The notes under the pieces: generated by a model
The model's database searches: none
Seen by the model: the letters and a program-made list of their open reading frames with translations, nothing else
What the model was told of the DNA's origin: nothing
In this document: positions 1 through 64,000 of the stretch, one piece after another
Position numbering within the stretch: position 1 is the stretch's first letter
Layout of the letters: each line of letters starts with the position of its first letter
Assembly (NCBI GenBank): GCA_965219685.1
Contig: CBDCOH010000002.1
Coordinates: 3,648,001 to 3,712,000 of the forward strand
Origin: Candidatus Spongiisociaceae bacterium
GTDB lineage: Bacteria > Actinomycetota > Acidimicrobiia > Spongiisociales > Spongiisociaceae
Direction: 5' to 3'
Length of the DNA: 64,000 bases
Program-made: the position numbers and the translations under genes

Positions 1-18
1 TTCCCGCGTGTGGCCCGC

Positions 19-1209
19 TCAGGCAGCGCCCCGCACGCGGATCGGCAGACGCCAGAGTCCGTGCAGTTCGCCTCGAGGCAGGATCGTCGGCTCGGTGTCG
101 CCGCCGGTTTTCACCTCCCAGTGGGGGAGGGCGGCGAGGGCTTCCTCGAGCGCGACCCTTATCTCGAGGCGGGCGAGCATGGCGCCGAGGCAGAGGTGGC
201 GGCCGGTCCCGAATGACAGATGCCTCGCCTTTCGCCCGAGCATGAAGCGCAGCGGGTCGGGGTAGGTTCCGGCGTCGACGTTTCCCCCGGCGTAGCACAT
301 GGCGACCGCTGATCCCTTCGGGATGACACAGCCGCCCATCTCGACGTCGGTCATGGTCTGGCGTCCCAGGAGGGTGACCGGGGCTCGCAGGCGGAGCAAC
401 TCCTCGATGGCGAGCGTCATGTTCACCGAGGGCTGCCGCAGCAGGTCCTGGTCGTCCGGATGGGTGCCCAGATGGTGCATGCTGTTGGCGATGCCGTTGA
501 CCGTCGTCTCGACCCCCGCCAGGTAGGCGAGCGATCCGAAACCCAGGATCTCCACGTCGTTGAGCTTCCGGCCGTTCATACGGCTGGCGGCCAGGAACGA
601 GAAGTAGCTGGACTCGCCGCCCCGGTCGCCGGACATCCGGTCGTGGACGTACTCGATCAGCCCGTAGCGGGACTGGTCGGCCACCTCCTGGCCGGCGGTG
701 CGACCGACGAACGTACCCTCGGCGTACTCCATGAACCGCTCCGAGTCGCTCACCGGGACCGCCAGGAACCGGGCCAGCGCCTTCATCACGTACGGGAGGG
801 CGAAGTCCTGCACGGCGTCCCCGCCGCCGGCCTCGGCCAGCTTGGCGAGCAACTTGCGGGCATCGTTGCGCAGGGCAGGCTCGAGCGGCATCACATGGTC
901 GCGCCCGAACCAGGGGGCGACGAGAGCCCGGTACTTGGTGTGCTCGGGAGGGTCGCTGCCCACCGGAAGCTCAACGATGGCCGCCTCGGGTGGCCACTGG
1001 GCATGGATTCTGGACGGCGCGAGGCCCGCGGACGAGAAACTCTGCCAGTCGAGCAGGGCAGCCCGGACATCCGCGTAGCGGGTCAGAAGCCAGTAGCCGC
1101 CCTTGGCGCTGGTGTGCAGGACCGGCTGCTCCTGATGGATGCGGGTGAGCACCTCGTGGGGGTTGAGGTAGAAGGAGGGGTGATCGTGGTCGAGGGAGGA
1201 AAGGTCCAT
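19..1209 (-). CDS. Cytochrome P450
   Basis: 396 aa. Heme motif FGTGRHLCLG, K-helix EELLR, I-helix AGVETT, and SDPPEH. Confidence 0.95.
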   Translation of the reverse strand: MDLSSLDHDHPSFYLNPHEVLTRIHQEQPVLHTSAKGGYWLLTRYADVRAALLDWQSFSSAGLAPSRIHAQWPPEAAIVELPVGSDPPEHTKYRALVAPWFGRDHVMPLEPALRNDARKLLAKLAEAGGGDAVQDFALPYVMKALARFLAVPVSDSERFMEYAEGTFVGRTAGQEVADQSRYGLIEYVHDRMSGDRGGESSYFSFLAASRMNGRKLNDVEILGFGSLAYLAGVETTVNGIANSMHHLGTHPDDQDLLRQPSVNMTLAIEELLRLRAPVTLLGRQTMTDVEMGGCVIPKGSAVAMCYAGGNVDAGTYPDPLRFMLGRKARHLSFGTGRHLCLGAMLARLEIRVALEEALAALPHWEVKTGGDTEPTILPRGELHGLWRLPIRVRGAA

Positions 1210-1269
1210 GAACCAGCATACCCAGAGCGCCCCTCCCGGGGTCGGCCCGGACCGTCTTTTCGTCAGCGG

Positions 1270-1494
1270 TCAGTAACGCTCGGCGCGACCTTCGTCCAAC
1301 GCATCCAGCACGTCGTCGGCCCGGACGCCAAGATCCGGGAGGGTCCCGAAGACGGACGGGTTGAGAGCCAGGCGGGTAGATGCAGCCAGCTCGCGCACCG
1401 CCATCTCGGAAACCGACAATCCTGCCTCCTCGGCGAGCAGCTTCAGATCGTCGACCACGTCATCAGGTACGTATCGCAAGTACAGGGTTCCCAT
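1270..1494 (-). CDS. FitA/VapB-like ribbon-helix-helix antitoxin (no adjacent toxin)
   Basis: MGTLYLRYVPDDVVDDLKLLAEEAGLSVSE is an RHH pattern; C-terminus LDALDEGRAER. ATG at 1494. Confidence 0.7.
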   Translation of the reverse strand: MGTLYLRYVPDDVVDDLKLLAEEAGLSVSEMAVRELAASTRLALNPSVFGTLPDLGVRADDVLDALDEGRAERY

Positions 1495-1593
1495 ATTGCA
1501 CAATGCTAGGAGTAGCCTACGAGTCTGTCAGTCATATCCAACAGTGGCCCCTCTCTACGTTCTATAGCACTATACGAAGCTACGTTCGAACGA

Positions 1594-1698
1594 CAATTCA
1601 CCATTCACCATTCACCATTCACCATTCACCATTCACCATTCACCATTCACCATTCACCATTCACCATTCACCATTCACCATTCACCATTCACCACTCA
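1594..1698 (-). repeat. Heptamer tandem array A1, (TGAATGG)n on the minus strand
   Basis: 13 perfect CCATTCA units plus 2 variant units; contains the stop codon of the PTE gene (1682-1684). Confidence 0.98.
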
Positions 1699-2752
1699 GT
1701 ATTCGCCGGGGGTTCTCCACGGTCATGTTGCGGATCTGGCGCTCGGTGACCCCGCGCTCGCGGAGCATCGGGATGGCGTGCTGTAGGACGAACGAGTAGC
1801 CGTCGCCGCCGTAGGACTTCCAGCGGATCTTGATGCCGACATCGTGGGACATCACCAACCGGCGGTCGTAGCCCTCCCGGCACAGGGTGGCGATGGCGTC
1901 GACCCGCTCGATGTCGGTCGGCATGGCGAAGCCCCCCATGAATGCCGACTCGCTGATCCCCTCGCAGCCGAACAGGTCGTACGAGAGGGTGATCCCCCGT
2001 GCCAGCAGGCGCCGGTGGTAGTCGAGGTCGTGCAACGTCATGTCGCAGTGGCTCAGGTAGAAGCGGTCGAGGTCGGCGCCCTCCTCCTCGATCAGGTCCA
2101 CGTACGACTCGCCGACCTTCGCCAGTCCTCCCGAGTCCGGGTCGTGGATCGAGGGGTGGAAGGTGAAGCCGACCCCGGTGCGGATCTGGGCCCGGCAGGC
2201 GGCCCGCAGCACCTTCTCCTCCTCCGGGTGGTGGGGGACGGGTTCGGTGCATGCGCACTCTCCGATCGCTCCGGCCCTGATGCCGGTGTCCTCGATTCCC
2301 TCCTCGAGTTCCCCGACCATGAGCCCGGCGATCTCGTCGACCGTCATGCCGGCCAGCCAGGGCGGATGCACCGTTTGCTTGTAGAACCCCGTGGTGGCGA
2401 TGATGTTGACGCCACTCTGGCGGGACACGCGGCGCAACCCCCGTACATCCCGACCCAGACCCCAGGTCGTGTTCTCGACGACTGTCGTCCCTCCCCACTG
2501 CCGGTAGTCGGCCAATGCCTCGGCGACCCGGTCCTCGTCGTCGAGCATCAGGTTGGTCCGGTTCGGGGCGCCCTTCCGCAAGGCGCCGAGTATCTCGATG
2601 GAGATGTCCGCGTCCCAGAGTTCGTGAGTGCTCGGATCACCATGTTGCTCGTACAGGGCGATCTGATTGCTGATCAGCACGTGCTCGTGTAGCAGCACCG
2701 TCCCGAGATCCCCTGGGGCGACCGGCCCCGTGACCGTCTGAACGGCGCTCAT
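1682..2752 (-). CDS. Phosphotriesterase/Php-family metallohydrolase 1
   Basis: VQTVTGPV, LLHEHV, TGFY, IGE, SHCD, SHD, NPRRIL. Alternative start at 2767. Ends SGEW inside the array. Confidence 0.9.
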   Translation of the reverse strand: MSAVQTVTGPVAPGDLGTVLLHEHVLISNQIALYEQHGDPSTHELWDADISIEILGALRKGAPNRTNLMLDDEDRVAEALADYRQWGGTTVVENTTWGLGRDVRGLRRVSRQSGVNIIATTGFYKQTVHPPWLAGMTVDEIAGLMVGELEEGIEDTGIRAGAIGECACTEPVPHHPEEEKVLRAACRAQIRTGVGFTFHPSIHDPDSGGLAKVGESYVDLIEEEGADLDRFYLSHCDMTLHDLDYHRRLLARGITLSYDLFGCEGISESAFMGGFAMPTDIERVDAIATLCREGYDRRLVMSHDVGIKIRWKSYGGDGYSFVLQHAIPMLRERGVTERQIRNMTVENPRRILSGEW

Positions 2753-2763
2753 CGCGGGCCCCG

Positions 2764-2875
2764 CCATTCACCACTCACTACTCACCATTCACCACTCACC
2801 ATTCACCATTCACCATTCACCACTCACTACTCACCATTCACCATTCACCATTCACCATTCACCATTCACCACTCG
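2764..2875 (-). repeat. Heptamer tandem array A2
   Basis: 16 units of CCATTCA/CCACTCA/CTACTCA filling nearly the whole intergenic gap. Confidence 0.98.
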
Positions 2876-3905
2876 GGATCGAGTATTGCCTGAGAACCGA
2901 CAGGATTCCCTGCCAGGTGGCCTCCACCAACTCGATCGGCCGGTCCCGGTTGGCGGCCCGGGCCTTCGCCTCGATCTCCCCCGGGTACATGATGGGCCTC
3001 GACTCGTCGCGCAGCCGGGTGCCTTTGAGGTGGTCGGTCATGATCGATGCCCGCCGCTTCGCCTCCTCGATGGGCACGAAGCGCTCCGGGTCGAGCACGA
3101 TGATCATGGAGTCGTTGCTGAAGGAGTCGGTCGGGTCTCCGGGTATGCCTCCCCCGGACAGGACCCCGCCGAAGAGGTCAACCATGAACGCCAGGGCGTA
3201 GCCCTTGTGGCCCTCCTCCCGGCCCAGCGGAAGGATGGCGCCGCCGCCGTAGAAGTCGTCGGGGTCGGTGGTGGGATTGCCGTCGGAGTCGATGATCCAC
3301 CCCGCCGGGGTCTGCTCGCCGCGGAACCTGTACATGCGTACCTTGCCCTCCGCCACCACCGAGGTCGCCATGTCCATCAGGAAAGGTCCTGCGTAGGCGG
3401 ACGGGAAGGACATGGCCACCGGGTTGGAGTTCAGTTTCCGCTCGGTGCCGCCGAACGGCGCCTGGTTGATGCCGTGTCCGCCCCCGCAGGTGAAGATGAT
3501 CGACGCCATGTCGCAGCCGGCCACCTTCTCGGCATAGCGGCCCAGGCGACCGATGTGCTTCACCCGGCGCATCGTCACCGAGCCGATTCCAGTGGTGCGG
3601 GCCTTCTCGATAGCCAGGTCGGTGGCGAACGTGGCGACTACCTGGCCGAACGCCCAGTTTCCGTCTACCCGCGCCGTCGAGGCGGATTCCGACACTATCC
3701 GGGGACCGGCGTCCGGGATCAACTCGCCCCGGTCGATGGCGTCGACGTACTCGCGCAGGCGCAGGACCCCGTGCGAGTGGTGCCCGATGGTGTCGTTGTC
3801 CACCAGGTGGTCGGCTACGACCCGGGCGGCGGCATCCGAGGCTCCCGCAGCCTGCAGCGCGGTGGCGCACATGTCCTCGAGATGTTCCCTCCGGATCCTC
3901 GGCAC
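2859..3905 (-). CDS. Type 2 malate/L-lactate dehydrogenase family oxidoreductase (Ldh_2)
   Basis: GHHSHGVLRL, HIGRLG, NPVA, DMATS, GHKGYAL, PGEIE. Ends SGEW inside the array. Confidence 0.92.
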   Translation of the reverse strand: MPRIRREHLEDMCATALQAAGASDAAARVVADHLVDNDTIGHHSHGVLRLREYVDAIDRGELIPDAGPRIVSESASTARVDGNWAFGQVVATFATDLAIEKARTTGIGSVTMRRVKHIGRLGRYAEKVAGCDMASIIFTCGGGHGINQAPFGGTERKLNSNPVAMSFPSAYAGPFLMDMATSVVAEGKVRMYRFRGEQTPAGWIIDSDGNPTTDPDDFYGGGAILPLGREEGHKGYALAFMVDLFGGVLSGGGIPGDPTDSFSNDSMIIVLDPERFVPIEEAKRRASIMTDHLKGTRLRDESRPIMYPGEIEAKARAANRDRPIELVEATWQGILSVLRQYSIPSGEW

Positions 3906-4017
3906 CGTCCGGCTCCCTTTCGATCGGATCGTCGGACGGGCTGTGCTCCGCCCTGATCAGCCCCAAGTACTGTACTGCCTTGCAGGTTCCGGAGAACGGG
4001 TGTCATGGAGGTGAAGG

Positions 4018-4746
4018 ATGCAGGAAGCGACACCGGTAACCGCTTCAACCCTCGATCTGCTTCGGCGGTTCGACACGCCCACCATCTGCAACGTGATCGA
4101 GCTGTTCGATGTCAGACCCCGCGACCAGGGCTACATGGACCACCGCGTCCGCTGTGCCTTTCCAGAGATGCCCCCGATGGTCGGTCTTGCCGCGACGGCG
4201 GCATTTCGATCGGCGGGCGAGCCGTCGGCGACCGACGTGTATGGCTCCTTCGAGGAGCAGATCGAACTGTTCGAAGCCCTCGACGGCCCGCCGGTGGTCG
4301 TCTACCAGGACCTCGACGATCCACCCGCCGCGGCGGTGTTCGGGGAGGTCATGTGCACTACGTACCGGACCTTCGGAGCTGTGGGCCTCGTGACTAACGG
4401 CGGCGGGCGGGACCTCGACCAGGTGAGGGCGCTCGACTTTCCGGTCTTCACGGGGTCCACCATCAGCGCGCACGGGTACTGCCGCAGCCTGCACGTCGGG
4501 CTGCAGGTCAGGGTGGGCGGCCTGGTTGTCAACACCGGCGACCTGCTTCACGGTGATCTGAACGGCGTCACCAGCATCCCCAGGAACATCGCCGCCGAGG
4601 TGGCGGAGGTGGCCGCCGACTTCGTGGCCGCCGAGGCGATCGTCCTGGACTACCTCAACGGTCCGGGTACCAAGACCCGGGCCGGGTTCTCCGATGCGTT
4701 CGCCGAGTTCCGGGCGGCGGTCGCCGACCTACGGGCGGCCATTTGA
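4018..4746 (+). CDS. RraA/HMG-aldolase family protein
   Basis: DTPTICN, FGEVM, GGGRDLD, GDLLHGDLNGV. Confidence 0.85.
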   Translation: MQEATPVTASTLDLLRRFDTPTICNVIELFDVRPRDQGYMDHRVRCAFPEMPPMVGLAATAAFRSAGEPSATDVYGSFEEQIELFEALDGPPVVVYQDLDDPPAAAVFGEVMCTTYRTFGAVGLVTNGGGRDLDQVRALDFPVFTGSTISAHGYCRSLHVGLQVRVGGLVVNTGDLLHGDLNGVTSIPRNIAAEVAEVAADFVAAEAIVLDYLNGPGTKTRAGFSDAFAEFRAAVADLRAAI

Positions 4747-4938
4747 CGACGCGTTTCGTCCCCCTGAGTGGTCTCGGGCACCGAAAACGGGGCTCTAGCT
4801 GGTGGGATTCCCCACAGTTTCGGGGATCGCTTAGAGTGCTGCCGGTGGGACGTACGGTGATTGACGTTCCCGAACTGTTGTTGCTGCCGTGACCGGTTTG
4901 CCGTTGAGACTGCCGGGAGAGAAGGCGAAGGAGTGAGC

Positions 4939-7900
4939 ATGACGAGTTGGCGGCCCAGGGGTCGATTGGCGTACTTCGCGGCGCTGGCGATGCTGGTGGG
5001 GATACTGGTCTCGGTCCCGGTGTCGGCCGGTGCCCAGGACGCGGAGGGGGACGACGGGTTCGTCCTCACGATCCTGCACAACAACGATGGCGAGTCGAAG
5101 CTCCTACCCGACGACGGTTCGGATCCGGGCGTGGCACGTTTCGTGGCGCTGATGAGACAGCTGCAGGCCACCGCGGCCGGCGAGGCGGTCGTGACGCTCA
5201 CCTCGGGTGACAACTTCCTGGCCTCCCAGGAGTTCGGAGTCTCGCTGGCGCGCGAGGGGCCCCTTTACGACTCGGTCGCCCTGAGCGGTGTCTACGACGC
5301 GATGGCGCTGGGCAACCATGACTTCGACATGGGCCCGGAGGTCACCGCCCGGTTCATCAGGGGCTTCGATCCGGCCATCCCGTTCCTGTCGGCCAACCTC
5401 GACTTCTCCGCCGAGCCGGAACTGCAGGCTCTGGTCGACCAGGGCCTCATCGCCGGTAGCACGGTGCTGGACAAGGGGCCGGTGCGGGTCGGTGTGATCG
5501 GTGCGGTCACGCCGATGCTGCCGAACATCTCGAGCCCCCGCAACGTGGCGGTCTCCCCGGTGCTGGCGGCTGTCCAAGCCGAAGTGGAGAGCCTCGAGGC
5601 CCAGGGGATCAACGTGATCGTCCTGGTCAGCCACCTTCAGGATGTCGCCGAGGAGATCGAGCTCGTGGCGAGCCTGTCCGGCGTGGACGTGGTGATCGCG
5701 GGCGGCGGCGACGACCTGTTGCGCAACGAGGGTGACACCTGCCTGCCCGACGAGGAGGCTGTGGCTCCCTACCCGATCATGGTGGAGGACGCCGCGGGGG
5801 CGATGGTTCCGGTGGTTACGGCACCGGGCGGGTACCGCTGCATCGGCATGCTCGATGTGAAGTTCGACGCGGCGGGGAACGTGGTGGCCGCCGATGGCAG
5901 CTCCGTCGGGGTCGGTTTCGAGGTGGAGCCCGATCCAGGCGTGCAGGCCAACGTGATCGAACCGCTGACCGCGGCCGTCGCCCGGATCAGTTCCGAAGTG
6001 ATCGGCACCAGCGAAGTCGAGTTGGACGCCCGCAAGCCGATGATCCGGACGGTGGCGACCAACGAGGGCAACCTGATGGCCGACGCGCTGCGGGCGGCCG
6101 CCGTCAACCTGGCGGAGAAGTTCGGCAGCCCCGTACCGGATGTCGCCATCCAGAACGGCGGGGGCATCCGCAACGACTCGGTGATACCCCCGGGTGAGAT
6201 CACGGTGGGGACCACGTGGGACATCGCCCCGTTCCGCAACTTCGTGGTGGTGGGCGAGGTGCCCCGTGACGTATTCCACGTCCTGCTGGAGCAGGCACTG
6301 GACCGCCTGCCGGGAGCCGGGGGCCAGTTCGCCCAGGTTTCGGGCTTCACCCTTACCTACGACCCGTCCGCTCCCGCCAGAGAGATCGCCCGGGACGGCG
6401 ACTGCTCCCTGGTCGGCAATCCCGGCGGGCGGGTGCAGGAAGTGGTGCTCGACGATGGCACCGTGATCGTCACCGGCGGCCAGGTCGTGCCCGGCGATCC
6501 GGTGGCGCTGGCCACCATCGACTTCCTCGTCGGCGGCGGGGACTGCTACCCGTTGACGGAAATCGAGTTCACCAAACTCGGTGTCAGCTATCAGCAGGCG
6601 CTGGCCAACTACATCTCCGAGGATCTGGGCGGGAAGATCACCGCCGAGGACTACCCGGTCGGCGGCGGGGGCAGGATCGTTGCCCTTGAGCCCGAACCGG
6701 AGCCCGAGCCCCAGCCGGAACCCGAACTCTTGCCGGAACCGGAACTGGAACCCATTTTCGAGACGGTGACGGTGAAGCCCGGCGACACGCTCCGCAAGAT
6801 CGCCATGGCGTACCTGGGCGACGAGACGCGCTGGCCCGAGATCTACGCACTGAATAGGGGCGTAGTCCAGGCCGATGGCAGGAAGCTGACCAACCCCAAC
6901 GTGATCCGCATCGGTTGGGTGCTCCGGATCGACGTGGGGCCGGAGCCGTTGCCGATCGATCCGGATGCGCGAGTCGGCACCCTCGACAACGGATTCACCT
7001 ACTACCTGCGTAGCAACGACCGGCCCGGCAACAGCATGACGATGCGGCTGGTTGTCAACGCAGGGTCGGCCAACGAACCCGCTCCGGGTCTCGGGATCGC
7101 CCACTACGTGGAGCACATGGTTCTGAGGGGTACGGAGGAGTATCCCGATGAGGTCTTCAGCGCGACGGTCCGGAACCTTGGCGCGGAGTTGGGTCCCGAC
7201 ACCAACGCGTACGTCTGGTACGACCAGACGGTCTACGAGTTGACGGTGGCAGCCGACGAGCCGGAGAAGGTCAGTACCGCCCTGCACATGCTATCGCAGC
7301 TGGCCCATGCGGCCACTCTCAGCCCGGAGGCTACGGAGAGCGAAAGGGGGGTGGTGATCGACGAACTGCGTTTCAGGACCGCCACCGGCAGTGGCCAGAT
7401 CTCCGCCGAGTTCGACCGTATCTACACGGAGGGCACACCTTACGAGGGCTACTACGCCATCGGCACTATTCCGGCAATCGAGGCGACGACCGCCGAGGAC
7501 CTGCGGGCGTTCTACGAGACGTGGTACGTACCTTCGAACCTGGCCATCGTGGCGGTGGGCGACATGCCAATCGACGAGTTGCAGGCCCTGGTGGAGGAGC
7601 ACTTCGGGCCGATTCCGCCCGGAGAGCCCCCGCCGTTCTCCCTGCCGGAGGTCGTTCCCGATCCCGAACCTTCGTACCACGTGGTCACCCATGAAGAGCA
7701 GGCATTCAACTTCATCTCTCTCGACATTCCCATCCCGGCCTCCTCTCCCGGTTCGTACGAGGGGCAGCGCCTGGCTCTGATGGAAAGGCTCATCCAGCTG
7801 ATGGTGCTGAACCGGCTCGAGGACGCCTACTACCGGGGCGAACTCACCCAGGTCGACCGCCCGTCCTTCATTACGTTCACCCACGGCAACGCGCTGCGGT

Positions 7901-9675
7901 ACTACGGCACGAACTGGCAGGGGGATGATCTCGCGACGGCCTCCGCCGCGTACATGTCGGTGCTGCTCACCATCGGTGAGTTCGGCTTCGCGGAGCCCGA
8001 CCTGGACCGGGCCACGGAGCAGCTCGTGACCGCCTTGGAGCAGGAACTGGAGAGTGCCGCCACCATCAACGACCCGGCGTACGCGGACAGCTACCTGTCA
8101 CACTTCCTGTTCGGTGGCGACATCAGCGCCCCGCAGGATCGGCACGACCGGCTCATCGCCCTGCTGGGCGAGATGCAGGCCGAGCATCTGACAGCTCGCT
8201 ACCGCTGGATGATGGACAGGGCAGGGCCGCTCTTCATCGCGGTCGGCCCCGACCCTGCCGGCCTGCCCACGACCGCCGAACTCGCGGCCGCGGTCTCCGC
8301 CGCCGTCCCCCGCAGCGAGCCGCCGCCGGTGGAGGAGTCGATCGAAGAGCTGATGCCGCTTCCCGAACCGGTGGAGCCGGTGAGGAGCAGCCGGCTGGAC
8401 GAGTTGGAGGGCTTCGAGTGGGAGTTCGCCAACGGGGCGACGGTGGTGTTCGTCCACTCCGAGATCGCGGAGGCAACCGTAGACATCCGGGCGCGGTCGC
8501 TGGGGGGATGGTCGCAACTCGAACCGGGAGCGCGCGCTCTTGCGCCTCGGGCCGTCGAGGCCGTCCTAGGGAGCGGGTTCGGCGACTTGTCGAAGTCGCA
8601 GATCAACCGCTTCCTCGACGAGAGCACCGCTTCGGTGAGCGCGGTGATCGGCGAGCGCGTGGAGGGCTTAAACGGCGCTTCGAATCCAGACGACCTCGAG
8701 ACGGTTTTCCAGCTGATGCACCTGCTGGTCACCGCCCCCAGGGTGGACGACGTCGCCTTCGGCCAGGCCTTCAACGGGGCCAGGATCCGGACGCAGCTGG
8801 CCGAGGTGAACCCCGCATGGCAGGCCTGGGTCGCCTACAACGAGGCCCGTTACGGCTTGGAGTGGCACCGGCCGGTGGCGACCCATGAGCAACTCGCGGC
8901 GATGAGCGCCGAGTCGCTGCTCGATCTGTTCCAGCGTCGCCTCGGCGACGTGGACGATCTCCTGGTCGCGGTGGTCGGCGATGTCGACGCCGAGGTGGTC
9001 GAGCGCCTCGCCCGCTACTACATAGGAACCCTCCCCGCAGGTGACGCGGACACCTTCGTCGACCGCCACCGACCCTTCCCCGAAGGGGTCACAAGGCGCG
9101 AGATACCGGACGGCCCGGAGACGAGTGCGGTTCTGGAGATCTCCCACGAGGCCGAGTTGGCGGTGACCCCGTCCGTGCGGGTCAACGCCCACGTGCTCCG
9201 GGTGCTTCTCGACGAACGGCTGCTCATCCAGGTCAGGGAGGAGTTGGGTGAATCCTACGTGGTGTACTCCAGGATCACCCCGGCTCTGATTCCCAGGCCC
9301 ACGGTCTATTCGGACATCGTGCTGACGGTCGACGCCGAAGGCCTTGAGGATGCCCATTCCACGGTCCTCTCGATCCTGGCGAATCTGGTCGCCAACGGCC
9401 CGACGGCGGAGGAGCTCCAGCAGGCCAGAGCCGTCGCGGCGGCCGACTACGACAAGATCACCAACAGCACCCTGCTCAACGTGCTGACGGAGCGTCTGTA
9501 CACCAGCGATGACAACGTCCTCACATCAAAGGGCTCCGTCGAGGCACTCGAGAAGGTCACCGCAGCCACCGTTCAGGCGTTGGCCGCCGATCTCTACGAC
9601 ACGGAGGACCGGATCGAGATCGTCCGCGTCCCTACCTCCGCGGAGGAGACAACCGAGTCCGGTGACGCCGGCTAA
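4939..9675 (+). CDS. Secreted fusion: 5'-nucleotidase/metallophosphoesterase + LysM + M16 (insulinase-family) zinc peptidase
   Basis: Signal peptide, LHNND, GDNF, GNHDFD, NGGGIR, PE linker, LysM (VKPGDTLRKIA...IYALN), HYVEH. RBS AAGGAG precedes ATG 4939. Confidence 0.88.
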   Translation: MTSWRPRGRLAYFAALAMLVGILVSVPVSAGAQDAEGDDGFVLTILHNNDGESKLLPDDGSDPGVARFVALMRQLQATAAGEAVVTLTSGDNFLASQEFGVSLAREGPLYDSVALSGVYDAMALGNHDFDMGPEVTARFIRGFDPAIPFLSANLDFSAEPELQALVDQGLIAGSTVLDKGPVRVGVIGAVTPMLPNISSPRNVAVSPVLAAVQAEVESLEAQGINVIVLVSHLQDVAEEIELVASLSGVDVVIAGGGDDLLRNEGDTCLPDEEAVAPYPIMVEDAAGAMVPVVTAPGGYRCIGMLDVKFDAAGNVVAADGSSVGVGFEVEPDPGVQANVIEPLTAAVARISSEVIGTSEVELDARKPMIRTVATNEGNLMADALRAAAVNLAEKFGSPVPDVAIQNGGGIRNDSVIPPGEITVGTTWDIAPFRNFVVVGEVPRDVFHVLLEQALDRLPGAGGQFAQVSGFTLTYDPSAPAREIARDGDCSLVGNPGGRVQEVVLDDGTVIVTGGQVVPGDPVALATIDFLVGGGDCYPLTEIEFTKLGVSYQQALANYISEDLGGKITAEDYPVGGGGRIVALEPEPEPEPQPEPELLPEPELEPIFETVTVKPGDTLRKIAMAYLGDETRWPEIYALNRGVVQADGRKLTNPNVIRIGWVLRIDVGPEPLPIDPDARVGTLDNGFTYYLRSNDRPGNSMTMRLVVNAGSANEPAPGLGIAHYVEHMVLRGTEEYPDEVFSATVRNLGAELGPDTNAYVWYDQTVYELTVAADEPEKVSTALHMLSQLAHAATLSPEATESERGVVIDELRFRTATGSGQISAEFDRIYTEGTPYEGYYAIGTIPAIEATTAEDLRAFYETWYVPSNLAIVAVGDMPIDELQALVEEHFGPIPPGEPPPFSLPEVVPDPEPSYHVVTHEEQAFNFISLDIPIPASSPGSYEGQRLALMERLIQLMVLNRLEDAYYRGELTQVDRPSFITFTHGNALRYYGTNWQGDDLATASAAYMSVLLTIGEFGFAEPDLDRATEQLVTALEQELESAATINDPAYADSYLSHFLFGGDISAPQDRHDRLIALLGEMQAEHLTARYRWMMDRAGPLFIAVGPDPAGLPTTAELAAAVSAAVPRSEPPPVEESIEELMPLPEPVEPVRSSRLDELEGFEWEFANGATVVFVHSEIAEATVDIRARSLGGWSQLEPGARALAPRAVEAVLGSGFGDLSKSQINRFLDESTASVSAVIGERVEGLNGASNPDDLETVFQLMHLLVTAPRVDDVAFGQAFNGARIRTQLAEVNPAWQAWVAYNEARYGLEWHRPVATHEQLAAMSAESLLDLFQRRLGDVDDLLVAVVGDVDAEVVERLARYYIGTLPAGDADTFVDRHRPFPEGVTRREIPDGPETSAVLEISHEAELAVTPSVRVNAHVLRVLLDERLLIQVREELGESYVVYSRITPALIPRPTVYSDIVLTVDAEGLEDAHSTVLSILANLVANGPTAEELQQARAVAAADYDKITNSTLLNVLTERLYTSDDNVLTSKGSVEALEKVTAATVQALAADLYDTEDRIEIVRVPTSAEETTESGDAG

Positions 9676-9687
9676 GGCTATAGCCCT

Positions 9688-9739
9688 GTTATGACATTCT
9701 TGTTTTTCGCGATCCCCGCGGAAACAAGAATGTCATAAC
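9688..9739. repeat. Perfect 18-bp AT-rich inverted repeat (terminator or MITE-like)
   Basis: GTTATGACATTCTTGTTT-N16-AAACAAGAATGTCATAAC. Confidence 0.85.
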
Positions 9740-9874
9740 TATGTTGGGGCTGTGAGGACCGGCGGACATGCCGGCAGGTGATTGACAGACCTTCCGGATG
9801 AGAGTCCATCACTTCCAGTCCGTTCCGCCGGTGCCGGCCTCGACCCCTCTGTGGGGTGAGGGGAGGAGTTAAGG

Positions 9875-10663
9875 ATGGGCGTCGAACGGTTCGAGCTTTC
9901 GGGACGGCGGGTGATCGTAACGGGCGGTTCGCGGGGCCTCGGCCTCGGGATGGGGATCGGCATGGCCCAGGCGGGCGCCGAGGTGTGGGCTCTGGACATT
10001 CTCGAGGAGCGCTTCGACACGGCCCGGGCGGAAGCGGGCGAGGCCGGGGTCGCAATCGAGTTCGTGGGTTGCGACGTTAGGAGCCCGGAACAGGTGGGGG
10101 AGGTGGCCGCCCGATGCGACGACGGCACGCCGTTGGTGCTGCTGAACAACGCCGGGATCGGAGAGCGTACCCCGATGGCGGATCTGCCCTACGAGGAGTG
10201 GTCGAAGGTCTTGGACGTCAACACCTACGGTGTGTTCGTATGCGCCCGGGCGTTCGGTGAGGTCATGCTGAGCCAGGGAGGCGGCTCGATCATCAACATC
10301 GCCTCCGTCTACGGCTTTCTCGGCCCGGATCCACGAATGTATACCTTCTACGACGGGGGCCCCTCGTCGGCTGCTTACGGCGCCAGCAAGGGAGGGGTGA
10401 TCGCGATCACCCGATCACTGGCGGCGGGATGGGCGGCGCGCGGGGTGCGGGTCAACTCCATCTCGCCGGGAATGTTCATCACCGACCAGACATCCGACAT
10501 CGTCGACGAGACCGGCAAGGCGACCATCCTCGGGAGGACCCCGATGGCCCGGTTCGGCCGTCCCGACGACCTGGTGGGCGCCGCCATCTTCCTCGCGTCG
10601 GACGCCTCCTCCTTCGTAACAGGACACAACCTGGTGGTCGACGGTGGATGGTCCATTTGGTAG
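9875..10663 (+). CDS. SDR family oxidoreductase
   Basis: TGGSRGLG, NNAG, YGASK, VDGG. Confidence 0.95.
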   Translation: MGVERFELSGRRVIVTGGSRGLGLGMGIGMAQAGAEVWALDILEERFDTARAEAGEAGVAIEFVGCDVRSPEQVGEVAARCDDGTPLVLLNNAGIGERTPMADLPYEEWSKVLDVNTYGVFVCARAFGEVMLSQGGGSIINIASVYGFLGPDPRMYTFYDGGPSSAAYGASKGGVIAITRSLAAGWAARGVRVNSISPGMFITDQTSDIVDETGKATILGRTPMARFGRPDDLVGAAIFLASDASSFVTGHNLVVDGGWSIW

Positions 10664-10702
10664 ACCGAACGCTATCGCACCACCTCAAGTCCCGGAGAGG
10701 GT

Positions 10703-11200
10703 TCAGCGATCAACGCACGAGTAGATGATCTGTACCCTCGTTCCCGCTATCGCCCCGCCGCTCTTGGAGCTGAACGTCGGGGTTCCGTCATCCGCCCAGA
10801 CCGCCACGCCTCGACTCTCGACGTAGATGCTGAACCCGTCCCGAGCGGACAAACGAACGGCGTCGGCCAACCCGTATCCGCGCCATAGCTCTCCCGAAGA
10901 GGAGACCCCCGCAGTCAACGCTCGTTCGACAGCCTCGTGGTCCTTCAGATCGGGGAAGGCCCGTCTCATGGTCTCGGGAATACCGACACCATCATCCTGG
11001 ACGGTGATGATCACCTGCTGTCTGTCCCGTTCCGTGAAGACGTTGCCCGCTGCTTCCGCCCAGTGCAACACGTTGAGGCATAGCTCGGTAACGACCGATG
11101 TCAGAGCCGCCAGATCGTTCGGGGGGGCCGGTACCAACTCAGCAACCCGCCGGGCGGCTTCCGAAGGGGACCGCACAGGGAAGTTGTCCAAGGGGGTCAT
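10703..11200 (-). CDS. HATPase_c/anti-sigma-like ATP-binding protein
   Basis: GHKL boxes ELCLNV (N), DDGVGI (G1), RGYGL (G2), GTRV. Confidence 0.75.
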   Translation of the reverse strand: MTPLDNFPVRSPSEAARRVAELVPAPPNDLAALTSVVTELCLNVLHWAEAAGNVFTERDRQQVIITVQDDGVGIPETMRRAFPDLKDHEAVERALTAGVSSSGELWRGYGLADAVRLSARDGFSIYVESRGVAVWADDGTPTFSSKSGGAIAGTRVQIIYSCVDR

Positions 11201-11517
11201 GCGTTGAGTAGTTTGGGCCTCACCTTGCTCTTCGACGTGATCATGGCCAAGTCGATGAAGCGCCAGAGGCGATCCAGCGCCTCCGCTCGCGGTAGCGGTT
11301 CCGAGCTAGACGGATCCAGGGTGGCCCACTGCCAGTAGTTGACGGTGCAATTGGTGCCGATGGCTACGTAGAGCACCGGGTTCTCTCCGAGAGATTCGAG
11401 CATTATCCGGCACGGCAGATCCGGCCGGAGCATGGTCTCCAGAGAGGCGGGACCGACCCTGATCCAATCGAATCTCTCCGCCCTGATCTCGTCGAGCCAG
11501 TCAGTTCCTACCCGCAT
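11197..11517 (-). CDS. Hypothetical protein
   Basis: 106-aa ORF with ATGA overlap to the downstream HATPase gene. Confidence 0.55.
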   Translation of the reverse strand: MRVGTDWLDEIRAERFDWIRVGPASLETMLRPDLPCRIMLESLGENPVLYVAIGTNCTVNYWQWATLDPSSSEPLPRAEALDRLWRFIDLAMITSKSKVRPKLLNA

Positions 11518-11567
11518 GGATCACATGATATAGGGGTACCCAGCGCTGCAAGCGAAAGGCACTCGCG

Positions 11568-11614
11568 TTCGTAACCGGACACAACCTGGTGGTCGACGGC
11601 GGCTGGTCGATCTG
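11568..11614 (+). repeat. Direct repeat of the SDR 3' end (copy of 10613-10659)
   Basis: 42/47 identical; both copies encode FVTGHNLVVDGGWSI. Confidence 0.93.
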
Positions 11615-11620
11615 CCCAGG

Positions 11621-11669
11621 AGTGGTGGTTGGTGACTTGTGGCTGGTGGCTGGTGAATAGTGGTTAGTG
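11621..11669 (+). repeat. Degenerate heptamer array A7 (NNTNGTG x7)
   Basis: AGTGGTG GTTGGTG ACTTGTG GCTGGTG GCTGGTG AATAGTG GTTAGTG. Confidence 0.85.
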
Positions 11670-11690
11670 ATCACTTGAGGCGGGTGCGGC

Positions 11691-11843
11691 TCAGGTACGT
11701 CTGCTCAGCGCGCTACCCAGCGCTACCCCGACGCCGACTCCAATTGCGATGCCGACAGCGATGTTGCCGACCAGAGCGCCCAAGCCTGTGCCGACTCCAG
11801 CACCAAGTGCGATGGCAAGTCCGAGCCGTTTGTTTGATCTCAT
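11691..11843 (-). CDS. Small glycine-zipper membrane protein
   Basis: MRSNKRLGLAIALGAGVGTGLGALVGNIAVGIAIGVGVG has repeated GxxxG motifs. Confidence 0.65.
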   Translation of the reverse strand: MRSNKRLGLAIALGAGVGTGLGALVGNIAVGIAIGVGVGVALGSALSRRT

Positions 11844-11911
11844 CGATTGTGGATCGTACCTGTCACCCGACAACCGTCAACTGGCTACTGTGAGTCCATG
11901 AAGGTCGGTTC

Positions 11912-13039
11912 GTGAATCAGGAGGGCATCCGGAGCCTCTTTCCGGTGCTGGCGGAGCGGGCGTACCTGTTCAGCGGGGGTCTGGCGCCGGCATCGATCCA
12001 CACCCGGGATGCAATCGCTCGGTTCGCCGACGAGAGTACCTTCGACCCGAACGACCGCTACGACCGCCTGGACGACGAGTACCGGGTTGTCCAGGGGTTG
12101 TTCGCGGCGTTGATCGGGGCGGATCCCGGCGAGGTGGTCATAACCGGCAGCACCGGTGCCGGTTCCAACCTGGCGGTGGAGATACTCGATGCGTTCCCGG
12201 GTTCCAACGTCGTGTTCGACACGCTCACCTACCCCTCCTCGGTGTACCCGTGGATGCTCCATGGTCGAGATGTCGAGTGCCGTTTCGTGGAACCCCGGGA
12301 CGGGATGGTCCACATGGATGACCTGGCCGAAGCGGTGGACGACGAGACCATCGCGCTGAGCGTGTCCCACGTGTGTCACATGACCGGATTCCGGCACGAT
12401 CTGGACGCCCTGGGAACCCTGGCCGCCGACCACGATGCGGCGCTGGCCGTGGACGCCATGCAGTCGGCCGGGGCGGTCCGGATCGACGTGCATCGGTCGG
12501 GGGTCCACTTCCTCGCCTGTGGCGCCATGAAGTGGCTGCTGGGGACGGCCGGGGTGGGGTTCCTGTACGTCGACCGGCGCTACCTCGACCGTAAGCCTCC
12601 CCGGACCGGGCTCATCGGGATCGAGTACGACTATCCGTCGTGGCCAGAGTTCGAGTTGGTTCCCAGGCCCGGCGCAGACCGGTTCCGTCTGGGCGCCCCA
12701 CCCCAGATCGGGCTGGCCGCCACCATCCCCGGGCTGCGGATACTGGCGGATGCCGGCATGGGGCAGGTCGAGGAGTACGTACTGGACCTGGCGGGATACT
12801 GCATCGATGAGCTTCTGTCCCGCGGTCTCGATCTGTTCACGCAGCCCGACCCGCGCCGGCGGGCCGGGATAGTCGCCATCCGAATGGAGCACCCGGGGCC
12901 CATGTGCGATCTGATGAGGGAGAGGGGGGTGGACGGCTGGCACTACGCGGACATGCTGCGGGTGGATCCTCACCTGTTCAACAACCGGGAGGACATCGAC
13001 AGGTTCCTGGCCGTGATCGACGAGGTGAACGAGGCCTGA
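11912..13039 (+). CDS. Aminotransferase class V / cysteine desulfurase-like PLP enzyme
   Basis: VDAMQSAG, GAMKWLLG (PLP Lys), RVDPHLFN. Confidence 0.9.
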   Translation: MNQEGIRSLFPVLAERAYLFSGGLAPASIHTRDAIARFADESTFDPNDRYDRLDDEYRVVQGLFAALIGADPGEVVITGSTGAGSNLAVEILDAFPGSNVVFDTLTYPSSVYPWMLHGRDVECRFVEPRDGMVHMDDLAEAVDDETIALSVSHVCHMTGFRHDLDALGTLAADHDAALAVDAMQSAGAVRIDVHRSGVHFLACGAMKWLLGTAGVGFLYVDRRYLDRKPPRTGLIGIEYDYPSWPEFELVPRPGADRFRLGAPPQIGLAATIPGLRILADAGMGQVEEYVLDLAGYCIDELLSRGLDLFTQPDPRRRAGIVAIRMEHPGPMCDLMRERGVDGWHYADMLRVDPHLFNNREDIDRFLAVIDEVNEA

Positions 13040-13075
13040 CCACAGGACGGATCGTGGAGGATGTGAGAGGTGAGC

Positions 13076-15004
13076 ATGAGCAGCCGAGTCGAACGCAACC
13101 AGTTGGTGGCCCTGAGCGACGGCGAGACACTGGCGGTGGATGTCCACCTACCGGACGAACAGCCGTCCCCTGCCATCGTGAGCTACTACCCGTATCACAA
13201 GGACGACGTGATCGGGGGCTTCTTCGAATACGCCAACCGCTACTTCGCCGAGCAGGGCTACGCATCGGTGCTGGCTGACTTCCGGGGACTGGGAAGCTCC
13301 AGCGGGCTGCCCGGCGAGGCGATGAACGCCCGGGAGGCGGACGACGGGGCGGAGTTGGTGGAGTGGATCGCCGCCCAGCCGTGGTGCGACGGTTCGGTGG
13401 GGATGTGGGGACTCTCCTACGGCGGCATCACCTCCTTCAAGACCGCCGCGGTCCGCCCGCCCCACCTGAAGGCGATCGTGCCGGTCATCGGATCAGCCGA
13501 CATCTACCTGGACTGGGTGTATCCGGGAGGGTGCCTCAACTGCCTCGGCCTGATGGGCTGGGGTTCGTACATGGTGGCGATGCAGATGGTGCAGCCCATG
13601 TTCCAGGACCCGGAGGGGCGCTGGATGGAGGTGTGGTGGAACCGGCTCCACAACGCCCGCCCCTACATCCTCGACTGGCATTCACATCCCGAGCGCGATG
13701 CCTTCTGGGACTCGAAGACCACCGCGGTGGAGGACATCGACGTGCCCACCTTCCTGATCGGGGGATGGCGGGACATCTTTCCCGAAGGCATGGTGTCCCC
13801 TTATGGCCGCCTGGCGGGACCGCGCAAGCTGCTGATGGGCCCCTGGCTGCATGGTGCTCCCGACCAGTCGCCCTTCGAACCGGTCGACTACCTGGCTGAG
13901 ATCACCCGCTGGTGGGACCGGTGGCTGCGCGGTGAATCCAACGGTGTCGACGACGAAGCGCCGGTCACCCTCTACGTGCAGGCCGGCGAGGGGAGAGAGG
14001 GCCGCTGGAAGCAGGAACAGGCATGGCCCGTTCCCACGGCCGAGGACACTGTCCTGTTCCTTGATCGAGAAGGACTGTCTCCGACGGTGGCGGAACGGAG
14101 CGGGAGCCGGTCTTACAGGGCCGATCCGACGCTCGGGTCTCTCTCGGTGCTGTGGGATCCGATGGCGTTGGGCCTGGGAAACCCGCAGAACCAGGCGCCC
14201 GAGGACGTGCTGTCCCTTGCCTGCACCTCGGAGCCGCTCGACGCCGCTATGGAGATCACCGGCTCCCCCGAGGCGGTCCTCTATGTGAGCGTGGAGGACG
14301 GTGACGACGTGAATCTGGTCGTCAAGCTGTGCGATGTGGCGCCGTCCGGACACTCGACGCTCATATCCACCGGGTGGCTGAAGTTGAACCACCGGGATTC
14401 CCACCGCCGATCCGTGGCCTTGGTCCCCGGCGAGGTGGTCGAGGCACGGGTCGCCGTATGGGCGACCTCCTACGAGGTGGCTGCCGGACACCGGCTCCGG
14501 GTCTCGGTGTCCTGTGCCGACTTCCCCAGGATCTGGCCCACCATCACCAACCCCCTCATCCGTCTGCACACCGGCGGTGACTACCCCTCGCGAATCACCC
14601 TTCCGGTGGTTCCCGCCGAGGCGTCCGGACCAAGGGTGGACATGCCCCGCCCGGACCCCGGTCTCGACCGCGCGCCGCTGGGAATCGACTACACACCCAA
14701 GCACACTGTGGTCCGCGACCACGCCAAGCAGGCAGTCACGGTGGAGGCAGGCTTCAGTTCTACGATGCACACCCCCAGCATGGACGGCCGGGCCCACGTC
14801 GACACCGAGGCCATCGCCACCGTGTCGCGTCACCGCCCTGACGGTGCCCGCCTGGAAGGCAACACCACCTTCGTGCTCGATACCCCGTCCGGAAGCCGGG
14901 TCGTGGTGGAGGCCCGCACCCGGATCTCCGCCCGTGAGTTGACCGCCTGGGGCCGAGTCGAAGCCGACGGAGTCCTCATCTTCGAGCACCGCTGGCACTC
15001 GTAG
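13076..15004 (+). CDS. CocE/NonD family serine hydrolase 1
   Basis: YPYHK, DFRGLGSS, QPWCDG, GLSYGG, GGWRD, GPWLH. Start 13070 or 13076. Confidence 0.93.
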   Translation: MSSRVERNQLVALSDGETLAVDVHLPDEQPSPAIVSYYPYHKDDVIGGFFEYANRYFAEQGYASVLADFRGLGSSSGLPGEAMNAREADDGAELVEWIAAQPWCDGSVGMWGLSYGGITSFKTAAVRPPHLKAIVPVIGSADIYLDWVYPGGCLNCLGLMGWGSYMVAMQMVQPMFQDPEGRWMEVWWNRLHNARPYILDWHSHPERDAFWDSKTTAVEDIDVPTFLIGGWRDIFPEGMVSPYGRLAGPRKLLMGPWLHGAPDQSPFEPVDYLAEITRWWDRWLRGESNGVDDEAPVTLYVQAGEGREGRWKQEQAWPVPTAEDTVLFLDREGLSPTVAERSGSRSYRADPTLGSLSVLWDPMALGLGNPQNQAPEDVLSLACTSEPLDAAMEITGSPEAVLYVSVEDGDDVNLVVKLCDVAPSGHSTLISTGWLKLNHRDSHRRSVALVPGEVVEARVAVWATSYEVAAGHRLRVSVSCADFPRIWPTITNPLIRLHTGGDYPSRITLPVVPAEASGPRVDMPRPDPGLDRAPLGIDYTPKHTVVRDHAKQAVTVEAGFSSTMHTPSMDGRAHVDTEAIATVSRHRPDGARLEGNTTFVLDTPSGSRVVVEARTRISARELTAWGRVEADGVLIFEHRWHS

Positions 15005-15152
15005 CCCGCAACCTTCCGAAGAGTCAATTAAGGGGGACAGGCACCTCGGCAGGAGGTGGTGGCCGGCAGCGCCTTCGGTCGTCACAGAGGCCCAGTCTTG
15101 CCGGATGAGTCCTAGTAGAATACAGTGAATACACGTATAACAGAGGAGACAT

Positions 15153-15380
15153 ATGCCCACCTCGGTCCGGCTCTCGGCCGAAACTGAGCGGCGGCTCGCC
15201 TTTCTGGCTTCGCACACGGGGCGCACGAAGGCCTTCTACCTGCGAGAGATTATCGATCGCGGACTTGATGACATCGAGGATTACTACCTGGCCGCAGATG
15301 TTCTGGAGCGGCTCCGAAAAGGCGAGGAGAAGGTCCACACCGCCGCGGACGTGAGGAAAGAGCTTGGCTTGGACGATTGA
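15153..15380 (+). CDS. RelB/CopG-like RHH antitoxin
   Basis: SVRLS...TGRTKAFYLRE...EDYYLA; RBS GAGGAG; overlaps the toxin gene. Confidence 0.88.
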   Translation: MPTSVRLSAETERRLAFLASHTGRTKAFYLREIIDRGLDDIEDYYLAADVLERLRKGEEKVHTAADVRKELGLDD

Positions 15381-15630
15381 ATACACGGACACTGCCAGGA
15401 CCCAACTGAAGAAGCTCGATAGGAACATGGCGTCGAGCGTCATGGACTTCATGGACGAGCGCGTGGCGCCGACGGACGATCCAAGGCGGACAGGTCTGGC
15501 GTTGACCGGCCCCATGGGTAGGTTGTGGCGCTATCGGATAGGGCGGTGCCGTGTGATCTGTGACATCCAAGATGATCGGGTGCGCGTCCTGGTGTTGAGG
15601 GTCGGGAGGCGAGACAAGGTCTACCGCTGA
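15364..15630 (+). CDS. relE: RelE/StbE family toxin
   Basis: MAWTIEY..A..QLKKLD, DPR..G.AL.G, WRYRIG..RVICDI, VG.R..VY. Confidence 0.9.
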   Translation: MAWTIEYTDTARTQLKKLDRNMASSVMDFMDERVAPTDDPRRTGLALTGPMGRLWRYRIGRCRVICDIQDDRVRVLVLRVGRRDKVYR

Positions 15631-15677
15631 CGAGCTACCCCTGAACCACGCGCTACCGACACGGTACGAGAGTCGGA

Positions 15678-16655
15678 TCAAGTGCCAGCGAGGATACGCT
15701 TGGGGGTCTCGACCATGATGGTGTGCCACAGGTCGTCAGTGAGACCGATCTCCCGTTCCAGCAGGTCCCGCCCCATCACGGGGAGCCAGGCGTAGCCGCG
15801 GCCGCCGTTGGTGGCCAGATCTTCGGCGTAGCAGACATCGTGTGAGAGGACGATCTTGTCGACGTGGCCGTTGTCGATGAGGCGCTTGATGCTGCCTAGG
15901 ACCCGGCTGCGGTTGAAGCCGGTCATGTCCGGGAGGCTGCCCATGCGGTCGAACGACACGCAGGCGCCGCGGCGGGCGATCTCGGCATGGTACCGGGGAT
16001 AGGGCTGGCCTCCTGAGTGGGCCAGAACTACCCGGCTGAGGTCCACGCCTTCCTGCTCCAGGACGTCCAGTTGCTCCAATCCACCGATACCCCGCGTAGT
16101 GTGGGTGGTCAGGCCGACCCCGGTCTCGATCTGGGCGCGGCCCGCCGCCCGCAGCACCCGTTCCTCGATGGCGGAGAGGCGGTTGTACTGGGCGCCTATC
16201 TCCCCGATGATCCCCGCCTTCACATCGGTCCCTTCCATGCCTTCACGCAGCTCCGCGATGATCTCCTCCGCCAACTGGTCGGTGGACAAATCCCAAAGCC
16301 GAGGCTTGTAGTAGTTCTCGTGGTACCAGCCGGCGCCCATGACGATCTTCAGCCCGCTCCGCTCGGCGGATCGACGCACCGCCAGCGGGGGCGGCAGGGG
16401 CTCGAGGGTGTCCTGGTCGAACATGATCGGGTTGTCGAACTCTCGGAGCCCGCCGCTGGTGAGGTCTACGACGGTGGCGCCGCCGGCCTGGACGAGCATG
16501 TCCAGTTCGATATCGGCGAGTTCGGGGTCGTTGAGGATGTTGGTGAAGATCCAGGCGTCCCGCATCAGGTCGAGGAAGATGTGCTCGTGCATGAGGGTGA
16601 AGCCCAGTTGTTCCACGTCGACGGGACCGGTCACCGTCATCACCTGATCAGCCAT
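15678..16655 (-). CDS. Phosphotriesterase/Php-family metallohydrolase 2
   Basis: VMTVTGPV, MHEHI, GEIG, THT, AHS, SHD; strong RBS before ATG 16655. Confidence 0.92.
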   Translation of the reverse strand: MADQVMTVTGPVDVEQLGFTLMHEHIFLDLMRDAWIFTNILNDPELADIELDMLVQAGGATVVDLTSGGLREFDNPIMFDQDTLEPLPPPLAVRRSAERSGLKIVMGAGWYHENYYKPRLWDLSTDQLAEEIIAELREGMEGTDVKAGIIGEIGAQYNRLSAIEERVLRAAGRAQIETGVGLTTHTTRGIGGLEQLDVLEQEGVDLSRVVLAHSGGQPYPRYHAEIARRGACVSFDRMGSLPDMTGFNRSRVLGSIKRLIDNGHVDKIVLSHDVCYAEDLATNGGRGYAWLPVMGRDLLEREIGLTDDLWHTIMVETPKRILAGT

Positions 16656-16747
16656 CTCCACTCCTCCCGACCATCCAAGTATGGCTTGTGCCATCATGAT
16701 CGACAACGCCGTTCGGAGTGAGGCTACGGCGGCGGGGAGGAGGGGAA

Positions 16748-17707
16748 ATGACCGAGCGCACAGCCTTTTTCAATGGCCACTTCATCCCGGAGTCGGAGTT
16801 ACGGCTGGCGCCGTTCGACGTGGGGGTGCGGATCGGGGAGTTCGTGTTCGAGACCGTCCGAAGCTACGGGCTCCGCCCCCACCGCCTACGCGATCATATG
16901 GACCGCCTCTATGCATCGATGAAGGCCTTGGACATCGAGTGCGGCATGTCAGTCGAGGAGATGGAGGAGGTCACCCACGAGTTGATCGAGCGCAACAAGG
17001 CCACCATCGAGCCCTACGACGACCTGATGTGGAACAACGACTGCTCGCGGGGCATCGCCAAACCCTTCGATCCCGGTCCCTACGACTCGTACGAGAGGAC
17101 CGTGTTCATAGTGTTCATCCCGCTGGGACCGTCCCTGGTCGAAGCACTCGACGGGTTGGAGAACGGGGCACCGGTGGTGATCCCGCCCACCAAGAACATC
17201 CCGGCGAGGTACCTGGACCCGAAGATGAAGAACCGCAACCGTATCCACTACGGGCAGGGCATGAGGGAGGCCCGCAAGGTGGATCCCAGAGCCGAGGCCC
17301 TGTTCGTGGACGACGACGGCTACATCACCGAGGGCGGCGGGGCCAACTTCCTGATCGTGAAGGACGGCGCCATCATTTCGCCAGAGGGACGCAACATCCT
17401 GCGGGGGGTCACCCGGGAGGACGTGAGGGACCTTGCGCCGCAACTGGACATGGAGTTCGTGGAGACCAACATCGAGCCTTACGACGTGATGACCGCCGAC
17501 GAGGCCTTCTTCGCCTCCACGCCGTTCTTCGTGATGCCGGTGACCAGCATCGACGGCCGGACCATCGGGACCGGGAGGCCCGGTCCGGTCGTGCATCGCC
17601 TCATCGACGCCTTCGCCCAGCAGGTGGGCGTGCATCCGATCGAACAGGCTCGCAAGATCGCCCAGCCGTACCTGGCCGACCGCCCGAGGGGCTCCAGACC
17701 TTATTAG
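16748..17707 (+). CDS. Aminotransferase class IV (branched-chain/D-amino acid type)
   Basis: VFET.R, HMDRL, K in PKMKN, ITEGGGAN, ILRGVTR, ADEAF. Confidence 0.92.
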   Translation: MTERTAFFNGHFIPESELRLAPFDVGVRIGEFVFETVRSYGLRPHRLRDHMDRLYASMKALDIECGMSVEEMEEVTHELIERNKATIEPYDDLMWNNDCSRGIAKPFDPGPYDSYERTVFIVFIPLGPSLVEALDGLENGAPVVIPPTKNIPARYLDPKMKNRNRIHYGQGMREARKVDPRAEALFVDDDGYITEGGGANFLIVKDGAIISPEGRNILRGVTREDVRDLAPQLDMEFVETNIEPYDVMTADEAFFASTPFFVMPVTSIDGRTIGTGRPGPVVHRLIDAFAQQVGVHPIEQARKIAQPYLADRPRGSRPY

Positions 17708-17750
17708 TGGTGAGTGGTGAGTGGTGAGTGGTGAGTGGTGAGTGGTGAGT
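17705..17750 (+). repeat. Heptamer array A3, left part, (TGAGTGG)n
   Basis: Starts at the TAG stop of the aminotransferase; interrupted by the IS. Confidence 0.95.
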
Positions 17751-17802
17751 TGAACCGCCCCGGTTACCCCGGAGACTCGATTAGTTGGGAGATAATGGAG
17801 TC

Positions 17803-19043
<1,241 letters not shown>

Positions 19044-19073
19044 AACACTCTCCGGCAAACCCGGGGCGGTTCG

Positions 19074-19139
19074 AGTGGTGAGTGGTGAGTGGTGAATGGT
19101 GAATGGTGAGTGGTGAATGGTGAATGGTGAATGGTGAAT
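19074..19139 (+). repeat. Heptamer array A3, right part
   Basis: TGAGTGG/TGAATGG units in phase with the left part once the IS and its TSD are removed. Confidence 0.95.
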
Positions 19140-19196
19140 CTGGATCAACCTGTAAGGGTACTCGGCGGCTTACATCCAACGGGCAACGGGCAACTA
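19139..19196. repeat. Dispersed core motif plus AACGGGC heptamers (copy 1)
   Basis: TCTGGATCAACCTGTAAGGGTACTCGGCGG is 26/30 identical to 55507-55536; followed by AACGGGC AACGGGC AACTAG. Confidence 0.85.
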
Positions 19197-20015
19197 GTAC
19201 AGGGCGGCTTTGATCTGCGCGACGAGGTTTGGGTCCAACTGATGGAAGGTGCTGGCAAGCGCCCACGGACCGTTTATGGAGGCCACGCCCCCGTCGATCG
19301 GGATGACAGCGCCGGTCACGAAGCGGGAACGGGGCGAGCAGAGCCAGGCGACCAGTTCGGCCACCTCGTCGGGGTTACCGATCCTGCGTCCGGGTAGCAC
19401 GGTGTCGTAGAAGCTCAGGTCTGCCGCGCCCAGCATCGGCGTGTCGATCGCGCCGGGAGCGATCACGTTGACGGTGATCTCGTGTTGGGCGAGTTCGGAG
19501 GCCAACGGACGGGCCATGCCCTCCAGGGCCGCCTTGCTGCCCGTGTAGGGGATGTCACCGGCTTGCCCGCGGGCGGCGGCGATCGACGACCACATGATGA
19601 TCCGCCCACCGTCGCCCTGCCCGATCATCTGGCGGGCGGCGTTCTTGACGCAGTAGAGCGTGCCGAAGGTGTTGATGCGGAAGATCCGCTCCACGTCGTC
19701 GTAGTCCATGTCGACGATGCTGTTCCAGCCCGCCCATACGGCGGCCGCGGTGGCCAGGATGTACGCCGGTCCCAGAGAGCTGCCGATCTCGTCGAAGGCC
19801 TCCGCGACCAGGTCCGGGTCCGAGGTGTCGACCGCCAGCGTGAGCATGTCGTCTTCGAGCGTGGCGAGACCGTCGGTGTTCAGGTCGAGGGCCGCCACCG
19901 TCGCTCCTGCTCGATGCAGCCGGAGCGCAGTGGCCCTGCCCTGACCTGAAGCCGCCCCGGTCACCACGGCAACACGCCCGCTGAGATCGAGTACGTCCAT
20001 GTCGGATCCGCCCAT
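19194..20015 (-). CDS. SDR family oxidoreductase
   Basis: TGAASGQG, YTGSK, APGAIDT, IDGG; RBS GGAGGA. Confidence 0.93.
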   Translation of the reverse strand: MGGSDMDVLDLSGRVAVVTGAASGQGRATALRLHRAGATVAALDLNTDGLATLEDDMLTLAVDTSDPDLVAEAFDEIGSSLGPAYILATAAAVWAGWNSIVDMDYDDVERIFRINTFGTLYCVKNAARQMIGQGDGGRIIMWSSIAAARGQAGDIPYTGSKAALEGMARPLASELAQHEITVNVIAPGAIDTPMLGAADLSFYDTVLPGRRIGNPDEVAELVAWLCSPRSRFVTGAVIPIDGGVASINGPWALASTFHQLDPNLVAQIKAALY

Positions 20016-20445
20016 AGGGTCCTCCTGTCGCAACTGGGAAGAGGGTACCCATTATGCGATCAGCGTCCTTCGGGAGGAGCCGTTGTCGCCGGGGTCCAGG
20101 AATCGTTCGCAGCAGACTCCGACGCTCCGGAAATCCTGGAGGCGGAAGGGCGCCTACCCTCCCGACACCGCGAAAAGCGCCCGACGGACCTCTGCCGAGG
20201 GCCCTCCCCCAGCCACCACCTCCGTTGGCTCCGGGCGCGTTCCTCTACTCCTGATGAGGGTCGGCCTGGGCGATCTGATCCCTGCCACGGTCCGTCCGGC
20301 GCCGGGAGACGGACCGTCGGTGTTTACGGCTGCATATCAGTATGCGACATACCTGCGACATGTCAACCCCCCTCTCTGCGGTGTCGACGAGGCACGGCCA
20401 ATCGGTTGACACCTAGGGGTGGGAGTGCTTGGATAACTTGGAAAA

Positions 20446-20459
20446 TGGGAACGTTCCCA
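20446..20459. promoter_or_regulatory. LacI-type operator palindrome
   Basis: Perfect palindrome TGGGAACGTTCCCA upstream of the sugar ABC operon; TTGACA at 20406. Confidence 0.7.
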
Positions 20460-20533
20460 GCCATGGAATGGAGTTCGGTACCGCCTCTCTAGAACGAGTT
20501 CGGAACCCCATTCTCGGAAGAGAAGGAAAGGGT

Positions 20534-21685
20534 ATGAGAAGGGTTGCGACGCATTCTCACGGATCGAGGGTAGGGCGAAGATGGCGAGCGATGGTGATTG
20601 CCGTCGCCTTTGCCATGATCGTCGCGGCTTGCGGGGATGATTCCGCGGAACCTGAAGAGGCTCCTGCAACAACGGCCGCGGCTCCTGCGACAACGGCCGC
20701 GGCTCAGACTACAACAACTGCCGCGCCCACGACGACCGCGGCTCCGGCCACTACTGCCATGGAGGTGAAGGAGTGGCGTGACGGTATTCCTTGCCCGCCC
20801 GAAGGCACGCTCATCGCCTATAGCCCGCTGACACTCGAGTTCGTTTGGTTCGCGGACATCATCACCGCCATGGAGGAGGAAGCGGCCAAGTGCGGCGTCG
20901 ATGTCATCACCGATGACCCCGAAAACGATGCCCAGAATCAGGTAACGAACATCGAGAACATGCTCGAGCGGGGCGTTTCCGCACTGGCGGTAATAACCGT
21001 GGACGAAGTCACGATGGCCCCCGTGGCGGAGCGGGCCCGGGACGACGGCATCATCGTGGTGCGCCATGTCGGCTCGTTGGAGGGATACGACGCCAACGTC
21101 GGGGTTCCCGAGACGGTGTTCGGCGAACTCATCGGAGAGGTCGGCGGCGAGTGGTTGCTCGACGCCAAGCCCGATGCGGCCCCCTACCAGGTGGCGATCC
21201 TCAATGCCGACTCGCTCGGTCCCAATCTGCTCGACCGCAAGCAGGGCCTCAAGGACGGGTTCGATCGCGTCATGGCCGGGGCGGAGTACGAGATAGTGGC
21301 CGACGTCGAGGCGTGGGCGGAGGACACCGCGCTGGACGCTGTAGCTGCGATTCTGGCCGCCAACCCGGACCTCGACGTGATCCTCACGTCGAACGACGTG
21401 GGTGCACTGGGAGGCCTTGCCGCGATCGAGGCGGCAGGCCTCACGCCGAATGTGGACATCGCGATTGTCGGGTCGCTCTTGGAACGGGGGCTCCAGGCGG
21501 TGGCCGACGGAAGGATGCCGGGCGGGATCACCGTCCCGGGTTCCACACACGGGGTGGGCCTGATCGAGGCGTTGTTCCGGTTGCTGGCGGGTGAGGATGG
21601 TGGTTTCAACATGGACATCCCGCCGATCAAGCTGGGCAACGATCCGACCGAGGCCCAGCGGCGCCTGGACGCCGGCGAGTACTAG
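20534..21685 (+). CDS. Sugar ABC transporter substrate-binding lipoprotein (RbsB-like)
   Basis: Lipobox VAAC, Thr/Ala-rich linker, Q...IEN, ANPDLD..SNDVGALG. Start approximate. Confidence 0.88.
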   Translation: MRRVATHSHGSRVGRRWRAMVIAVAFAMIVAACGDDSAEPEEAPATTAAAPATTAAAQTTTTAAPTTTAAPATTAMEVKEWRDGIPCPPEGTLIAYSPLTLEFVWFADIITAMEEEAAKCGVDVITDDPENDAQNQVTNIENMLERGVSALAVITVDEVTMAPVAERARDDGIIVVRHVGSLEGYDANVGVPETVFGELIGEVGGEWLLDAKPDAAPYQVAILNADSLGPNLLDRKQGLKDGFDRVMAGAEYEIVADVEAWAEDTALDAVAAILAANPDLDVILTSNDVGALGGLAAIEAAGLTPNVDIAIVGSLLERGLQAVADGRMPGGITVPGSTHGVGLIEALFRLLAGEDGGFNMDIPPIKLGNDPTEAQRRLDAGEY

Positions 21686-21708
21686 CCGCGAAGCGGAATC
21701 GAGTGGTG

Positions 21709-21740
21709 GAGCCGAATGGGGACCGGTCCCGTTCGGCTCC
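21709..21740 (+). terminator. Intercistronic stem-loop after the binding-protein gene
   Basis: GAGCCGAATGGGGAC-CG-GTCCCGTTCGGCTC imperfect hairpin. Confidence 0.55.
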
Positions 21741-21770
21741 GGCCGCGCTTCGACCCCGTAACGTAGGAAC

Positions 21771-22811
21771 ATGAAGTCCGAAAGGGAGCCCCGAGGCACT
21801 GAGGTTCTCTCCGAACGGAAGCGGGTGGCCCTACGCAGGTTGGTGACCCAAGTTCCGAGGCCGGGAGGGAAGCGTCGCGGCGACTTCTGGAGCCGGTACG
21901 GCATGCCGGCCGCCTTCCTGCTCATTGTTGTGGCGTTCACCAGCCAGTCCGACGCCTTCCTCACACTCTCCAACAGCCAGAACATCGTCCGGCAGAGCGC
22001 GGTTATCGCCATCGCTGCAATCGGGGTCTCAGCCCTGTTCATAAGCGGTGGCATTGACATAAGCCAAGGGCCGATAATCGCCTTCAGCGGGCTGGCCACC
22101 ATCACCCTGATCAATCTGGGCGTCACCGATTACATAGCGATCCCGATCGCGGTGGCTATGGGAGCGGCCTTCGGGGCGATCAACGCCTTCTTCGCGGAGC
22201 GCGTGAAGATACCGGCCCTCATCGCAACCCTGGGAACCGCGCTCGTCATCCGTGGATCGGCGTTCCTGTGGACGGGCGGGCGGTCGATCGCTCTGGACCG
22301 GGAGGCGGGTGCCGTTCTCAAGTGGCTGGGTCGCGGGCTACTGCTGTTCATTCCTGCGCCGTTCCTGGTGACGTTGCTGGTCGCGGCTGCGGTGGCGACC
22401 GCCTTGAGGTTCACTGTATGGGGGCGCCATACCTATGCGATCGGCGGCAACCAGGAGGCCGCTCGCACGGTCGGCATCAACATAGAGCGACGCCGGACCA
22501 CGGTTTACATCCTCGCCGGGTCCCTCTCCGCTCTGGCGGGCGTCGTCCTGGCGGGCAGGCTTGCCTCGGCGGCCCCCAACGCCGCCACCGGAGCGGAGTT
22601 CGACATCATCACGGCCTCGGTGCTCGGCGGGGTGTCGATCTTCGGAGGTGAAGGAAGGGTGTGGCGAGTCCTGCTGGCCGCCATCCTGCTGGCGTCGCTG
22701 TCCAATGGCCTGGTCCAACTCAACGTGCCGGGGTTCTGGGTGCGGATCGTGACAGGCATCGTCTTTCTGGCCGCTCTCTCCCTCGACCGTCTGCAGAGCA
22801 ACCGCTCATGA
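21771..22811 (+). CDS. Sugar ABC transporter permease (RbsC-like)
   Basis: GGIDIS, IPALIATLG, GRHTYAIGGN.EAAR, VLGG.S..GG.G. Confidence 0.93.
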   Translation: MKSEREPRGTEVLSERKRVALRRLVTQVPRPGGKRRGDFWSRYGMPAAFLLIVVAFTSQSDAFLTLSNSQNIVRQSAVIAIAAIGVSALFISGGIDISQGPIIAFSGLATITLINLGVTDYIAIPIAVAMGAAFGAINAFFAERVKIPALIATLGTALVIRGSAFLWTGGRSIALDREAGAVLKWLGRGLLLFIPAPFLVTLLVAAAVATALRFTVWGRHTYAIGGNQEAARTVGINIERRRTTVYILAGSLSALAGVVLAGRLASAAPNAATGAEFDIITASVLGGVSIFGGEGRVWRVLLAAILLASLSNGLVQLNVPGFWVRIVTGIVFLAALSLDRLQSNRS

Positions 22812-23626
22812 AGCCGAGCCCGGACCAGCCATCGGCCGTGAGCCCCGAGAGCCTTGCGTTCCAAGCCGCGTCCGATACGGCCGAGGTCGAACTGGAGATC
22901 CGGGGGTTGTCCAAGAGCTTCGGGCGGGTCGAAGCGCTGCGGGATGTCACGTTGTCGGCCCGTTCAGGTGAGGTGGTGGGCCTCCTCGGCGACAACGGCG
23001 CCGGTAAGTCGACCCTCGTGAAGTGCCTGGCGGGAACCATCCGACCGGACCGCGGCGAGGTTCTCCTCGACGGCGAGCTGGTCGACATCCAGGATCCGGG
23101 CCATGCTCAGGCACTCGGCATCGAGACGGTCCACCAGGACCTTGCGCTGGTGGAGACACTGGACGTCACCGCCAATCTCTTTCTCAACCGGGAGCTCCGG
23201 AGGCGCGGTCCGATCCTCCGCCGTCTGGGTTGGATGAACGGCCGCGAGATGCGACGGCAAGCCGACGGGCTGCTCGGCACGCTGCGCATCGAGATACCGT
23301 CGATGGATCAACGGGTCGATCTACTCTCCGGCGGGCAGCGCCAGGCGATCGCGGTGGGGAGAGCGGCCGGTTGGGGCCAGAGGGTAGTGTTGCTGGATGA
23401 GCCGGCCGCCGCCCTCGGCGTCGAGCAGACCCAGTTGGTGCTCGACCTGGTGCTCCAACTCCAGCAGCGCAATTTGCTAGTGGTCCTGATCACCCACAAC
23501 ATGGACCACGTAATGGAAGTGTGCACGCGAGCGGTCATCCTGCGTCATGGCCGCGTGGTGGCGGACGTGGGTATCTCCGATGTGACACGAACCGACCTCG
23601 TTCACTTCATTACAGGAGCAGTATGA
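22808..23626 (+). CDS. Sugar ABC transporter ATP-binding protein (single domain)
   Basis: GDNGAGKST, LSGGQRQ, LLDEP, H-loop; ATGA overlap. Confidence 0.95.
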   Translation: MKPSPDQPSAVSPESLAFQAASDTAEVELEIRGLSKSFGRVEALRDVTLSARSGEVVGLLGDNGAGKSTLVKCLAGTIRPDRGEVLLDGELVDIQDPGHAQALGIETVHQDLALVETLDVTANLFLNRELRRRGPILRRLGWMNGREMRRQADGLLGTLRIEIPSMDQRVDLLSGGQRQAIAVGRAAGWGQRVVLLDEPAAALGVEQTQLVLDLVLQLQQRNLLVVLITHNMDHVMEVCTRAVILRHGRVVADVGISDVTRTDLVHFITGAV

Positions 23627-24447
23627 GCAGCCGGACAGCCGAGAAGAGATCGGTCGTCGTAACCGGCGCGGGTCAGGGGATCGGCGCCGCGATCCGTGAC
23701 CGGCTGGCGGCGACCGGGTGGTTCGTGGTGGGGATCGACAACGACCCGGGAGCTTGCGGACTTGCCTCCGAGGCGCTCGGTGCTGCCGGCTCCATGGTCC
23801 ATGGCGACGTGACCGACCGTTCCGTCATCGCCCGGGCCGCACACGTCGCCACCCGGGAACATGCTCTCGGTGGATGGGTGAACAACGCAGCCGTGGCGAT
23901 TCCCGGCACCGCACACGCACCCGACCCGGCCGGGGTGCGCCGCGTGTTCGAGGTCAACCTGGAAGCCGTATTCTGGGGTTGCTCCGAAGCGGTTACCACC
24001 TTCCTGGCCCAGGGCCGGGGAGGTTCGATCGTCAACATCTCGTCGATCCAGGCCCAGACGGCCTTCCCCGGCTGGGCGGCCTACGTCGCGGCGAAGGGCG
24101 GTGTCGAGGGCTTGACCCGCTACATCGCCGTCGAGTACGGACCTGTCGACATACGGTGCAACGCCGTGGCGCCGGGAACCATCCGCACTCCGATGGCGCA
24201 GGACGTAATCGACACGGCACCCGTTCCGGCGGAGATGGAGCGGGCAATGGCGGTCATGCATCCCCTGCTACGGGTGGGCGAGCCTCCTGAAGTCGCACGG
24301 GTAGTGGGTTTCCTGCTGTCGGATGATGCATCGTTCGTCACGGGTCAGATCGTCAACGTCGATGGGGGGGCCACTGCTCGCTGCTACCCGATGCCCTTGG
24401 ACCCCGACGTGGCCGAAGCGCGGAGTCGGCGTGGCGGGTCGGGATGA
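23623..24447 (+). CDS. SDR family oxidoreductase
   Basis: TGAGQGIG, NNAA, YVAAK, VDGG. Confidence 0.93.
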   Translation: MSSRTAEKRSVVVTGAGQGIGAAIRDRLAATGWFVVGIDNDPGACGLASEALGAAGSMVHGDVTDRSVIARAAHVATREHALGGWVNNAAVAIPGTAHAPDPAGVRRVFEVNLEAVFWGCSEAVTTFLAQGRGGSIVNISSIQAQTAFPGWAAYVAAKGGVEGLTRYIAVEYGPVDIRCNAVAPGTIRTPMAQDVIDTAPVPAEMERAMAVMHPLLRVGEPPEVARVVGFLLSDDASFVTGQIVNVDGGATARCYPMPLDPDVAEARSRRGGSG

Positions 24448-24490
24448 ATACGGATCCGACACCCCTTACCGGGGCTCGAAAGGAGCATCC

Positions 24491-24826
24491 ATGAAGTTTC
24501 TGACCAGCGGCTCGGCAGGTCCGTTCCTCGCCCTCGCCGGAATGGTCGGCAGGGACGAACAAGGCGGTCCGGTCGCCGGACTCCTCCCACAGACCGTCAG
24601 GGCGCTCGAGCGCATCGAGTCGGTTCTGGCCGAGCACGATCTCGATCGGTCCCACGTGATCCGGCTGCGTATCTACCTGGTTGACGTATCGGATTGGCCT
24701 TCGGTCCTGGAAGTGCTCACGGAGTGGTTCGGACCCACACTGCCTGCTGCCACGGTTGTCGGGAATGTGACCCTGGTGGAGCCGTGGATGCTCATCGAGA
24801 TAGATACGGACGCCGTCCGGAACTGA
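24491..24826 (+). CDS. Rid (YjgF/UK114) family protein
   Basis: LAGMVG, QT...LERI, PAATVV, LIEID; RBS AAGGAG. Confidence 0.8.
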   Translation: MKFLTSGSAGPFLALAGMVGRDEQGGPVAGLLPQTVRALERIESVLAEHDLDRSHVIRLRIYLVDVSDWPSVLEVLTEWFGPTLPAATVVGNVTLVEPWMLIEIDTDAVRN

Positions 24827-26199
24827 TGTCGCGCCGGGCAAGGATCGGCCTTGTCACACCGAGCTTCAAGCTCTTCGACGAACAGATGCCCGCCTCGTTT
24901 CGTGCCGGACTCGTGGACCGGGCCGAGCGGTTCCGCGCAGAACTCGAGAGCGAGTTCGATGTAGCGTACTGGGGGCTGGTGTCCGACTCCCGCGACGCCA
25001 GGGAGGCTAACGAACACCTCAAAGCCGGCCGGGTAGGAGTCATAGTGGTTGCTCCGACGATGGCGTCTCCGCCGGGCTACACCGAGGAGGCGACCAGCGG
25101 GCTCGACGTGCCGACCGTCATCTGGAACACGGCTTCGACGAGGCGGCTGCCGGCGGGCCTCGATCAGGCGGCGGCGCACGAGGACACGGCTTTTCTCGGG
25201 GCGCTGATGTTCGCCAACACGATGGTCCGCCGCGGAACGACGCCGATCGCGGTCAGCGCCAACCCTGACGACGCCGAACAGGTGCGGCGCGTCATGGAGA
25301 CGGTCAGGGCAGCTGCGGCGGCCGTGGCCCTGCGCAGGGCCAAAGTGATCCGGATAGGGGATCCGATACCCGGCTATACCAATGTGCTGGCAGCCCGGCA
25401 CGAACTCGCCACGCTCGGTGTCACCGAGCACCGCGTCGGCATCGACGAACTCGCCGACGAGTTCGCAGCAGCGGGAGACCGTGGGGCAGGTGAGATCAGC
25501 GACCGAATCGCTGAGCTCGGATGGACCGGCGACGCGGACAGGCGCAGCCGCAGGCTGGCCGCGGCGATCCGACGGCTCGTCGACTCGCTCGACGCGGACT
25601 GCGGTACGGTGAACTGCCACGGACCGTGGTTGAGGTCGTCCCCGGACATCGGGATCGTCGGATGTCTCGGTGTGTCGCTGTGCGCTGCATCGGGCGTGCC
25701 GATGTCGTGCACGGGTGACCTTCCGACCGCGCTCGCGATGAAGCTCGCTCGTGACATCGCCGGAGCGAGCCTCTACTGCGAGATATTCGCATTCGAGAGC
25801 GAGACCCGTCTGGCACTCCTCGCCAACAGCGGCGAGGGCGACCCGGCGACCGGCGACCGCACCCCGCATCTGGAGCCCACTCAGTACTATCCGGGTCTGC
25901 ACGGAAGGGGCACGGCCCTGAGCTTCCCCATTGCAGCGGGTCCAGCGACCCTGGTCTCTCTCACACCCACCGACCGGACCTGGCGTCTCGCCTGCGCGAC
26001 GGGCGAGATCGTCGAGAGCCGGTATCCGGGGCTCGGAGCCCCGAACGGGATGTTCCGTTTCGACGGCGGTGGCCGGGCGGCGATCGACCGATGGCTGACG
26101 GCCGGGCCCGTCCATCACCATGCTCTGGCACCGGGGCGGATTGCCGAGCCACTCGCCGTCGCCGCCCAGGTGCTCGGAGCGGAATACGTGGCGGTCTAG
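24826..26199 (+). CDS. L-fucose/L-arabinose isomerase family protein
   Basis: G.R..IG...PGY, TVNCH, SCTGDL, YCE, NSGEGD, HHHAL. Confidence 0.7.
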   Translation: MSRRARIGLVTPSFKLFDEQMPASFRAGLVDRAERFRAELESEFDVAYWGLVSDSRDAREANEHLKAGRVGVIVVAPTMASPPGYTEEATSGLDVPTVIWNTASTRRLPAGLDQAAAHEDTAFLGALMFANTMVRRGTTPIAVSANPDDAEQVRRVMETVRAAAAAVALRRAKVIRIGDPIPGYTNVLAARHELATLGVTEHRVGIDELADEFAAAGDRGAGEISDRIAELGWTGDADRRSRRLAAAIRRLVDSLDADCGTVNCHGPWLRSSPDIGIVGCLGVSLCAASGVPMSCTGDLPTALAMKLARDIAGASLYCEIFAFESETRLALLANSGEGDPATGDRTPHLEPTQYYPGLHGRGTALSFPIAAGPATLVSLTPTDRTWRLACATGEIVESRYPGLGAPNGMFRFDGGGRAAIDRWLTAGPVHHHALAPGRIAEPLAVAAQVLGAEYVAV

Positions 26200-26205
26200 A
26201 AACGC

Positions 26206-27231
26206 ATGGACCCTGACAGGCTTCGCCTGCTCGAGTCTCCGGAGATCGTCGTCGGTGTCGACCTCGAGCGTGGCTGCGACATCCACCGCATCTCCCGACC
26301 TTCGGGTCGTAACCTGCTGGCGTCCTACGACTGGTCCAGCCCCGCGCCGGCCGCGGCCTCGTACACGTACGGCTCCAGCCGGCTCGATTGGTTGTCGCAC
26401 TATCGCGGAGGCTGGCAGGAGCTCTTCCCCAATTCGGGACACGACAGCCGGCGAGGTCCGGTTCCCCTGCCTTTCCACGGCGAGGTATCAACCCTGCGTT
26501 GGGAGGTGATGACCGCCGGGGTCACGACCCTCCATGCTCGGACCGGCTCGCGCCTCCCGCTGGTGCTCGACAGATGGATGGAACTGGATGGGGACCGGCC
26601 GACTTTGCGGTTGCGCGAACGCGTGGTCAACGTCGGGAACGAGCCGGCCGACTTCGTCTGGGGGCATCACCCGGCGTTCGCCGCCGTGTCGCCAACGCTG
26701 GTCGACATCCCCACGGCGGCCGCCGTCGTCGACCGCGGAGACATGGGTCCGGCCGCCGATCTCTCGCCCGGAGGTGAGGGGCGCTGGCCGTTGCTCCCCG
26801 TAGCTGACGGGGCGCTCGTGGACGTGAGCCGCATGCCGGGACATCCCACCAGCCGACTCGTCTACCTGCCTTCGATCGGCGAAGGATGGGCTGCGGTTCG
26901 GTGGCCCGACGAGGAGACAGGAATCGCCCTGTCGTGGGATGTCAAGACGTTTCCGCACGTCTGGTTGTGGCAGGAGCGCGGAAGCACCGGTTATCCGTTC
27001 TACGGTCGGGCCGCCCTCGTGGCGGTCGAACCCCAGTCGGCCTGGCCGGCGGACGGGCTGGACGGAGCAGTCGAACGAGGCCAGGCCCACCGGCTGGAAC
27101 CGGGTCAGACCATGACGACCGCCCTCGCCGCGTCCCTTTTCCACGCCGACCGGAGACGCGTTACCGGAGTCGCACCCGACGGCTCGGTGTCGGTCGAACA
27201 GATCGCAGGCCCTCACGCTCCGTCCGCTTAG
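26206..27231 (+). CDS. Aldose 1-epimerase/galactose mutarotase-like protein (DUF4432-like)
   Basis: GGWQELFPN, FHGE, WGHHPAF, WLWQE, AVEP. Confidence 0.8.
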   Translation: MDPDRLRLLESPEIVVGVDLERGCDIHRISRPSGRNLLASYDWSSPAPAAASYTYGSSRLDWLSHYRGGWQELFPNSGHDSRRGPVPLPFHGEVSTLRWEVMTAGVTTLHARTGSRLPLVLDRWMELDGDRPTLRLRERVVNVGNEPADFVWGHHPAFAAVSPTLVDIPTAAAVVDRGDMGPAADLSPGGEGRWPLLPVADGALVDVSRMPGHPTSRLVYLPSIGEGWAAVRWPDEETGIALSWDVKTFPHVWLWQERGSTGYPFYGRAALVAVEPQSAWPADGLDGAVERGQAHRLEPGQTMTTALAASLFHADRRRVTGVAPDGSVSVEQIAGPHAPSA

Positions 27232-27351
27232 CCTTGGTCCACCGGGCTAGCGTCCCGAGTCTTGGTTTGCTGTGTTACCGGACCGCGGTGGTCCCGCGAT
27301 CGGCATGGCCGACCGCTTCCGGCGCCCGCGCGGAACGGGCCTTTCGTACGA

Positions 27352-27417
27352 GGGGGTTGTCCGTTGACCGTTGCTGCCGCAACCGGCACGACGGGGAACG
27401 GAGGACGGAGGACGGAA
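27352..27417. repeat. Back-to-back degenerate heptamer runs
   Basis: GGGGGTT GTCCGTT GACCGTT, then inverted GACGGGG AACGGAG GACGGAG GACGGAA. Confidence 0.6.
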
Positions 27418-27770
27418 AGGGTTGTCCGTGTCACACCCCCGTTGCATACTGGTAGGTAGCTGCAAACACCACCGGTCCGTGTGCGGTACCAATCGGACCG
27501 GGGCAGGGATCCTGTGGGAACCGACCCTTGCGGGGGACGGCGGGACGCGTTCGTGACTGCGGAGGTGGCGGTTGGGGGTGGGCCCGAGGGAGGGATCCGG
27601 CCGGCCGAGGGCGTTTTTCGCGTTCTCGGGTCCCCGGGGCTAGCTGGTTCCGTGGTCGGTACGTTCGGGGTATTGATGGCGAATCGAGGAGTCAGGACAC
27701 TCGGAGCGTGGCGCGAAACCCCTTCCCCGACACCTCGACGAGAAGGGGGTTGCAGCCGGTGCCGTCGTCG

Positions 27771-29591
27771 CTACGGCGTACGCACGGGGAGGTAGTGGAA
27801 GCCGCGGCCCCTCCGGTTGGGGCGGCTCCCGACCAGGTGCCCGGCATCAGCCAGTGCCGCGAGCACCTGGGCTGCGTGCGACGCGGTGACACCTGCCAGG
27901 TCGGCGGCCTCACTCGACGAGATGCGTCCCCTCACCCGGGCGTATTCCAACATCACCGACTCTCGTCCGGTGCGTGTAGCGAGCCGCTTGAGCTTGCGGG
28001 AAAAGTGGCTACGGAGACCGTTCGACAGCCGGAGCGCAAGTGGGTGACCATCGGGGCTGCCGTGGACTCTTTCCATCATCGGCCTTTCGTTGATTCGAAC
28101 CTCATCGACAAAGCGCTGGAGCATCGGCAGCGTCTCCCGGACAGGTTTCTGGAGAACCGGAGCCGCCGAGTCGGCATCGGCCCAGCCGCGATCGAGCAGG
28201 CGGTATACGAGAAGCAGCAGGTCCAGAATGCCTAGCGAGTGAGGCTCAAGCATGCCGATGAAGCGAAGCCACTCCTGGTCTGGCTCGCCGCCGATCAGTG
28301 TCACCCGTACGTACGGGCCGTCAACCTCTGAGAACACCGGCGGCGGGTGACCCAGAGAGATCATGTCCGCCGTCATGCGATCCACGCCGATCCCCTCTCG
28401 CTCGCCCAACCGCATCGCCGCCATGGCCTCAGCGAGACTTCGATACCGGGGTGCCGCCGGGTGCGTGATGATGTTCGAGGGGGCGACCCCGCCGACGAAG
28501 CCCCCCGGCGACATAACAGTCAGAACGGATCCGACGTGCTCGACGGTGGTCGGTTGCGGGGAGTTCCAGTCGCGGTGGACGACGCCGTTGACCAGCGCCT
28601 CCCTCATGGCTCTGGGCGGGATGGAATCGATCTGATGCACCGCGAAGCCGTCCGGCACATGAACCACAGCGTTCGCCACGTCCATGGCCTGCTCCACCGC
28701 GGCGAACTGCTCCAGCAGCGGGCGGCGCCCCACCTCCTCCCGGCTGTAGGACGGCCCGAACCCTTCGCTGAAGCCACTCGACCAGGGCCGACCGGCACGG
28801 GGCACCCGATGCGTGCTGTCGCCACCGGGGACCTCCCGCCGGACGTAGTCGACTCCGATCTCGGGAGTTCCTACGAAGAGCAGTGATCCTGCGTTGGTCA
28901 GTCGACCGTCTGCGTCGACGAGGTTGAGGCGGCGGATCATGTCCTCACTGGTCGCCATCGCCAGATGGCTGCCGTCACCGCTCCCGGCGCCGTTCTCGCG
29001 CATGTACCGCCGAGCGATCTCGACAGCGGTCTGATCGACGTCGGCCAGAGAATGAGACGACGGCTGTGCCGACCAGTCGAAGCCGCTGCGATGCAGCCTT
29101 CTGTCATTCCACGATGTGAAGTCGAGGTCCACGCAGTTGTCGTCCAAACGCCAGCGATAGCGACCCCTGCAAGGGATCGGCTCCCAAGCCTCGGGCGTGG
29201 ACAGCACCAGCAAGCGGCAGCTATCCAGCACGAACGGTCGGGCAGATACGGTCAGCTTGCGCTCCGTCAGTTGAAATATGCGATGGCGGAGCCACTCCGG
29301 GTCAAGCCCCGTGCCGATCCTTGCACCGTCGTCGGACACGCCCAGGACGATCGCGCCGCCCCCAGGGGTATTGGCCATGCATGCCATTTCGCCTGCGAGG
29401 TATCCGGCAGCCTCCTCGTTCTCGCGGTTTGCCGGCAGGGGCTTGCCTCGCCGATCGCGACGGCCGGGCTCCTCCTTGACATCCACATGGGTCGTTTCGA
29501 CCTCCGCGGGAGCCCGGCCTTGCTGCAAGAGATCAAGCACCAGTTGAATCTGGTCATCAAGTACGGTCGGCGCCCCGAATCCGGTAGACAT
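27771..29591 (-). CDS. AlbA_2/Schlafen domain + RecG-C-like ATP-binding domain + wHTH protein
   Basis: ETTHVDVKEE, ACMANTPGGGAIVLGV.D, REALVNGVVHRDW, SPGGF, EREGIGVDRM, C-terminal HTH. Confidence 0.85.
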   Translation of the reverse strand: MSTGFGAPTVLDDQIQLVLDLLQQGRAPAEVETTHVDVKEEPGRRDRRGKPLPANRENEEAAGYLAGEMACMANTPGGGAIVLGVSDDGARIGTGLDPEWLRHRIFQLTERKLTVSARPFVLDSCRLLVLSTPEAWEPIPCRGRYRWRLDDNCVDLDFTSWNDRRLHRSGFDWSAQPSSHSLADVDQTAVEIARRYMRENGAGSGDGSHLAMATSEDMIRRLNLVDADGRLTNAGSLLFVGTPEIGVDYVRREVPGGDSTHRVPRAGRPWSSGFSEGFGPSYSREEVGRRPLLEQFAAVEQAMDVANAVVHVPDGFAVHQIDSIPPRAMREALVNGVVHRDWNSPQPTTVEHVGSVLTVMSPGGFVGGVAPSNIITHPAAPRYRSLAEAMAAMRLGEREGIGVDRMTADMISLGHPPPVFSEVDGPYVRVTLIGGEPDQEWLRFIGMLEPHSLGILDLLLLVYRLLDRGWADADSAAPVLQKPVRETLPMLQRFVDEVRINERPMMERVHGSPDGHPLALRLSNGLRSHFSRKLKRLATRTGRESVMLEYARVRGRISSSEAADLAGVTASHAAQVLAALADAGHLVGSRPNRRGRGFHYLPVRTP

Positions 29592-29816
29592 CGTGCCCTC
29601 GCTCCGGTCCTGACAAATGTAGCCAGAAGGTCCCGCCAGAAATGATACCATGTTTTATGACTAAAAAGATAGATTGAGTAGCACGCTGTGGCCATTACTG
29701 AATTATTGACAGCCAATATGTGGCCGGATCGGCAACGCACCCATTGCGGGTTAGTTCGGCGTGGCTACCGGAATAGGATTATGGACAGATGAGCGGACTC
29801 ATGGCGGCGCGGGAGG

Positions 29817-30653
29817 TCACCTGGCGGGGCGGTGCACCTCGAGACCCGGCGAGACGTCGAGTACCTCGCTGATGAACCATGCGCCGATGTTGGCCACCGC
29901 GAGCCTCTCCAGGCGCGGGCCGAAGTAGCAGACGTTGGTCGGGGCGGCGAGGAACCGCCCCTGGGGATCATCGGCGAGGATGCTGAGACCGTCCTCCGAG
30001 AGCCGGTAGACCCGGTCCGGCCGGTAGCACGAGATGATCAGCGACCCGTCTGCTGCAAAGGCCAGCCCGTCCGGGGCGGTCCCCGGCATCCGCACCACGT
30101 CCTCGGGAGGCCCCAGCGCGCCGTCCTCGGTGATCGGGAGCCGGCAGACGCCGGGATCGGCGGTTTCCACCACGTAGAGGAACTCACCGGACTCGTCGAC
30201 GGCAAGGCCGTTCGGGAACGCACTGGGCGCTTCCGAGGCGACGAAGGTCGTGTTGTCGCCGCGTATGCCGAACACAAGACCGTCTCCGGCATCCCAGGAC
30301 GAACCCGAGTCCGACACGTAGAGGATCCCGTCGGGGTGGAAAGCCGGGAAGTTGGGGACGAGGATCGGGCGCTCGGGCGTGCCCGTGCTCACCACGGTAA
30401 CCGTTCCGTCGTCGGGATCGCAGGCGAGCACGGCCTGTCGAGCCATGTCACAGACATACATGACGCCCCGAGCGTCGAGGGCGATCCCGAGGGCGAATCC
30501 GCCGGTATCGGCCAAGACCTGCCGCTCCCACGTCTGCGGGTCGAAGGCCAGCACCTGCCCGCCCTCCGTTCCGCAGATCAACCTCTCGTGTACCGGGTCC
30601 CACGCCACGCCCTCGGGGTGGTCGATCCCGTTGGCGATGATCTCGACGTTCAT
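29817..30653 (-). CDS. SMP-30/gluconolactonase family protein
   Basis: HPEGVAWD, PN, FPNGLA, PDGLAF, PTNV.F.G. Confidence 0.9.
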   Translation of the reverse strand: MNVEIIANGIDHPEGVAWDPVHERLICGTEGGQVLAFDPQTWERQVLADTGGFALGIALDARGVMYVCDMARQAVLACDPDDGTVTVVSTGTPERPILVPNFPAFHPDGILYVSDSGSSWDAGDGLVFGIRGDNTTFVASEAPSAFPNGLAVDESGEFLYVVETADPGVCRLPITEDGALGPPEDVVRMPGTAPDGLAFAADGSLIISCYRPDRVYRLSEDGLSILADDPQGRFLAAPTNVCYFGPRLERLAVANIGAWFISEVLDVSPGLEVHRPAR

Positions 30654-30660
30654 CGGCTCG

Positions 30661-31140
30661 CTAGCCGGAAGCCGGGATCCGCTCGCCGTCGAGCGAACGT
30701 TCCGTCTGCACGAGTTCGATACGGAAGCCGTCGGGGTCCAGCAGGAGAACAGCTCGACCGCCCGCGTTGGGACCCACGGTCGGGGTGACCGGGCTGGACA
30801 CGAAGTCCGCCCCCTGCTCCCGCAGCGAGGCGTACAGCGAGTCGAGATTCTCGACGTTCAGGCCGAGGTGTGCGGCGCCGGGGTTGGCCGACGCCGGCTC
30901 TATCGCACGGCCGTCGGTCTGGTCGTACTGCACCAGCTCGAGGAGGAGGGGATCGTCGGGGAGTTTCATGATCGCCGTGTGGATCACGGCCCCGGGGTTG
31001 CCCGTCAGGTCACCGATGTACGGCTCGCTCCTGGTCCAAGTGGTCACCTGCTCGAACCCGAGGAGGTTCCGGTAGAAGTCGCGTGACCGATCGAGGTCGC
31101 TCACGGAGAACCCGACGTGGCTTACGGGGCGCTTCGACAA
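30661..31140 (-). CDS. VOC/glyoxalase family protein
   Basis: HVGFSVSDLDRSRDFY, LELVQY, HLGLNV, DPDGFRIEL; TTG start inferred. Confidence 0.85.
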   Translation of the reverse strand: MSKRPVSHVGFSVSDLDRSRDFYRNLLGFEQVTTWTRSEPYIGDLTGNPGAVIHTAIMKLPDDPLLLELVQYDQTDGRAIEPASANPGAAHLGLNVENLDSLYASLREQGADFVSSPVTPTVGPNAGGRAVLLLDPDGFRIELVQTERSLDGERIPASG

Positions 31141-31219
31141 GGTCTTATGGTCCCTGGTATCGTGCCCGGTATCGTAGCTGGCCGTGTTTCGCGTGTCGAC
31201 CCTGCGAGGAATGGGCCGA

Positions 31220-32215
31220 ATGGCAGCAGTCAACACAGTTCTCGGTGAGTTGCCGGGCGACGAGTTGGGTTTCACCCACTCCCACGAGCACCTGCTGATG
31301 GACTCGGTCCGCAGAGCGCTCAACGGCGCCCCGGCCGAGGAACTGGCAAGCCGGACCCGCCGGGACCTGATGATGGATCTCTTCCGGGGCTTCCAGCCTG
31401 ATCGGGGGTTCCTGTTGCACGACCTGGATCTCGTCGTGGCGGAACTCGAACACTTCGCGTCCGCCGGTGGGAACACGTTCGTCGATGTGACCACGGCCGA
31501 CATGGGGCGCGACCCCAAGGGCCTCGTGGAGATCTCCCTCCGCACCGGTGTCAACGTCGTGATGTCGACGGGCAGGTACAGGGAACCGTTCTACGAGGAG
31601 AGCCTCAAGCGGACATCCACGGTCGAGTTGGCGGAGATCTTCGCCGACGAGATCGAACAGGGTGTCGACGGCGTCAAGGCTGGCATAATCGGCGAGATCG
31701 GCACCCACGAGCCTTTCATCTCCCCTGCCGAGGAGCGGGTCCACCGCGCCGCTGCCCGGGCCCACCTCACCACCGGGGTCGCCATCACGACGCACGCCAA
31801 CGCATCCCCTGTGGGGCTGGCACAGCTGGACCTCTTCCAGGATGAGGGAGTGGATCTTCGTCGTGTTGTCATCGGTCACTGCGATACCTACCCGTTCCTC
31901 GACTACCACCGCGCAATCTTGGAGCGGGGAGCGTACGTGCAATTCGACACGGTGAGGGGCAACTTCGAATACGAGACGCAGCGCCAGATCGACCAACTGC
32001 TGACCCTCATCTCCGAAGGCCACCTCGCCCAGCTTCTCATTGCCCAGGACGCCGCGGTGTCTCGCTTCTACAAGGCCTACGGCGGTCGGGGATTCGACTT
32101 CATCGCCACCGAGTTCGTGGAGCGCCTGAGGGTGGCCGGTCTCTCCCGGGAGCAGATCGACATCCTGACGGTCCTGAACCCGCGTCGCATGCTGACCGGC
32201 GAAGACCTTGGCTGA
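31220..32215 (+). CDS. Phosphotriesterase/Php-family metallohydrolase 3
   Basis: VNTVLG, HSHEHL, GEIG, THA, GHCD, AQD, NPRRML. Confidence 0.92.
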   Translation: MAAVNTVLGELPGDELGFTHSHEHLLMDSVRRALNGAPAEELASRTRRDLMMDLFRGFQPDRGFLLHDLDLVVAELEHFASAGGNTFVDVTTADMGRDPKGLVEISLRTGVNVVMSTGRYREPFYEESLKRTSTVELAEIFADEIEQGVDGVKAGIIGEIGTHEPFISPAEERVHRAAARAHLTTGVAITTHANASPVGLAQLDLFQDEGVDLRRVVIGHCDTYPFLDYHRAILERGAYVQFDTVRGNFEYETQRQIDQLLTLISEGHLAQLLIAQDAAVSRFYKAYGGRGFDFIATEFVERLRVAGLSREQIDILTVLNPRRMLTGEDLG

Positions 32216-33044
32216 GTCGGAGTCCGGATCCTCCGCGCCGGTCGCTCTCATCACGGGAGGGGCGGGGGGACTGGGACGGGCCGCCGCGGCGGTCCTGATC
32301 GAAGCGGGGTACCGCGTTACCGTGGCCGACCTTGACAATGGGCGAACCACCTCGGCTGCCCGCTCGCTCGGAGGCGACGCGCTGGGCATCCAGTGCGATG
32401 TCACGGATGAGGCAGCTATCCCGCGGACTGTCGATCTCACCGTCCAGCAGTTCGGCCGGCTCGATGTGCTTGTCAACACGGCGGGCACCATCGATCCGTC
32501 CCCGAGCCACATGACGGGCACCGACGGGTGGAGTCGCCTCATCGATGTTCACCTCGGCGGGACGATGAGGATGTGCCAGGCTGCCTTCCCCCACCTGACA
32601 CGTTCCCCTTTCCCGAGCATCGTCAACATCTCGTCGATAACCGCTCAGCGCGGGTTCCCCGCCCGCGCCTCCTACAACAGTGCCAAGGCCGCTATCGAGG
32701 CGCTTACCAGGACACTCGCCGTCGAATGGGCCGTCGTCGGGATCCGCGTCAACGCGATTGCACCCGGATTCATCCTCACGCCGCTGGCCGAGGAGGCGTA
32801 TCGGACGGGTCTGGCCGACCGTACCGAGCGAGAGCGCCTAGTCCCGCTCGGACGGATGGGGCGGCCGGAGGAGGTCGCGCAGGCCATCCGCTGGCTCGCC
32901 ACGCCGGACTCCAGCTACGTCACCGGCCAGGTGCTGGCGGTCGACGGGGGGTATCTGGCAGACGGGAGAACGGGACCGGACCCCAACGTGTGGCAGGCGG
33001 ACCGACTCCGCGCCTACCACCCGAAAGTGGGCGGGACATCGTGA
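32208..33044 (+). CDS. SDR family oxidoreductase
   Basis: TGGAGGLG, VNTAG, YNSAK, VDGG. Confidence 0.93.
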   Translation: MAESESGSSAPVALITGGAGGLGRAAAAVLIEAGYRVTVADLDNGRTTSAARSLGGDALGIQCDVTDEAAIPRTVDLTVQQFGRLDVLVNTAGTIDPSPSHMTGTDGWSRLIDVHLGGTMRMCQAAFPHLTRSPFPSIVNISSITAQRGFPARASYNSAKAAIEALTRTLAVEWAVVGIRVNAIAPGFILTPLAEEAYRTGLADRTERERLVPLGRMGRPEEVAQAIRWLATPDSSYVTGQVLAVDGGYLADGRTGPDPNVWQADRLRAYHPKVGGTS

Positions 33045-34129
33045 GCGATCCTCGCTACCCGAGATCGCGTGTCACCGTCAAGCAGGTCGCGGAAGCCGCC
33101 GGCGTCGCCACCTCATCCGTGTCTCGCGTCTTCGCCCGACACCCGGACACCAGCAAGCGGATGCGCGCCAGAGTGCTCGAGGCGGCCGACAAACTCGGCT
33201 ACGAGCCGGACCTGCTGGCCCGGGGACTCAGGAGCGGACGGACCGCGACGGTCGGCTTCGTGGTGCGCGACATCTCGTCCCCGCTGTTCGGCGACATCGT
33301 CAAGGGCGCGGAGGTGAAGCTGAGGCGGGCCGGGTACTCCATCCTGCTCGCCAACTCGGACGGCGACGCAGACCTGGACACCGACCACATCCGCCTGTTC
33401 AACCGGCGCCGTGTGGACGGGCTCATACTCTCGCTCGAGTCGGAGTCCAACCCGTCCACCCTGCGAGCGCTGGAACATCTGCGCGTGCCGGTCGTGCTGC
33501 TCGACCGCGAGATCCCGAGTCTGCAAGGGCAACGGGTGACCGCGGTGTTGTGCGACCACCGGACGGGAGCGCGCGATGCTGTGAGCGAGATGATCTCGGT
33601 CGGGCACCGCAGAATCGCCCTGATCACGGGTCCCGAGACCATCCGTCCCTCGCGGGAGAGGCTGGCCGGGTACCTGGAAGCTCATCGCTCGGGCCGCCTT
33701 CCCGTGGTTGACGAGCTCATCCGGCTGGGCAGTCACAGCGAGCGGTTCGGTAGGCGGCAGACCCGGGACCTCCTCAGTAGCGCAGATCCTCCGACGGCAC
33801 TTCTGGCCGGAGGGGTCCAACTCGGGATCGGAGCGCTGAACGCGCTATCGGAGGTCGGGCTGGTTCCCGGGCCCCGGTTCAGTGTCACGGTGAGCGATGA
33901 CATCCCTGCTCTGAGTCTGCTCTCGCATCCGTTGGCCCTGATCCGTCGGGATCGGCACCGGATGGGCGAAGCTGCCGCCGGATTGATGCTTACCATGCTT
34001 CAGGACGAGGGGAGTCTCCCGGATCCCGTGTCCGTACCGACCGTCTACCTTCCGGGTCAGTTGGTTGCGCCGGTCCCTGGCACAGTGACGATGCTCGATG
34101 ATCCTCGTGAGGGAGGTAACCCGCAATGA
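33041..34129 (+). CDS. LacI-family transcriptional regulator
   Basis: VTVKQVAEAAGVATSSVSRV HTH, ARGLR, GHRRIALI; GTG start at GTGA overlap. Confidence 0.93.
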   Translation: MSDPRYPRSRVTVKQVAEAAGVATSSVSRVFARHPDTSKRMRARVLEAADKLGYEPDLLARGLRSGRTATVGFVVRDISSPLFGDIVKGAEVKLRRAGYSILLANSDGDADLDTDHIRLFNRRRVDGLILSLESESNPSTLRALEHLRVPVVLLDREIPSLQGQRVTAVLCDHRTGARDAVSEMISVGHRRIALITGPETIRPSRERLAGYLEAHRSGRLPVVDELIRLGSHSERFGRRQTRDLLSSADPPTALLAGGVQLGIGALNALSEVGLVPGPRFSVTVSDDIPALSLLSHPLALIRRDRHRMGEAAAGLMLTMLQDEGSLPDPVSVPTVYLPGQLVAPVPGTVTMLDDPREGGNPQ

Positions 34130-35268
34130 TCCGATTCCCTGTCCCGGTAACCGTCCGCTCCGTCGATGTGGCCATGGTGCGGGGTGCCCTCCCCCAACCC
34201 ATCCGGTTCGGAAACTGGCTGATGACGTACCGGGACTTCGCGCTCGTTCGAGTATCGGTGGAAGAAGGGGCGGACGGGTTCGCGTTCACGCTGACACGGA
34301 ACGGTCCGGTTACCGAGGCGGTGCGAATCCTGCGTGACTCCTACGTAGGTCTGACCGTCGAGTCGCCCGCAAGCGCGTTCACCCGGGCTTGGAGCACCAA
34401 CCCGATGAGCCTGTCCAGCGGTGTCGGTTTGCGTGCCCTGTCCTTGGTCGATCTCGCCCTCTGGGACGCCGCCACCAGGACTGCCGGCGTGTCCGTCGCC
34501 GAGGTTCTGGGAGGCCGCCCGGGGCCCGTCCCGGTCACCGCGATCGCGGGGTACCCGCCCACGATGGAACCCGAGGGAGTTCGTCGCCAGGTCGCAGCGC
34601 TGTGGGAGGCAGGTTGGCGGCGCTTCAAGATGCCGGTCTCTGCGACATGGCAGGAGACCTACGACCGGCTGGCCGCGGCGAGAGATGCGGCGCCGTCGGC
34701 CAGGCTGGCCCTCGACGCGGCCTGGACCCTCAGGACGGTGTCCGATGCGGTCGAGTTCTGCGAAGGGTTGCCGGTCGAACTCGAGTGGTTCGAAGACATG
34801 TTCCTCCCCGGCGACGCCGCTCAACTTGCGGAACTGCGGAGCGCTATCGACATCCCTATCGCGGTGGGTGACGAACAGGGGGGTTCCTACTACCCGGAGG
34901 CCCTGCTCCAAGCCGGGGCGGTTGACGTCGTGAGGCTGGATGCCACATGCATGGGCGGCGTGACCCGCTTCGTGGAGATGGTCGGCAAGGTCCGGCAGGC
35001 TTCGGTGAGCCCGTCTCCCCACATGAACGCCCACGTTCACTCATCGCTCCTGAACGGCCTCGGTATCGCGGACGTAGCGGTCGAATGGGGCGTTCCCGGG
35101 AGCGGGGTGGACCCCTTCGCCGACTCGCTCCGGCAGCCGGTGGTCAAGGACGGGTACATGGAGCCGCTGGGGTCGGGTCCCGGTTTCGGCGCCCTTGTCA
35201 ACCCCGCGTGGCTCGCCGAGCAGGAGGTTGACGATCCCGAGGGTCTCGTTGCGAGTCTCTGCGGTTAG
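34126..35268 (+). CDS. Mandelate racemase/muconate lactonizing enzyme family protein
   Basis: DLALWD, FKM, LDA, WFED, GDE, PH. Confidence 0.88.
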   Translation: MIRFPVPVTVRSVDVAMVRGALPQPIRFGNWLMTYRDFALVRVSVEEGADGFAFTLTRNGPVTEAVRILRDSYVGLTVESPASAFTRAWSTNPMSLSSGVGLRALSLVDLALWDAATRTAGVSVAEVLGGRPGPVPVTAIAGYPPTMEPEGVRRQVAALWEAGWRRFKMPVSATWQETYDRLAAARDAAPSARLALDAAWTLRTVSDAVEFCEGLPVELEWFEDMFLPGDAAQLAELRSAIDIPIAVGDEQGGSYYPEALLQAGAVDVVRLDATCMGGVTRFVEMVGKVRQASVSPSPHMNAHVHSSLLNGLGIADVAVEWGVPGSGVDPFADSLRQPVVKDGYMEPLGSGPGFGALVNPAWLAEQEVDDPEGLVASLCG

Positions 35269-35348
35269 CCGACGATGCGGCACTCGCCGGTCTTGGGCAC
35301 CAAGGCAGCGAACCTCCGGGGAATACGGCTTTCTTGGGAGGTGTGAAC

Positions 35349-35837
35349 ATGCGGATCTTTGAGGCTCGGGATCGCCGCTTCGGCGGATACGTAGAGGATT
35401 ACGAGGTGGGCGATCTGTACCGGCACTGGCCGGGGAAGACCATCACGGACGCCGAGAACCATCTCTTCTGCCTGCTGACCATGGCGACCAGCCACCTGCA
35501 CATTGACGGGCACCACATGAAGACCTCCGACAGTGTCTTCGACCGCCCGGTGGTGGTGGGCTCGTATGTCTACTCGCTCCTGCTGGGGATGAGTGTCCCC
35601 GATATGTCGGGCCGGGCGCTGGCCAACCTCGGTACGACGGACCTTCGCCATGAGGCCCCGGTGTATCCCGGTGACACCCTGTACGGGGAGTCGAGCGTGA
35701 CGGAGGCGCGGCTGAGCAACTCGCGTCCGGACGCAGGTGTGCTCACCTTCGAGACGAGGGGTCGCAATCAGGACGGGGCGGTCGTGGCCAGGTACACCCG
35801 CTCGGTGCTCCTGCCCAGGCGCGACGACCATGGCTGA
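35349..35837 (+). CDS. MaoC-family dehydratase
   Basis: EDYEVG..Y.HWPGKTIT, LTM...LH.D, SVPD.SG, PVYPGDTL. Confidence 0.9.
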   Translation: MRIFEARDRRFGGYVEDYEVGDLYRHWPGKTITDAENHLFCLLTMATSHLHIDGHHMKTSDSVFDRPVVVGSYVYSLLLGMSVPDMSGRALANLGTTDLRHEAPVYPGDTLYGESSVTEARLSNSRPDAGVLTFETRGRNQDGAVVARYTRSVLLPRRDDHG

Positions 35838-36987
35838 ACAGGGACCCCTGTCCGATGTGCGGGTGATCGACATGGCGACGATCATCGCCGGACCCGGAGC
35901 CGCTCGACACCTCGCCGACTTCGGAGCCGACGTGATCAAGGTTGAGGCGCCGGGAGGCGACGCGACACGCAGGTTGGGTTGGACCGAACCCGGCGGCGAT
36001 GACTCCTACTTCTGGAAGATGGCGGGCCGCGGCAAGCGCAGCATCGTTCTCGATCTCAAACATCCCAAGGGTCATGAAGCCATGCTGCGTCTCGTCGACA
36101 CCGCCGACGTGCTGGTGGAGAACATGAGACCCGGGAAGCTCGAGGGACTGGGCCTGGCTCCGGACCTGCTCCACGAGCGCAATCGCCGTCTCGTGATCCT
36201 GAGAGTCACGGGGTTCGGCCAGAGCGGCCCCTACGCGTCCAGGCCCGCGTTTGCCACGCTGATCGAAGCGATGAGCGGTCTGTCCGCCATTAGCGGACTG
36301 GCCGACGGGCAGCCACTGCTTCCTCCGATACCCCTCACCGACGAGGTCACCGGGATACTCGGTGCCTTCTCGGTCATGGTCGCGCTCCGGCACGCCGAGA
36401 ACACCGGCGAGGGACAGGTCATCGACCTCAGCCTCCTGGAGTCGACCCTCCAACTCATGGGGCCCCTACCTTCCGCATACGCCCACCTCGGCTACCTGCA
36501 ACCCAAAATGGGAGCAGGCCTTCCCTGGACCGTGCCAAGAGGTACGTATCAGTGCTCCGATGGTGCTTGGGTTGCCCTTTCATGCTCGAATGACGCGGTT
36601 GCGGAGCGCGTGCTCAAACTCATTGGCGCCGCCGGGGATCCGCGCTTCGCCACCTTCCAAGCCCGCTTCAACAACCGTGACGATCTCGAAGCCCTCATCG
36701 TCGACTGGATCGCGGTTCGCACGAGCGACGAGGTGATGGGACGTTTCAGGGAAGTCGATGCAGCAATCGCACCGGTGTGCACCATGGCCGAAGTCTTCGC
36801 CGATGAACAGGTCCAGCACCGGAACGCAATCATCGAGGTAGACGGCGTTCAGATGCAGGGAATCGCACCCAGGTTGTCTTCGTCCCCTGGAGAGGTACGT
36901 TTCGCAGGCAGATCCCTGGGCGCCGACACGGCGAAAGTCCTCTCGGAGCTCGGCGTCGAAGTACCACCAGAAGTGAGTGGTGAGTAG
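35830..36987 (+). CDS. CoA-transferase family III (CaiB/BaiF)
   Basis: GPLSDVRVID, LADFGADVIKVE, RGKRS, ENMRPG, GFGQSGPY. Ends SGE inside the array. Confidence 0.95.
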   Translation: MAEQGPLSDVRVIDMATIIAGPGAARHLADFGADVIKVEAPGGDATRRLGWTEPGGDDSYFWKMAGRGKRSIVLDLKHPKGHEAMLRLVDTADVLVENMRPGKLEGLGLAPDLLHERNRRLVILRVTGFGQSGPYASRPAFATLIEAMSGLSAISGLADGQPLLPPIPLTDEVTGILGAFSVMVALRHAENTGEGQVIDLSLLESTLQLMGPLPSAYAHLGYLQPKMGAGLPWTVPRGTYQCSDGAWVALSCSNDAVAERVLKLIGAAGDPRFATFQARFNNRDDLEALIVDWIAVRTSDEVMGRFREVDAAIAPVCTMAEVFADEQVQHRNAIIEVDGVQMQGIAPRLSSSPGEVRFAGRSLGADTAKVLSELGVEVPPEVSGE

Positions 36988-37040
36988 TGAGTGGTGAATG
37001 GTGAGTAGTGAATGGTGAATGGTGAATGGTGAATGGTGAG
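36974..37040 (+). repeat. Heptamer array A4
   Basis: About 9.5 units of TGAGTGG/TGAGTAG/TGAATGG; contains the TAG stop at 36985-36987. Confidence 0.97.
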
Positions 37041-37052
37041 GTTCTAACCCAT

Positions 37053-37140
37053 CACGAGCCACCAGCCACCAGCCAGGCCAGAGGCCCTCGGATCCTGATG
37101 CGATGCCCGGTCGCCCCACAAGCCACAAGCCACAAGCCAC
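37053..37140 (-). repeat. Inverted heptamer runs (GCTGGTG / GCTTGTG on the minus strand)
   Basis: CACGAGC CACCAGC CACCAGC, and CACAAGC x3. Confidence 0.8.
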
Positions 37141-37224
37141 CATCCCATTGACGGTGCTGAGTGCCCTAGGTAACGTCCTGAGGCGGTCACTTGTCCGCTG
37201 TGACCGCTGATCGGGAGGTAAGAC

Positions 37225-39480
37225 ATGGAGATCGTTGGCTACGCCGACAGGCTACGCGCCCAGCCGGGAGAGACCATAAGCTTCATGGTCAGTTGCCAGG
37301 CGCCGAGCTTCAAGGCCCAGTTGGTCCGGGTCGCCCACGGGGATGACAACCCCGACGGGCCCGGGTCCAAGATCTACGACCTCGACTCGGCTGCCAACGG
37401 CGAGTATCCCGGACGGTTCCAGAAGCTCAATCCCGGTTCTTTCGTCATGGTGCCTGACGACCCCCGCCTGCGGCTGGACGGGAGCTTTACCATCTCGGCG
37501 TGGATCTACCCGACCACCACCGGCAAAGGCCTCCAAGGTGTGGTGACCAAGTGGGACTGCCCGACCGGCGCCGGATACGGGCTGTTCGTCGACGAGGATG
37601 GCGCCGTCTCCTTGCGGGTCGGCGACGGCGGGAGGGTCGACACGGTCACCACCGGCGTGCCGATGCTGAACTCCAAGTGGTACTTCGTCGCCGGCACCTA
37701 CGACGCCGGCGACGGTTCGATGCGCGTCTACCAGACTCCCCTTGACCACTGGCCCCTCCAAGACACAGCCGGCGAAGCCGGAGCAAATGCATCGGAGGGA
37801 CCCGGCCGGACCGGCGCCGCGCTGGTGATCGGCGGCGCCAGTCGCGGTCAGAACACCGGCATCGGCACGGTGGGCTGCCTCTACAACGGCAAGGTCGACA
37901 ACCCGGCCATCCTCGGGCGGGCTCTCGCACCGGAGGAGATCGCGGCTCTCAGAGGCGATCGGTCGTCTGTGGCAGGCGACGCGGCGCTGGTCGCCGCATG
38001 GGACTTCGGGCGCGACTTCTCCACGTCCATCGTGACCGACGGCTCTCCCAACGGCCTGCACGGTGAGGCGCTCAACATGCCCGGACGGGCCGTCACCGGT
38101 CACAGCTGGAACGGTGGGGTGATGGACTTCAAACAGGCCCCCGACCAGTACGCCGCCATCCGCTTCAACGACGACGACCTCGACGACGCCCGCTGGGATG
38201 TGGACTTCGAGTACACGGTGCCCGAGGACCTGCGGAGCGCCATGTACGCGTTCCGGCTGACCACCGAGGACGCCGAGGACTACATACCGTTCGCGGTACG
38301 GCCCAGGAACGGGGAGCAGACCGCGAAGATCGCCTTCCTGCTCGGGACATATACCTTCCTTGCCTACGCCAACGAGCACCTCGCCAACAACCCGGTCATC
38401 ATCGAGTACCTGGAAGGCAAGGAGCTGGAGATCGAGTTCCCGCTCCTCCCGCACGAGCACTACATGGTCGACAACAAGCTGGGCGGCCTCTACGACCTGC
38501 ACACCGACGGCGGCGGGATCTGCTACTCGACGATCCGCCGGCCGATCGTCAACTTCCGGCCCAACAACAAGCAGCGGACGATCGGCGCCGGACTGGGCGC
38601 ACCGGTCCTGCTGTCGGCCGACCTGCACCAGATGGACTGGATGGAGAGCCAGGGATTCGAGTTCGACGTCATCACCGACGAGGACATCCACTTCGACGGC
38701 TTGGACATCCTCTCCGGGTACAACGTGGTGATGTCGGACGCCCATCCCGAGTACTGGACCGAGGACATGCTCATCGCCTTGGAGGCCTACCTCAACGCGG
38801 GGGGCCGGTTCATGTACCTGGGGGGCAACGGGCTCTACTGGATCACCTCGGTCGACCCCGAGCGCCCTCACGTCATCGAGGTGCGCCGTTGGAACGGCAC
38901 CGGTTCGTGGAGGACCGACTTCGCGGAGAGCCATCACAGCACCACGGGGGAGCCGGGCGGCCTGTGGAGATTCCGCGGCTGGGCGCCCCAGCGATTGGTG
39001 GGTGTCGGGATGACCGCCCAGGGCGGCACCGGCACCAACTCGGCCTACCGGCGCCTACCCGACAGCTTCGACCCGCGGGCTGCCTTCATATTCGAGGGGA
39101 TCGGGGACGATGAGGAGATCGGCGGCTTCGACACCCTCAACCTGGGCTGGGGAGTGGCAGGCTACGAGATGGACCGGGCGGACCCCGCACTGGGGACTCC
39201 TGCCCACGCCCTGGTCGTGGCCACGGCGACCGACTTCGACGACAGCTTCCACCATGTCGTCGAGGAGGTGATGCACATGAACTCCGAGCAGACCGGCACC
39301 ACCAACGACATGGTGCGGGCGGACATGGTGTTCTTCGAGTACCCGAACGGCGGAGCGGTCTTCACCACCGGTTCGATCGCCTGGAGCGCCGGCCTCTCCC
39401 ACAACGACTACGACAACAACGTGTCGCGCATCACCGCCAACGTGCTCAGGAAGTTCGCCTCCGACGACACTCTCCTCTAG
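37225..39480 (+). CDS. N,N-dimethylformamidase large-subunit family protein with LamG-like domain
   Basis: GYADR...PGETI.F.V, LamG-like insert, LAYANE, LYD.H.DG, HPEYW, YLGGNG.YW, RADMVFFE...GGAVF..GSIAW. Confidence 0.88.
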   Translation: MEIVGYADRLRAQPGETISFMVSCQAPSFKAQLVRVAHGDDNPDGPGSKIYDLDSAANGEYPGRFQKLNPGSFVMVPDDPRLRLDGSFTISAWIYPTTTGKGLQGVVTKWDCPTGAGYGLFVDEDGAVSLRVGDGGRVDTVTTGVPMLNSKWYFVAGTYDAGDGSMRVYQTPLDHWPLQDTAGEAGANASEGPGRTGAALVIGGASRGQNTGIGTVGCLYNGKVDNPAILGRALAPEEIAALRGDRSSVAGDAALVAAWDFGRDFSTSIVTDGSPNGLHGEALNMPGRAVTGHSWNGGVMDFKQAPDQYAAIRFNDDDLDDARWDVDFEYTVPEDLRSAMYAFRLTTEDAEDYIPFAVRPRNGEQTAKIAFLLGTYTFLAYANEHLANNPVIIEYLEGKELEIEFPLLPHEHYMVDNKLGGLYDLHTDGGGICYSTIRRPIVNFRPNNKQRTIGAGLGAPVLLSADLHQMDWMESQGFEFDVITDEDIHFDGLDILSGYNVVMSDAHPEYWTEDMLIALEAYLNAGGRFMYLGGNGLYWITSVDPERPHVIEVRRWNGTGSWRTDFAESHHSTTGEPGGLWRFRGWAPQRLVGVGMTAQGGTGTNSAYRRLPDSFDPRAAFIFEGIGDDEEIGGFDTLNLGWGVAGYEMDRADPALGTPAHALVVATATDFDDSFHHVVEEVMHMNSEQTGTTNDMVRADMVFFEYPNGGAVFTTGSIAWSAGLSHNDYDNNVSRITANVLRKFASDDTLL

Positions 39481-39546
39481 TCCGATCGTCTGTTGGCTCA
39501 TACGTAGATGCGGCGCCGATGACGCGGTGGCCAATACGGAGTCCGG

Positions 39547-40151
39547 CTACGGCCGGCTGTAGTCCCGTGTGTCTCTCGCGTGGCCCTAATCAGCGCTATC
39601 AAGCCAGTGACACCAGAGAGACCGGCTGCTGATCGCAAGACGTTTCTTGTACTTGAAGGCCGGCGACCAAGCAGAGACTTCGACGCGGGCTGCGTCAAGG
39701 TCAACGACGGCTTCAAGCGCGGGAATGAGATCGGTGTCCGAGGACATCAGGATCCCAACATCGTATTCGTTCCGAACTGCCATGAGCACGAAGTCGACAG
39801 CGAGCGACACATCGACACCTTTCTCTTGGGGCTTCTCCCTCGGCCAGTTGTTCGGATATCGGAGGGGCCGAGTGACAACTTGGACGCCTTCAAGTCTGGA
39901 CCAAGCCGCCGACTGGCGTAGACAGGCTCGGTTCCCCTTCGGATCCTTCGTCGGGTCCGGAATCCCTCTGTACAGGCGTACACCCGCGAGGGTGCGCTCG
40001 AACGGACTCCCTTCGACCATCAGCCGACCGAGGGTGAGCGGATTGACTTGCCCCGCCCAGTGAGGAATCGTCGCCGTCGATGGATAGAACGCTTCAGAGC
40101 AGACATGTAGACGTTCTGGTAGTCCACGAACAGTACAACCCGATCAGCCAT
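39547..40151 (-). pseudogene. NYN (PIN-like) domain protein, disrupted
   Basis: MADRVVLFVDYQNVY is out of frame with EKGVDVSLAVD...SSDTDL; frameshift near 40097 and probable premature TAG at 39586-39588. Confidence 0.8.
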
Positions 40152-40402
40152 TATGTGGTCTCCGGTTAGCGCTTCCCGCGGCGGGTCTTACAAGATAATC
40201 CCCACCAGTTCGGGTCACAGAACCCGAACGGTGGGGAACATTGACGCAAACATACCTGATCAATTCATACATGTCAATTAGAACGCCCAGGCGAGGCGCG
40301 GCCGGGCGTGACGATGGCGGTGGCCATTGTGTAGGAGGTGTCGTTGCGAGTCCGACTGGATAACAACTGCGGGATTTAGGAGGTCGGTGTAGGGTGCGGA
40401 TC

Positions 40403-42424
40403 ATGACTACCTGGCTCGAAGAGAGACCCGGCCCGGCCCGGACCAGGCCCAATGTACGTATCCCCATGCGCGACGGTGTCGAGTTGTCGGCCGACCTGTT
40501 CTACCCGGAATCGGACGATCCGGCTCCGGTGATCATCAAGTACTACCCCTACCGCAAGGACGACGGCCTGCGAGTCCTGACCGTGTACCGCGCCAACTAC
40601 TACGCCGCCCACGGCTACATAACCGCCCTGCTCGACGTGCGCGGGACGGGCGGCTCGGCGGGGGTGTGCGACCGGATGCTGCGGCTCCAGGAGTGGGAGG
40701 ACGGCTACGACGCGGTCGAGTGGCTGGCCGCCCAGCCGTGGTGCACCGGGTCGGTGGCGATGACCGGGGTCTCGTACGGGGGCTACTCGGCCCTGCTGAC
40801 CGCGGCCCAGGCGCCCCCCAGCCTCAAGGCGATCGCTCCGATCTACGCCGGCTGGGACTGCTACGAGAACAGCCACCAGGGCGGGATGTGGCAAACATCG
40901 ATCTGGACCGGGGCCTACAACGCCATGATGATCGCCCTGTCCGGGGCGCCCCCGGCCGCCGACCCCGAGGGCGCCTGGCTGGAGATCTGGGAGGAGCACC
41001 TCGCCAACAACAAGCCCTGGCTCGAGGCGTGGATGCACAACCCGGTCGACGGACCCGTTTGGCACGAGGGGTCGGTCCGCTACGGGCTGGACAACATCGA
41101 CGCCGCCACGTTCATCATCGGCGGCTGGCACGACATCTTCGTCTCCGACCCGTTCTACATGTACATGAACCTGAATCCTGGCGTGCCGAAGAAGCTGATG
41201 ATGGGCCCTTACCTGCACATTGCTCCCGATATCGGAGCCCCCGGGGAGCGTGTCGACCACCTGCACGAGATCGTGCGATGGTTCGACCAGTACGTGAAGG
41301 GCGAGGACACCGGCATCGCGGAGGAGCCACCCGTCAACATGTGGGTGCGCGCCTACGACCGTCCCCAGGCCCGGCGGGAGGGCGCCAACGGCTACTGGCG
41401 TTCCGAAGCGGAGTGGCCGCTCGCTCGGGCGACGGACGAGGCCCTCTACCTGCATCCCCGAGGGCGGCTGGCCGAAGACGCCCCGGTGAGCGGGGAAGGT
41501 GGAAGCGTCTCCTACGATTACGACCCGGTGGTGGGTGTCTCCACGATGGGCCTGATAACCGGTTTCGGCGCCGACGTCGGTCTGCCGCTGGACCAGCGCC
41601 GGGAGGCGGTGGGCTCGGCGGTGTTCATCGGCGAGCCGCTCGATGCGGATGTCGAGGTCACCGGATTCCCCGAAGCGACCCTATACGTGTCGTCCACAGC
41701 CGAGGTCACCGCCTTTTCGGTCAAGCTGATCGACGTCCATCCCGACGGTCCCTGGGCGCTTGTGTCCAGGATCATCCAGAACACGGCTCAGCGGAACTCC
41801 CGGACCGATCCGGAACCCCTGGTACCCGGCGAGGTGACCGAGCTCAACATCGAGTTGGAGGCCGCCTCCTACGTGTTCGGGGCGGGCCACCGGATGGGAA
41901 TCATGATCTCGAGCTCGGAGTTTCCGCTGCTCTGGCCCTTGCCGCAGAGCGCCATCAACACCATCCACATGGATGCCGATCATCCCTCCCGGGTAACCAT
42001 CCCGGTGGTGCGCAACCCCGACTCCGGCCTGCCGCCGCCCGACTACCGCCCGGCTCACCCGGTCGACATACCGGGTACCGCCGAGCCGCTGCGCTGGGAC
42101 CTGGTGGAGGACCTCGCCGGTACGGAGGTGAGCGTGGTGGTCTCGACGGGTGGGGAGGCCGTCTTGGACAACGGCGCCCGGGTGTACTCCCATGTGGACT
42201 TCAAGGTCACCACCGATCGGGCCGATCCCGCCAACTCAAGGGTCGAGTCCGGCTACCGCTACGACGTGGACCACGGCACCGCCATGACCGAGGTCAAGAG
42301 CACCGGCCGCGTGGAGGGGAGCGCCGACGCCTTCCACGCCGTGACAGCACTCGAGGTCCGCAGCGACGGGATGCCCTGCTTCTCCCGGACCTGGCACAGC
42401 TCGGTCCCTAGGGGATTCCTGTGA
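40403..42424 (+). CDS. CocE/NonD family serine hydrolase 2
   Basis: PMRDGVEL, YPYRK, DVRGTGGS, GVSYGG, GGWHD, GPYLH. Confidence 0.93.
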   Translation: MTTWLEERPGPARTRPNVRIPMRDGVELSADLFYPESDDPAPVIIKYYPYRKDDGLRVLTVYRANYYAAHGYITALLDVRGTGGSAGVCDRMLRLQEWEDGYDAVEWLAAQPWCTGSVAMTGVSYGGYSALLTAAQAPPSLKAIAPIYAGWDCYENSHQGGMWQTSIWTGAYNAMMIALSGAPPAADPEGAWLEIWEEHLANNKPWLEAWMHNPVDGPVWHEGSVRYGLDNIDAATFIIGGWHDIFVSDPFYMYMNLNPGVPKKLMMGPYLHIAPDIGAPGERVDHLHEIVRWFDQYVKGEDTGIAEEPPVNMWVRAYDRPQARREGANGYWRSEAEWPLARATDEALYLHPRGRLAEDAPVSGEGGSVSYDYDPVVGVSTMGLITGFGADVGLPLDQRREAVGSAVFIGEPLDADVEVTGFPEATLYVSSTAEVTAFSVKLIDVHPDGPWALVSRIIQNTAQRNSRTDPEPLVPGEVTELNIELEAASYVFGAGHRMGIMISSSEFPLLWPLPQSAINTIHMDADHPSRVTIPVVRNPDSGLPPPDYRPAHPVDIPGTAEPLRWDLVEDLAGTEVSVVVSTGGEAVLDNGARVYSHVDFKVTTDRADPANSRVESGYRYDVDHGTAMTEVKSTGRVEGSADAFHAVTALEVRSDGMPCFSRTWHSSVPRGFL

Positions 42425-43806
42425 GCCTGGACCGGGCCTACGAGTCGGCGATCGGGGATGACCGCTCCCATGTGATCCACCCATTCAGCCAGCTCGCCAC
42501 CACCGAGATCACCGCCGACGACATGTACGTGGGAGGGGAGGGCTGCTTCCTGCAGGACGCCCGAGGCAACCGGCTGTTCGACGCCAACGCCGGGCTCTGG
42601 TGCGTGAACATCGGTTACGGGCGGACCGAGATGGTGGAGGCCATCGCCGAGCAGACCGCCCGGATGAGCTACGGCCAGATCTTCGCCGGGAACGCCAACC
42701 TGCCGTCGGCCGAGCTGGCGGGCCGGATCGCATATCTGGCCCCCGACGGTCTCAACAAGGTGTTCTTCAGCACCGGAGGTTCGATCGCCAACGAGACGGC
42801 GGTGCGCACAGCCCACCACTACTTCCGGCTGCAAGGCAGGGACAGCAAGCGGTTTGTGCTGAGCGTCGACCAGTCGTACCACGGGTCCACGTACCTGGCG
42901 GCCTCGCTCACCTTCTCGGGGAACTACCACGAGACGTTCCACGTGGTGGACGTGGTCCGCAAGGTCGCCTCCCCCTACCAGTACCGCGCGCCGGGGGGCC
43001 TGGGCGGCGAGGACTTCGTCGACTACCTGGTGGACGACCTGGAACGGACCATCACCCGGTTGGGCGCCGACAACATCGCGTGCTTCATCCTGGAGCCGGT
43101 GCTGGGCGCCGGAGGGGTGATCGTGCCGCCCGACGGTTACCACGCCCGGATGGTGGAGGTGTGCCGGGCCAACGACATCTTCGTGATCGCCGACGAGGTG
43201 GTGACCGGGTTCGGCCGCCTGGGCCACTTCATGGCCGCCGAGACGGTGTTCGGGATGGAAGCCGACATGATCACCCTGGGCAAGGGGATCAGCTCGGCCT
43301 ACCAACCCCTGGCAGCCACGCTCGTGTCGGACCGTATCCACGATGTCATCAGCTCGTCCAAGGACCCCGACCAGATCTACGCCCACGGGTTCACCCACTC
43401 CGGCCACCCTGTGTGTTGCGCGGCCGGCCTCGCCAACCTCGACATCATGGAACGGGAGGACATCTGCGGACATGTGACCCGGGCGGGGTCCGGATTCCAG
43501 GCCCGGCTACGGGATCTCCATGACTCGGCACTGGTGGGCGAGGTCCGAGGCATGGGTTTCATGGCGGCAGTGGAACTCGTCCAGGACCGCGACACCAAGG
43601 CGGTCTTCCCTCCGGAGGTCGGGATATCCGGCCGGGTAGAGGCCCACTGCCGGAGCCAGGGCCTGATCGTGCGACCCCTGCGCCAGCACATCATCCTGTC
43701 GCCGCCCCTGGTCATGACGGCCGAGCAGGGTGAGTGGGTGGTCGGGGTAATCCGCGGGAGTCTCGAACGGGTGGAGTCCGACCTCCGGGCCGAAGGGATA
43801 CGCTGA
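42421..43806 (+). CDS. Aminotransferase class III (omega-amine/BioA-like)
   Basis: GLWCVNIGYG, YHGST, EPVLGAGG, DEVVTGFGR, GKG, HGFTHSGHP. Confidence 0.94.
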   Translation: MSLDRAYESAIGDDRSHVIHPFSQLATTEITADDMYVGGEGCFLQDARGNRLFDANAGLWCVNIGYGRTEMVEAIAEQTARMSYGQIFAGNANLPSAELAGRIAYLAPDGLNKVFFSTGGSIANETAVRTAHHYFRLQGRDSKRFVLSVDQSYHGSTYLAASLTFSGNYHETFHVVDVVRKVASPYQYRAPGGLGGEDFVDYLVDDLERTITRLGADNIACFILEPVLGAGGVIVPPDGYHARMVEVCRANDIFVIADEVVTGFGRLGHFMAAETVFGMEADMITLGKGISSAYQPLAATLVSDRIHDVISSSKDPDQIYAHGFTHSGHPVCCAAGLANLDIMEREDICGHVTRAGSGFQARLRDLHDSALVGEVRGMGFMAAVELVQDRDTKAVFPPEVGISGRVEAHCRSQGLIVRPLRQHIILSPPLVMTAEQGEWVVGVIRGSLERVESDLRAEGIR

Positions 43807-43842
43807 CCGGACACGAGTCGCGGACCGGGAGGTCGTACGTCG

Positions 43843-44952
43843 ATGTCTAGCGTCCCCATCCTGGCAGCCGTCTCCCGCGATACGGGTTCCGACCTGGAAC
43901 TCGAAGAACTCCGCCTGGAGGAACCCGGACCGGGGGAGGTGCGGGTCCGGATCGCCGCCGCGGCCATCTGCGCGAGCGACACTGCATACATAGACGGCGC
44001 GTGGGACGCACCGAGGCCGGCGGTGTTCGGACATGAAGCGGCTGGCGTGATCGACGCCGTCGGCGCCGGCGTGGAGGATGCCGACCCCGGTGATCGGGTG
44101 GTTGTGACCCTGGTGCGCAGTTGCGGGTCGTGCCGCCATTGCCTCCGGGGGGAACCGGTCGCATGCCGGGGCGAGTTCGGACTGGACGAGCGACACCCGA
44201 CACGCGACCGGACGGGTAGGCCGGTGCACCGGGGTCTCCGGGTCGCCGCCTTCGCGTCGGCCGTGCTCGTTCACCGCTCCCAGGTCGTGAAGGTGGGCGC
44301 CGGGATCCGCCTCGATGCCGCCGCGCTGCTGTCGTGCGGGGTGCTGACCGGTGTCGGATCCGTGTTCAACACGGCGGACGTCCAGTCAGGCTCGCACGTC
44401 GTCGTGCTCGGCTGCGGCGGTGTGGGACTCAACGTCTTGCAGGGGGCCCGCATCGCGGGCGCGGCCACGGTTACGGCGGTCGACCCGGATCCCCGCAAGC
44501 TGGCCGCCGCGCGACGGTTCGGCGCTAGCGGCGCGGTCGGCTCCGGTGACGATGTCGATGCCGCCGTCTCGGAAGTCACCGGCGGAGAGATGGCCGACTA
44601 CGTGTTCGTGGCCACCTCCTCGGTGACGGCCATCGAGACAGGCTTCGGTCTGCTGGCCCGGATGGGAGCCCTCGTGATCGTGGGCATGCCCCCGACCGGA
44701 GCCACCGCAACGCTCGATGCCGGCTCGGTGGCGGCCTCCAACCAGCGGGTTCTCGGTTCGAAGATGGGTACCACCCGGCCGGCCGAGGACATTCCCAGGC
44801 TGGCCGACCTGTACGCGGAAGGCCGGTTGGAGCTTGACGGCTTGATAACCGGGCGTTACCGGTTCGAAGACATCAACGAGGCGCTGGAGTCGTCCCGCCG
44901 GGGCGACGCGCTGCGAAACTTGGTGATCATGGCGGACGAGCTGATTCCATGA
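43843..44952 (+). CDS. Zinc-dependent alcohol dehydrogenase
   Basis: C.SD, GHEAAG, C..C..C.......C, CGVLTG, GCGGVG. Confidence 0.94.
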   Translation: MSSVPILAAVSRDTGSDLELEELRLEEPGPGEVRVRIAAAAICASDTAYIDGAWDAPRPAVFGHEAAGVIDAVGAGVEDADPGDRVVVTLVRSCGSCRHCLRGEPVACRGEFGLDERHPTRDRTGRPVHRGLRVAAFASAVLVHRSQVVKVGAGIRLDAAALLSCGVLTGVGSVFNTADVQSGSHVVVLGCGGVGLNVLQGARIAGAATVTAVDPDPRKLAAARRFGASGAVGSGDDVDAAVSEVTGGEMADYVFVATSSVTAIETGFGLLARMGALVIVGMPPTGATATLDAGSVAASNQRVLGSKMGTTRPAEDIPRLADLYAEGRLELDGLITGRYRFEDINEALESSRRGDALRNLVIMADELIP

Positions 44953-46154
44953 AGATCTCCGGGTTCGAGACCTTCGTGGTGGCCAACCCGCCTCCGGGCT
45001 TCGGCGGCCGCTACTTCATATTCGTGAAGCTCACCACCGACGACGGGATCGTCGGCTACGGCGAGCACTACGGGGCCACGTTCCGGCCGCTGGTCGTTGA
45101 GGCGATGCTGCGAGACGTTGCCGGGGCGCTCCTGATCGGAGAGGACCCCTTCCGGATAGAGCGCTTCTTCCGCCGCGCCTACGGGCGAGGCTTCACGGCC
45201 CGGCCCGACGTGTCGATGGCCGGAGTGGTCAGCGCCCTCGAGATGGCCTGCTGGGACATCATCGGCAAGGCCCTGGACAGGCCTGTCCACGCGCTGTTGG
45301 GCGGCCGGGTCCGGGACGCGGTCCGCTCCTACACCTATCTCTATCCAGAACTCGGCGAAGAAGGCGACGTGTACGCCGATCCTGAACTGGCGGCCAGCCG
45401 AGCTGCCGAGTACGCCGCTCGAGGGTTCACCGCTGTCAAGTTCGACCCGGCCGGTCCCTACTCGTCGATGGGTGGCTACCAGCCGCTCCTGGAACGGATC
45501 GATCTGTCCGTGCGGTTCTGCCGAGCGATCAGGGAGGCCGTCGGGACCGGCGCCGACATCCTGTTCGGAACGCACGGGCAGTTCACGCCCGCCGGCGCCA
45601 TCCGCCTCGCCAAGGCCCTCGAGCCCTTCGACCCGCTGTGGTTCGAGGAGCCTGTCCCGCCCGACGACATCCCGGGGATGGCCCGTGTCCGCAGCCGCAC
45701 GTCCATCCCGATCGCGGCCGGCGAGCGCTTGGTCAACAAAGTCGAGTTCGCCCAGGTCATCGCGGCGGAGGCGATCGACATCGCGCAGCCCGACCTGGGA
45801 CGGTGCGGGGGCTTGCTCGAGGGCAAGAAGATAGCCTCGATAGCCGAGGCTCACGGCGTGCAGATCGCTCCGCACTGTTACAGCGGTCCCATCGTCGGCG
45901 CCGCCAACCTGCAGTTGGCCGCATGCACGCCCAACCTCCTGGTTCTCGAGGCGATCAAGGACTGGGGCGGGTTCCACGCCGAACTGCTGAAGGCCCCTCT
46001 TCGGCTGGAGGGCGGGCACACCATCGTTCCGTCTGCGCCGGGTCTGGGAGTGGAACTAGACGAGGAAGTCGCCCGTGCACACGCCTTCGACGGCGAGGGC
46101 CTGCATATCGAGATGGTGGACGAACCGGTCGACTACGGGAGTGGTGAGTGGTGA
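44949..46154 (+). CDS. Mandelate racemase family acid-sugar dehydratase-like enzyme
   Basis: WDIIGK, KFD, THGQF, WFEEP, GER, QPD, APH, PGLGVE. Ends SGEW inside the array. Confidence 0.92.
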   Translation: MKISGFETFVVANPPPGFGGRYFIFVKLTTDDGIVGYGEHYGATFRPLVVEAMLRDVAGALLIGEDPFRIERFFRRAYGRGFTARPDVSMAGVVSALEMACWDIIGKALDRPVHALLGGRVRDAVRSYTYLYPELGEEGDVYADPELAASRAAEYAARGFTAVKFDPAGPYSSMGGYQPLLERIDLSVRFCRAIREAVGTGADILFGTHGQFTPAGAIRLAKALEPFDPLWFEEPVPPDDIPGMARVRSRTSIPIAAGERLVNKVEFAQVIAAEAIDIAQPDLGRCGGLLEGKKIASIAEAHGVQIAPHCYSGPIVGAANLQLAACTPNLLVLEAIKDWGGFHAELLKAPLRLEGGHTIVPSAPGLGVELDEEVARAHAFDGEGLHIEMVDEPVDYGSGEW

Positions 46155-46188
46155 GTGGTGAGTGGTGGTTCGTGGCTGGTGGCCCGTA
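46140..46188 (+). repeat. Heptamer array A5
   Basis: AGTGGTG x4, GTTCGTG, GCTGGTG, GCCCGTA; contains the TGA stop at 46152-46154. Confidence 0.93.
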
Positions 46189-46249
46189 ACCAATCTCACT
46201 GACGGGACACCTGGCGCCAGGCGCCCCGGCCCGAGGTTGCAGGGAATGT

Positions 46250-46549
46250 TCACGCTGATGCCGGTACCACCGGTTCGGGGCTACCGACCGTGATCTGATC
46301 CTCGCGAAGTCGGGCCTGAGCGAGGTCGTAGGCGGCCTGCCGACGGATCCAGAATTCGGCGTTGGACCATCCGACTTTCTCCAGACGGATCGCCATCTCT
46401 GGTGAGATGCCGGCATGCCCGTTGAGGACGCGGGAGAGCGTGTGTCGGGCGACGCCCAGCATGCGCGCAGCTTCGGTCACAGTGAGCCTTCCCGCCAGGC
46501 AACCCTCCCGGAGGCTGATCCCCGGATGAGTGGGGTACTCGATGGACAT
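46250..46549 (-). CDS. higA: HigA/VapI antitoxin (HTH)
   Basis: HPG..L, LTVTEAARMLGV.R.TLS..LNG..GISPEMAIRL, FW...Q..YDL. Confidence 0.93.
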   Translation of the reverse strand: MSIEYPTHPGISLREGCLAGRLTVTEAARMLGVARHTLSRVLNGHAGISPEMAIRLEKVGWSNAEFWIRRQAAYDLAQARLREDQITVGSPEPVVPASA

Positions 46550-46562
46550 CGTTTCGCTCCTC

Positions 46563-46844
46563 CTAGTGGTAGTCGACTAGGTCCACGTCGAACGCATCAC
46601 CTTCCTCAAACCTGAAGACAATCCGCCAGTTGCGTGACACGCGAATACTCCAGAAACCCGCAAGCTCTCCCTTGAGCGGGTGGAGTTGATACGTGGGAAG
46701 ATGGAGATCTTTGACCTTCTCGGCCACATCGAGGTCCGAGAGTATGGTCGCAATCCGCGCCTGGTGTGTCGTGTGGACCTTGCGGAAATCTCCACGTTCG
46801 TGTGCCCTCCTGAGCCCTCTGTGGCGAACGTTTCGGATCACCAC
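46563..46844 (-). CDS. higB: HigB toxin (RelE/ParE fold)
   Basis: HRGL, LHPLKGEL.GFWSIRVSRNWRIVFRF, VDLVDYH. Confidence 0.93.
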   Translation of the reverse strand: MVIRNVRHRGLRRAHERGDFRKVHTTHQARIATILSDLDVAEKVKDLHLPTYQLHPLKGELAGFWSIRVSRNWRIVFRFEEGDAFDVDLVDYH

Positions 46845-46983
46845 TAAGAAAGCGTACCGTGTACCGGTATCAGTATCAGCCTAGTAGGACGGCGGGTCTT
46901 GTCGGATCGTTTGTAGCATCTCCGTGACGACCGTGTCTTGTTAACAATCACAGCAATAGGCTAACACCTACTGCCACTACTTG

Positions 46984-47487
46984 CTATCGTGTAGGGTCGC
47001 GCAGGCAGCGTTCATCGGCTAGTGCCTCGAGAAGCTGGCTGTAGGCCTCGAGTCCGGGTTCGGACTCGGGCACGTCCAGCAGTTCGCCACGGGCGTCGGC
47101 GACCGGGGCTGTTGCATCCTGCAGGGTCGTATCGCCCTTCCAAGCCTCGCAGACCGCACTGATGTCAACCAGCAACTCGTCCTCGGTCACGTCCGCAAAG
47201 GCGGTTCCCCCGGCTGCCGACTGCAACTGGTCGATCAGATCGGGTTGTGGCGAGGCCGGCTGCTGGGCGGGCGTCGTACCGGACGTGTCGGATGCCGGAC
47301 ACCAGGAACACTCCTCGATCTTGGCGGTGGTGGACGGTTGCTCCTCAGCCCGGGCGGTGGTGGACGGTTGCTCCTCCACGTCGGTCGTGGGCGGGGTCTG
47401 CTGTTCTACCTCGGTGCCGGGTCCGTGACAGGAGGTTGACGCCAGGAAGGCGGTCAAGATCCATGGAGCGAGCCGCGATACCTTCAA
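46984..47487 (-). CDS. Hypothetical lipoprotein
   Basis: TTG start overlapping the CocE stop (inferred), hydrophobic leader ending STSC, 10-aa repeats EEQPSTTA. Confidence 0.55.
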   Translation of the reverse strand: MKVSRLAPWILTAFLASTSCHGPGTEVEQQTPPTTDVEEQPSTTARAEEQPSTTAKIEECSWCPASDTSGTTPAQQPASPQPDLIDQLQSAAGGTAFADVTEDELLVDISAVCEAWKGDTTLQDATAPVADARGELLDVPESEPGLEAYSQLLEALADERCLRDPTR

Positions 47488-49184
47488 CGGGGGATGACGG
47501 GGAGGAGCACGTGGCTGGGGCGGTCCCGGTTGTGGAACACCCGCTGGGTCGCCGGTTGCATGGAGGTCTCGTTCCACAACTCGCCGCCCATGTTCGGGTT
47601 GCGGTCGAATCGGGGGAAGTTGCTGCTGGACACTTCCACCCGGATCCGGTGTCCTGCTTTGAAGACCTGGCTGGTCTGCCACATGTCGATGGTGAACTCG
47701 TAGGGCGTTCCCGGAGTCATCAGGCTCGGGTCGGTGACCGAGTCCCGGTACCGGGCCCGGCGGATCCCCTCGCACACGATGATGGCCCGCCCGTCCGGAT
47801 GGACGTCGCAGAGGGTGGCGGTGAAGTCCGTGTCCGGCGCCGAACTGGAGGCGTGGAGGGTCATGGTCACCGGGCCGGTGACCTCTAGGTCGCGATCGAG
47901 GCGGTCGCCGGTGTATACGAGAACGTCGGACCGCTCCTGCAGCACGGCGCGGTCCTTGGGACCGGCGTTGTCGAGCATCACATCACATCCGCCGAGGGTG
48001 GGGACGGGATCGGCCGGGTTGTACACGAACCGGTCGGGCGGTTCCTGCCCCGGAGGCTCGAAAGAGACCGTGCCGTCACCGGCGAGCGACCGGGCGTCTC
48101 CTCCGCTGTGCAGGTAAAGGGGCCGGTACTCGGTGCGGGCCAGGGGCCACTCGTCCTCGCTGCGCCACTCGGCGTCGCCCATCACGTAGATCCGCACGGG
48201 GGGTTCCCTGTCCACACCGTTGTCGATGCCCTTGAGCCGGCGGTCGTACCAGTCGAGATGCAGGCCTGGCAGGTCGAACTCGCCCCCCGGTCCCAGGTCG
48301 ATGTCGCCGTTGCGGTCGGCCCGATCTAGATCGTGGGACCACGGGCCGATGATGATCCGGGTCAGATCCCGCGCCGTCGCCGACCCGCCCCCCTGCTTGA
48401 GGCCCGCGTAGGCCTTCATGACCTCCCGTGACAGGTTGTCGTACCAGCCGGTGACGAAGTGGGCGGGGGCTTCGATCATCCCGTACTTGTCCTTGAGGCC
48501 GTAGGTCTGCCAGGACTCGTCGAAGGTGGGATGGTCCAGGAACTTCCAGTAGGCGGGCCGGAAGATGCCCGACACCGCCTCGCGCAGCGGCATGTGGCGG
48601 TAGAGGGCCTCGACATCGAGGAACTCGAAGCTGGTGCAGTTCATCGTTCGGCGCCCGCTGTTGATGCCCCACACGAAGTTCTGCAGCTGGAGCACGCCTC
48701 CGTCCATCAGGAAGTAGCCGAAGTTGTCCTCCTGGTTGCCCACCGGCAGGATGCCTTTGAGAGCGGGATGGCCCGACAGGGCCGCCTGGAGTTGGGTGAA
48801 GGCCACATAGGACTGCCCGAAGGTGCCGATGTTCCCGTCGCACCAGGGCTGGGCGGCCAGCCAGGCCAGCGTATCGGCCCCGTCGGGGGCCTCGAAGATG
48901 TAGGGGACGTAATCGCCACCCGAGTCGTACCGGCCCCGGCAGTCCTGCATCACCGCCGCGTACCCCCCGCCCAGGAAGCGGGGCACCCACTCCTGGAGGT
49001 AGGCCAGGTCGGTGCAGATCTCTCCACTCTGCTTCCCGTAGACGGTGCGGCACAGGAGCGTGGGAAACGGGCCGTCGCCGGGCGGGAGGTATATGTCGGC
49101 CGACAGGTCGACGCCGTCCCGCATCGGCACCATCACGTCGATCATGACCGAGACCCCGGCCCGAACCTCCTCTATGGCACCCAT
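47484..49184 (-). CDS. CocE/NonD family serine hydrolase 3
   Basis: PMRDGVDL, QDCRGRYDS, GQSYVA, TGWYD, GPWSH, SSNFPRFDRN; RBS before ATG 49184. Confidence 0.93.
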   Translation of the reverse strand: MGAIEEVRAGVSVMIDVMVPMRDGVDLSADIYLPPGDGPFPTLLCRTVYGKQSGEICTDLAYLQEWVPRFLGGGYAAVMQDCRGRYDSGGDYVPYIFEAPDGADTLAWLAAQPWCDGNIGTFGQSYVAFTQLQAALSGHPALKGILPVGNQEDNFGYFLMDGGVLQLQNFVWGINSGRRTMNCTSFEFLDVEALYRHMPLREAVSGIFRPAYWKFLDHPTFDESWQTYGLKDKYGMIEAPAHFVTGWYDNLSREVMKAYAGLKQGGGSATARDLTRIIIGPWSHDLDRADRNGDIDLGPGGEFDLPGLHLDWYDRRLKGIDNGVDREPPVRIYVMGDAEWRSEDEWPLARTEYRPLYLHSGGDARSLAGDGTVSFEPPGQEPPDRFVYNPADPVPTLGGCDVMLDNAGPKDRAVLQERSDVLVYTGDRLDRDLEVTGPVTMTLHASSSAPDTDFTATLCDVHPDGRAIIVCEGIRRARYRDSVTDPSLMTPGTPYEFTIDMWQTSQVFKAGHRIRVEVSSSNFPRFDRNPNMGGELWNETSMQPATQRVFHNRDRPSHVLLPVIPR

Positions 49185-49347
49185 CTCGTCTCCCTCCAGG
49201 ACGGTGGCTCGACAGGGCAGCGAACCCGAAAGACAGATTCCCGTCCGGCGTCCAACGGTAGCGGCGCGCCGAAATCGGTGGCGGGGTCGACCGGTGCGGG
49301 TGTACGGTGATGCGGAGTACGCACAAGGCGAGGACGGAGAGGTCGGG

Positions 49348-50238
49348 ATGATCATCGACACGCATGTCTGGCTCTCGAAGCCGGAGCATTGGGGCGACCA
49401 GGACATCATGGACGATGCGATGTACAAGGCGGGCTGGGCCGCCCGGGGACTCGGTACCACGACCGGGCTCACCAAGGGTACGAACGCCGAGCAGATGGTG
49501 GAGATCATGGACGAGGCGGGGGTCGACATGGCGGTCTGTCACTCTGTGAAGGTGCCCCGTCTCAACACCCACGTGCCCACCGAGTGGGTGATCTCGGAGT
49601 GCGCCAAGTTCCCCGACCGGCTCATCCCGATGGGCAGCGTCGACCTGCTCGGCGGCGTCAAGTCTCTCCGGGAGATGGAGGAGATCACCGCCATGGGGGG
49701 CGTCGGCATGAAGATGACCCCCGCTCCCAGCTACGGCATCGCCCTCAACGACGAGCGCCTGATGCCGATCTACGAGAAGGCTGCCGAACTAGGGATGATC
49801 CTCCAGATCCACACCGGCTGGTCCGGGTTCGGCCGGCTGGCCCTGCAGCATCCCATCCTGCTGGACGACGTGGCGGTACGCGTCCCCGAACTGAAGCTGA
49901 TCGTGGTGCACGCCGGGGAGAACTACTACGAGGAAGTCGTGATGATGATGCTGAAGAATCCCAACATGTACGCCGGCACCGGCTGGTGGGGGTTCCTGCA
50001 GCCGCTGGAGACCAACGTGCGGTTCCTCAAGTACGCCAAGCACTTCATGGTGCTCGACAAGTGCCTGTGGGGCACCGACAACTTCGACTGCCGCGAGGAC
50101 GTGCCCTACACGAAGTCATTCCCGAGGCTGGCCAGGGAACTGAACATCGCTCCGGGGTTGCCGGAGCTCACGGATGAGGACATAGACGCCTACCTCGGCG
50201 ACAACGCAGCCCGGCTGTACGGGGTCGAAAGGGACTGA
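49348..50238 (+). CDS. Amidohydrolase_2 family protein
   Basis: MIIDTH, PDRL, PIYEKA.ELG..L.IHTG, VHAG, WGTD, NAARL. Confidence 0.88.
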   Translation: MIIDTHVWLSKPEHWGDQDIMDDAMYKAGWAARGLGTTTGLTKGTNAEQMVEIMDEAGVDMAVCHSVKVPRLNTHVPTEWVISECAKFPDRLIPMGSVDLLGGVKSLREMEEITAMGGVGMKMTPAPSYGIALNDERLMPIYEKAAELGMILQIHTGWSGFGRLALQHPILLDDVAVRVPELKLIVVHAGENYYEEVVMMMLKNPNMYAGTGWWGFLQPLETNVRFLKYAKHFMVLDKCLWGTDNFDCREDVPYTKSFPRLARELNIAPGLPELTDEDIDAYLGDNAARLYGVERD

Positions 50239-50246
50239 TCGAAGCG

Positions 50247-51356
50247 ATGACCCGAACCGGCCGGCCACGCCCGGGCATGGCCGAGGCCGACTTGGACACG
50301 CCTGCCTTGGTGGTCGATCTCGATGCCATGGAGCGCAACCTCGATCGGATGGCAGTCGCGGCTCGTGCGGCAGGTGTGGCCCTGCGCCCCCACGTCAAGA
50401 CCCACAAGAGCGTCACCATCGCCCGGATGCAGTTGCAGCGGGGTGCGGTGGGTATCTGCGTCCAGACAGTCTCGGAGGCGGAGGCCATGGTCTCGGGCGG
50501 TATCCGGGATGTCTTCGTCGCCAACGAGGTGGTTGGCGCCGGGAAGCTCCGGCGCCTCGCCAGCCTTGCGCGCGAGGCCACGATCACCGCCTGCGTCGAC
50601 GATCCGGGCAACGTCGACGATCTGGGAAGGGCGGTCCGTCGGGCGGGGTCGTCCGTCGGGGTGATGGTCGAGATGAACACTGCCGATTACCGGGCCGGGG
50701 TGCCGCCAGGCGAACCGCTTCTCCGTCTGGCCGAGCGGGTGGACGCTGCACCGTCTCTCCGTTTCATGGGGATACAGGCCTACAACGGGGTCGCCCAGCA
50801 CATCAGGGATCACTCCGCCCGGCTGGCCGCTACAGAGCACAACACCGCCCTGGTGCAGGAGTCGGTCGACCTGCTGGCCCGGCACGGCATCCCTTGCGAG
50901 GTGGTCAGCGGTGGAGGCACCGGTACCTACAACCTCGAGGCCGCCTCAGAGGTGTACAACGAGATCCAGCCGGGCACCTATGTCTTCATGGACGCCGACT
51001 ACCTGGCCAACCGGGACCGGATAGGAGGCCCGTTCCGGGACTTCGAGGTGAGCCTCTACGTGCTGGCGAGCGTAATGAGCCGCCGGCCCGGGATAGCGAT
51101 CGTCGACGCCGGGCTCAAGGCCATCTCCCTGGGCAACGGTCTACCAATCGTCCAGGGCGGCGGGGCCCATTACAGGAGGTTCGCCGACGAGCATGGGGTG
51201 CTGGCTCCGTCCGACGCCAGGCTTCCGGAGCTAGGAGATCAGGTCTACCTGATACCGGTCAACTGCGACCCGACCGTCAATCTCTACGACCACCTCGCCG
51301 GTGTACGCAACAGTGTGGTCGAGACGGTCATCAGCGTCGACGCTCGTGGCTACTGA
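50247..51356 (+). CDS. D-threonine aldolase/DSD1 family PLP enzyme
   Basis: TPALVVD, RPHVKTHK, GGGTGT, EIQPGTYVFMD, DAGLK, DEHG. Confidence 0.92.
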   Translation: MTRTGRPRPGMAEADLDTPALVVDLDAMERNLDRMAVAARAAGVALRPHVKTHKSVTIARMQLQRGAVGICVQTVSEAEAMVSGGIRDVFVANEVVGAGKLRRLASLAREATITACVDDPGNVDDLGRAVRRAGSSVGVMVEMNTADYRAGVPPGEPLLRLAERVDAAPSLRFMGIQAYNGVAQHIRDHSARLAATEHNTALVQESVDLLARHGIPCEVVSGGGTGTYNLEAASEVYNEIQPGTYVFMDADYLANRDRIGGPFRDFEVSLYVLASVMSRRPGIAIVDAGLKAISLGNGLPIVQGGGAHYRRFADEHGVLAPSDARLPELGDQVYLIPVNCDPTVNLYDHLAGVRNSVVETVISVDARGY

Positions 51357-51462
51357 GACGATCCACAACTCTTTGACCAGCGTCCCCGGGAGGAGGGCTG
51401 CGTAGTGTGCAGGCCCAGGCAGCGATGCCGTCGCTGAAGCGTGGTCGACCTTTCGCTTGCGA

Positions 51463-51669
51463 CTAAAGATCGTCTTCGCGAATGTTCGCCAACTTCATGA
51501 GGTGTCTCTGCAGTCCGCGCTTGAGGCTCGTATTTCGATGCACCGGCACCGAGACACGGATGTTCGTTCCTGGTTTGGTGTAGATGTGGTGACTTCCCTT
51601 TGTGCGCGCCAACTGCCAGCCACGAAGCTCGAGTAGCCGGCAGAGTCGCTTTCCGCTGATTGCCTTCAT
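51463..51669 (-). CDS. hicA: HicA toxin
   Basis: MKAISGK..C.LL...GW...R.KGSHHIY, VPVH, LK.G. Confidence 0.9.
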   Translation of the reverse strand: MKAISGKRLCRLLELRGWQLARTKGSHHIYTKPGTNIRVSVPVHRNTSLKRGLQRHLMKLANIREDDL

Positions 51670-51869
51670 ACGGCGATTTCGACAACCCGCCCTTTGTCTG
51701 AACCACGAGCCCCGCCGACATCGACAGATAGGCAACCCTCAACCGCTTCGTAGAGGTTGATCAACAACTCTTCGAAGGACTCCCCCTGCGTAGCACAACC
51801 AGGGATCGCCGGTACCTCCGCCCAGTAGCCACCCTCTTCTGCTTCATGAACGACGACCGCCAGCTTCAT
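51666..51869 (-). CDS. hicB: HicB antitoxin (short form)
   Basis: VVHEAEEGGYWAEVPAIPGCATQGESFEEL..N..EAV. Confidence 0.92.
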   Translation of the reverse strand: MKLAVVVHEAEEGGYWAEVPAIPGCATQGESFEELLINLYEAVEGCLSVDVGGARGSDKGRVVEIAV

Positions 51870-52085
51870 CTTTTGATCTCCTGTCTGATAGGTCGCCCAC
51901 CCGCCATGCCTGCCGGACCGACTCCGAAGGGTTCCCGGTGATGACCTAGGGCTCAACTCTATCAATGACCGGCGGGTAATCAGCAGGCGTACCGGTCGGC
52001 GCTAGTCGTGGTCGTCGTCAGGTTGCCCGTGACCGCTTGGACCCCTCCCGGAGGGGAGTTCGTGCTCCGGCGCCTCCTAAAACTG

Positions 52086-52116
52086 GTGTGGCTCCCGGAC
52101 GGACCGGGAGCCACAC
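52086..52116 (-). terminator. Intrinsic terminator
   Basis: Perfect 13-bp stem GTGTGGCTCCCGG/CCGGGAGCCACAC followed by CAGTTTT on the minus strand. Confidence 0.8.
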
Positions 52117-52142
52117 TTGGCTATTCGAAATGTTGGGGGGTT

Positions 52143-53507
52143 CTAGCCCTGTGGTTCGTCGCCGTCGGGACCGACGCCGGTGCCGAGCGGGGCGTTGATC
52201 CAGTCCACCAGGTCTTGGCGTTCGAGGAGGCGGTTGAACCAGACTTCCTCGACTTCGTAGTCCTGCCACTCCACGCCTTCGGCGATGTAGCCCTCTTCGC
52301 GTCCCGCTTCGAAACGCTCGGCGACCACGTTGCCGAAATAGGTGATCTCACCCGGCGTGAACATGTAGTCCTTGGCGTCTTCCAGCAGCGGGAAGTAGTT
52401 GAGCTCGGTCATGATGCGGGAGGTCACGATGCCGCCGAGGCTGGTGCCACCGGTCTGGTCCTTGGCCTCCTCGCCGACGAACTCACCCACGATGTCGGGA
52501 TACTCGTCGAGGTAGCGGGAGGCCCGGTACCAGATCGCCAGCGAGCGCAGCACGGTCTCGGGGTTCTCCTCGAGCCAGTCGGCCCGCACGCCCTCGGTCG
52601 AGTACAGGATCGCCGAAGCCCCGAACAGTTCGAGGGGCGCCGCCACTACGTACTCCCCGGCCAGTTCTTCGGAATAGAGCATCCGCGCCTGGGCGGAAAG
52701 GTTGCCCGTGTAGTAGTCCGCCTCACCGCTCAAGTAGCCGAAGTTCATGGCTTCCATGCTCGGGTAGTACCTGAATTCGACGTCCTGCTGGCCCTCGGGG
52801 TCGAAGGTCAGGCCGATGTTCTCCAATAGGGCTCGCTCGAAGGTCGTCGGGAAACCCTCCGTCTTCACGAACTGCTTGCCCCGCATGGACTCGGCGAGTT
52901 CGGCCTTGGCGGCCTCCTCGTCGCCCAACCTATCGAGTGCCTCCTCGTACACCACCGTCTGGCCGGCTCTACCGATCAGCACGAATCCCTGGTACTGGTT
53001 GGTGATCAGGTAATTGCGGTACTCGGGGAACTCCTCGATGATGGTCCCGTAGCAGATCTGGCACGAGAAGAGCATGTCGATCTCGTCGGTCTGCAACTGC
53101 GTGTAGGGGATGCTCACGAACGGGATGATCTCCAGGTCGAGGCCGATCCGCGTGTCCATCCCGATTTCTGCCGCGTACGACCACAGGCGGTCATCGTATG
53201 AGGGGGTTGCGCCGATCCGGATGACCCCGCCCTTAGGCTCGTCGGGTGGAACGGTCAGGTCGATACCCATGTCCTCTTCCATGGGTTCTTCCATCTCCTC
53301 TTCCATCTCTTCTTCCATGGTCTCTTCCATGGCCTCTTCCATGGGTTCTTCTTCCATGGGTTCCTCTTCGACCATGGCAGCCGTCGTGGCAGTTGTCTGC
53401 GGGGCCTGAGTGGTCGCGGGGGCCTCCTCCTCGGCGTCGCCGCAGGCGACCGCCAACATCGCCAGAATGGCTAGTAGGAGTGTTCCTTTCCACCAGCGAT
53501 TGCGCAT
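52143..53507 (-). CDS. ABC substrate-binding lipoprotein (SsuA/NMT1-like, tentative) with EEEPM low-complexity linker
   Basis: Lipobox AVAC, acidic Met-rich repeats, W..ENPE...R.L..W; RBS GGAGGG. Confidence 0.7.
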   Translation of the reverse strand: MRNRWWKGTLLLAILAMLAVACGDAEEEAPATTQAPQTTATTAAMVEEEPMEEEPMEEAMEETMEEEMEEEMEEPMEEDMGIDLTVPPDEPKGGVIRIGATPSYDDRLWSYAAEIGMDTRIGLDLEIIPFVSIPYTQLQTDEIDMLFSCQICYGTIIEEFPEYRNYLITNQYQGFVLIGRAGQTVVYEEALDRLGDEEAAKAELAESMRGKQFVKTEGFPTTFERALLENIGLTFDPEGQQDVEFRYYPSMEAMNFGYLSGEADYYTGNLSAQARMLYSEELAGEYVVAAPLELFGASAILYSTEGVRADWLEENPETVLRSLAIWYRASRYLDEYPDIVGEFVGEEAKDQTGGTSLGGIVTSRIMTELNYFPLLEDAKDYMFTPGEITYFGNVVAERFEAGREEGYIAEGVEWQDYEVEEVWFNRLLERQDLVDWINAPLGTGVGPDGDEPQG

Positions 53508-53683
53508 ATTCCCTCCCTTAGTCTCGGCGGCCCGCGCGCGCTTCTGGCCCGTCGGTCTCCGCCCGCTTGCGCTTATGATGCTTATCGAGGTTCGGCGTGT
53601 CAACAGTTATGCCGGACGTCTCATTGCGGAGTGCCTCCGTTCGGGAGGCTCGCCTCGACTACTAGAAGGTGTGGGAGATGACC

Positions 53684-55426
53684 ATGAGACAGAGGATCAT
53701 GCTCGATGTGCGGGTGCCGATGAGGGACGGGACCCTGCTGTCCGCAGATGTCTACCTGCCGTCAGACGGGGACTGTTTTCCCGTCCTGCTCACCCGGACC
53801 ATCTACAGCAAGGAGAGCTATCCCGAGACCGACGGGGCGCGGCCGAACGGTTACGTGGGCTGGGGGGAACGGTTCATGGAAGGCGGCTATGCGGTTGTGA
53901 TCCAGGACTGCCGGGGCCGCTACGACTCGGACGGGGTCTGGGAGGTCTACGTCCAGGACGAGGACGGTCACGACACCGTGGAATGGCTCGTCCGCCAGCC
54001 CTGGTGCGACGGCAACGTCGGCATGTTCGGTATCTCCTACCTGGGCTTCACCCAGATGCACCCCGCTCCGTTGGCCTCGGAGGGACTCAAGGCCATCCTG
54101 CCGATCGGGGCGACGCCGGACGGTTACGACATGTTCTGGCAGCAGGGCGCATTCCTGATGCAGCAGGCCAGCCACTTCCTCCAGATCGGCCGCCGCACCA
54201 GCCACGCGCAGGGGATGGCCATGCTGGCCGGCCTTCCAGGGGGGACGATGGGGGTGGGTGGCGGCAAGGCCGGTGAGCCCCCCGGCGACCTCTCGTACCT
54301 CTACGAGCGGATGCCTCTCTACTCGGCTTTCGACGAGTACGACGACGTGAAGATATGGAAGGAACTGCTCGACCACAACACGTACGACGCCTACTGGAAG
54401 AAGCGGATCGTGAACGGCCGCTACGACACGATCGAGGCACCCGCCTTCTTCCTGACCGGATGGTGGGACTGCACGGTCCGTCACATGTTCGAGGCGTTCG
54501 AGAACTGGACGCGGCACGCGCAGCCGGAGGCGCGCGCTAAGACCAAGATCATGTGCGGCCCCTGGACCCACACCCGCATCGGGGTGGCCGACTGGGGCCA
54601 GGATGTCCAGTTCGGCCCTGATGCCGAACTGGACATCTTCGCCCTGCATCGCCACTGGTACGACCAGCGCCTCAAGGGGATACCCACCGGTGTCGACGAC
54701 GAGGCCCCACTGCAACTCTTCGTGTGCGGCGACAACGTGTGGCGAGGGGAGTACGAGTGGCCGCTGGCGCGTACCGAATACCGGGAGTTGTTCCTGCACG
54801 GGCAGGGTTCGGCGAATACGCGGCATGGCGATGGCGGCCTCATCTGGGATCCGCCGGCCGGCGAGCAGCCGCCGGACACCTACGTCTACGAACCTTCCGA
54901 TCCGGTTCCGACGGTGGGTGGCCAGGTGGCGTACGTGGACCAGAGCGGACCGCGGGACCGGTCCGCGGTCGAGGAGCGGTCCGATGTGCTCGTCTATACC
55001 GGCGAACTCCTGAGTGCCGATCTCGAATGCACGGGACGGGTGACGGCGGTCCTGTTCGCGGCCTCCTCGGCGCCGGACACCGACTTCACCGCCACGTTGG
55101 TGGACGTGCTGCCCGACGGGAGGGCCATCAATGTCACCGAAGGGATCGTCAGGGCGAGGTGCCGAGGTGGTCGCCAGTCGCCCTCTCTGATCGAGCCCGG
55201 ACAGGTCTACGAGTACCGGATCGACCTGTGGGAGATCTCCTGGGTGTTCAAGGCCAGCCACCGGATCCGCCTAGAGGTGTCGAGCAGCAACTTCCCCCGG
55301 TTCGACCGCAACACCAACCTAGGAGGCGACATCGGCCACGAATCCGGGTTCCGGTCAGCCGACCAGACCCTCTTCCACGATGCAGAACACCGAAGCCGGC
55401 TCGTCCTCCCGGTGATCCCGCGGTAG
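53684..55426 (+). CDS. CocE/NonD family serine hydrolase 4
   Basis: PMRDGTLL, QDCRGRYDS, GISYLG, TGWWD, GPWTH, SSNFPRFDRN. Start 53678 or 53684. Confidence 0.93.
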   Translation: MRQRIMLDVRVPMRDGTLLSADVYLPSDGDCFPVLLTRTIYSKESYPETDGARPNGYVGWGERFMEGGYAVVIQDCRGRYDSDGVWEVYVQDEDGHDTVEWLVRQPWCDGNVGMFGISYLGFTQMHPAPLASEGLKAILPIGATPDGYDMFWQQGAFLMQQASHFLQIGRRTSHAQGMAMLAGLPGGTMGVGGGKAGEPPGDLSYLYERMPLYSAFDEYDDVKIWKELLDHNTYDAYWKKRIVNGRYDTIEAPAFFLTGWWDCTVRHMFEAFENWTRHAQPEARAKTKIMCGPWTHTRIGVADWGQDVQFGPDAELDIFALHRHWYDQRLKGIPTGVDDEAPLQLFVCGDNVWRGEYEWPLARTEYRELFLHGQGSANTRHGDGGLIWDPPAGEQPPDTYVYEPSDPVPTVGGQVAYVDQSGPRDRSAVEERSDVLVYTGELLSADLECTGRVTAVLFAASSAPDTDFTATLVDVLPDGRAINVTEGIVRARCRGGRQSPSLIEPGQVYEYRIDLWEISWVFKASHRIRLEVSSSNFPRFDRNTNLGGDIGHESGFRSADQTLFHDAEHRSRLVLPVIPR

Positions 55427-55506
55427 GTGATGGTGAGTGGTGAGTGGTGAGTGGTGAGTGGTGAGTGGTGAGTGGTGAGTGGTGAGTGGTGAATGGTGAA
55501 TGGTGG
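55427..55506 (+). repeat. Heptamer array A6
   Basis: TGAGTGG x8 then TGAATGG x2, starting immediately after the TAG. Confidence 0.97.
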
Positions 55507-55587
55507 TCTGAGTCAACCTTTAAGGGTACTAGGCGGTACACGACTCACGGGCAACGGGGAACGGGCAACTACCGACTAGCAACCAAA
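55507..55587. repeat. Dispersed core motif plus AACGGGC-type heptamers (copy 2)
   Basis: TCTGAGTCAACCTTTAAGGGTACTAGGCGG, then CACGGGC AACGGGG AACGGGC AACTACC GACTAGC AACCAAA up to the ATPase stop. Confidence 0.85.
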
Positions 55588-58218
55588 TCAGAGGGCGCCG
55601 AAGCGGCGGACCACCCAGCGGCTTGCCAGGACTGTGGCGAAGAAGCCCACCACCAGGCCGGCCAGGAGGAGGATCCACGGGCCGGAGCCGAGTGGCACCG
55701 TACCGAATGCGGTGTTGCCGAACGAGGTGTAGATGATGCCTATCTGGAGGAGGAGGCTCACCGTCACCGAGATCCACAGCCACTTGTTGGTGAAGGGCGG
55801 CATCCGCTCCTGAACCCGGATTACGACCAGGCGCAGGTACTCGTGAATGACGAAGCCGGTGAAGGTTACGGTGCGAGCCGTCTCCAGATCCCAGAGGTCA
55901 AGGGCGACGAAGAAGGTGGCCAGGAGGATGATGGAGACGACCACCCCCACCGAGCCCACCAGGGCCGTCATGGACCGTCCCAACACGGCTCCGTGGCTGG
56001 GAGGTCGCCGCATCGTGTCCTTGGGCGCAGGGTCCACCGCCAAGGCGACCGCCGGCCCCGAATCGGTGACCAGGTTGATCCACAGTATCTGCACGGCGGT
56101 GATGGGGAGGTGGCCGAACACGGTTGCCACCAGGATGACAAGCACCTCCGCGAAGTTGCCGGTCAGGAGGTAGTTCACGAACTTCTTGATGTTGCCGAAG
56201 ATGCGGCGTCCCTCCTCCACCGCCGAGACGATCGTTGCGAAGTTGTCGTCGAGTAGGACCATGTCGGAGGTGTCCCGGGCAACGTCGGTGCCCTTGATGC
56301 CCATGGCGATCCCCACGTCGGCGTTGTGGAGGGCGGGAGCGTCGTTCACCCCGTCGCCGGTCATGATCACCACGTCGTGATCTTCCTTGAGGGCTCTCAG
56401 GATCTTCACTTTGTGGCGTGGTTCGGCCCTGGCGAAGATGTCGGTGCGCTGGATCACCTCTCCGAGTTGGTCTCCCTCCATCTCTTCCAGTGACTTGGCC
56501 TCCACCGTCTCTCCCTTGAGCCCCACTTCCCGCCCGATGGCGGAGGCGGTCAGGCTGTGGTCCCCGGTGATCATCACGACCCGGATGCCGGCTCGACGGG
56601 CGTCTGCAATCGCCTCGGCAGCTTCGGGTCGGGGCGGGTCGCTCATTGCCGCCAGACCGGCGAAGGTGAGGCCCTCCTCGGCGGGCTCGGCGAGGGCTTC
56701 CTGAGGCTTGTAGGCGAGCGCCAAGACCCGAAGGGCCTGACCGGCCAGTGCCCGGTTCTTTTCCACGAGGGCGGATCGCTGTTCTGGCGTCATGGACACC
56801 ACACCCTCGGGCGTGGAGACACGGCCGCAGAGTGGTAGGACGACCTCGGGTGCGCCCTTCGTGAGCATCAAACCGGTCCCGTCGCCCGGATCGTGAACGA
56901 CGACCGACATCATCTTCCGCTCGGAAGCGAAAGGGATCTCGGCGGTCCGGTCGTAGCGTTCAAGCGAGACGCCGGCGCCCTCCGCGAACTCCAGCAGGGC
57001 GGTCTCGGTGGGGTCGCCCATATAGCCGTGGTCCGGATGGCGGTGGGCGTTGTTGCACAGACCCGCCGAGAGCACCGCCATCGAAAGCGGCCCGTCCGTG
57101 ATCCCGGCGGTCAGGTGGTCGGTGTCGATGTCCCCGGCGACGGTGGAGACCCGGCGCACCGTCATCCGCCCTTCGGTGATCGTTCCGGTCTTGTCGCTGC
57201 ATATCACTTGCGCCGCGCCCACGATCTCGACCACGGGCAGGGAGCGCACCAGGGCCTTTCGCTCCAGTATCCGGCGGGTACCGAAGGCCAGCGCCAGAGT
57301 GAGCACCACCGGCAGCCCCTCGGGTACCGCAGCCACCGCCAGCGCCACGGCGGTGATGAAGGTCTCCAGCAGGGACAACTCGCCGACCAGGAGCTGCAGC
57401 CCCGCCACGATGGCGATGAGGATGGCCACGGCCCACCCGATCCGCACAGCCAGCTTGCCCACCTCGCGCTGGAAGACGGTGGACTCGTCGTCTGTGGTCT
57501 GTACCTCCTCCGCGATCTTCCCGACCTCCGTGCCCATCCCGGTGTCCGTCACCATCAGTTTCCCCCGCCCCCGCATCACCACGGTGCTGCTGTAGGCCAT
57601 CGAGGAGCGCTCCGCCAAGATGGCTTCCTCGGCCGAGGGTGCGCTGGTCTTGGCCACCGGCAGGCTCTCACCCGTGAGGGCCGACTCATCCACACGGAGA
57701 TGGGCGCTCTCCAGCAGCCGCCCGTCGGCGGGAACACGGTCGCCCTCCTCCAACAGCACCACGTCGCCGGGGACGACCAGTTTGGCGTCGATCTCTTCCC
57801 GGAGGCCCCCTCTCAGGACCTCGGCGGACAGAGCAGCCAGCTGGTTCAGAGACTCGATTCCCCGGTTGGCCCGGAAGTTCTGAGTGAACCCCAGACCGCT
57901 GTTCAGCACCACGATCAGACCGATGAGCACGGCGTCGACCAGTTGGTCCGAGTCGTCACCCAGGACCGAGACAGCCACCAGCACCAGCGCGGCGGCGAGC
58001 AGCACGATCACCAGCGGGCTCCGGAATTCGTCGAGCAACAACTTGAGAGGAGAAACCGGGGCAGCGCTTACCAGTTGGTTGGGGCCGTGGCTGGAGAGTC
58101 GATCCGCGGCATCCTCCTGCGACAGCCCGCTCGGTGACGAACCGAGCTCCGCTAAAGCCTCATCCACCGAGAGGTTATGCCAGGACGGCCGGGCAGAGTA
58201 TTCACCACCGGACACCAT
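55588..58218 (-). CDS. P-type IIA cation (Ca2+-like) transporting ATPase
   Basis: LTGES, PEGL, DKTGT, KGAPE, TGD, GDGVND. Confidence 0.96.
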   Translation of the reverse strand: MVSGGEYSARPSWHNLSVDEALAELGSSPSGLSQEDAADRLSSHGPNQLVSAAPVSPLKLLLDEFRSPLVIVLLAAALVLVAVSVLGDDSDQLVDAVLIGLIVVLNSGLGFTQNFRANRGIESLNQLAALSAEVLRGGLREEIDAKLVVPGDVVLLEEGDRVPADGRLLESAHLRVDESALTGESLPVAKTSAPSAEEAILAERSSMAYSSTVVMRGRGKLMVTDTGMGTEVGKIAEEVQTTDDESTVFQREVGKLAVRIGWAVAILIAIVAGLQLLVGELSLLETFITAVALAVAAVPEGLPVVLTLALAFGTRRILERKALVRSLPVVEIVGAAQVICSDKTGTITEGRMTVRRVSTVAGDIDTDHLTAGITDGPLSMAVLSAGLCNNAHRHPDHGYMGDPTETALLEFAEGAGVSLERYDRTAEIPFASERKMMSVVVHDPGDGTGLMLTKGAPEVVLPLCGRVSTPEGVVSMTPEQRSALVEKNRALAGQALRVLALAYKPQEALAEPAEEGLTFAGLAAMSDPPRPEAAEAIADARRAGIRVVMITGDHSLTASAIGREVGLKGETVEAKSLEEMEGDQLGEVIQRTDIFARAEPRHKVKILRALKEDHDVVIMTGDGVNDAPALHNADVGIAMGIKGTDVARDTSDMVLLDDNFATIVSAVEEGRRIFGNIKKFVNYLLTGNFAEVLVILVATVFGHLPITAVQILWINLVTDSGPAVALAVDPAPKDTMRRPPSHGAVLGRSMTALVGSVGVVVSIILLATFFVALDLWDLETARTVTFTGFVIHEYLRLVVIRVQERMPPFTNKWLWISVTVSLLLQIGIIYTSFGNTAFGTVPLGSGPWILLLAGLVVGFFATVLASRWVVRRFGAL

Positions 58219-58500
58219 CTATGGATCATACAGGCGTCCGTATTAGCGGTCCGTAAGCCACGGTCTTAACAAACGGCTAACGGTCACCGGCCGGGCGCAA
58301 GCCCCCACGCCGACACTCGTTGGGCGCCTGGGAATGGCCGACCGCCCGTGCCTTGGACGCCGACTTTCGCGTATTGTTATCCCGGCGTTGTAGAACGTTG
58401 TCTATGGAAGGTGATAGTCTAGAGGGACTGGAGTGCCCGTCGCTGTTGGATCACCGACCGAAGCGACGGCAAGCTGACTGGAAGGTGTGGCAACCAAGGT

Positions 58501-59232
58501 ATGGCTACAACGATCAACACGATAGAGGACCTCATGAGGGTCCTGGATAGCCATCCCGAATGGTTGGAAGCCATGCGCTCCCGCCTGCTGACCCGCGAGC
58601 TCCTGGCCCTGCCCCAGATCCTTGCCGACTTCATCGAGACCACCAACCGCCGGTTTGAGGAGGTGGATCGGCGGTTTGAGGAGGTGGATCGGCGGTTTGA
58701 CGGGGTGGATCGGCGGTTTGAGGAGGTGGATCGGCGGTTTGACGGGGTAGATCGCCGGCTTGATGGGATGGATCGTCGTCTCCAGCGGTTGGAGGACCGG
58801 ACCGGGATGCTCGTGGGGGCTCACGCGAGGAACGAGGCACTGAAGGAAGTCGTGCTCCTGTCCAGGGATATGGGTATGGCCAAGATGCGGCGACTCTGGA
58901 GCTTCGAGGACGTGGATGCCCTCGTCCACGCCGGCGACACGACGGGCATACCTGCCAACGACCTCAGGAGCTTCCGCAGGGCGGATGCCATTGTGGAGGT
59001 CGCCGACGATGAGGGCAGGACTTGCTACATAGCCGCGGAGGTATCCTTCACCGTCAACGGACGTGACACGAGCCGTGCTATCAGAAACGCCGAGTACATG
59101 ACCAGGCTCACGGGTGACCGCGCCTACCCCGCCGTCATGGGCGTTCATATCGACGAGCAGGTCCTCGACACCGTCGAGTCCGGCGAGGTCTACTGGTACC
59201 GCTTGGATCCCCAGGTCCTGGAGGTTGACTGA
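58501..59232 (+). CDS. Hypothetical protein with heptad coiled-coil repeats and possible PD-(D/E)XK-like C-terminus
   Basis: RFEEVDR-type repeats; AD.IV...Y..AEVS. Confidence 0.75.
   Translation: MATTINTIEDLMRVLDSHPEWLEAMRSRLLTRELLALPQILADFIETTNRRFEEVDRRFEEVDRRFDGVDRRFEEVDRRFDGVDRRLDGMDRRLQRLEDRTGMLVGAHARNEALKEVVLLSRDMGMAKMRRLWSFEDVDALVHAGDTTGIPANDLRSFRRADAIVEVADDEGRTCYIAAEVSFTVNGRDTSRAIRNAEYMTRLTGDRAYPAVMGVHIDEQVLDTVESGEVYWYRLDPQVLEVD
58651..58776 (+). repeat. 21-bp coding tandem repeat (6 units)
   Basis: CGGTTTGAGGAGGTGGATCGG and variants. Confidence 0.93.
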
Positions 59233-59315
59233 GAAGGCGCAGCCGGACCCGCGGATGACAGCAGTTACGGGTTGAAGGGCACTGTTGGATGGGGGCCGTG
59301 GTACAGCGACCGCAC

Positions 59316-59837
59316 TCAGCCCTCGGTCACCTCGAAGGTGGCGACAGCCTGGATCTCGAAGGGTTCGGTTTCCCCTATGTAGCAGAGGATGCCGTAGGTG
59401 TTGTCGAACAGGGTTCTGTTGGCGCCCATCAACTGGTTAGCCGGAGCGCGAATCTTGCGGGTCTGGTCCACCCAGTCGGGGGAGTCCTGGTTGGCCGCCG
59501 CATCGCCGCTCTCGACGTAGGCGACCAGATCCTCGAGTTTCTTGTCCTCGGGAAAGCGGAGAATGTCGATACGCGCCCGGATGTCACTCCGGTTGTCCAG
59601 CGTCATCCGCACCGGGCCGGGATCGACCGTCTCGGGTCCGATATAAGTGCACGTCTCCCCGTCGTACACCACGGTTGGCAACTCGGCGCGATCCGCAAAC
59701 TGCCCGAAGGTCGAAACGGTCGTCTCCGACTCCGCAGCGTCGCCACCACCGTCGCCACCGCCGTCTTCGTTTCCGCCGCACGCGGCCAAGAGAAGAACTG
59801 CCGTTGCAAAGAAAACCGGCAACGTCCGAAACCGCAT
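59316..59837 (-). CDS. Hypothetical lipoprotein
   Basis: MRFRTLPVFFATAVLLLAAC lipobox. Confidence 0.75.
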   Translation of the reverse strand: MRFRTLPVFFATAVLLLAACGGNEDGGGDGGGDAAESETTVSTFGQFADRAELPTVVYDGETCTYIGPETVDPGPVRMTLDNRSDIRARIDILRFPEDKKLEDLVAYVESGDAAANQDSPDWVDQTRKIRAPANQLMGANRTLFDNTYGILCYIGETEPFEIQAVATFEVTEG

Positions 59838-60145
59838 GCTGACCCTCCCTGACGGCCTGAGCTCATTGTAAGCCGCAAGCACGTTCCATCGTCGGTCTGC
59901 CGGTTTCCGGCGTCGGGTTCCTCCGATACCGTCTCACAGCCAACCGGTAGGTGCAGCAGCATTGCGGAGAACCACCTGCTTGCAAACAGGTTGGACCCGC
60001 GGCCTGCTGATACCGGCGGGGGTTGCCGACGAGTTTCTGGATAGAGCACTGGCGTAACCGGTTCTGGGCCGGACCATGCACGGTCGGGACAGATCGGGCT
60101 AACAGAACATCCATACTCTGGATAATGTATTATCCTTTTCTGTTG

Positions 60146-61372
60146 ATGTACCTGTCCAGACACATTGACGGTCGGCTGGGCCACCTGCTGAGCGTGCATC
60201 CGGCTTGCCTGATCCAAGGCATCAGGGGAGTGGGCAAGACGACCACGGCGACTCGTCTGGCGGCGTCGGTGTTACGGCTCGACCATCCGCCCACCGCGGC
60301 GGAAGTGTCCGCCGATCCGGAAGCGGTTTGCATATCCCTGCCGGAACCCTTGCTCATCGACGAGTGGCATAGGGTTCCGGAGGTGTGGGATGCGGTGCGC
60401 CGCATGATCGACGCCGATCGTAGACACGGCCGGTTCCTGCTGAGCGGATCCTCCCGGACCGCGGTCGGCGCCGATATCCACGCCGGCGCGGGGCGGATTC
60501 TGGCATTGCGGTTGCGACCCATGACCCTGTCGGAGAGGCAGGGCCGGGTTCCGGTGGTCGACCTCGGGGACTTGGCGGAACACGGGATCGAAGCAGTGCG
60601 AGGCGCCCGCTCCCCGTTCTCGCCGTCCGAGCAGACGGCCCCTGCGACCCACTCGGGCCTACCCGGTTATCTGGGCCTGAAGGCTGCGGACCATCAGGAA
60701 GTCCTGCGCTCCTACCTGGACCTGGCCATCGCGCGCGACCTTGCCGAGATATCCTCAGCAGCGCGCAACGCACCCAAGCTACGCCGTTATGTGCGGGCCT
60801 ACGCGGCCGCTGTCGCAACCACCGCCGACCACAGCACCATCTATCGAGCGGCCGACCTCGCCAAGGCGACCGGCCAGACCTACCACGATCTGCTCGACCG
60901 CCTCGGGCTCGTCGAGGAACTGCCCGGTTGGTCGAGCAACCACTTCAAGCGCCTGACAAAGAGGCCCAAGAGGCACTTGGTGGATCCGGCGTTCGCGGCG
61001 GCCGACCACCACGAGACGCCCGACATCCTTCGCCGTCTCCGTAGACGGTTGGGCGCTCTCTTCGAGAGTGTGGTCGTCTGCCAAATCAGGGCGACCGCTG
61101 AAGCTCGTGGGCTGGGTTGGAGGTTCGGCCACCTGAGGTCGGCCGGTGCGGATCATGAGGTCGACCTGATCGCCGACCTGCCCGGTGGAGGCGTCGTGGC
61201 GTTCGAGGCGAAGCTCGGCGAAGTGGTCTCAGCCGCCGCCGCCCGCCATCTTGCCGTACTCCGAGACTCGCTCGGCGAGCGCTTCCGCGCTGGATTGGTG
61301 GTGCATCCCGGAACGGTGGCGGTCCGGGTCGACCGCCGCATCGCCGCCGTTCCGCTCGGCGTTCTGGTGTGA
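60146..61372 (+). CDS. AAA_14 ATPase with DUF4143 domain
   Basis: GIRGVGKTT, LIDEW, FLLSGS, GRI..L.LRPM, K..LVDP, LFES.V, EVDL, FEAK. Confidence 0.9.
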   Translation: MYLSRHIDGRLGHLLSVHPACLIQGIRGVGKTTTATRLAASVLRLDHPPTAAEVSADPEAVCISLPEPLLIDEWHRVPEVWDAVRRMIDADRRHGRFLLSGSSRTAVGADIHAGAGRILALRLRPMTLSERQGRVPVVDLGDLAEHGIEAVRGARSPFSPSEQTAPATHSGLPGYLGLKAADHQEVLRSYLDLAIARDLAEISSAARNAPKLRRYVRAYAAAVATTADHSTIYRAADLAKATGQTYHDLLDRLGLVEELPGWSSNHFKRLTKRPKRHLVDPAFAAADHHETPDILRRLRRRLGALFESVVVCQIRATAEARGLGWRFGHLRSAGADHEVDLIADLPGGGVVAFEAKLGEVVSAAAARHLAVLRDSLGERFRAGLVVHPGTVAVRVDRRIAAVPLGVLV

Positions 61373-61508
61373 TAGGAGTTCAGCCCGACGGTAAGTAGGC
61401 GGCCGCTCCGATGCCTTTTAGCCTGACTGCGGCGAACGTAGGCTGTGTATCCTGCGACCACCCGGCCCCCGGCGCGGCAGGCCGGAATATCAAGGCGAGG
61501 GACACGGA

Positions 61509-62381
61509 ATGGTCGGACCGGACGAGAGCCGATTTAGGCGGATGCTCCGCGGCGGCCCCGCCGATCGAGTTCTCGCCTGGATACGGAGGCCGGGTCGTTC
61601 CAGCCGGGTTGTGCGGGCACTGTTCGTGCCGGCGTTGTTGCTGGTGATCTGGGCCGCCATCACCAACCTCGGTCTCGTCAAGCCCATCCTCCTTCCGACA
61701 CCCCAGAAGCTCTTCTCGGTGTGGTGGGCGATCGGGGACCTGATTCCCGCGGCTTTCTGGATCACTTTGCAGATGGTGCTGACCGGCATCGTCGTCGGTG
61801 GGTTGGCGGGACTCGGTTTCGGGCTCGTGTTCGGATACAGCCGATGGGCAAGGGACCTGCTGGAGTTCTCCTTCGATGGATTGCGAGTGGTCCCGATCTT
61901 TGCCCTGATCCCCCTGTTCCTGCTCTGGTTCGGGATCGGGATGCGGCCCCAGATCGCCCTCGTGACCCTGGGTGTGATGCTGATCCTCACCATCCAGACC
62001 ACTGAGGCGGTTCGCAACGTGCTGCACATACATGTGCAGGCCGCCCTTACGGCGGGGGCGTCCCGGTTCCACATCTACCGCACGGTGGTCGTGCCGTCGA
62101 TCATCCCCCACATACTGGCCGGATTGCGCCTGGCGGTGATGGCCGCGTGGGGACTCGACGTGGCCGCCGAGTTCATGGGGTCGGTCCAGGGCCTCGGCTT
62201 CCTGATGCTCGCCGGGCTGGTCAACCTCGACTCCGCCCGCATCATTGCCATGGTGATCCTCTTCGCGCTGCTGGCCATAGGTTCCGACTTCCTGCTGAGA
62301 GCGTTGATCAAGCGAACCCTGAGGTGGGCGCAGCGATCCACCGGCGGCGGCCTGGTGGCGGAAGTGCTAGGTACGAGGTGA
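61509..62381 (+). CDS. ABC permease (SsuC/TauC-like) 1
   Basis: LPTP, R.VP..AL.PLF.LWFG.G, AA.T.GAS, VAAE. Confidence 0.9.
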   Translation: MVGPDESRFRRMLRGGPADRVLAWIRRPGRSSRVVRALFVPALLLVIWAAITNLGLVKPILLPTPQKLFSVWWAIGDLIPAAFWITLQMVLTGIVVGGLAGLGFGLVFGYSRWARDLLEFSFDGLRVVPIFALIPLFLLWFGIGMRPQIALVTLGVMLILTIQTTEAVRNVLHIHVQAALTAGASRFHIYRTVVVPSIIPHILAGLRLAVMAAWGLDVAAEFMGSVQGLGFLMLAGLVNLDSARIIAMVILFALLAIGSDFLLRALIKRTLRWAQRSTGGGLVAEVLGTR

Positions 62382-62388
62382 CAGGCCC

Positions 62389-63288
62389 ATGAGACTGAAA
62401 CGTCGGCGCAACAGGGCGGCCCGTCCCGGGATGGTGCTGGGTGACCAGCGGGTCTTGGGCGGCACCCGCTTGCGTTCGGTCGTCCGGGCCCTGCTCGTCC
62501 CGCTCGGTGTGCTGCTGATCTGGTACGCGGTCACCAACGCCGGGTGGATAGGTCCCGAGTACCTGCCGCCCCCGCAGAGGCTCGTCGAAGTCTTCAGTAC
62601 CGGGTTCCACTACCTGGCCGGCAAGAGAGTTCCCTTCGCCGACGGCGTCTACGACGCGACCTGGATCAGCACCCGGATGGTGCTGCTCGGGTTGGCGATC
62701 GGCACCCCTCCGGGCCTGCTGGTAGGGCTCGCCTTCGGTTACAGCCGCCTGATGCGCGACCTTCTGGAGTTCACTCTGGATGCCATCCGTCCCACTCCCC
62801 TGCTGGCGCTGCTCCCACTGTTCCTGCTGTGGTTCGGCTCCGACCCTTCGACCGGTGTGGCTCTGATCGCCTTCGGGGTGTTCCTGATCCTCACGATCCA
62901 GGTCACCGAGGCGGTCCGCAACGTCCCCCACATCTACGTGAGAGCCTCCCTGACCGCGGGCGCCTCGCGGTTCCACATCTACCGGACGGTGGTGGTTCCC
63001 GCCATCCTGCCGCACATGATGGCCGGCTTCCGGCTGGCGGTGGTGGTGTCCTGGGGCCTGGTGGTGGCGGCAGAGTTCATGGGCGCCGGTGTCGGGCTTG
63101 GATGGTTGATGATCGGCCGGAGCCGGTACCTGGACAACGCCGGGATACTCGTGATCGTCTTCATCTTTGCGGCGCTGGCGATACTGAGCGACTTCCTTCT
63201 GCGCGCCGCCGCCAAGCGCTTCACCCGTTGGAGTCCCAGAGCCACAGGATCCGTCAGCATGGTCGGTGAGATGCTCGGCTCGCGATGA
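62389..63288 (+). CDS. ABC permease (SsuC/TauC-like) 2
   Basis: Paralog of the preceding gene with the same motifs. Confidence 0.9.
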   Translation: MRLKRRRNRAARPGMVLGDQRVLGGTRLRSVVRALLVPLGVLLIWYAVTNAGWIGPEYLPPPQRLVEVFSTGFHYLAGKRVPFADGVYDATWISTRMVLLGLAIGTPPGLLVGLAFGYSRLMRDLLEFTLDAIRPTPLLALLPLFLLWFGSDPSTGVALIAFGVFLILTIQVTEAVRNVPHIYVRASLTAGASRFHIYRTVVVPAILPHMMAGFRLAVVVSWGLVVAAEFMGAGVGLGWLMIGRSRYLDNAGILVIVFIFAALAILSDFLLRAAAKRFTRWSPRATGSVSMVGEMLGSR

Positions 63289-63327
63289 GGGCAGCGTCAA
63301 ACCCGGAGTCACGTCTAGAGGAGTGGG

Positions 63328-64000
63328 TTGGCGTTGGGTAGCCGCGTGGGGGCCGATGTCGGCGGCACGTTCACCGATGTGATCGTCGAGGGACCCGACG
63401 GCCGTACCACCACGCTCAAGGTACTGTCCACGCCCCCCTCGTACGACAAGGCGGTCACCGTCGCCATAGACGCCTTGCTGGGGGACTCGCATGGCTCGGC
63501 CCTCCGGCCGGTGCAGGAGGTCGTCCACGGGACAACCGTCGCCACGAATGCCATCCTGGAGCGAAGGGGTGCCCACATGGCACTGGTCACCACCGAGGGT
63601 TTCCGTGACGTGCTGGAACTGCGCCGGGTCCGGATGCCACACCTCTACAACCCGTTCTGGCGCAAGCCGCCGCCGATTGTCGAGCGCCGTCTCCGGTTCG
63701 AGATCGGCGAACGGATGCTGGCCGACGGGACGGCCCACCGCCCGGTCGATGAGGAAGAAGTGGCCCATGTGGCCGCCCGGCTGCGAGACGAGCAGGTAGA
63801 GGCGGTGGCGGTGTGCCTGCTTCACGCCCACAAGCACCCGGCCCACGAGGAACAGGTGGCCCGGATACTCAGGCGCGAGCTTCCCGGTATCCATGTCGTG
63901 CTGTCCAGCGAGGTCCTGCGGGAGCAGAACGAGTACGAGCGGTCGGCGACCACAGCCCTCAACGCCTACGTCATCCCGATCATGGGTTCCTACGTGCGCG
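63328..64000 (+). CDS. Hydantoinase A/5-oxoprolinase family protein (runs off the window)
   Basis: Translated by hand: ADVGGTFTD, KVLSTP, HGTTVATNAILE, T.GFRD, HE, EYER..T...NAY. Not in the ORF track. Confidence 0.9.
   Translation, partial: MALGSRVGADVGGTFTDVIVEGPDGRTTTLKVLSTPPSYDKAVTVAIDALLGDSHGSALRPVQEVVHGTTVATNAILERRGAHMALVTTEGFRDVLELRRVRMPHLYNPFWRKPPPIVERRLRFEIGERMLADGTAHRPVDEEEVAHVAARLRDEQVEAVAVCLLHAHKHPAHEEQVARILRRELPGIHVVLSSEVLREQNEYERSATTALNAYVIPIMGSYVR

Follow-up and report, generated by a model that had tools for sequence, protein, structure and literature searches.

In a stretch of 64,000 nucleotides from a Candidatus Spongiisociaceae bacterium (the whole stretch analysed, called the window here), four unrelated enzymes end in the same few residues, -SGE(W), and their genes take the stop codon from a tandem array of 7-nt units. 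Is this shared tail a signal carried by the proteins, or does it simply come with the array? We consider it likely that the four tails arise as by-products of polar, stop-anchored heptamer arrays, a family present across the genome.

Four enzyme genes that end inside heptamer arrays

Two of the genes lie side by side on the minus strand. The phosphotriesterase-family (PTE) gene (1682..2767(-); Pfam PF02126, E 2e-64, profile matched to 297/298 at residue 357) encodes a protein ending ...NPRRILSGEW*, and translation across the junction gave the last four codons (SGEW) and the TGA as the contribution of a (GGTGAAT)n array. This array is anchored in the gene end (1596..1698(-), 14.7 copies; TRF and pattern matches). 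PTE orthologs begin MxEVQTVTGPV, and the start is therefore probably the ATG at 2752 rather than an array-borne ATG at 2767. The Ldh_2 (malate/L-lactate dehydrogenase family) gene (2859..3905(-); Pfam PF02615, E 3.6e-101) ends ...YSIPSGEW*; by junction translation, tail and stop are both array-made, and the (GGTGART)n array (2764..2871(-), 15.4 copies; TRF) occupies all of the spacer between the Ldh_2 stop and the PTE start.

The other two are on the plus strand. Junction translation showed that the family III CoA-transferase (CoA_transf_3) gene (35737..36987(+); Pfam PF02515, E 1.4e-110) ends ...PPEVSGE*, with a TAG stop from the variant unit AGTGAGT of a (GGTGART / AGTGART)n array (36973..37039(+), 9.6 copies; TRF). 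Two C-rich heptamer arrays, (CACCAGC)3 and (CCACAAG)3.6 (37053..37140(+); TRF), lie 3' of this G-rich array and 5' of the next gene (37225), and pair weakly with it (z -1.8). The enolase-superfamily (MR_MLE) gene (44949..46154(+); Pfam PF13378/PF02746) ends ...VDYGSGEW*, again with tail and stop made by the array in junction translation, here a short (GGTGAGT)4 array decaying to GGTGGTT/CGTGGCT/GGTGGCC units (46139..46182(+); TRF and sequence).

Each of the four junctions falls within an array, and each tail is one of that array's reading frames; the ORFs and tails are as given in a preliminary description of this DNA. Translated in its three frames, the array reads W*, SGEW*/NGEW* and VVSGEW*/MVNGEW*, and the GGTGART unit places one TGA in each frame every 21 nt, in agreement with the earlier statement that a TGA-bearing 7-bp unit stops every frame within that distance. 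The GGTGAATGGTGA pattern, with at most one mismatch, was found 53 times in the window, compared with 0.29 expected from 100 shuffles.

We reasoned that the gene-side border of an array may move into the gene. Because each unit carries a single TGA and its length of 7 shares no factor with 3, every frame closes within 21 nt, and the ORF would end after at most six array-coded residues, in W, EW, GEW, SGEW/NGEW or VVSGEW. The border might move by slippage, by unequal exchange between arrays or by deletion at ...GGTGA microhomology, and fusions would survive only where the lost native tail is dispensable. We infer both this route and an absence of function in the tails.

Native C-termini in orthologs and the meaning of the tail

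We aligned the C-termini with those of orthologs from the same genus or family (63-91% identity). None of the examined orthologs of the four genes has an SGE(W) tail. PTE orthologs end NPRRIL followed by VSD/AG/AGV or TP... tails, and Ldh_2 orthologs end S[LI]PEP plus variable tails; in one relative (G007), Ldh_2 ends SGRWHVVG*, the translation of a decayed array as far as the next stop. The spacer between Ldh_2 and PTE is array-free in G007 (27 nt) and in G002 (74 nt). CoA-transferase orthologs end EATGN* (G007) and KATGGR* (G001), each with another heptamer array behind it. Enolase-family orthologs end VDYRDPRWAG(R/SQG/LQEP)*, and the three states of this gene form steps: a long, array-free tail in G002, G001, G005 and G020; an array immediately following W in G007, where the protein ends VDYRDPRW* and the TAG is followed by (GGTGGCT)n; and an array five codons further in in this genome. 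The terminal W of the enolase-family enzyme is kept (RDPRW to GSGEW), which may be coincidence.

Native ends were replaced in all four genes: 2-4 residues in PTE and ~4 in the CoA-transferase; Ldh_2 lost everything variable that follows S[LI]P, and the enolase-family enzyme lost RDPRWAG.... An array can therefore enter a gene end without opening the reading frame, and to this extent the earlier idea of a universal all-frame terminator stands.

Genes were predicted with a crude caller of our own (3478 genes), of which only the stop positions were used, independent of start choice. A proteome-wide count showed the enrichment that the preliminary description had asked about: GEW* ranks first among C-terminal tripeptides, ending 20 of the 3478 called proteins compared with 0.3 expected from composition; SGEW* is the commonest C-terminal tetrapeptide (10 proteins), and SGE* ends five. 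This excess, together with the retained terminal Trp of the enolase-family enzyme, is what a functional C-terminal tag (a degron, sorting signal or interaction motif) gained by unrelated enzymes could explain. We nevertheless regard a tag, which had been raised as an option from the start, as highly improbable, as the tail is in no examined ortholog of the four genes and its form is set only by frame and border, running from W to VVSGEW and including NGEW, LGEW and PGEW. Furthermore, most arrays begin at the stop and add no residue. In the GGTGART family alone, 28 genes have at least one array-coded codon before the stop; array-coded tails measure 0-6 residues and are skewed short.

The same skew was seen in a set of 92 genes, each of which has a (GGTGART)>=3 array no more than 80 nt away. 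In 45 of them, a TGA in phase with the array serves as the stop; 32 have an array that abuts their stop (-3..+2 nt), and 15 have one that lies further off. Of the 45 in-phase genes, 23 stop at the first array TGA, 15 at the second and 7 at the third, where an even spread predicts 15/15/15, so deep fusions are rarer and longer tails under-represented. Array-matching CDS tails span 3-23 nt, stop included. The stop of the 32 genes that abut an array with a stop of their own is TAG in 29, compared with 31% genome-wide (p 2e-12); part of this excess arises because in-phase TGA stops were counted as array-derived, an effect that does not explain it fully.

A by-product, the alternative that the preliminary description had itself allowed, is supported by the absence of the tails from orthologs, by the replacement of only short, variable native tails and by the range of 0-6 residues. 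Several dozen proteins of this genome have C-termini written by a repeat, and a change in array length can shift them; GEW*-like tails should therefore not be read as motifs.

Arrays at stop codons across the genome

The genome holds 303 period-7 arrays, which merge to 286 (about 290), with the GGTGART unit in 202; period 7 accounts for 650 of 3049 TRF rows. Of the merged arrays, 267 are intergenic and 19 lie within called genes, and their lengths spread broadly around a median of 40 nt up to 384 nt (55 units). The gap to the stop is at most 3 nt at 135 of 181 sense-facing gene 3' ends (92 overlap), compared with 4 of 153 antisense-facing ends. The arrays show polarity: they are anchored to stop codons, and the strand in mRNA sense is the G/T-rich one that lacks C. 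This pattern is broader than the one in the preliminary description. Unit order within arrays is polar as well: GAGT units precede GAAT units in 33 arrays, and the order is reversed in five. Replication-strand bias as the source of polarity was ruled out, as 144 arrays have their G-rich strand as the leading strand and 142 as the lagging strand; orientation goes with the gene and not with replication.

The window holds further arrays. A class IV aminotransferase gene (16718..17707(+); Pfam PF01063, E 3.2e-40) ends at its own TAG with an array directly behind. The TAG is the same in G007 and G002, where it is followed by (TGGCTTG)2 and (TCGGTTG)3, respectively. Here, an IS3-family insertion sequence (17751..19075(+); orfA HTH_Tnp_1, orfB rve; Pfam and sequence) with inverted ends TGAACCGCCCCGG... 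and an AGT duplication splits the array into a left half, (GGTGAGT)n (17706..17750(+)), and a right half, (GGTGART)n (19076..19139(+); both TRF and sequence); no ortholog of the element was found in G007 or G002. A (TTGCCCG)n array (19177..19196(-); TRF and sequence) starts at the TAG of a convergent SDR gene (19194..20033(-)).

The S15 (X-Pro dipeptidyl-peptidase) gene (53669..55426(+); Pfam and junction) has its own TAG abutting a (GGTGAGT)8(GGTGAAT)2 array in the usual order, GAGT units first and GAAT last (55426..55505(+); TRF and sequence); its G007 ortholog has the same TAG, then other heptamers. Degenerate heptamers GGTTGCT AGTCGGT AGTTGCC CGTTCCC CGTTGCC (55547..55587(-); TRF and sequence) begin 3 nt behind the TGA of a convergent P-type ATPase gene (55588..58218(-)). 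Finally, a degenerate array lies together with a relic copy of an SDR gene end (…GHNLVVDGGWSI…) at 11560..11663(+) (TRF and sequence). The intact SDR gene (9875..10663) is ~900 nt away, with inserted genes in between; in G007 and G002 an array lies directly behind the SDR TAG.

Position and unit behave differently in this comparison. An array was found at the G007 orthologs of 7 of 7 array-bearing ends (8 of 8 with the relic SDR end) and at 0-1 of 26 orthologs of array-free ends, with a changed unit: GGTGART dominates here, GGTGGCT/GGTGGAT in G007. In the relatives, the gene's own TAG at orthologous ends is followed by stop-less units, among them TGGCTTG, TCGGTTG and GGTGGCT. We did not find (GGTGART)x4 in 300 other sampled Acidimicrobiia-class genomes, a sample with one same-family genome.

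These data bear on whether the arrays were selected as fail-safe all-frame stops that catch readthrough or frameshifted ribosomes, with the tails as the price. Stops in all three frames occur in 162 of 181 sense-anchored arrays (~90%), a share that could stem from selection for stopping and not from chance, although array events are not independent. Arrays start exactly at the stop, and TAG before 29 of 32 arrays is as expected if a second stop backs a weak one. However, units without a stop in any frame are anchored too, at 9 of 19 sense ends compared with 1 of 22 antisense ends, and in the relatives such units sit behind the same TAG. In the stop+4 families (TAGTTGC)n, (TAGTCGG)n and (TGATTGG)n, the first triplet is the gene's stop. 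Array lengths are far above the three units that would suffice, the same arrays occur antisense 8-50 nt ahead of start codons and as inverted arms around S23p genes, and tmRNA is encoded anyway. We therefore judge fail-safe stops decidedly unlikely, and that part of the earlier idea which made the arrays primarily terminators is not upheld.

Possible roles of the arrays and related repeats

Could the arrays instead be functional RNA or DNA modules of gene 3' ends, with the tails incidental? Sense array RNA is C-free and unstructured; antisense array RNA lacks G, is rich in C and is likewise unstructured. The latter resembles a rut site, where Rho loads, and could therefore halt transcription that runs into a gene from the 3' end. 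The computed folding energy is 0 kcal/mol for antisense arrays and between -0.04 and -0.13 kcal/mol per nt for sense arrays. Over the 60 nt behind the stop it averages -7.1 kcal/mol where an array is present (n=77), compared with -18.1 kcal/mol where there is none (n=510). Rho is encoded in the genome, and the conserved position with a changed unit at G007 ends also fits a module. Arrays occur in 87 of 578 convergent, 118 of 2285 co-directional and 27 of 578 divergent spacers, but the convergent enrichment is about what the number of 3' ends predicts. Rut sites typically span ~60-80 nt and many arrays are shorter, and a rut site leaves the contact with the stop codon unexplained. In the parts of their paper drawn on here, Rehm et al. 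(2015; PMC4692102) report that their own repeats showed no regulatory role. We regard such modules as unlikely.

Another proposal, to which we likewise give little weight, is that arrays are kept at gene ends by polar, genome-wide homogenisation, through templated addition or through arrays exchanging sequence with each other. This process might be linked to S23p (Avd-like) hairpin elements, and the arrays would act as strand-asymmetric 3'-end modules. Observations that point in this direction are the conserved position with a genome-specific unit, the GAGT-to-GAAT order and the inverted arrays at both S23p genes. S23p (PF05635, '23S rRNA intervening sequence protein') hairpin elements include the Coxiella burnetii IVS, as described in the part of PMC4990558 considered here. 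Both PF05635 loci of this genome, neither of them within the window, are bracketed by a G-rich array abutting the upstream gene's stop and an inverted C-rich array; at the PF05635 loci of relatives, a strict period-7 run was found at 4 of 10, with degenerate arms by eye at five more. As far as that source goes, the inverted arms around a PF05635 gene resemble an S23p/IVS element, whereas the elements here lie between protein genes and not in 23S rRNA, and the four tail arrays have neither an S23p gene nor a strongly pairing arm (z -1.8 to +0.5).

Several other candidates were rejected. G-quadruplexes do not fit, as units have only GG and G4 terms leave the MFE unchanged (ViennaRNA). Folded together with the downstream flank, none of the four arrays gives a hairpin or terminator better than shuffles (z -1.83 for the CoA-transferase, +0.23 for PTE, +0.47 for the enolase-family enzyme and -0.15 for Ldh_2). 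Anti-Shine-Dalgarno pairing would join GGUGA to its complement UCACC in the 16S 3' end (...GGATCACCTCCTTTCT), but the TAGTTGC and TAGTCGG families have no match. Templated synthesis by a reverse transcriptase was dismissed as well: the sole RVT_1 gene (C2:102982-103497), beside an ISL3 transposase fragment, has no tie to S23p or arrays. A ~75-nt core lies 3' of more than 20 arrays; as a structured RNA or sRNA it was set aside, with no Rfam match at E<=1 in five copies and a weak consensus fold (-5.9 kcal/mol) that lacks covariation support (compensatory change in 1 of 9 pairs). About half of the core copies carry a promoter-like TTGACG-17-TAGGAC.

The STRR heptamers of cyanobacteria are known repeats. 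They are cited for Calothrix in Rehm et al. (PMC4692102), and Mrazek et al. (2007, via PMC4679880 and PMC4692102) reported heptanucleotides as over-represented among long prokaryotic SSRs and period 7 as the dominant long tandem-repeat class, including in large GC-rich genomes. As far as these surveys are known to us, the stop-codon anchoring and array-coded tails described here set the present arrays apart.

Stop-proximal heptamer repeats are already published (Rehm et al., 2015), as are all-frame stops from 7-nt units (MacGregor, 2015). In the sections of the former that we use, G-rich heptamer SSRs of Xanthomonas (GGGAATC) and Nostoc PCC 7120 (GGGGAYT) occur in hundreds of mostly intergenic copies, G-rich on the coding strand 0-50 bp from the stop and sometimes overlapping it. 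Copies on the non-coding strand lie close before starts, inverted pairs lie between convergent ORFs, the repeats are under-represented between divergent ORFs, and no function was found. To the extent of that description, the present arrays share the 7-nt tandem unit, the many copies, the intergenic location (267/286) and the G-rich strand that meets the stop on the coding strand and lies further off on the other (135/181 vs 4/153). They differ in having GG instead of quadruplex-defining G3-4 tracts, in their broad lengths with no four-unit preference and in their host, a sponge-associated actinobacterium of the Acidimicrobiia. The unit here also contains a stop codon and therefore, unlike the Rehm repeats, rewrites C-termini.

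The TAACTGA direct repeats of marine Beggiatoaceae (MacGregor, 2015; PMC4679880), in the portions of that paper relevant here, stop all three forward frames, and the all-frame-stop argument was already made for them. They can overlap ORF ends by <=18 nt (13 listed ORFs have their stop in repeats) and mostly lie just upstream of starts, forward, in sets of 2-5. Judged by these portions, the present arrays are alike in stopping all three forward frames and in their limited overlap with ORF ends (3-23 nt). In contrast, they follow stops, reach 55 units, have another unit sequence and do not lie a few nt before starts in forward orientation (median 109 nt from a sense array to the next start). The strings GGTGAATGGTGAAT and GGTGAGTGGTGAGT or their complements had no match in the literature searched.

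The present arrays supply a widespread class of repeats with a case from the Acidimicrobiia whose numbers are unusually clean, and offer three handles on the role of that class: stop anchoring without a stop in the unit, conserved position with unit turnover, and polar unit order. Arrays cap gene ends in other phyla too. Open frames in the upstream flanks were indistinguishable between strands (sense 40/57, antisense 44/57), and we therefore used Pfam matches on sense fragments beside the same arrays instead. Matches were obtained for 13 of 58 fragments (8 of the 13 at E<1e-6), most of them at or near the C-terminal end of the model, with TAL_FSA and a weak STAS_2 as exceptions. Tails like ...GGEW* also occur in these phyla.

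Array-coded C-termini in the window and the genome

Tandem-repeat and pattern searches of the window recovered eight (GGTGART)n arrays, built from GGTGAGT and GGTGAAT units, at seven loci; GGTGAATGGTGA with at most one mismatch occurred 53 times versus 0.29 expected. The preliminary description had proposed that four unrelated enzymes take their stop codon and an -SGE(W) end from such arrays. ORF and junction translations confirmed this. Family membership was verified for all four genes, and in each the final residues and the stop codon lay inside an array: PTE ended in ILSGEW, Ldh_2 in IPSGEW, the CoA-transferase (CoA_transf_3) in EVSGE, and the enolase-family enzyme (MR_MLE) in YGSGEW (endings are given here up to the stop codon). 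Translation of a (GGTGART)n array in its three frames gave W, SGEW or NGEW, and VVSGEW or MVNGEW, each before a stop; the W, SGEW and VVSGEW endings were those already described.

We then counted such endings among 3478 genes of the Candidatus Spongiisociaceae genome (G000; 4.39 Mb plus a 30-kb contig, G+C 65%), called with our own crude codon-usage caller; stop positions alone were used, and start choice is irrelevant. The window spans C2:3648001-3712000 of this genome. The ending proved to be enriched proteome-wide, with GEW terminating 20 proteins versus 0.3 expected; SGEW ended 10 proteins, SGE ended 5, and any C-terminal W was found in 96 versus 52 expected. TRF assigned period 7 to 650 of 3049 rows in this genome. 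Our own detector found 303 period-7 arrays totaling 16,177 nt (median 40 nt, maximum 384 nt), 202 of which belonged to the GGTGART family.

One (GGTGAGT)n array is interrupted by an IS3-family element (orfA HTH_Tnp_1 and orfB rve; 17751-19075), which divides it into halves at 17706-17750 and 19076-19139. The element has inverted ends TGAACCGCCCCGG... with an AGT duplication and does not occur in the corresponding syntenic regions of the related genomes G007 and G002. We also observed that the last array unit at 2752-2767 places an ATG in frame with PTE, five codons before the start that orthologs use, so automatic annotation would tend to over-extend the N-terminus. The PTE family is strongly expanded, with 25 matches in G000 and 22-31 in G001, G002, and G007; the window contains or adjoins at least three copies (1682-2767, 15678-16706, and one ending at window base 1).

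Orthologous gene ends and turnover of units

To align C-termini, we used orthologs from related genomes; our conclusions do not depend on the unpublished genomes G028 and G039. PTE orthologs (88-91% identity in G001, G002, and G007; 62-65% in eight further loci) ended in ...NPRRIL followed by VSD, AG, AGV, or TP... tails, and none carried SGEW. Ldh_2 orthologs ended in ...S[LI]PEP plus variable tails, and the G007 copy ended in SIPSGRWHVVG, a decayed array translated up to the next stop. The CoA-transferase ended in EATGN followed by degenerate heptamers in G007, and in KATGGR with TAG followed by (GGTGTCA)n in G001. Enolase orthologs without an array ended in VDYRDPRWAG(R/SQG/LQEP) or ...TGRG; the end was VDYRDPRW with TAG, then (GGTGGCT)n, in G007 and VDYGSGEW in G000. 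Because ortholog ends differ in this way, native tails have been replaced in G000, but only short and variable ones. The SGEW tail was absent from the orthologs compared for all four enzymes, and the new array-coded tail was not conserved among them.

Synteny between the window and contigs C32 of G007 and C1 of G002 showed that the positions of arrays are shared. Heptamers were present at or near the stop in G007 at 7/7 array-bearing ends with an ortholog there, or 8/8 (five clear, three degenerate) with a relic SDR end included, versus 0-1 of 26 array-free ends. Of six ends in G002, heptamers were clear at three, degenerate at one, and missing at two. The SDR gene itself (9875-10663) ends in GGWSIW (TAG) without an array. 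Two inserted genes (10703-11200, HATPase_c-like, and 11197-11517), for which neither G007 nor G002 has an ortholog, separate it from a relic of its final codons and a degenerate array at 11560-11663; in both of those genomes an array directly follows the SDR stop.

Units at orthologous ends differed between species, and the dominant units were particular to each genome. After the same TAG of an aminotransferase gene, for example, we found (TGGTGAG)n in G000, (TGGCTTG)2 in G007, and (TCGGTTG)3 in G002. Three consecutive GGTGRNT units matched 1060 times in G000 (mostly GGTGART), 168 times in G007 (GGTGGCT, GGTGGAT, GGTGATT, and GGTGACT), 4 times in G002, twice in G019, and 5 times in G331; the remaining 24 genomes of the family gave no match. 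Genus g7 had other units. Several orthologous loci carried their own genome's dominant unit, which suggests, from sequence comparison, that arrays may exchange with one another. Many contigs of the G007 draft (C6, C16, C37, C40, C45, and others) start or stop inside heptamer arrays; short-read assemblies evidently fragment at the arrays, whose number is underestimated in draft genomes.

Polarity and anchoring of arrays on stop codons

With neighbors merged, 267 of 286 arrays were intergenic. Arrays occupied 87/578 convergent, 118/2285 co-directional, and 27/578 divergent spacers. Sense arrays, with the G-rich strand on the coding strand of the gene, lay within 3 nt of the gene 3' end they faced in 135 of 181 cases, with the stop inside the array in 92 of the 135, compared with 4 of 153 antisense cases. 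In 144 arrays the G-rich strand was the leading one and in 142 the lagging one, indicating that polarity tracks genes and not replication. Among 128 arrays of at least five units, the order GAGT-then-GAAT occurred in 33 and the reverse in 5, placing GGTGAGT gene-proximal and GGTGAAT distal; the first unit was GAGT in 79 and the last was GAAT in 90.

The sequence itself does place a stop in all three frames, the basis of the all-frame terminator proposed earlier, but a terminator function was not supported. Other unit families consist of a stop plus four bases, namely (TAGTTGC)n, (TAGTTGG)n, (TAGTCGG)n, (TAGGTGT)n, (TGATTGG)n, and (TGACTGG)n, and here the stop of the gene is the first triplet of the array. 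Stop-less units such as CAGTTGC, CGGTTGC, and TGGATGG are preceded by a first unit with a real TAG or TGA. As a group, stop-less units were anchored on the stop in 9/19 sense versus 1/22 antisense cases. Since stop-less units are also anchored, the array's own stops are not the cause of anchoring. Predicted folding energies were −0.04 to −0.13 kcal/mol per nt for sense arrays and 0 for antisense arrays; over the 60 nt behind the stop, the mean was −7.1 kcal/mol with an array (n = 77) versus −18.1 kcal/mol without (n = 510). No G4 was predicted for the arrays, and in predicted folds the four arrays formed no hairpin with their flanks. Rho and tmRNA are both encoded in G000.

The depth of overlap was measured in 92 genes with an array of at least three GGTGART units no more than 80 nt from the stop. 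The stop was a TGA in array phase in 45, where the CDS matched the array over 3-5 nt in 17 and over 6-23 nt in 28, counting the stop. A gene's own stop abutted the array (−3 to +2 nt) in 32, and the gap was larger in 15. Of the 45 in-phase stops, 23 coincided with the first TGA of the array, 15 with the second, and 7 with the third, versus 15 each for an even spread. Long tails are therefore under-represented, which counts against a selected tag. The suggestion that the shared tail acts as a C-terminal tag was thus not borne out, given also its lack of conservation in orthologs, and the SGE(W) tails are probably by-products of the arrays.

TAG accounted for 29 of the 32 abutting stops versus 31% genome-wide (p = 2e-12), an excess that is partly a matter of classification, since any TGA stop in array phase was scored as array-derived. 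Stops abutting arrays of other heptamer families were 31 TAG, 18 TGA, and 1 TAA. Array-abutting own stops in the window lie at 17705-17707, 36985-36987, 55424-55426, and 19194-19196.

Associated elements and related repeats

Both loci of S23p (PF05635) in G000, one intact (C2:1041196-1041513) and one frameshifted (C2:3558603-3558894), lie between two arrays: a G-rich one touches the stop of the preceding gene, and a C-rich one, in inverted orientation, is on the downstream side. The intact gene lies between a gene ending in ...AAQAG and a secG-like gene, as it does in G002, G007, G020, and G021. A strict period-7 run flanked 4 of 10 S23p loci in relatives, and degenerate inverted arms were recognized by eye at five more. 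More than 20 arrays of G000:C2 (loci L029-L048) are followed by a conserved core of ~75 nt and then a second array, with (GGTGAAT)n always before the core and (GGCAACN)n always after it (for example, 886750-886844 and 3613485-3613579; consensus TAACTCTTGACGGTACTCGACTACCGAGCTAGGACC..GGCCACGATGAGCCAGGTGTGGTAGCCGTTCAC). About half of the copies contain a promoter-like motif, TTGACG-17-TAGGAC; the core matched nothing in Rfam and was not supported by covariation.

According to Rehm et al. (2015; PMC4692102), G-rich heptamer repeats of Xanthomonas and Nostoc lie on the coding strand, up to 50 bp from the stop or overlapping it, and form inverted pairs between convergent ORFs, with no function found; the G000 arrays differ in falling outside the G-quadruplex definition given there. 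MacGregor (2015; PMC4679880) describes TAACTGA repeats with a stop in every frame, which keeps any overlap with ORF ends brief, and lists 13 overlapping ORFs.

With one genome scanned per species, at least 120 stretches of four GGTGART units were recovered, with hosts among the matches listed including Mesorhizobium, Gemmatimonadales, Chitinophagales, Planctomycetota, Chloroflexia, and others. A frame open across the full 200-nt flank ended at or in the array at 49 of 78 listed loci; a simple open-frame control gave no strand separation. Among the loci listed, 13 of 58 sense fragments matched Pfam families at E ≤ 0.01, 8 of these at E < 1e-6. Most of the 13 aligned to the C-terminal end of the family model or close to it, for example MraW (230-307/309) and tRNA-synt_2 (257-307/308); TAL_FSA (191-239/285) and a weak STAS_2 match (1-34/80) were exceptions.

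Follow-up and report, generated by a model that had tools for sequence, protein, structure and literature searches.

Heptamer arrays and a dispersed core repeat with near-uniform replication polarity in a Candidatus Spongiisociaceae genome

Short intergenic repeats in bacteria

Arrays comparable to those considered here are formed by the STRR heptamers of cyanobacteria. REP/BIME elements are short, non-coding, dispersed intergenic repeats that are often located at gene ends and form mosaics of repeat and spacer, and elements of the IS200/IS605 type target the lagging strand. The core repeats reported here share all these features of REP/BIME, but they differ from them in having neither a palindromic REP hairpin nor a RAYT/Y1 transposase, far fewer copies, and a strict orientation relative to replication.

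Heptanucleotides are the commonest class of long SSRs in some bacteria, where long SSRs are intergenic and slippage is their proposed origin (Mrazek et al. 2007, summarised in PMC4679880). As presented in that summary, long SSRs consist of arrays only, whereas the dispersed, non-repetitive core of the present genome is framed by two arrays that are opposite in strand composition; the same contrast applies to the STRRs. With the G-rich heptamer arrays of the GGGNATC type in Xanthomonas and Nostoc (Rehm et al. 2015, PMC4692102), the present arrays share, as far as the sections of that paper drawn on here go, tandem 7-nt units throughout the genome, intergenic over-representation and variable copy number. 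However, the units described there contain GGG, while the main units here, GGTGAAT and GGTGAGT, carry GG only and no GGG tracts, so that the quadruplex logic of four G tracts is inapplicable, and the same sections of PMC4692102 describe no conserved unique core with replication polarity. Insertion sequences, finally, show a family-specific, consistent orientation relative to replication (Gomez et al. 2014, PMC3971601); in contrast to the elements as outlined there, the present ones lack IS ends and a transposase gene and measure only about 40-80 nt, and no member of the Y1 family was detected in the genome.

Two composite loci in one 64-kb window

The stretch analysed, hereafter the window, comprises 64,000 nucleotides of contig CBDCOH010000002.1 (positions 3,648,001 to 3,712,000; assembly GCA_965219685.1, here G000). 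A first-pass annotation of the window had proposed that one composite element, consisting of an array, a core and an inverted array, lies between two unrelated convergent gene pairs, and this holds: the cores at 19139-19168 and 55507-55536 are identical at 26 of 30 positions (four substitutions), (GGTGART)n precedes and (ACGGGCA)n follows the core, all four arrays are found by TRF, and the genes are an aminotransferase and a short-chain dehydrogenase (SDR) at locus 1, but an S15 peptidase and a P-type ATPase at locus 2. Within the window, an 18-nt core pattern allowing up to three mismatches matches only these two sites (expected 0.03), and two or more matches occurred in none of 100 shuffles.

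At locus 1, the class IV aminotransferase gene (16718..17707, plus strand; an ORF matching Pfam PF01063 with E=3e-40) ends in a TAG at 17705-17707, and the first part of the left array, (GGTGAGT)6.4 at 17706..17750 (plus strand; TRF and sequence), begins at this stop codon. The array is interrupted by an IS3-family insertion sequence of 1323 bp (17751..19073, plus strand), recognised from its sequence and its HTH_Tnp_1 and rve ORFs, which is flanked by a 3-bp duplication, AGT (17748-17750 and 19074-19076), and harbours an ALIL frameshift pseudoknot (18081-18197; Rfam, 104 bits). Excision of the IS in silico brings the left array back into phase, and the IS is not a component of the repeat element. 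The array resumes as (GGTGART)n at 19074..19138 (plus strand; sequence, with TRF giving 19076-19139) and leads into the first A-type core (19139..19176, plus strand; sequence and nhmmer, E=1e-15), of which the 30 bp originally delimited are 19139-19168 and whose likeness to the other copies extends to about 19176. The right array, (CAACGGG)2.6 at 19177..19194 (plus strand; TRF), ends at the stop of the SDR gene on the minus strand (19194..20033; ORF, PF13561/PF00106) and constitutes the GT-rich sense tail (GTTGCCC) of that gene.

At locus 2, the gene for an S15-family X-Pro dipeptidyl-peptidase-like hydrolase (53669..55426, plus strand; ORF, PF02129 and PF08530) has its TAG at 55424-55426 and is followed by the left array (GGTGAGT/GGTGAAT)11.6 at 55426..55505 (plus strand; TRF and sequence). 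The second A-type core occupies 55507..55546 (plus strand; sequence and nhmmer, E=3e-16), its first 30 bases, 55507-55536, being those shared with copy 1. The right array (55547..55587, plus strand) starts as (ACGGGCA)3.3, detected by TRF at 55547-55569, and runs through 18 nt of degenerate AC-rich heptamer-like units, assigned from the sequence, to the stop (55588-55590) of a P-type cation ATPase gene on the minus strand (55588..58218; ORF, PF00122 and related families). Two details of the original description need amending. The 30-bp core is conserved, but conservation continues for some 10-15 nt further, to ...CACGGGCA, and the near-palindrome ACCTTTAAGGGT is present in copy 2 but not in copy 1, which reads ACCTGTAAGGGT.

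Genome-wide arrays, the core family and its turnover

In the genome as a whole, 650 period-7 TRF rows merge into 452 arrays of at least three copies with a total length of 22.7 kb, 57 of them inside called genes. Dozens of different heptamer units occur, and the units are species-specific: the pattern (GGTGART)3 has 911 matches in G000, six in the congener G007 and none in six congeners. Beside stop codons, 175 arrays are GT-rich in the sense of the gene versus 39 that are AC-rich, which extends to the genome the earlier view that each gene carries its own sense-strand heptamer tail; the distance from stop to array is at most 3 nt in 59% of 76 GGTGART arrays, and pairs of neighbouring arrays are ordered GT-then-AC in 71 cases and AC-then-GT in none. 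The arrays are a genome-wide system of 7-nt repeats trailing stop codons, a known kind of bacterial repeat.

Unstructured C-rich, G-poor RNA loads Rho, and Rho is encoded in the genome. The composite might accordingly be read as an insulator or transcription stop of the Rho type that acts at the RNA level and depends on direction, with the core as a mere spacer. A gene's own tail, being C-free and G-rich, would offer no Rho loading site; read from the opposite side the tail is C-rich and G-free, (AYUCACC)n, so that a transcript running out of one gene would be halted by its neighbour's tail. The prevalence of GT-rich sense tails and the invariable order of the array pairs agree with such a function, as does the site at 4250716, where G007 has a hairpin-bearing 78-nt segment in place of the array and core of G000. 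However, the conserved core and its replication polarity would be left unexplained, and the right arrays of the window (ACGGGCA) are not G-poor; we regard this reading as unlikely.

Searching with the core across the genome and its relatives, as had been suggested, yielded further copies. Three A-type cores are present in G000 at E<=1e-15 (nhmmer; next best match E=0.82), the third lying 300 kb away from the window copies, and a fourth occurs in G007 at a site where G000 carries a copy of a second type, B. The B-type core is about 75 nt long, versus about 40 nt for A, and its HMM gives 36 matches in G000 at E<=0.01 and 40 at E<=1, with the same layout of GT-rich array, core and AC-rich array. 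Every copy has a left array that finishes in one common phase (..GGTG NN AACTCT) and a right array of the GGCAAC type. Since the core is a dispersed repeat, with three A copies here, one in G007 and 36-40 B-type relatives, slippage alone provides no explanation, as the first-pass annotation had argued. A sequence-only model, R1, has 38 matches in G000, nine in G007, six in G002 and none in five other congeners, and the density of cores is about one per 110 kb. Across 37 aligned copies GGTA is invariant and several positions are nearly so; pairs of B copies have a median identity of 67%, the best being 91-96% identical despite their different loci. The likeness among copies is also compatible with gene conversion instead of transposition.

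The A type is probably an internal-deletion derivative of the B family. The A-B likeness is moderate: an HMM of the B core only gives 2.7 bits for A copy c1 and 2.5 bits for c2, values reached by one and none of 500 shuffles, respectively, and misses c3 and the A copy of G007 altogether. With respect to gene context, the 39 cores divide into 12 between convergent, 17 between tandem and 10 between divergent genes, as judged with a crude gene caller by which a called ORF is overlapped in nine of the 39 contexts. The association with convergent genes that the window suggested therefore persists as a mild enrichment only (12/39 versus a baseline of 17%, p=0.026); the cores occupy every intergenic context and are dispersed over the chromosome.

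By comparing eight core sites of G000 with relatives whose flanking genes are 84-93% identical, four were found to be without any core in the relative (1165342 in G002; 4250716, 1057046 and 1031671 in G007), and the other four carry a different variant there (A type, an AT-rich short form, or a 3' remnant). In the four filled/empty comparisons the whole spacer differs, and hence there is no clean junction to read. Orthologous sites in different species have another core, a truncated one or none, and core turnover between species is fast. Absence at an orthologous site is compatible with loss instead of gain.

Nothing suggests that the core functions as a promoter or intrinsic terminator, or in the form of an RNA. 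Rfam searches of 15 core-bearing loci at E<=1 yielded no more than a neighbouring tRNA and chance matches below threshold, and those of the whole window at the gathering score nothing but the ALIL within the IS. RNAalifold predicts no pairs on 37 core sequences, with neither a palindromic fold, such as an integron attC site adopts as a single strand, nor a subterminal hairpin; single-sequence folds are no better than those of shuffles (z from -1.9 to +2.0); and both window loci are devoid of promoter-like sites and of terminator-like sites, i.e. a GC-rich hairpin plus a T/U run on either strand. The bidirectional terminator that had been envisaged thus fails in its intrinsic sense. The arms around the cores are mostly non-complementary (GGTGAAT versus GGCAACY) and therefore form no long hairpin. 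Signs of coding are weak. In the four A copies the frame TCT GGA TCA... (SxSTCKGTRR) is open throughout, with a pN/pS of 0.43 and several synonymous changes at Arg, Tyr, Thr and Gln codons, as would befit a short-peptide gene; however, the adjacent frame gives 0.72 over the same 51 nt of four related sequences, a difference that means little, a common start codon is absent, and in the B copies the frame is broken by stops and indels. For a small RNA gene, to which the missing Rfam matches, pairs and promoter-like sites are likewise adverse, the orientation described below would also be unexpected, as tRNA genes are only 65% co-oriented with the fork and an expressed RNA gene does not predict 95%. 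That the core is a gene of either kind seems extremely doubtful.

As regards mobility, the small non-autonomous mobile unit was the nearest of three earlier guesses, although no transposase was found for the core element and its sole inverted feature is a single heptamer, which reads GGTGAAY on the left and GTTCAC where the B core ends on the right. Terminal inverted repeats of greater length were not found, and no target duplication is discernible in the four filled/empty comparisons. The Y1/HUH transposase family PF01797 has no match in G000, the same search being positive in 6 of 14 named control genomes. As in MITEs, there are many dispersed copies whose presence or absence differs among relatives. 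Terminal inverted repeats matching an autonomous IS, as a MITE would have, are absent: there is only the one inverted heptamer and no longer element sharing the ends, all nhmmer matches of the core being at most 115 nt. With the single-strand systems IS200/IS605 and REP/RAYT the cores share the single fork orientation but neither the Y1 HUH transposase nor the subterminal hairpins.

Replication polarity and its possible origins

With the origin set by dnaA (C2:3464512-3464988) and the GC-skew minimum, 38 of 40 B matches (binomial p=4e-8 against 0.56) and all three A copies are co-oriented with the replication fork, as are 32 or 33 of the 33 B matches with E<1e-5, depending on the placement of the terminus. 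The strand of the cores switches at the origin between 3455462 (-) and 3481156 (+); the far switch at 1.60-1.75 Mb lies away from the GC-skew maximum at about 1.15 Mb. Core orientation is independent of the direction of neighbouring genes, and among the controls 54-56% of genes, 33 of 51 tRNAs, 47 of 125 core-less GGTGART arrays and 212 of all 452 period-7 arrays are co-oriented; the strict polarity of the cores is thus absent from the arrays themselves. In G002, where dnaA is at 0.405 Mb, all six matches are on the plus strand at 1.66-2.74 Mb and hence fork-co-oriented, G000, G007 and G002 being kin so that this is no independent replicate. Because the cores are co-oriented with the fork, the strand bearing the GT-rich array is the lagging-strand template. 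This near-uniform polarity is unusual.

The most likely explanation, held with moderate confidence as a whole, is that the cores are a lineage-restricted, non-coding interspersed repeat, a layer separate from the arrays, and that this non-autonomous repeat is copied by a replication-coupled, strand-specific process. The unit would be copied between array-bearing intergenic sites, coupled to replication and on one strand only, possibly through a single-stranded intermediate or by template switching in which the flanking arrays supply the homology, and the arrays might afterwards lengthen or shorten locally through slippage. The orientation rule could also stem from selection on a host function and not from the copying mechanism. 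Thus, the core might be a cis-acting DNA site of the host that is read in one orientation by a protein or the replisome and kept co-oriented by selection, for instance a fork barrier with a permissive orientation or a signal for chromosome organisation, segregation or repair. The near-absolute orientation regardless of neighbouring genes, likewise seen in G002, and the invariant GGTA with its nearly invariant companions over 37 copies would suit such a site. It is nevertheless an improbable reading: there is only about one copy per 110 kb, the model search is positive in just three of eight congeners, orthologous sites are often empty or decayed, a median copy identity of 67% is poor conservation for an essential site, and no candidate for the binding protein was identified.

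Genes of the S23p family (PF05635) occur in exactly the three of eight congeners that bear cores: two in G000 (C2:1041196-1041513 and C2:3558603-3558894, from a PF05635 search), one in G007 and two in G002. Four of these five loci, namely both in G000, the one in G007 and that at 2612132 in G002, have a GT-rich array upstream and an AC-rich one downstream; the remaining locus, in G002 (721484), is flanked on both sides by GT-rich arrays. The element could therefore be seen as an emptied or decayed heptamer-armed cassette that elsewhere carries an S23p gene, with the core as the residue between the arms. However, by nhmmer and blastn the A and B cores share nothing with the five cassettes except the arrays, and no S23p remains were found in the cores; both G000 cassettes, unlike the cores, are oriented against the fork; and the three genomes may be a single subclade. 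This origin is considered very unlikely.

The DGR accessory protein Avd belongs to the S23p family. Returning to replication-coupled copying of the cores, a decidedly unlikely version of it would have single-stranded core copies (cDNA or a displaced strand) anneal through their arrays to those of other loci when these are exposed on the lagging-strand template, with S23p proteins and the genome's single reverse transcriptase perhaps supplying the machinery. If true, nature would here have an equivalent of lagging-strand oligonucleotide recombineering, and the process would fix one orientation relative to the fork; the heptamer arrays would serve as movable homology arms through which intergenic DNA becomes exchangeable, and gene-content differences at array-flanked sites in relatives would also be accounted for.

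In several bacterial phyla, heptamer arrays behind stop codons have long awaited an explanation, and the lineage of Acidimicrobiia studied here is added to the groups known to have them. In this lineage the core is a traceable non-repetitive marker, and it indicates that array-flanked segments are copied between loci and replaced faster than the neighbouring genes diverge. It thereby provides a handle on whether such repeats are a by-product of replication, a mobile unit or a functional site, and population data allow orientation, gain and loss to be scored.

Heptamer arrays as a common frame at the two window loci and genome-wide

At both loci direct reading of the sequence yields the layout that the first-pass annotation had described, namely a plus-strand gene stop followed by (GGTGAGT/GGTGAAT)n, a non-repetitive core (19139-19168 at locus 1 and 55507-55536 at locus 2), ACGGGCA-type heptamers and the stop of a minus-strand gene, and the 26/30 identity claimed for the two cores is reproduced by pairwise comparison. 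As had also been stated, the flanking gene pairs are unrelated according to their family assignments, with genes for an aminotransferase IV and an SDR at locus 1, and for an S15 peptidase and a P-type ATPase at locus 2. The array at locus 1 is split by an IS3-family element of 1323 bp (17751-19073), which has two ORFs (HTH_Tnp_1 and rve) and, at 18081-18197, a frameshift pseudoknot of the ALIL family; a 3-bp AGT duplication lies on either side of it, and its excision in silico restores the repeat phase. Within the window, an 18-nt core pattern with at most three mismatches is found at these two sites only (0.03 matches expected), and two matches were obtained in none of 100 shuffled sequences.

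In the entire genome under study, G000 (4.42 Mb, two contigs, the window corresponding to C2:3648001-3712000), 650 period-7 TRF rows could be merged to 452 arrays of at least three copies totalling 22.7 kb, of which 57 lie inside called genes, the gene set (3245 genes, covering 80% of contig C2) coming from a rough, home-made caller. Arrays located no more than 30 nt from a stop codon are GT-rich in gene sense in 175 cases versus AC-rich in 39, and for 59% of the 76 GGTGART arrays with a co-directional gene upstream the stop is at most 3 nt away. Adjacent arrays up to 200 nt apart are arranged GT-then-AC in 71 cases, in the same sense in 13 and AC-then-GT in none, so that array, core and inverted array constitute a standard frame in this genome. 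An interpretation of the arrays as a Rho-type insulator fits these data, as it matches their strand asymmetry and Rho is present in the genome; however, it leaves the core unexplained.

Other spacers reside in the same frame, among them assorted AT-rich sequences and a mini-core, GGAGTTCTAACC, with about nine copies at array junctions, one of them at window 37040-37060. There, (GTGAATG)n is followed by the mini-core GAGGTTCTAACCCATCAC and then by (CACCAGC)n and (CCACAAG)n (36973-37140). This mini-core often stands directly between an array and that array's reverse complement, an arrangement that would form a long hairpin. Also in the window, long (ATTCACC)n arrays in minus-strand sense are found at 1596-1698 and 2764-2871, the latter spanning the entire gap between two co-directional genes and ending 14 nt short of the next start codon. 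The octamer GCTGGTGG, which we take to be the Chi sequence of E. coli, occurs within (GGTGGCT)n arrays at window 11623-11655 and around C2:4250560-4250595, probably by coincidence. Tandem repeats in predicted coding regions at 53267-53369 (periods 12/24/36 nt) and 58651-58775 (periods 21/63 nt) have periods divisible by three and presumably give rise to repeats at the peptide level.

Two core families and their replication polarity

Searching the genome itself with the core, as proposed by the first-pass annotation, reveals further copies. The short A core of about 40 nt, represented by the window copies c1 and c2, has a third copy (c3) on the minus strand at C2:3345545-3345574, located after (GGTGGTT)n and before ACGGGCA-like sequence. 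An HMM built from these copies recovers just the three in G000 (E ≤ 1e-15), the next match having E = 0.82. When array plus A core served as BLAST query, five further loci aligned beyond the array over 25 nt of the core, and it was this extension that uncovered a larger family, B. Here (GGTGART)n, or at times (GTCCGTT)n, precedes a core of about 75 nt that extends from AACTCTTGACGGTACTCG to GGTAGCCGTTCAC, and (GGCAACY)n comes last. With nhmmer, 36 B matches have E ≤ 0.01, and a search iterated once gives 40 with E ≤ 1. One copy (C2:2497474-2497552) seems to be split, with its 3' end piece lying about 1.5 kb away at C2:2495963-2495993.

Array phase and array types agree between the two families, as do a 5' motif (CAAC..T..GGTACT) and the 3' end (..TCAC GGGCAAC), and the A core looks like a B core lacking about 38 internal bases. 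Sequence support for such a derivation is only moderate: an HMM of the B core alone gives 2.7 bits for c1 and 2.5 bits for c2, scores reached by one and none of 500 shuffled sequences, respectively, and finds neither c3 nor the A copy of the relative G007. Independent support for the link comes from G007, which has an A-type core exactly where G000 has a B core.

With respect to replication, 38 of the 40 B matches and all three A copies in G000 are co-oriented with the fork; for B matches with E < 1e-5 the figure is 32/33 or 33/33, depending on whether the terminus is set at 1.2 Mb (skew maximum) or 1.65 Mb. Cores change strand at the origin, between 3455462 (minus) and 3481156 (plus), and again between 1.60 and 1.75 Mb. 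The position of dnaA is 3464512-3464988, and the minimum of the cumulative GC skew is at 3.40-3.45 Mb. The cumulative skew maximum is at about 1.15 Mb, and the mismatch with the second switch would mean either that the terminus has moved recently or that the B copy at 1598331 is an exception. Among the controls, 54-56% of genes, 33 of 51 tRNA genes, 47 of 125 core-less GGTGART arrays and 212 of all 452 period-7 arrays are co-oriented, and the polarity is therefore a property of the cores and not of arrays or genes. By our own reading the GGAGTTCTAACC mini-core is not fork-biased, with two copies co-oriented and seven against. In the closed genome of the relative G002, all six model matches have plus-strand orientation and lie at 1.66-2.74 Mb, dnaA being at 0.405 Mb, and they would be co-oriented with the fork given a terminus inferred to lie roughly opposite the origin. 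A serious rival to any explanation by mobility is that the core is a host site whose permissive orientation is kept by selection.

The association with convergent genes postulated by the first-pass annotation holds only as a mild enrichment. Of 39 cores, 12 lie in convergent gaps against a baseline of 555/3244 (17%; p = 0.026), 17 in tandem and 10 in divergent gaps; nine of the 39 contexts overlap a called ORF and are unreliable, the gene calls being our own and rough.

Turnover of cores amongst relatives

BLAST comparison of the B core with 41 genomes, comprising G000 itself and members of its genus, family and order, produced matches in four, G000, G007, G002 and G004, that in G004 being 22 nt long and at chance level; no core match was found in the unpublished genome G028, on which no result depends. 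A sequence-only model, applied to the eight genomes of the genus with no more than 150 candidates scored per genome, gave 38 matches in G000, 9 in G007, 6 in G002 and none in the other five. The relatives are kin, so that their counts are not independent of one another. The arrays differ between genomes, as (GGTGART)3 occurs 911 times in G000, six times in G007 and not at all in six congeners, and at orthologous sites each species has its own heptamer after the shared stop codon (TGGTGAG, TCGGTTG, TGGCTTG or TCGCTAG).

Eight G000 core sites were compared with relatives. In four cases the relative lacks a core (1165342 in G002; 4250716, 1057046 and 1031671 in G007), and in the other four it has a different variant, which is of A type for 723085, an AT-rich short form for 343623 and for locus 2 of the window, and for 344052 a 3' remnant. 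The genes flanking the compared sites are 84-93% identical to those of G007, and the closest B pairs within G000 are 91-96% identical. Such similar pairs, together with replaced or absent orthologues, imply that copying or homogenisation within the genome outpaces the persistence of orthologous copies.

A tRNA-bearing segment of about 180 bp with arrays at both ends (C2:~1031750-1031925) is inverted between G000 and G007, suggesting that arrays mediate small inversions. At the G007 site orthologous to locus 1 (C32:142235-143441), the gene tails are separated by an additional stretch of about 1.2 kb that contains an ORF, and the genes downstream of locus 2 are not the same in the two genomes. 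Gaps flanked by arrays look like hot spots for changes in gene content.

In a genome collection the B pattern had nine matches, just two of which are true elements (one labelled Acidimicrobiia), and in viral contigs none. The 11 exact matches of the A pattern in metagenome contigs were all dismissed as unrelated and array-free, e.g., DnaJ-like CSTCKGTG coding stretches.

Nature of the cores and their possible mode of copying

The cores match no Rfam family, and an RNAalifold consensus of 37 sequences contains no pairs. A helix scan yielded just short G-U-rich helices with one-sided changes, and ten single-sequence folds had z-scores from -1.9 to +2.0. The first-pass annotation had considered a terminator; neither intrinsic-terminator-like nor sigma-70-like promoter patterns were found at the two window loci. 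The case for a coding function of the A core is weak: the frame SxSTCKGTRR is open in 4/4 copies with a pN/pS of 0.43, but the next frame over the same 51 nt has 0.72, a common start is missing and the frame is broken in B copies. No similarity of the A core to a tRNA or att site was seen.

Genes of the S23p family (PF05635, the 23S rRNA IVS protein family) occur once in G007 and twice in G002, and G000 has an intact gene plus one disrupted by a frame change and a TAG; the other five congeners have none. The family is thus confined to the three genomes that hold cores, a co-occurrence which may simply mark one subclade. Both G000 genes (C2:1041196-1041513 and C2:3558603-3558894) have a GT-rich array upstream and an AC-rich array downstream, as do four of the five in total, the fifth, in G002, having GT-rich arrays on both sides. 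No homology of these cassettes with the cores was found, as beyond the arrays no sequence is shared with either A or B. Both G000 cassettes are oriented against the fork. The sole reverse transcriptase found in G000 (RVT_1, 339 aa, C2:102982-103497) lies next to an ISL3 transposase fragment and has generic RT/UG models as its best PADLOC matches; there are no direct repeats of at least 40 nt within 3.5 kb of it and no S23p gene nearby.

Several features speak against a classical transposon: the element lacks a transposase, inverted ends beyond one heptamer and a readable target duplication, and no Y1 transposase was found in G000. We infer a non-autonomous unit copied between array-bearing gaps. 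The copying would act on only one strand at the fork, through template switching or by way of a single-stranded intermediate. The arrays would provide homology and might afterwards grow or shrink by slippage until they reach selected sequence such as stop codons or promoters. Orientation bias relative to replication has been described for IS families (PMC3971601).

Heptamers have been reported as the commonest class of long SSRs in some bacteria (PMC4679880), and in Xanthomonas and Nostoc heptamer arrays that are G-rich on the sense strand have been described no more than 50 bp from stops (PMC4692102); the literature covered by our search contained no account of such arrays or cores in Acidimicrobiia. 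The cores form a dispersed family with a common frame, fast turnover and a replication polarity independent of gene direction. Heptamer arrays after stop codons were already known; the novelty lies in the conserved families of cores and in their strict polarity with respect to replication.
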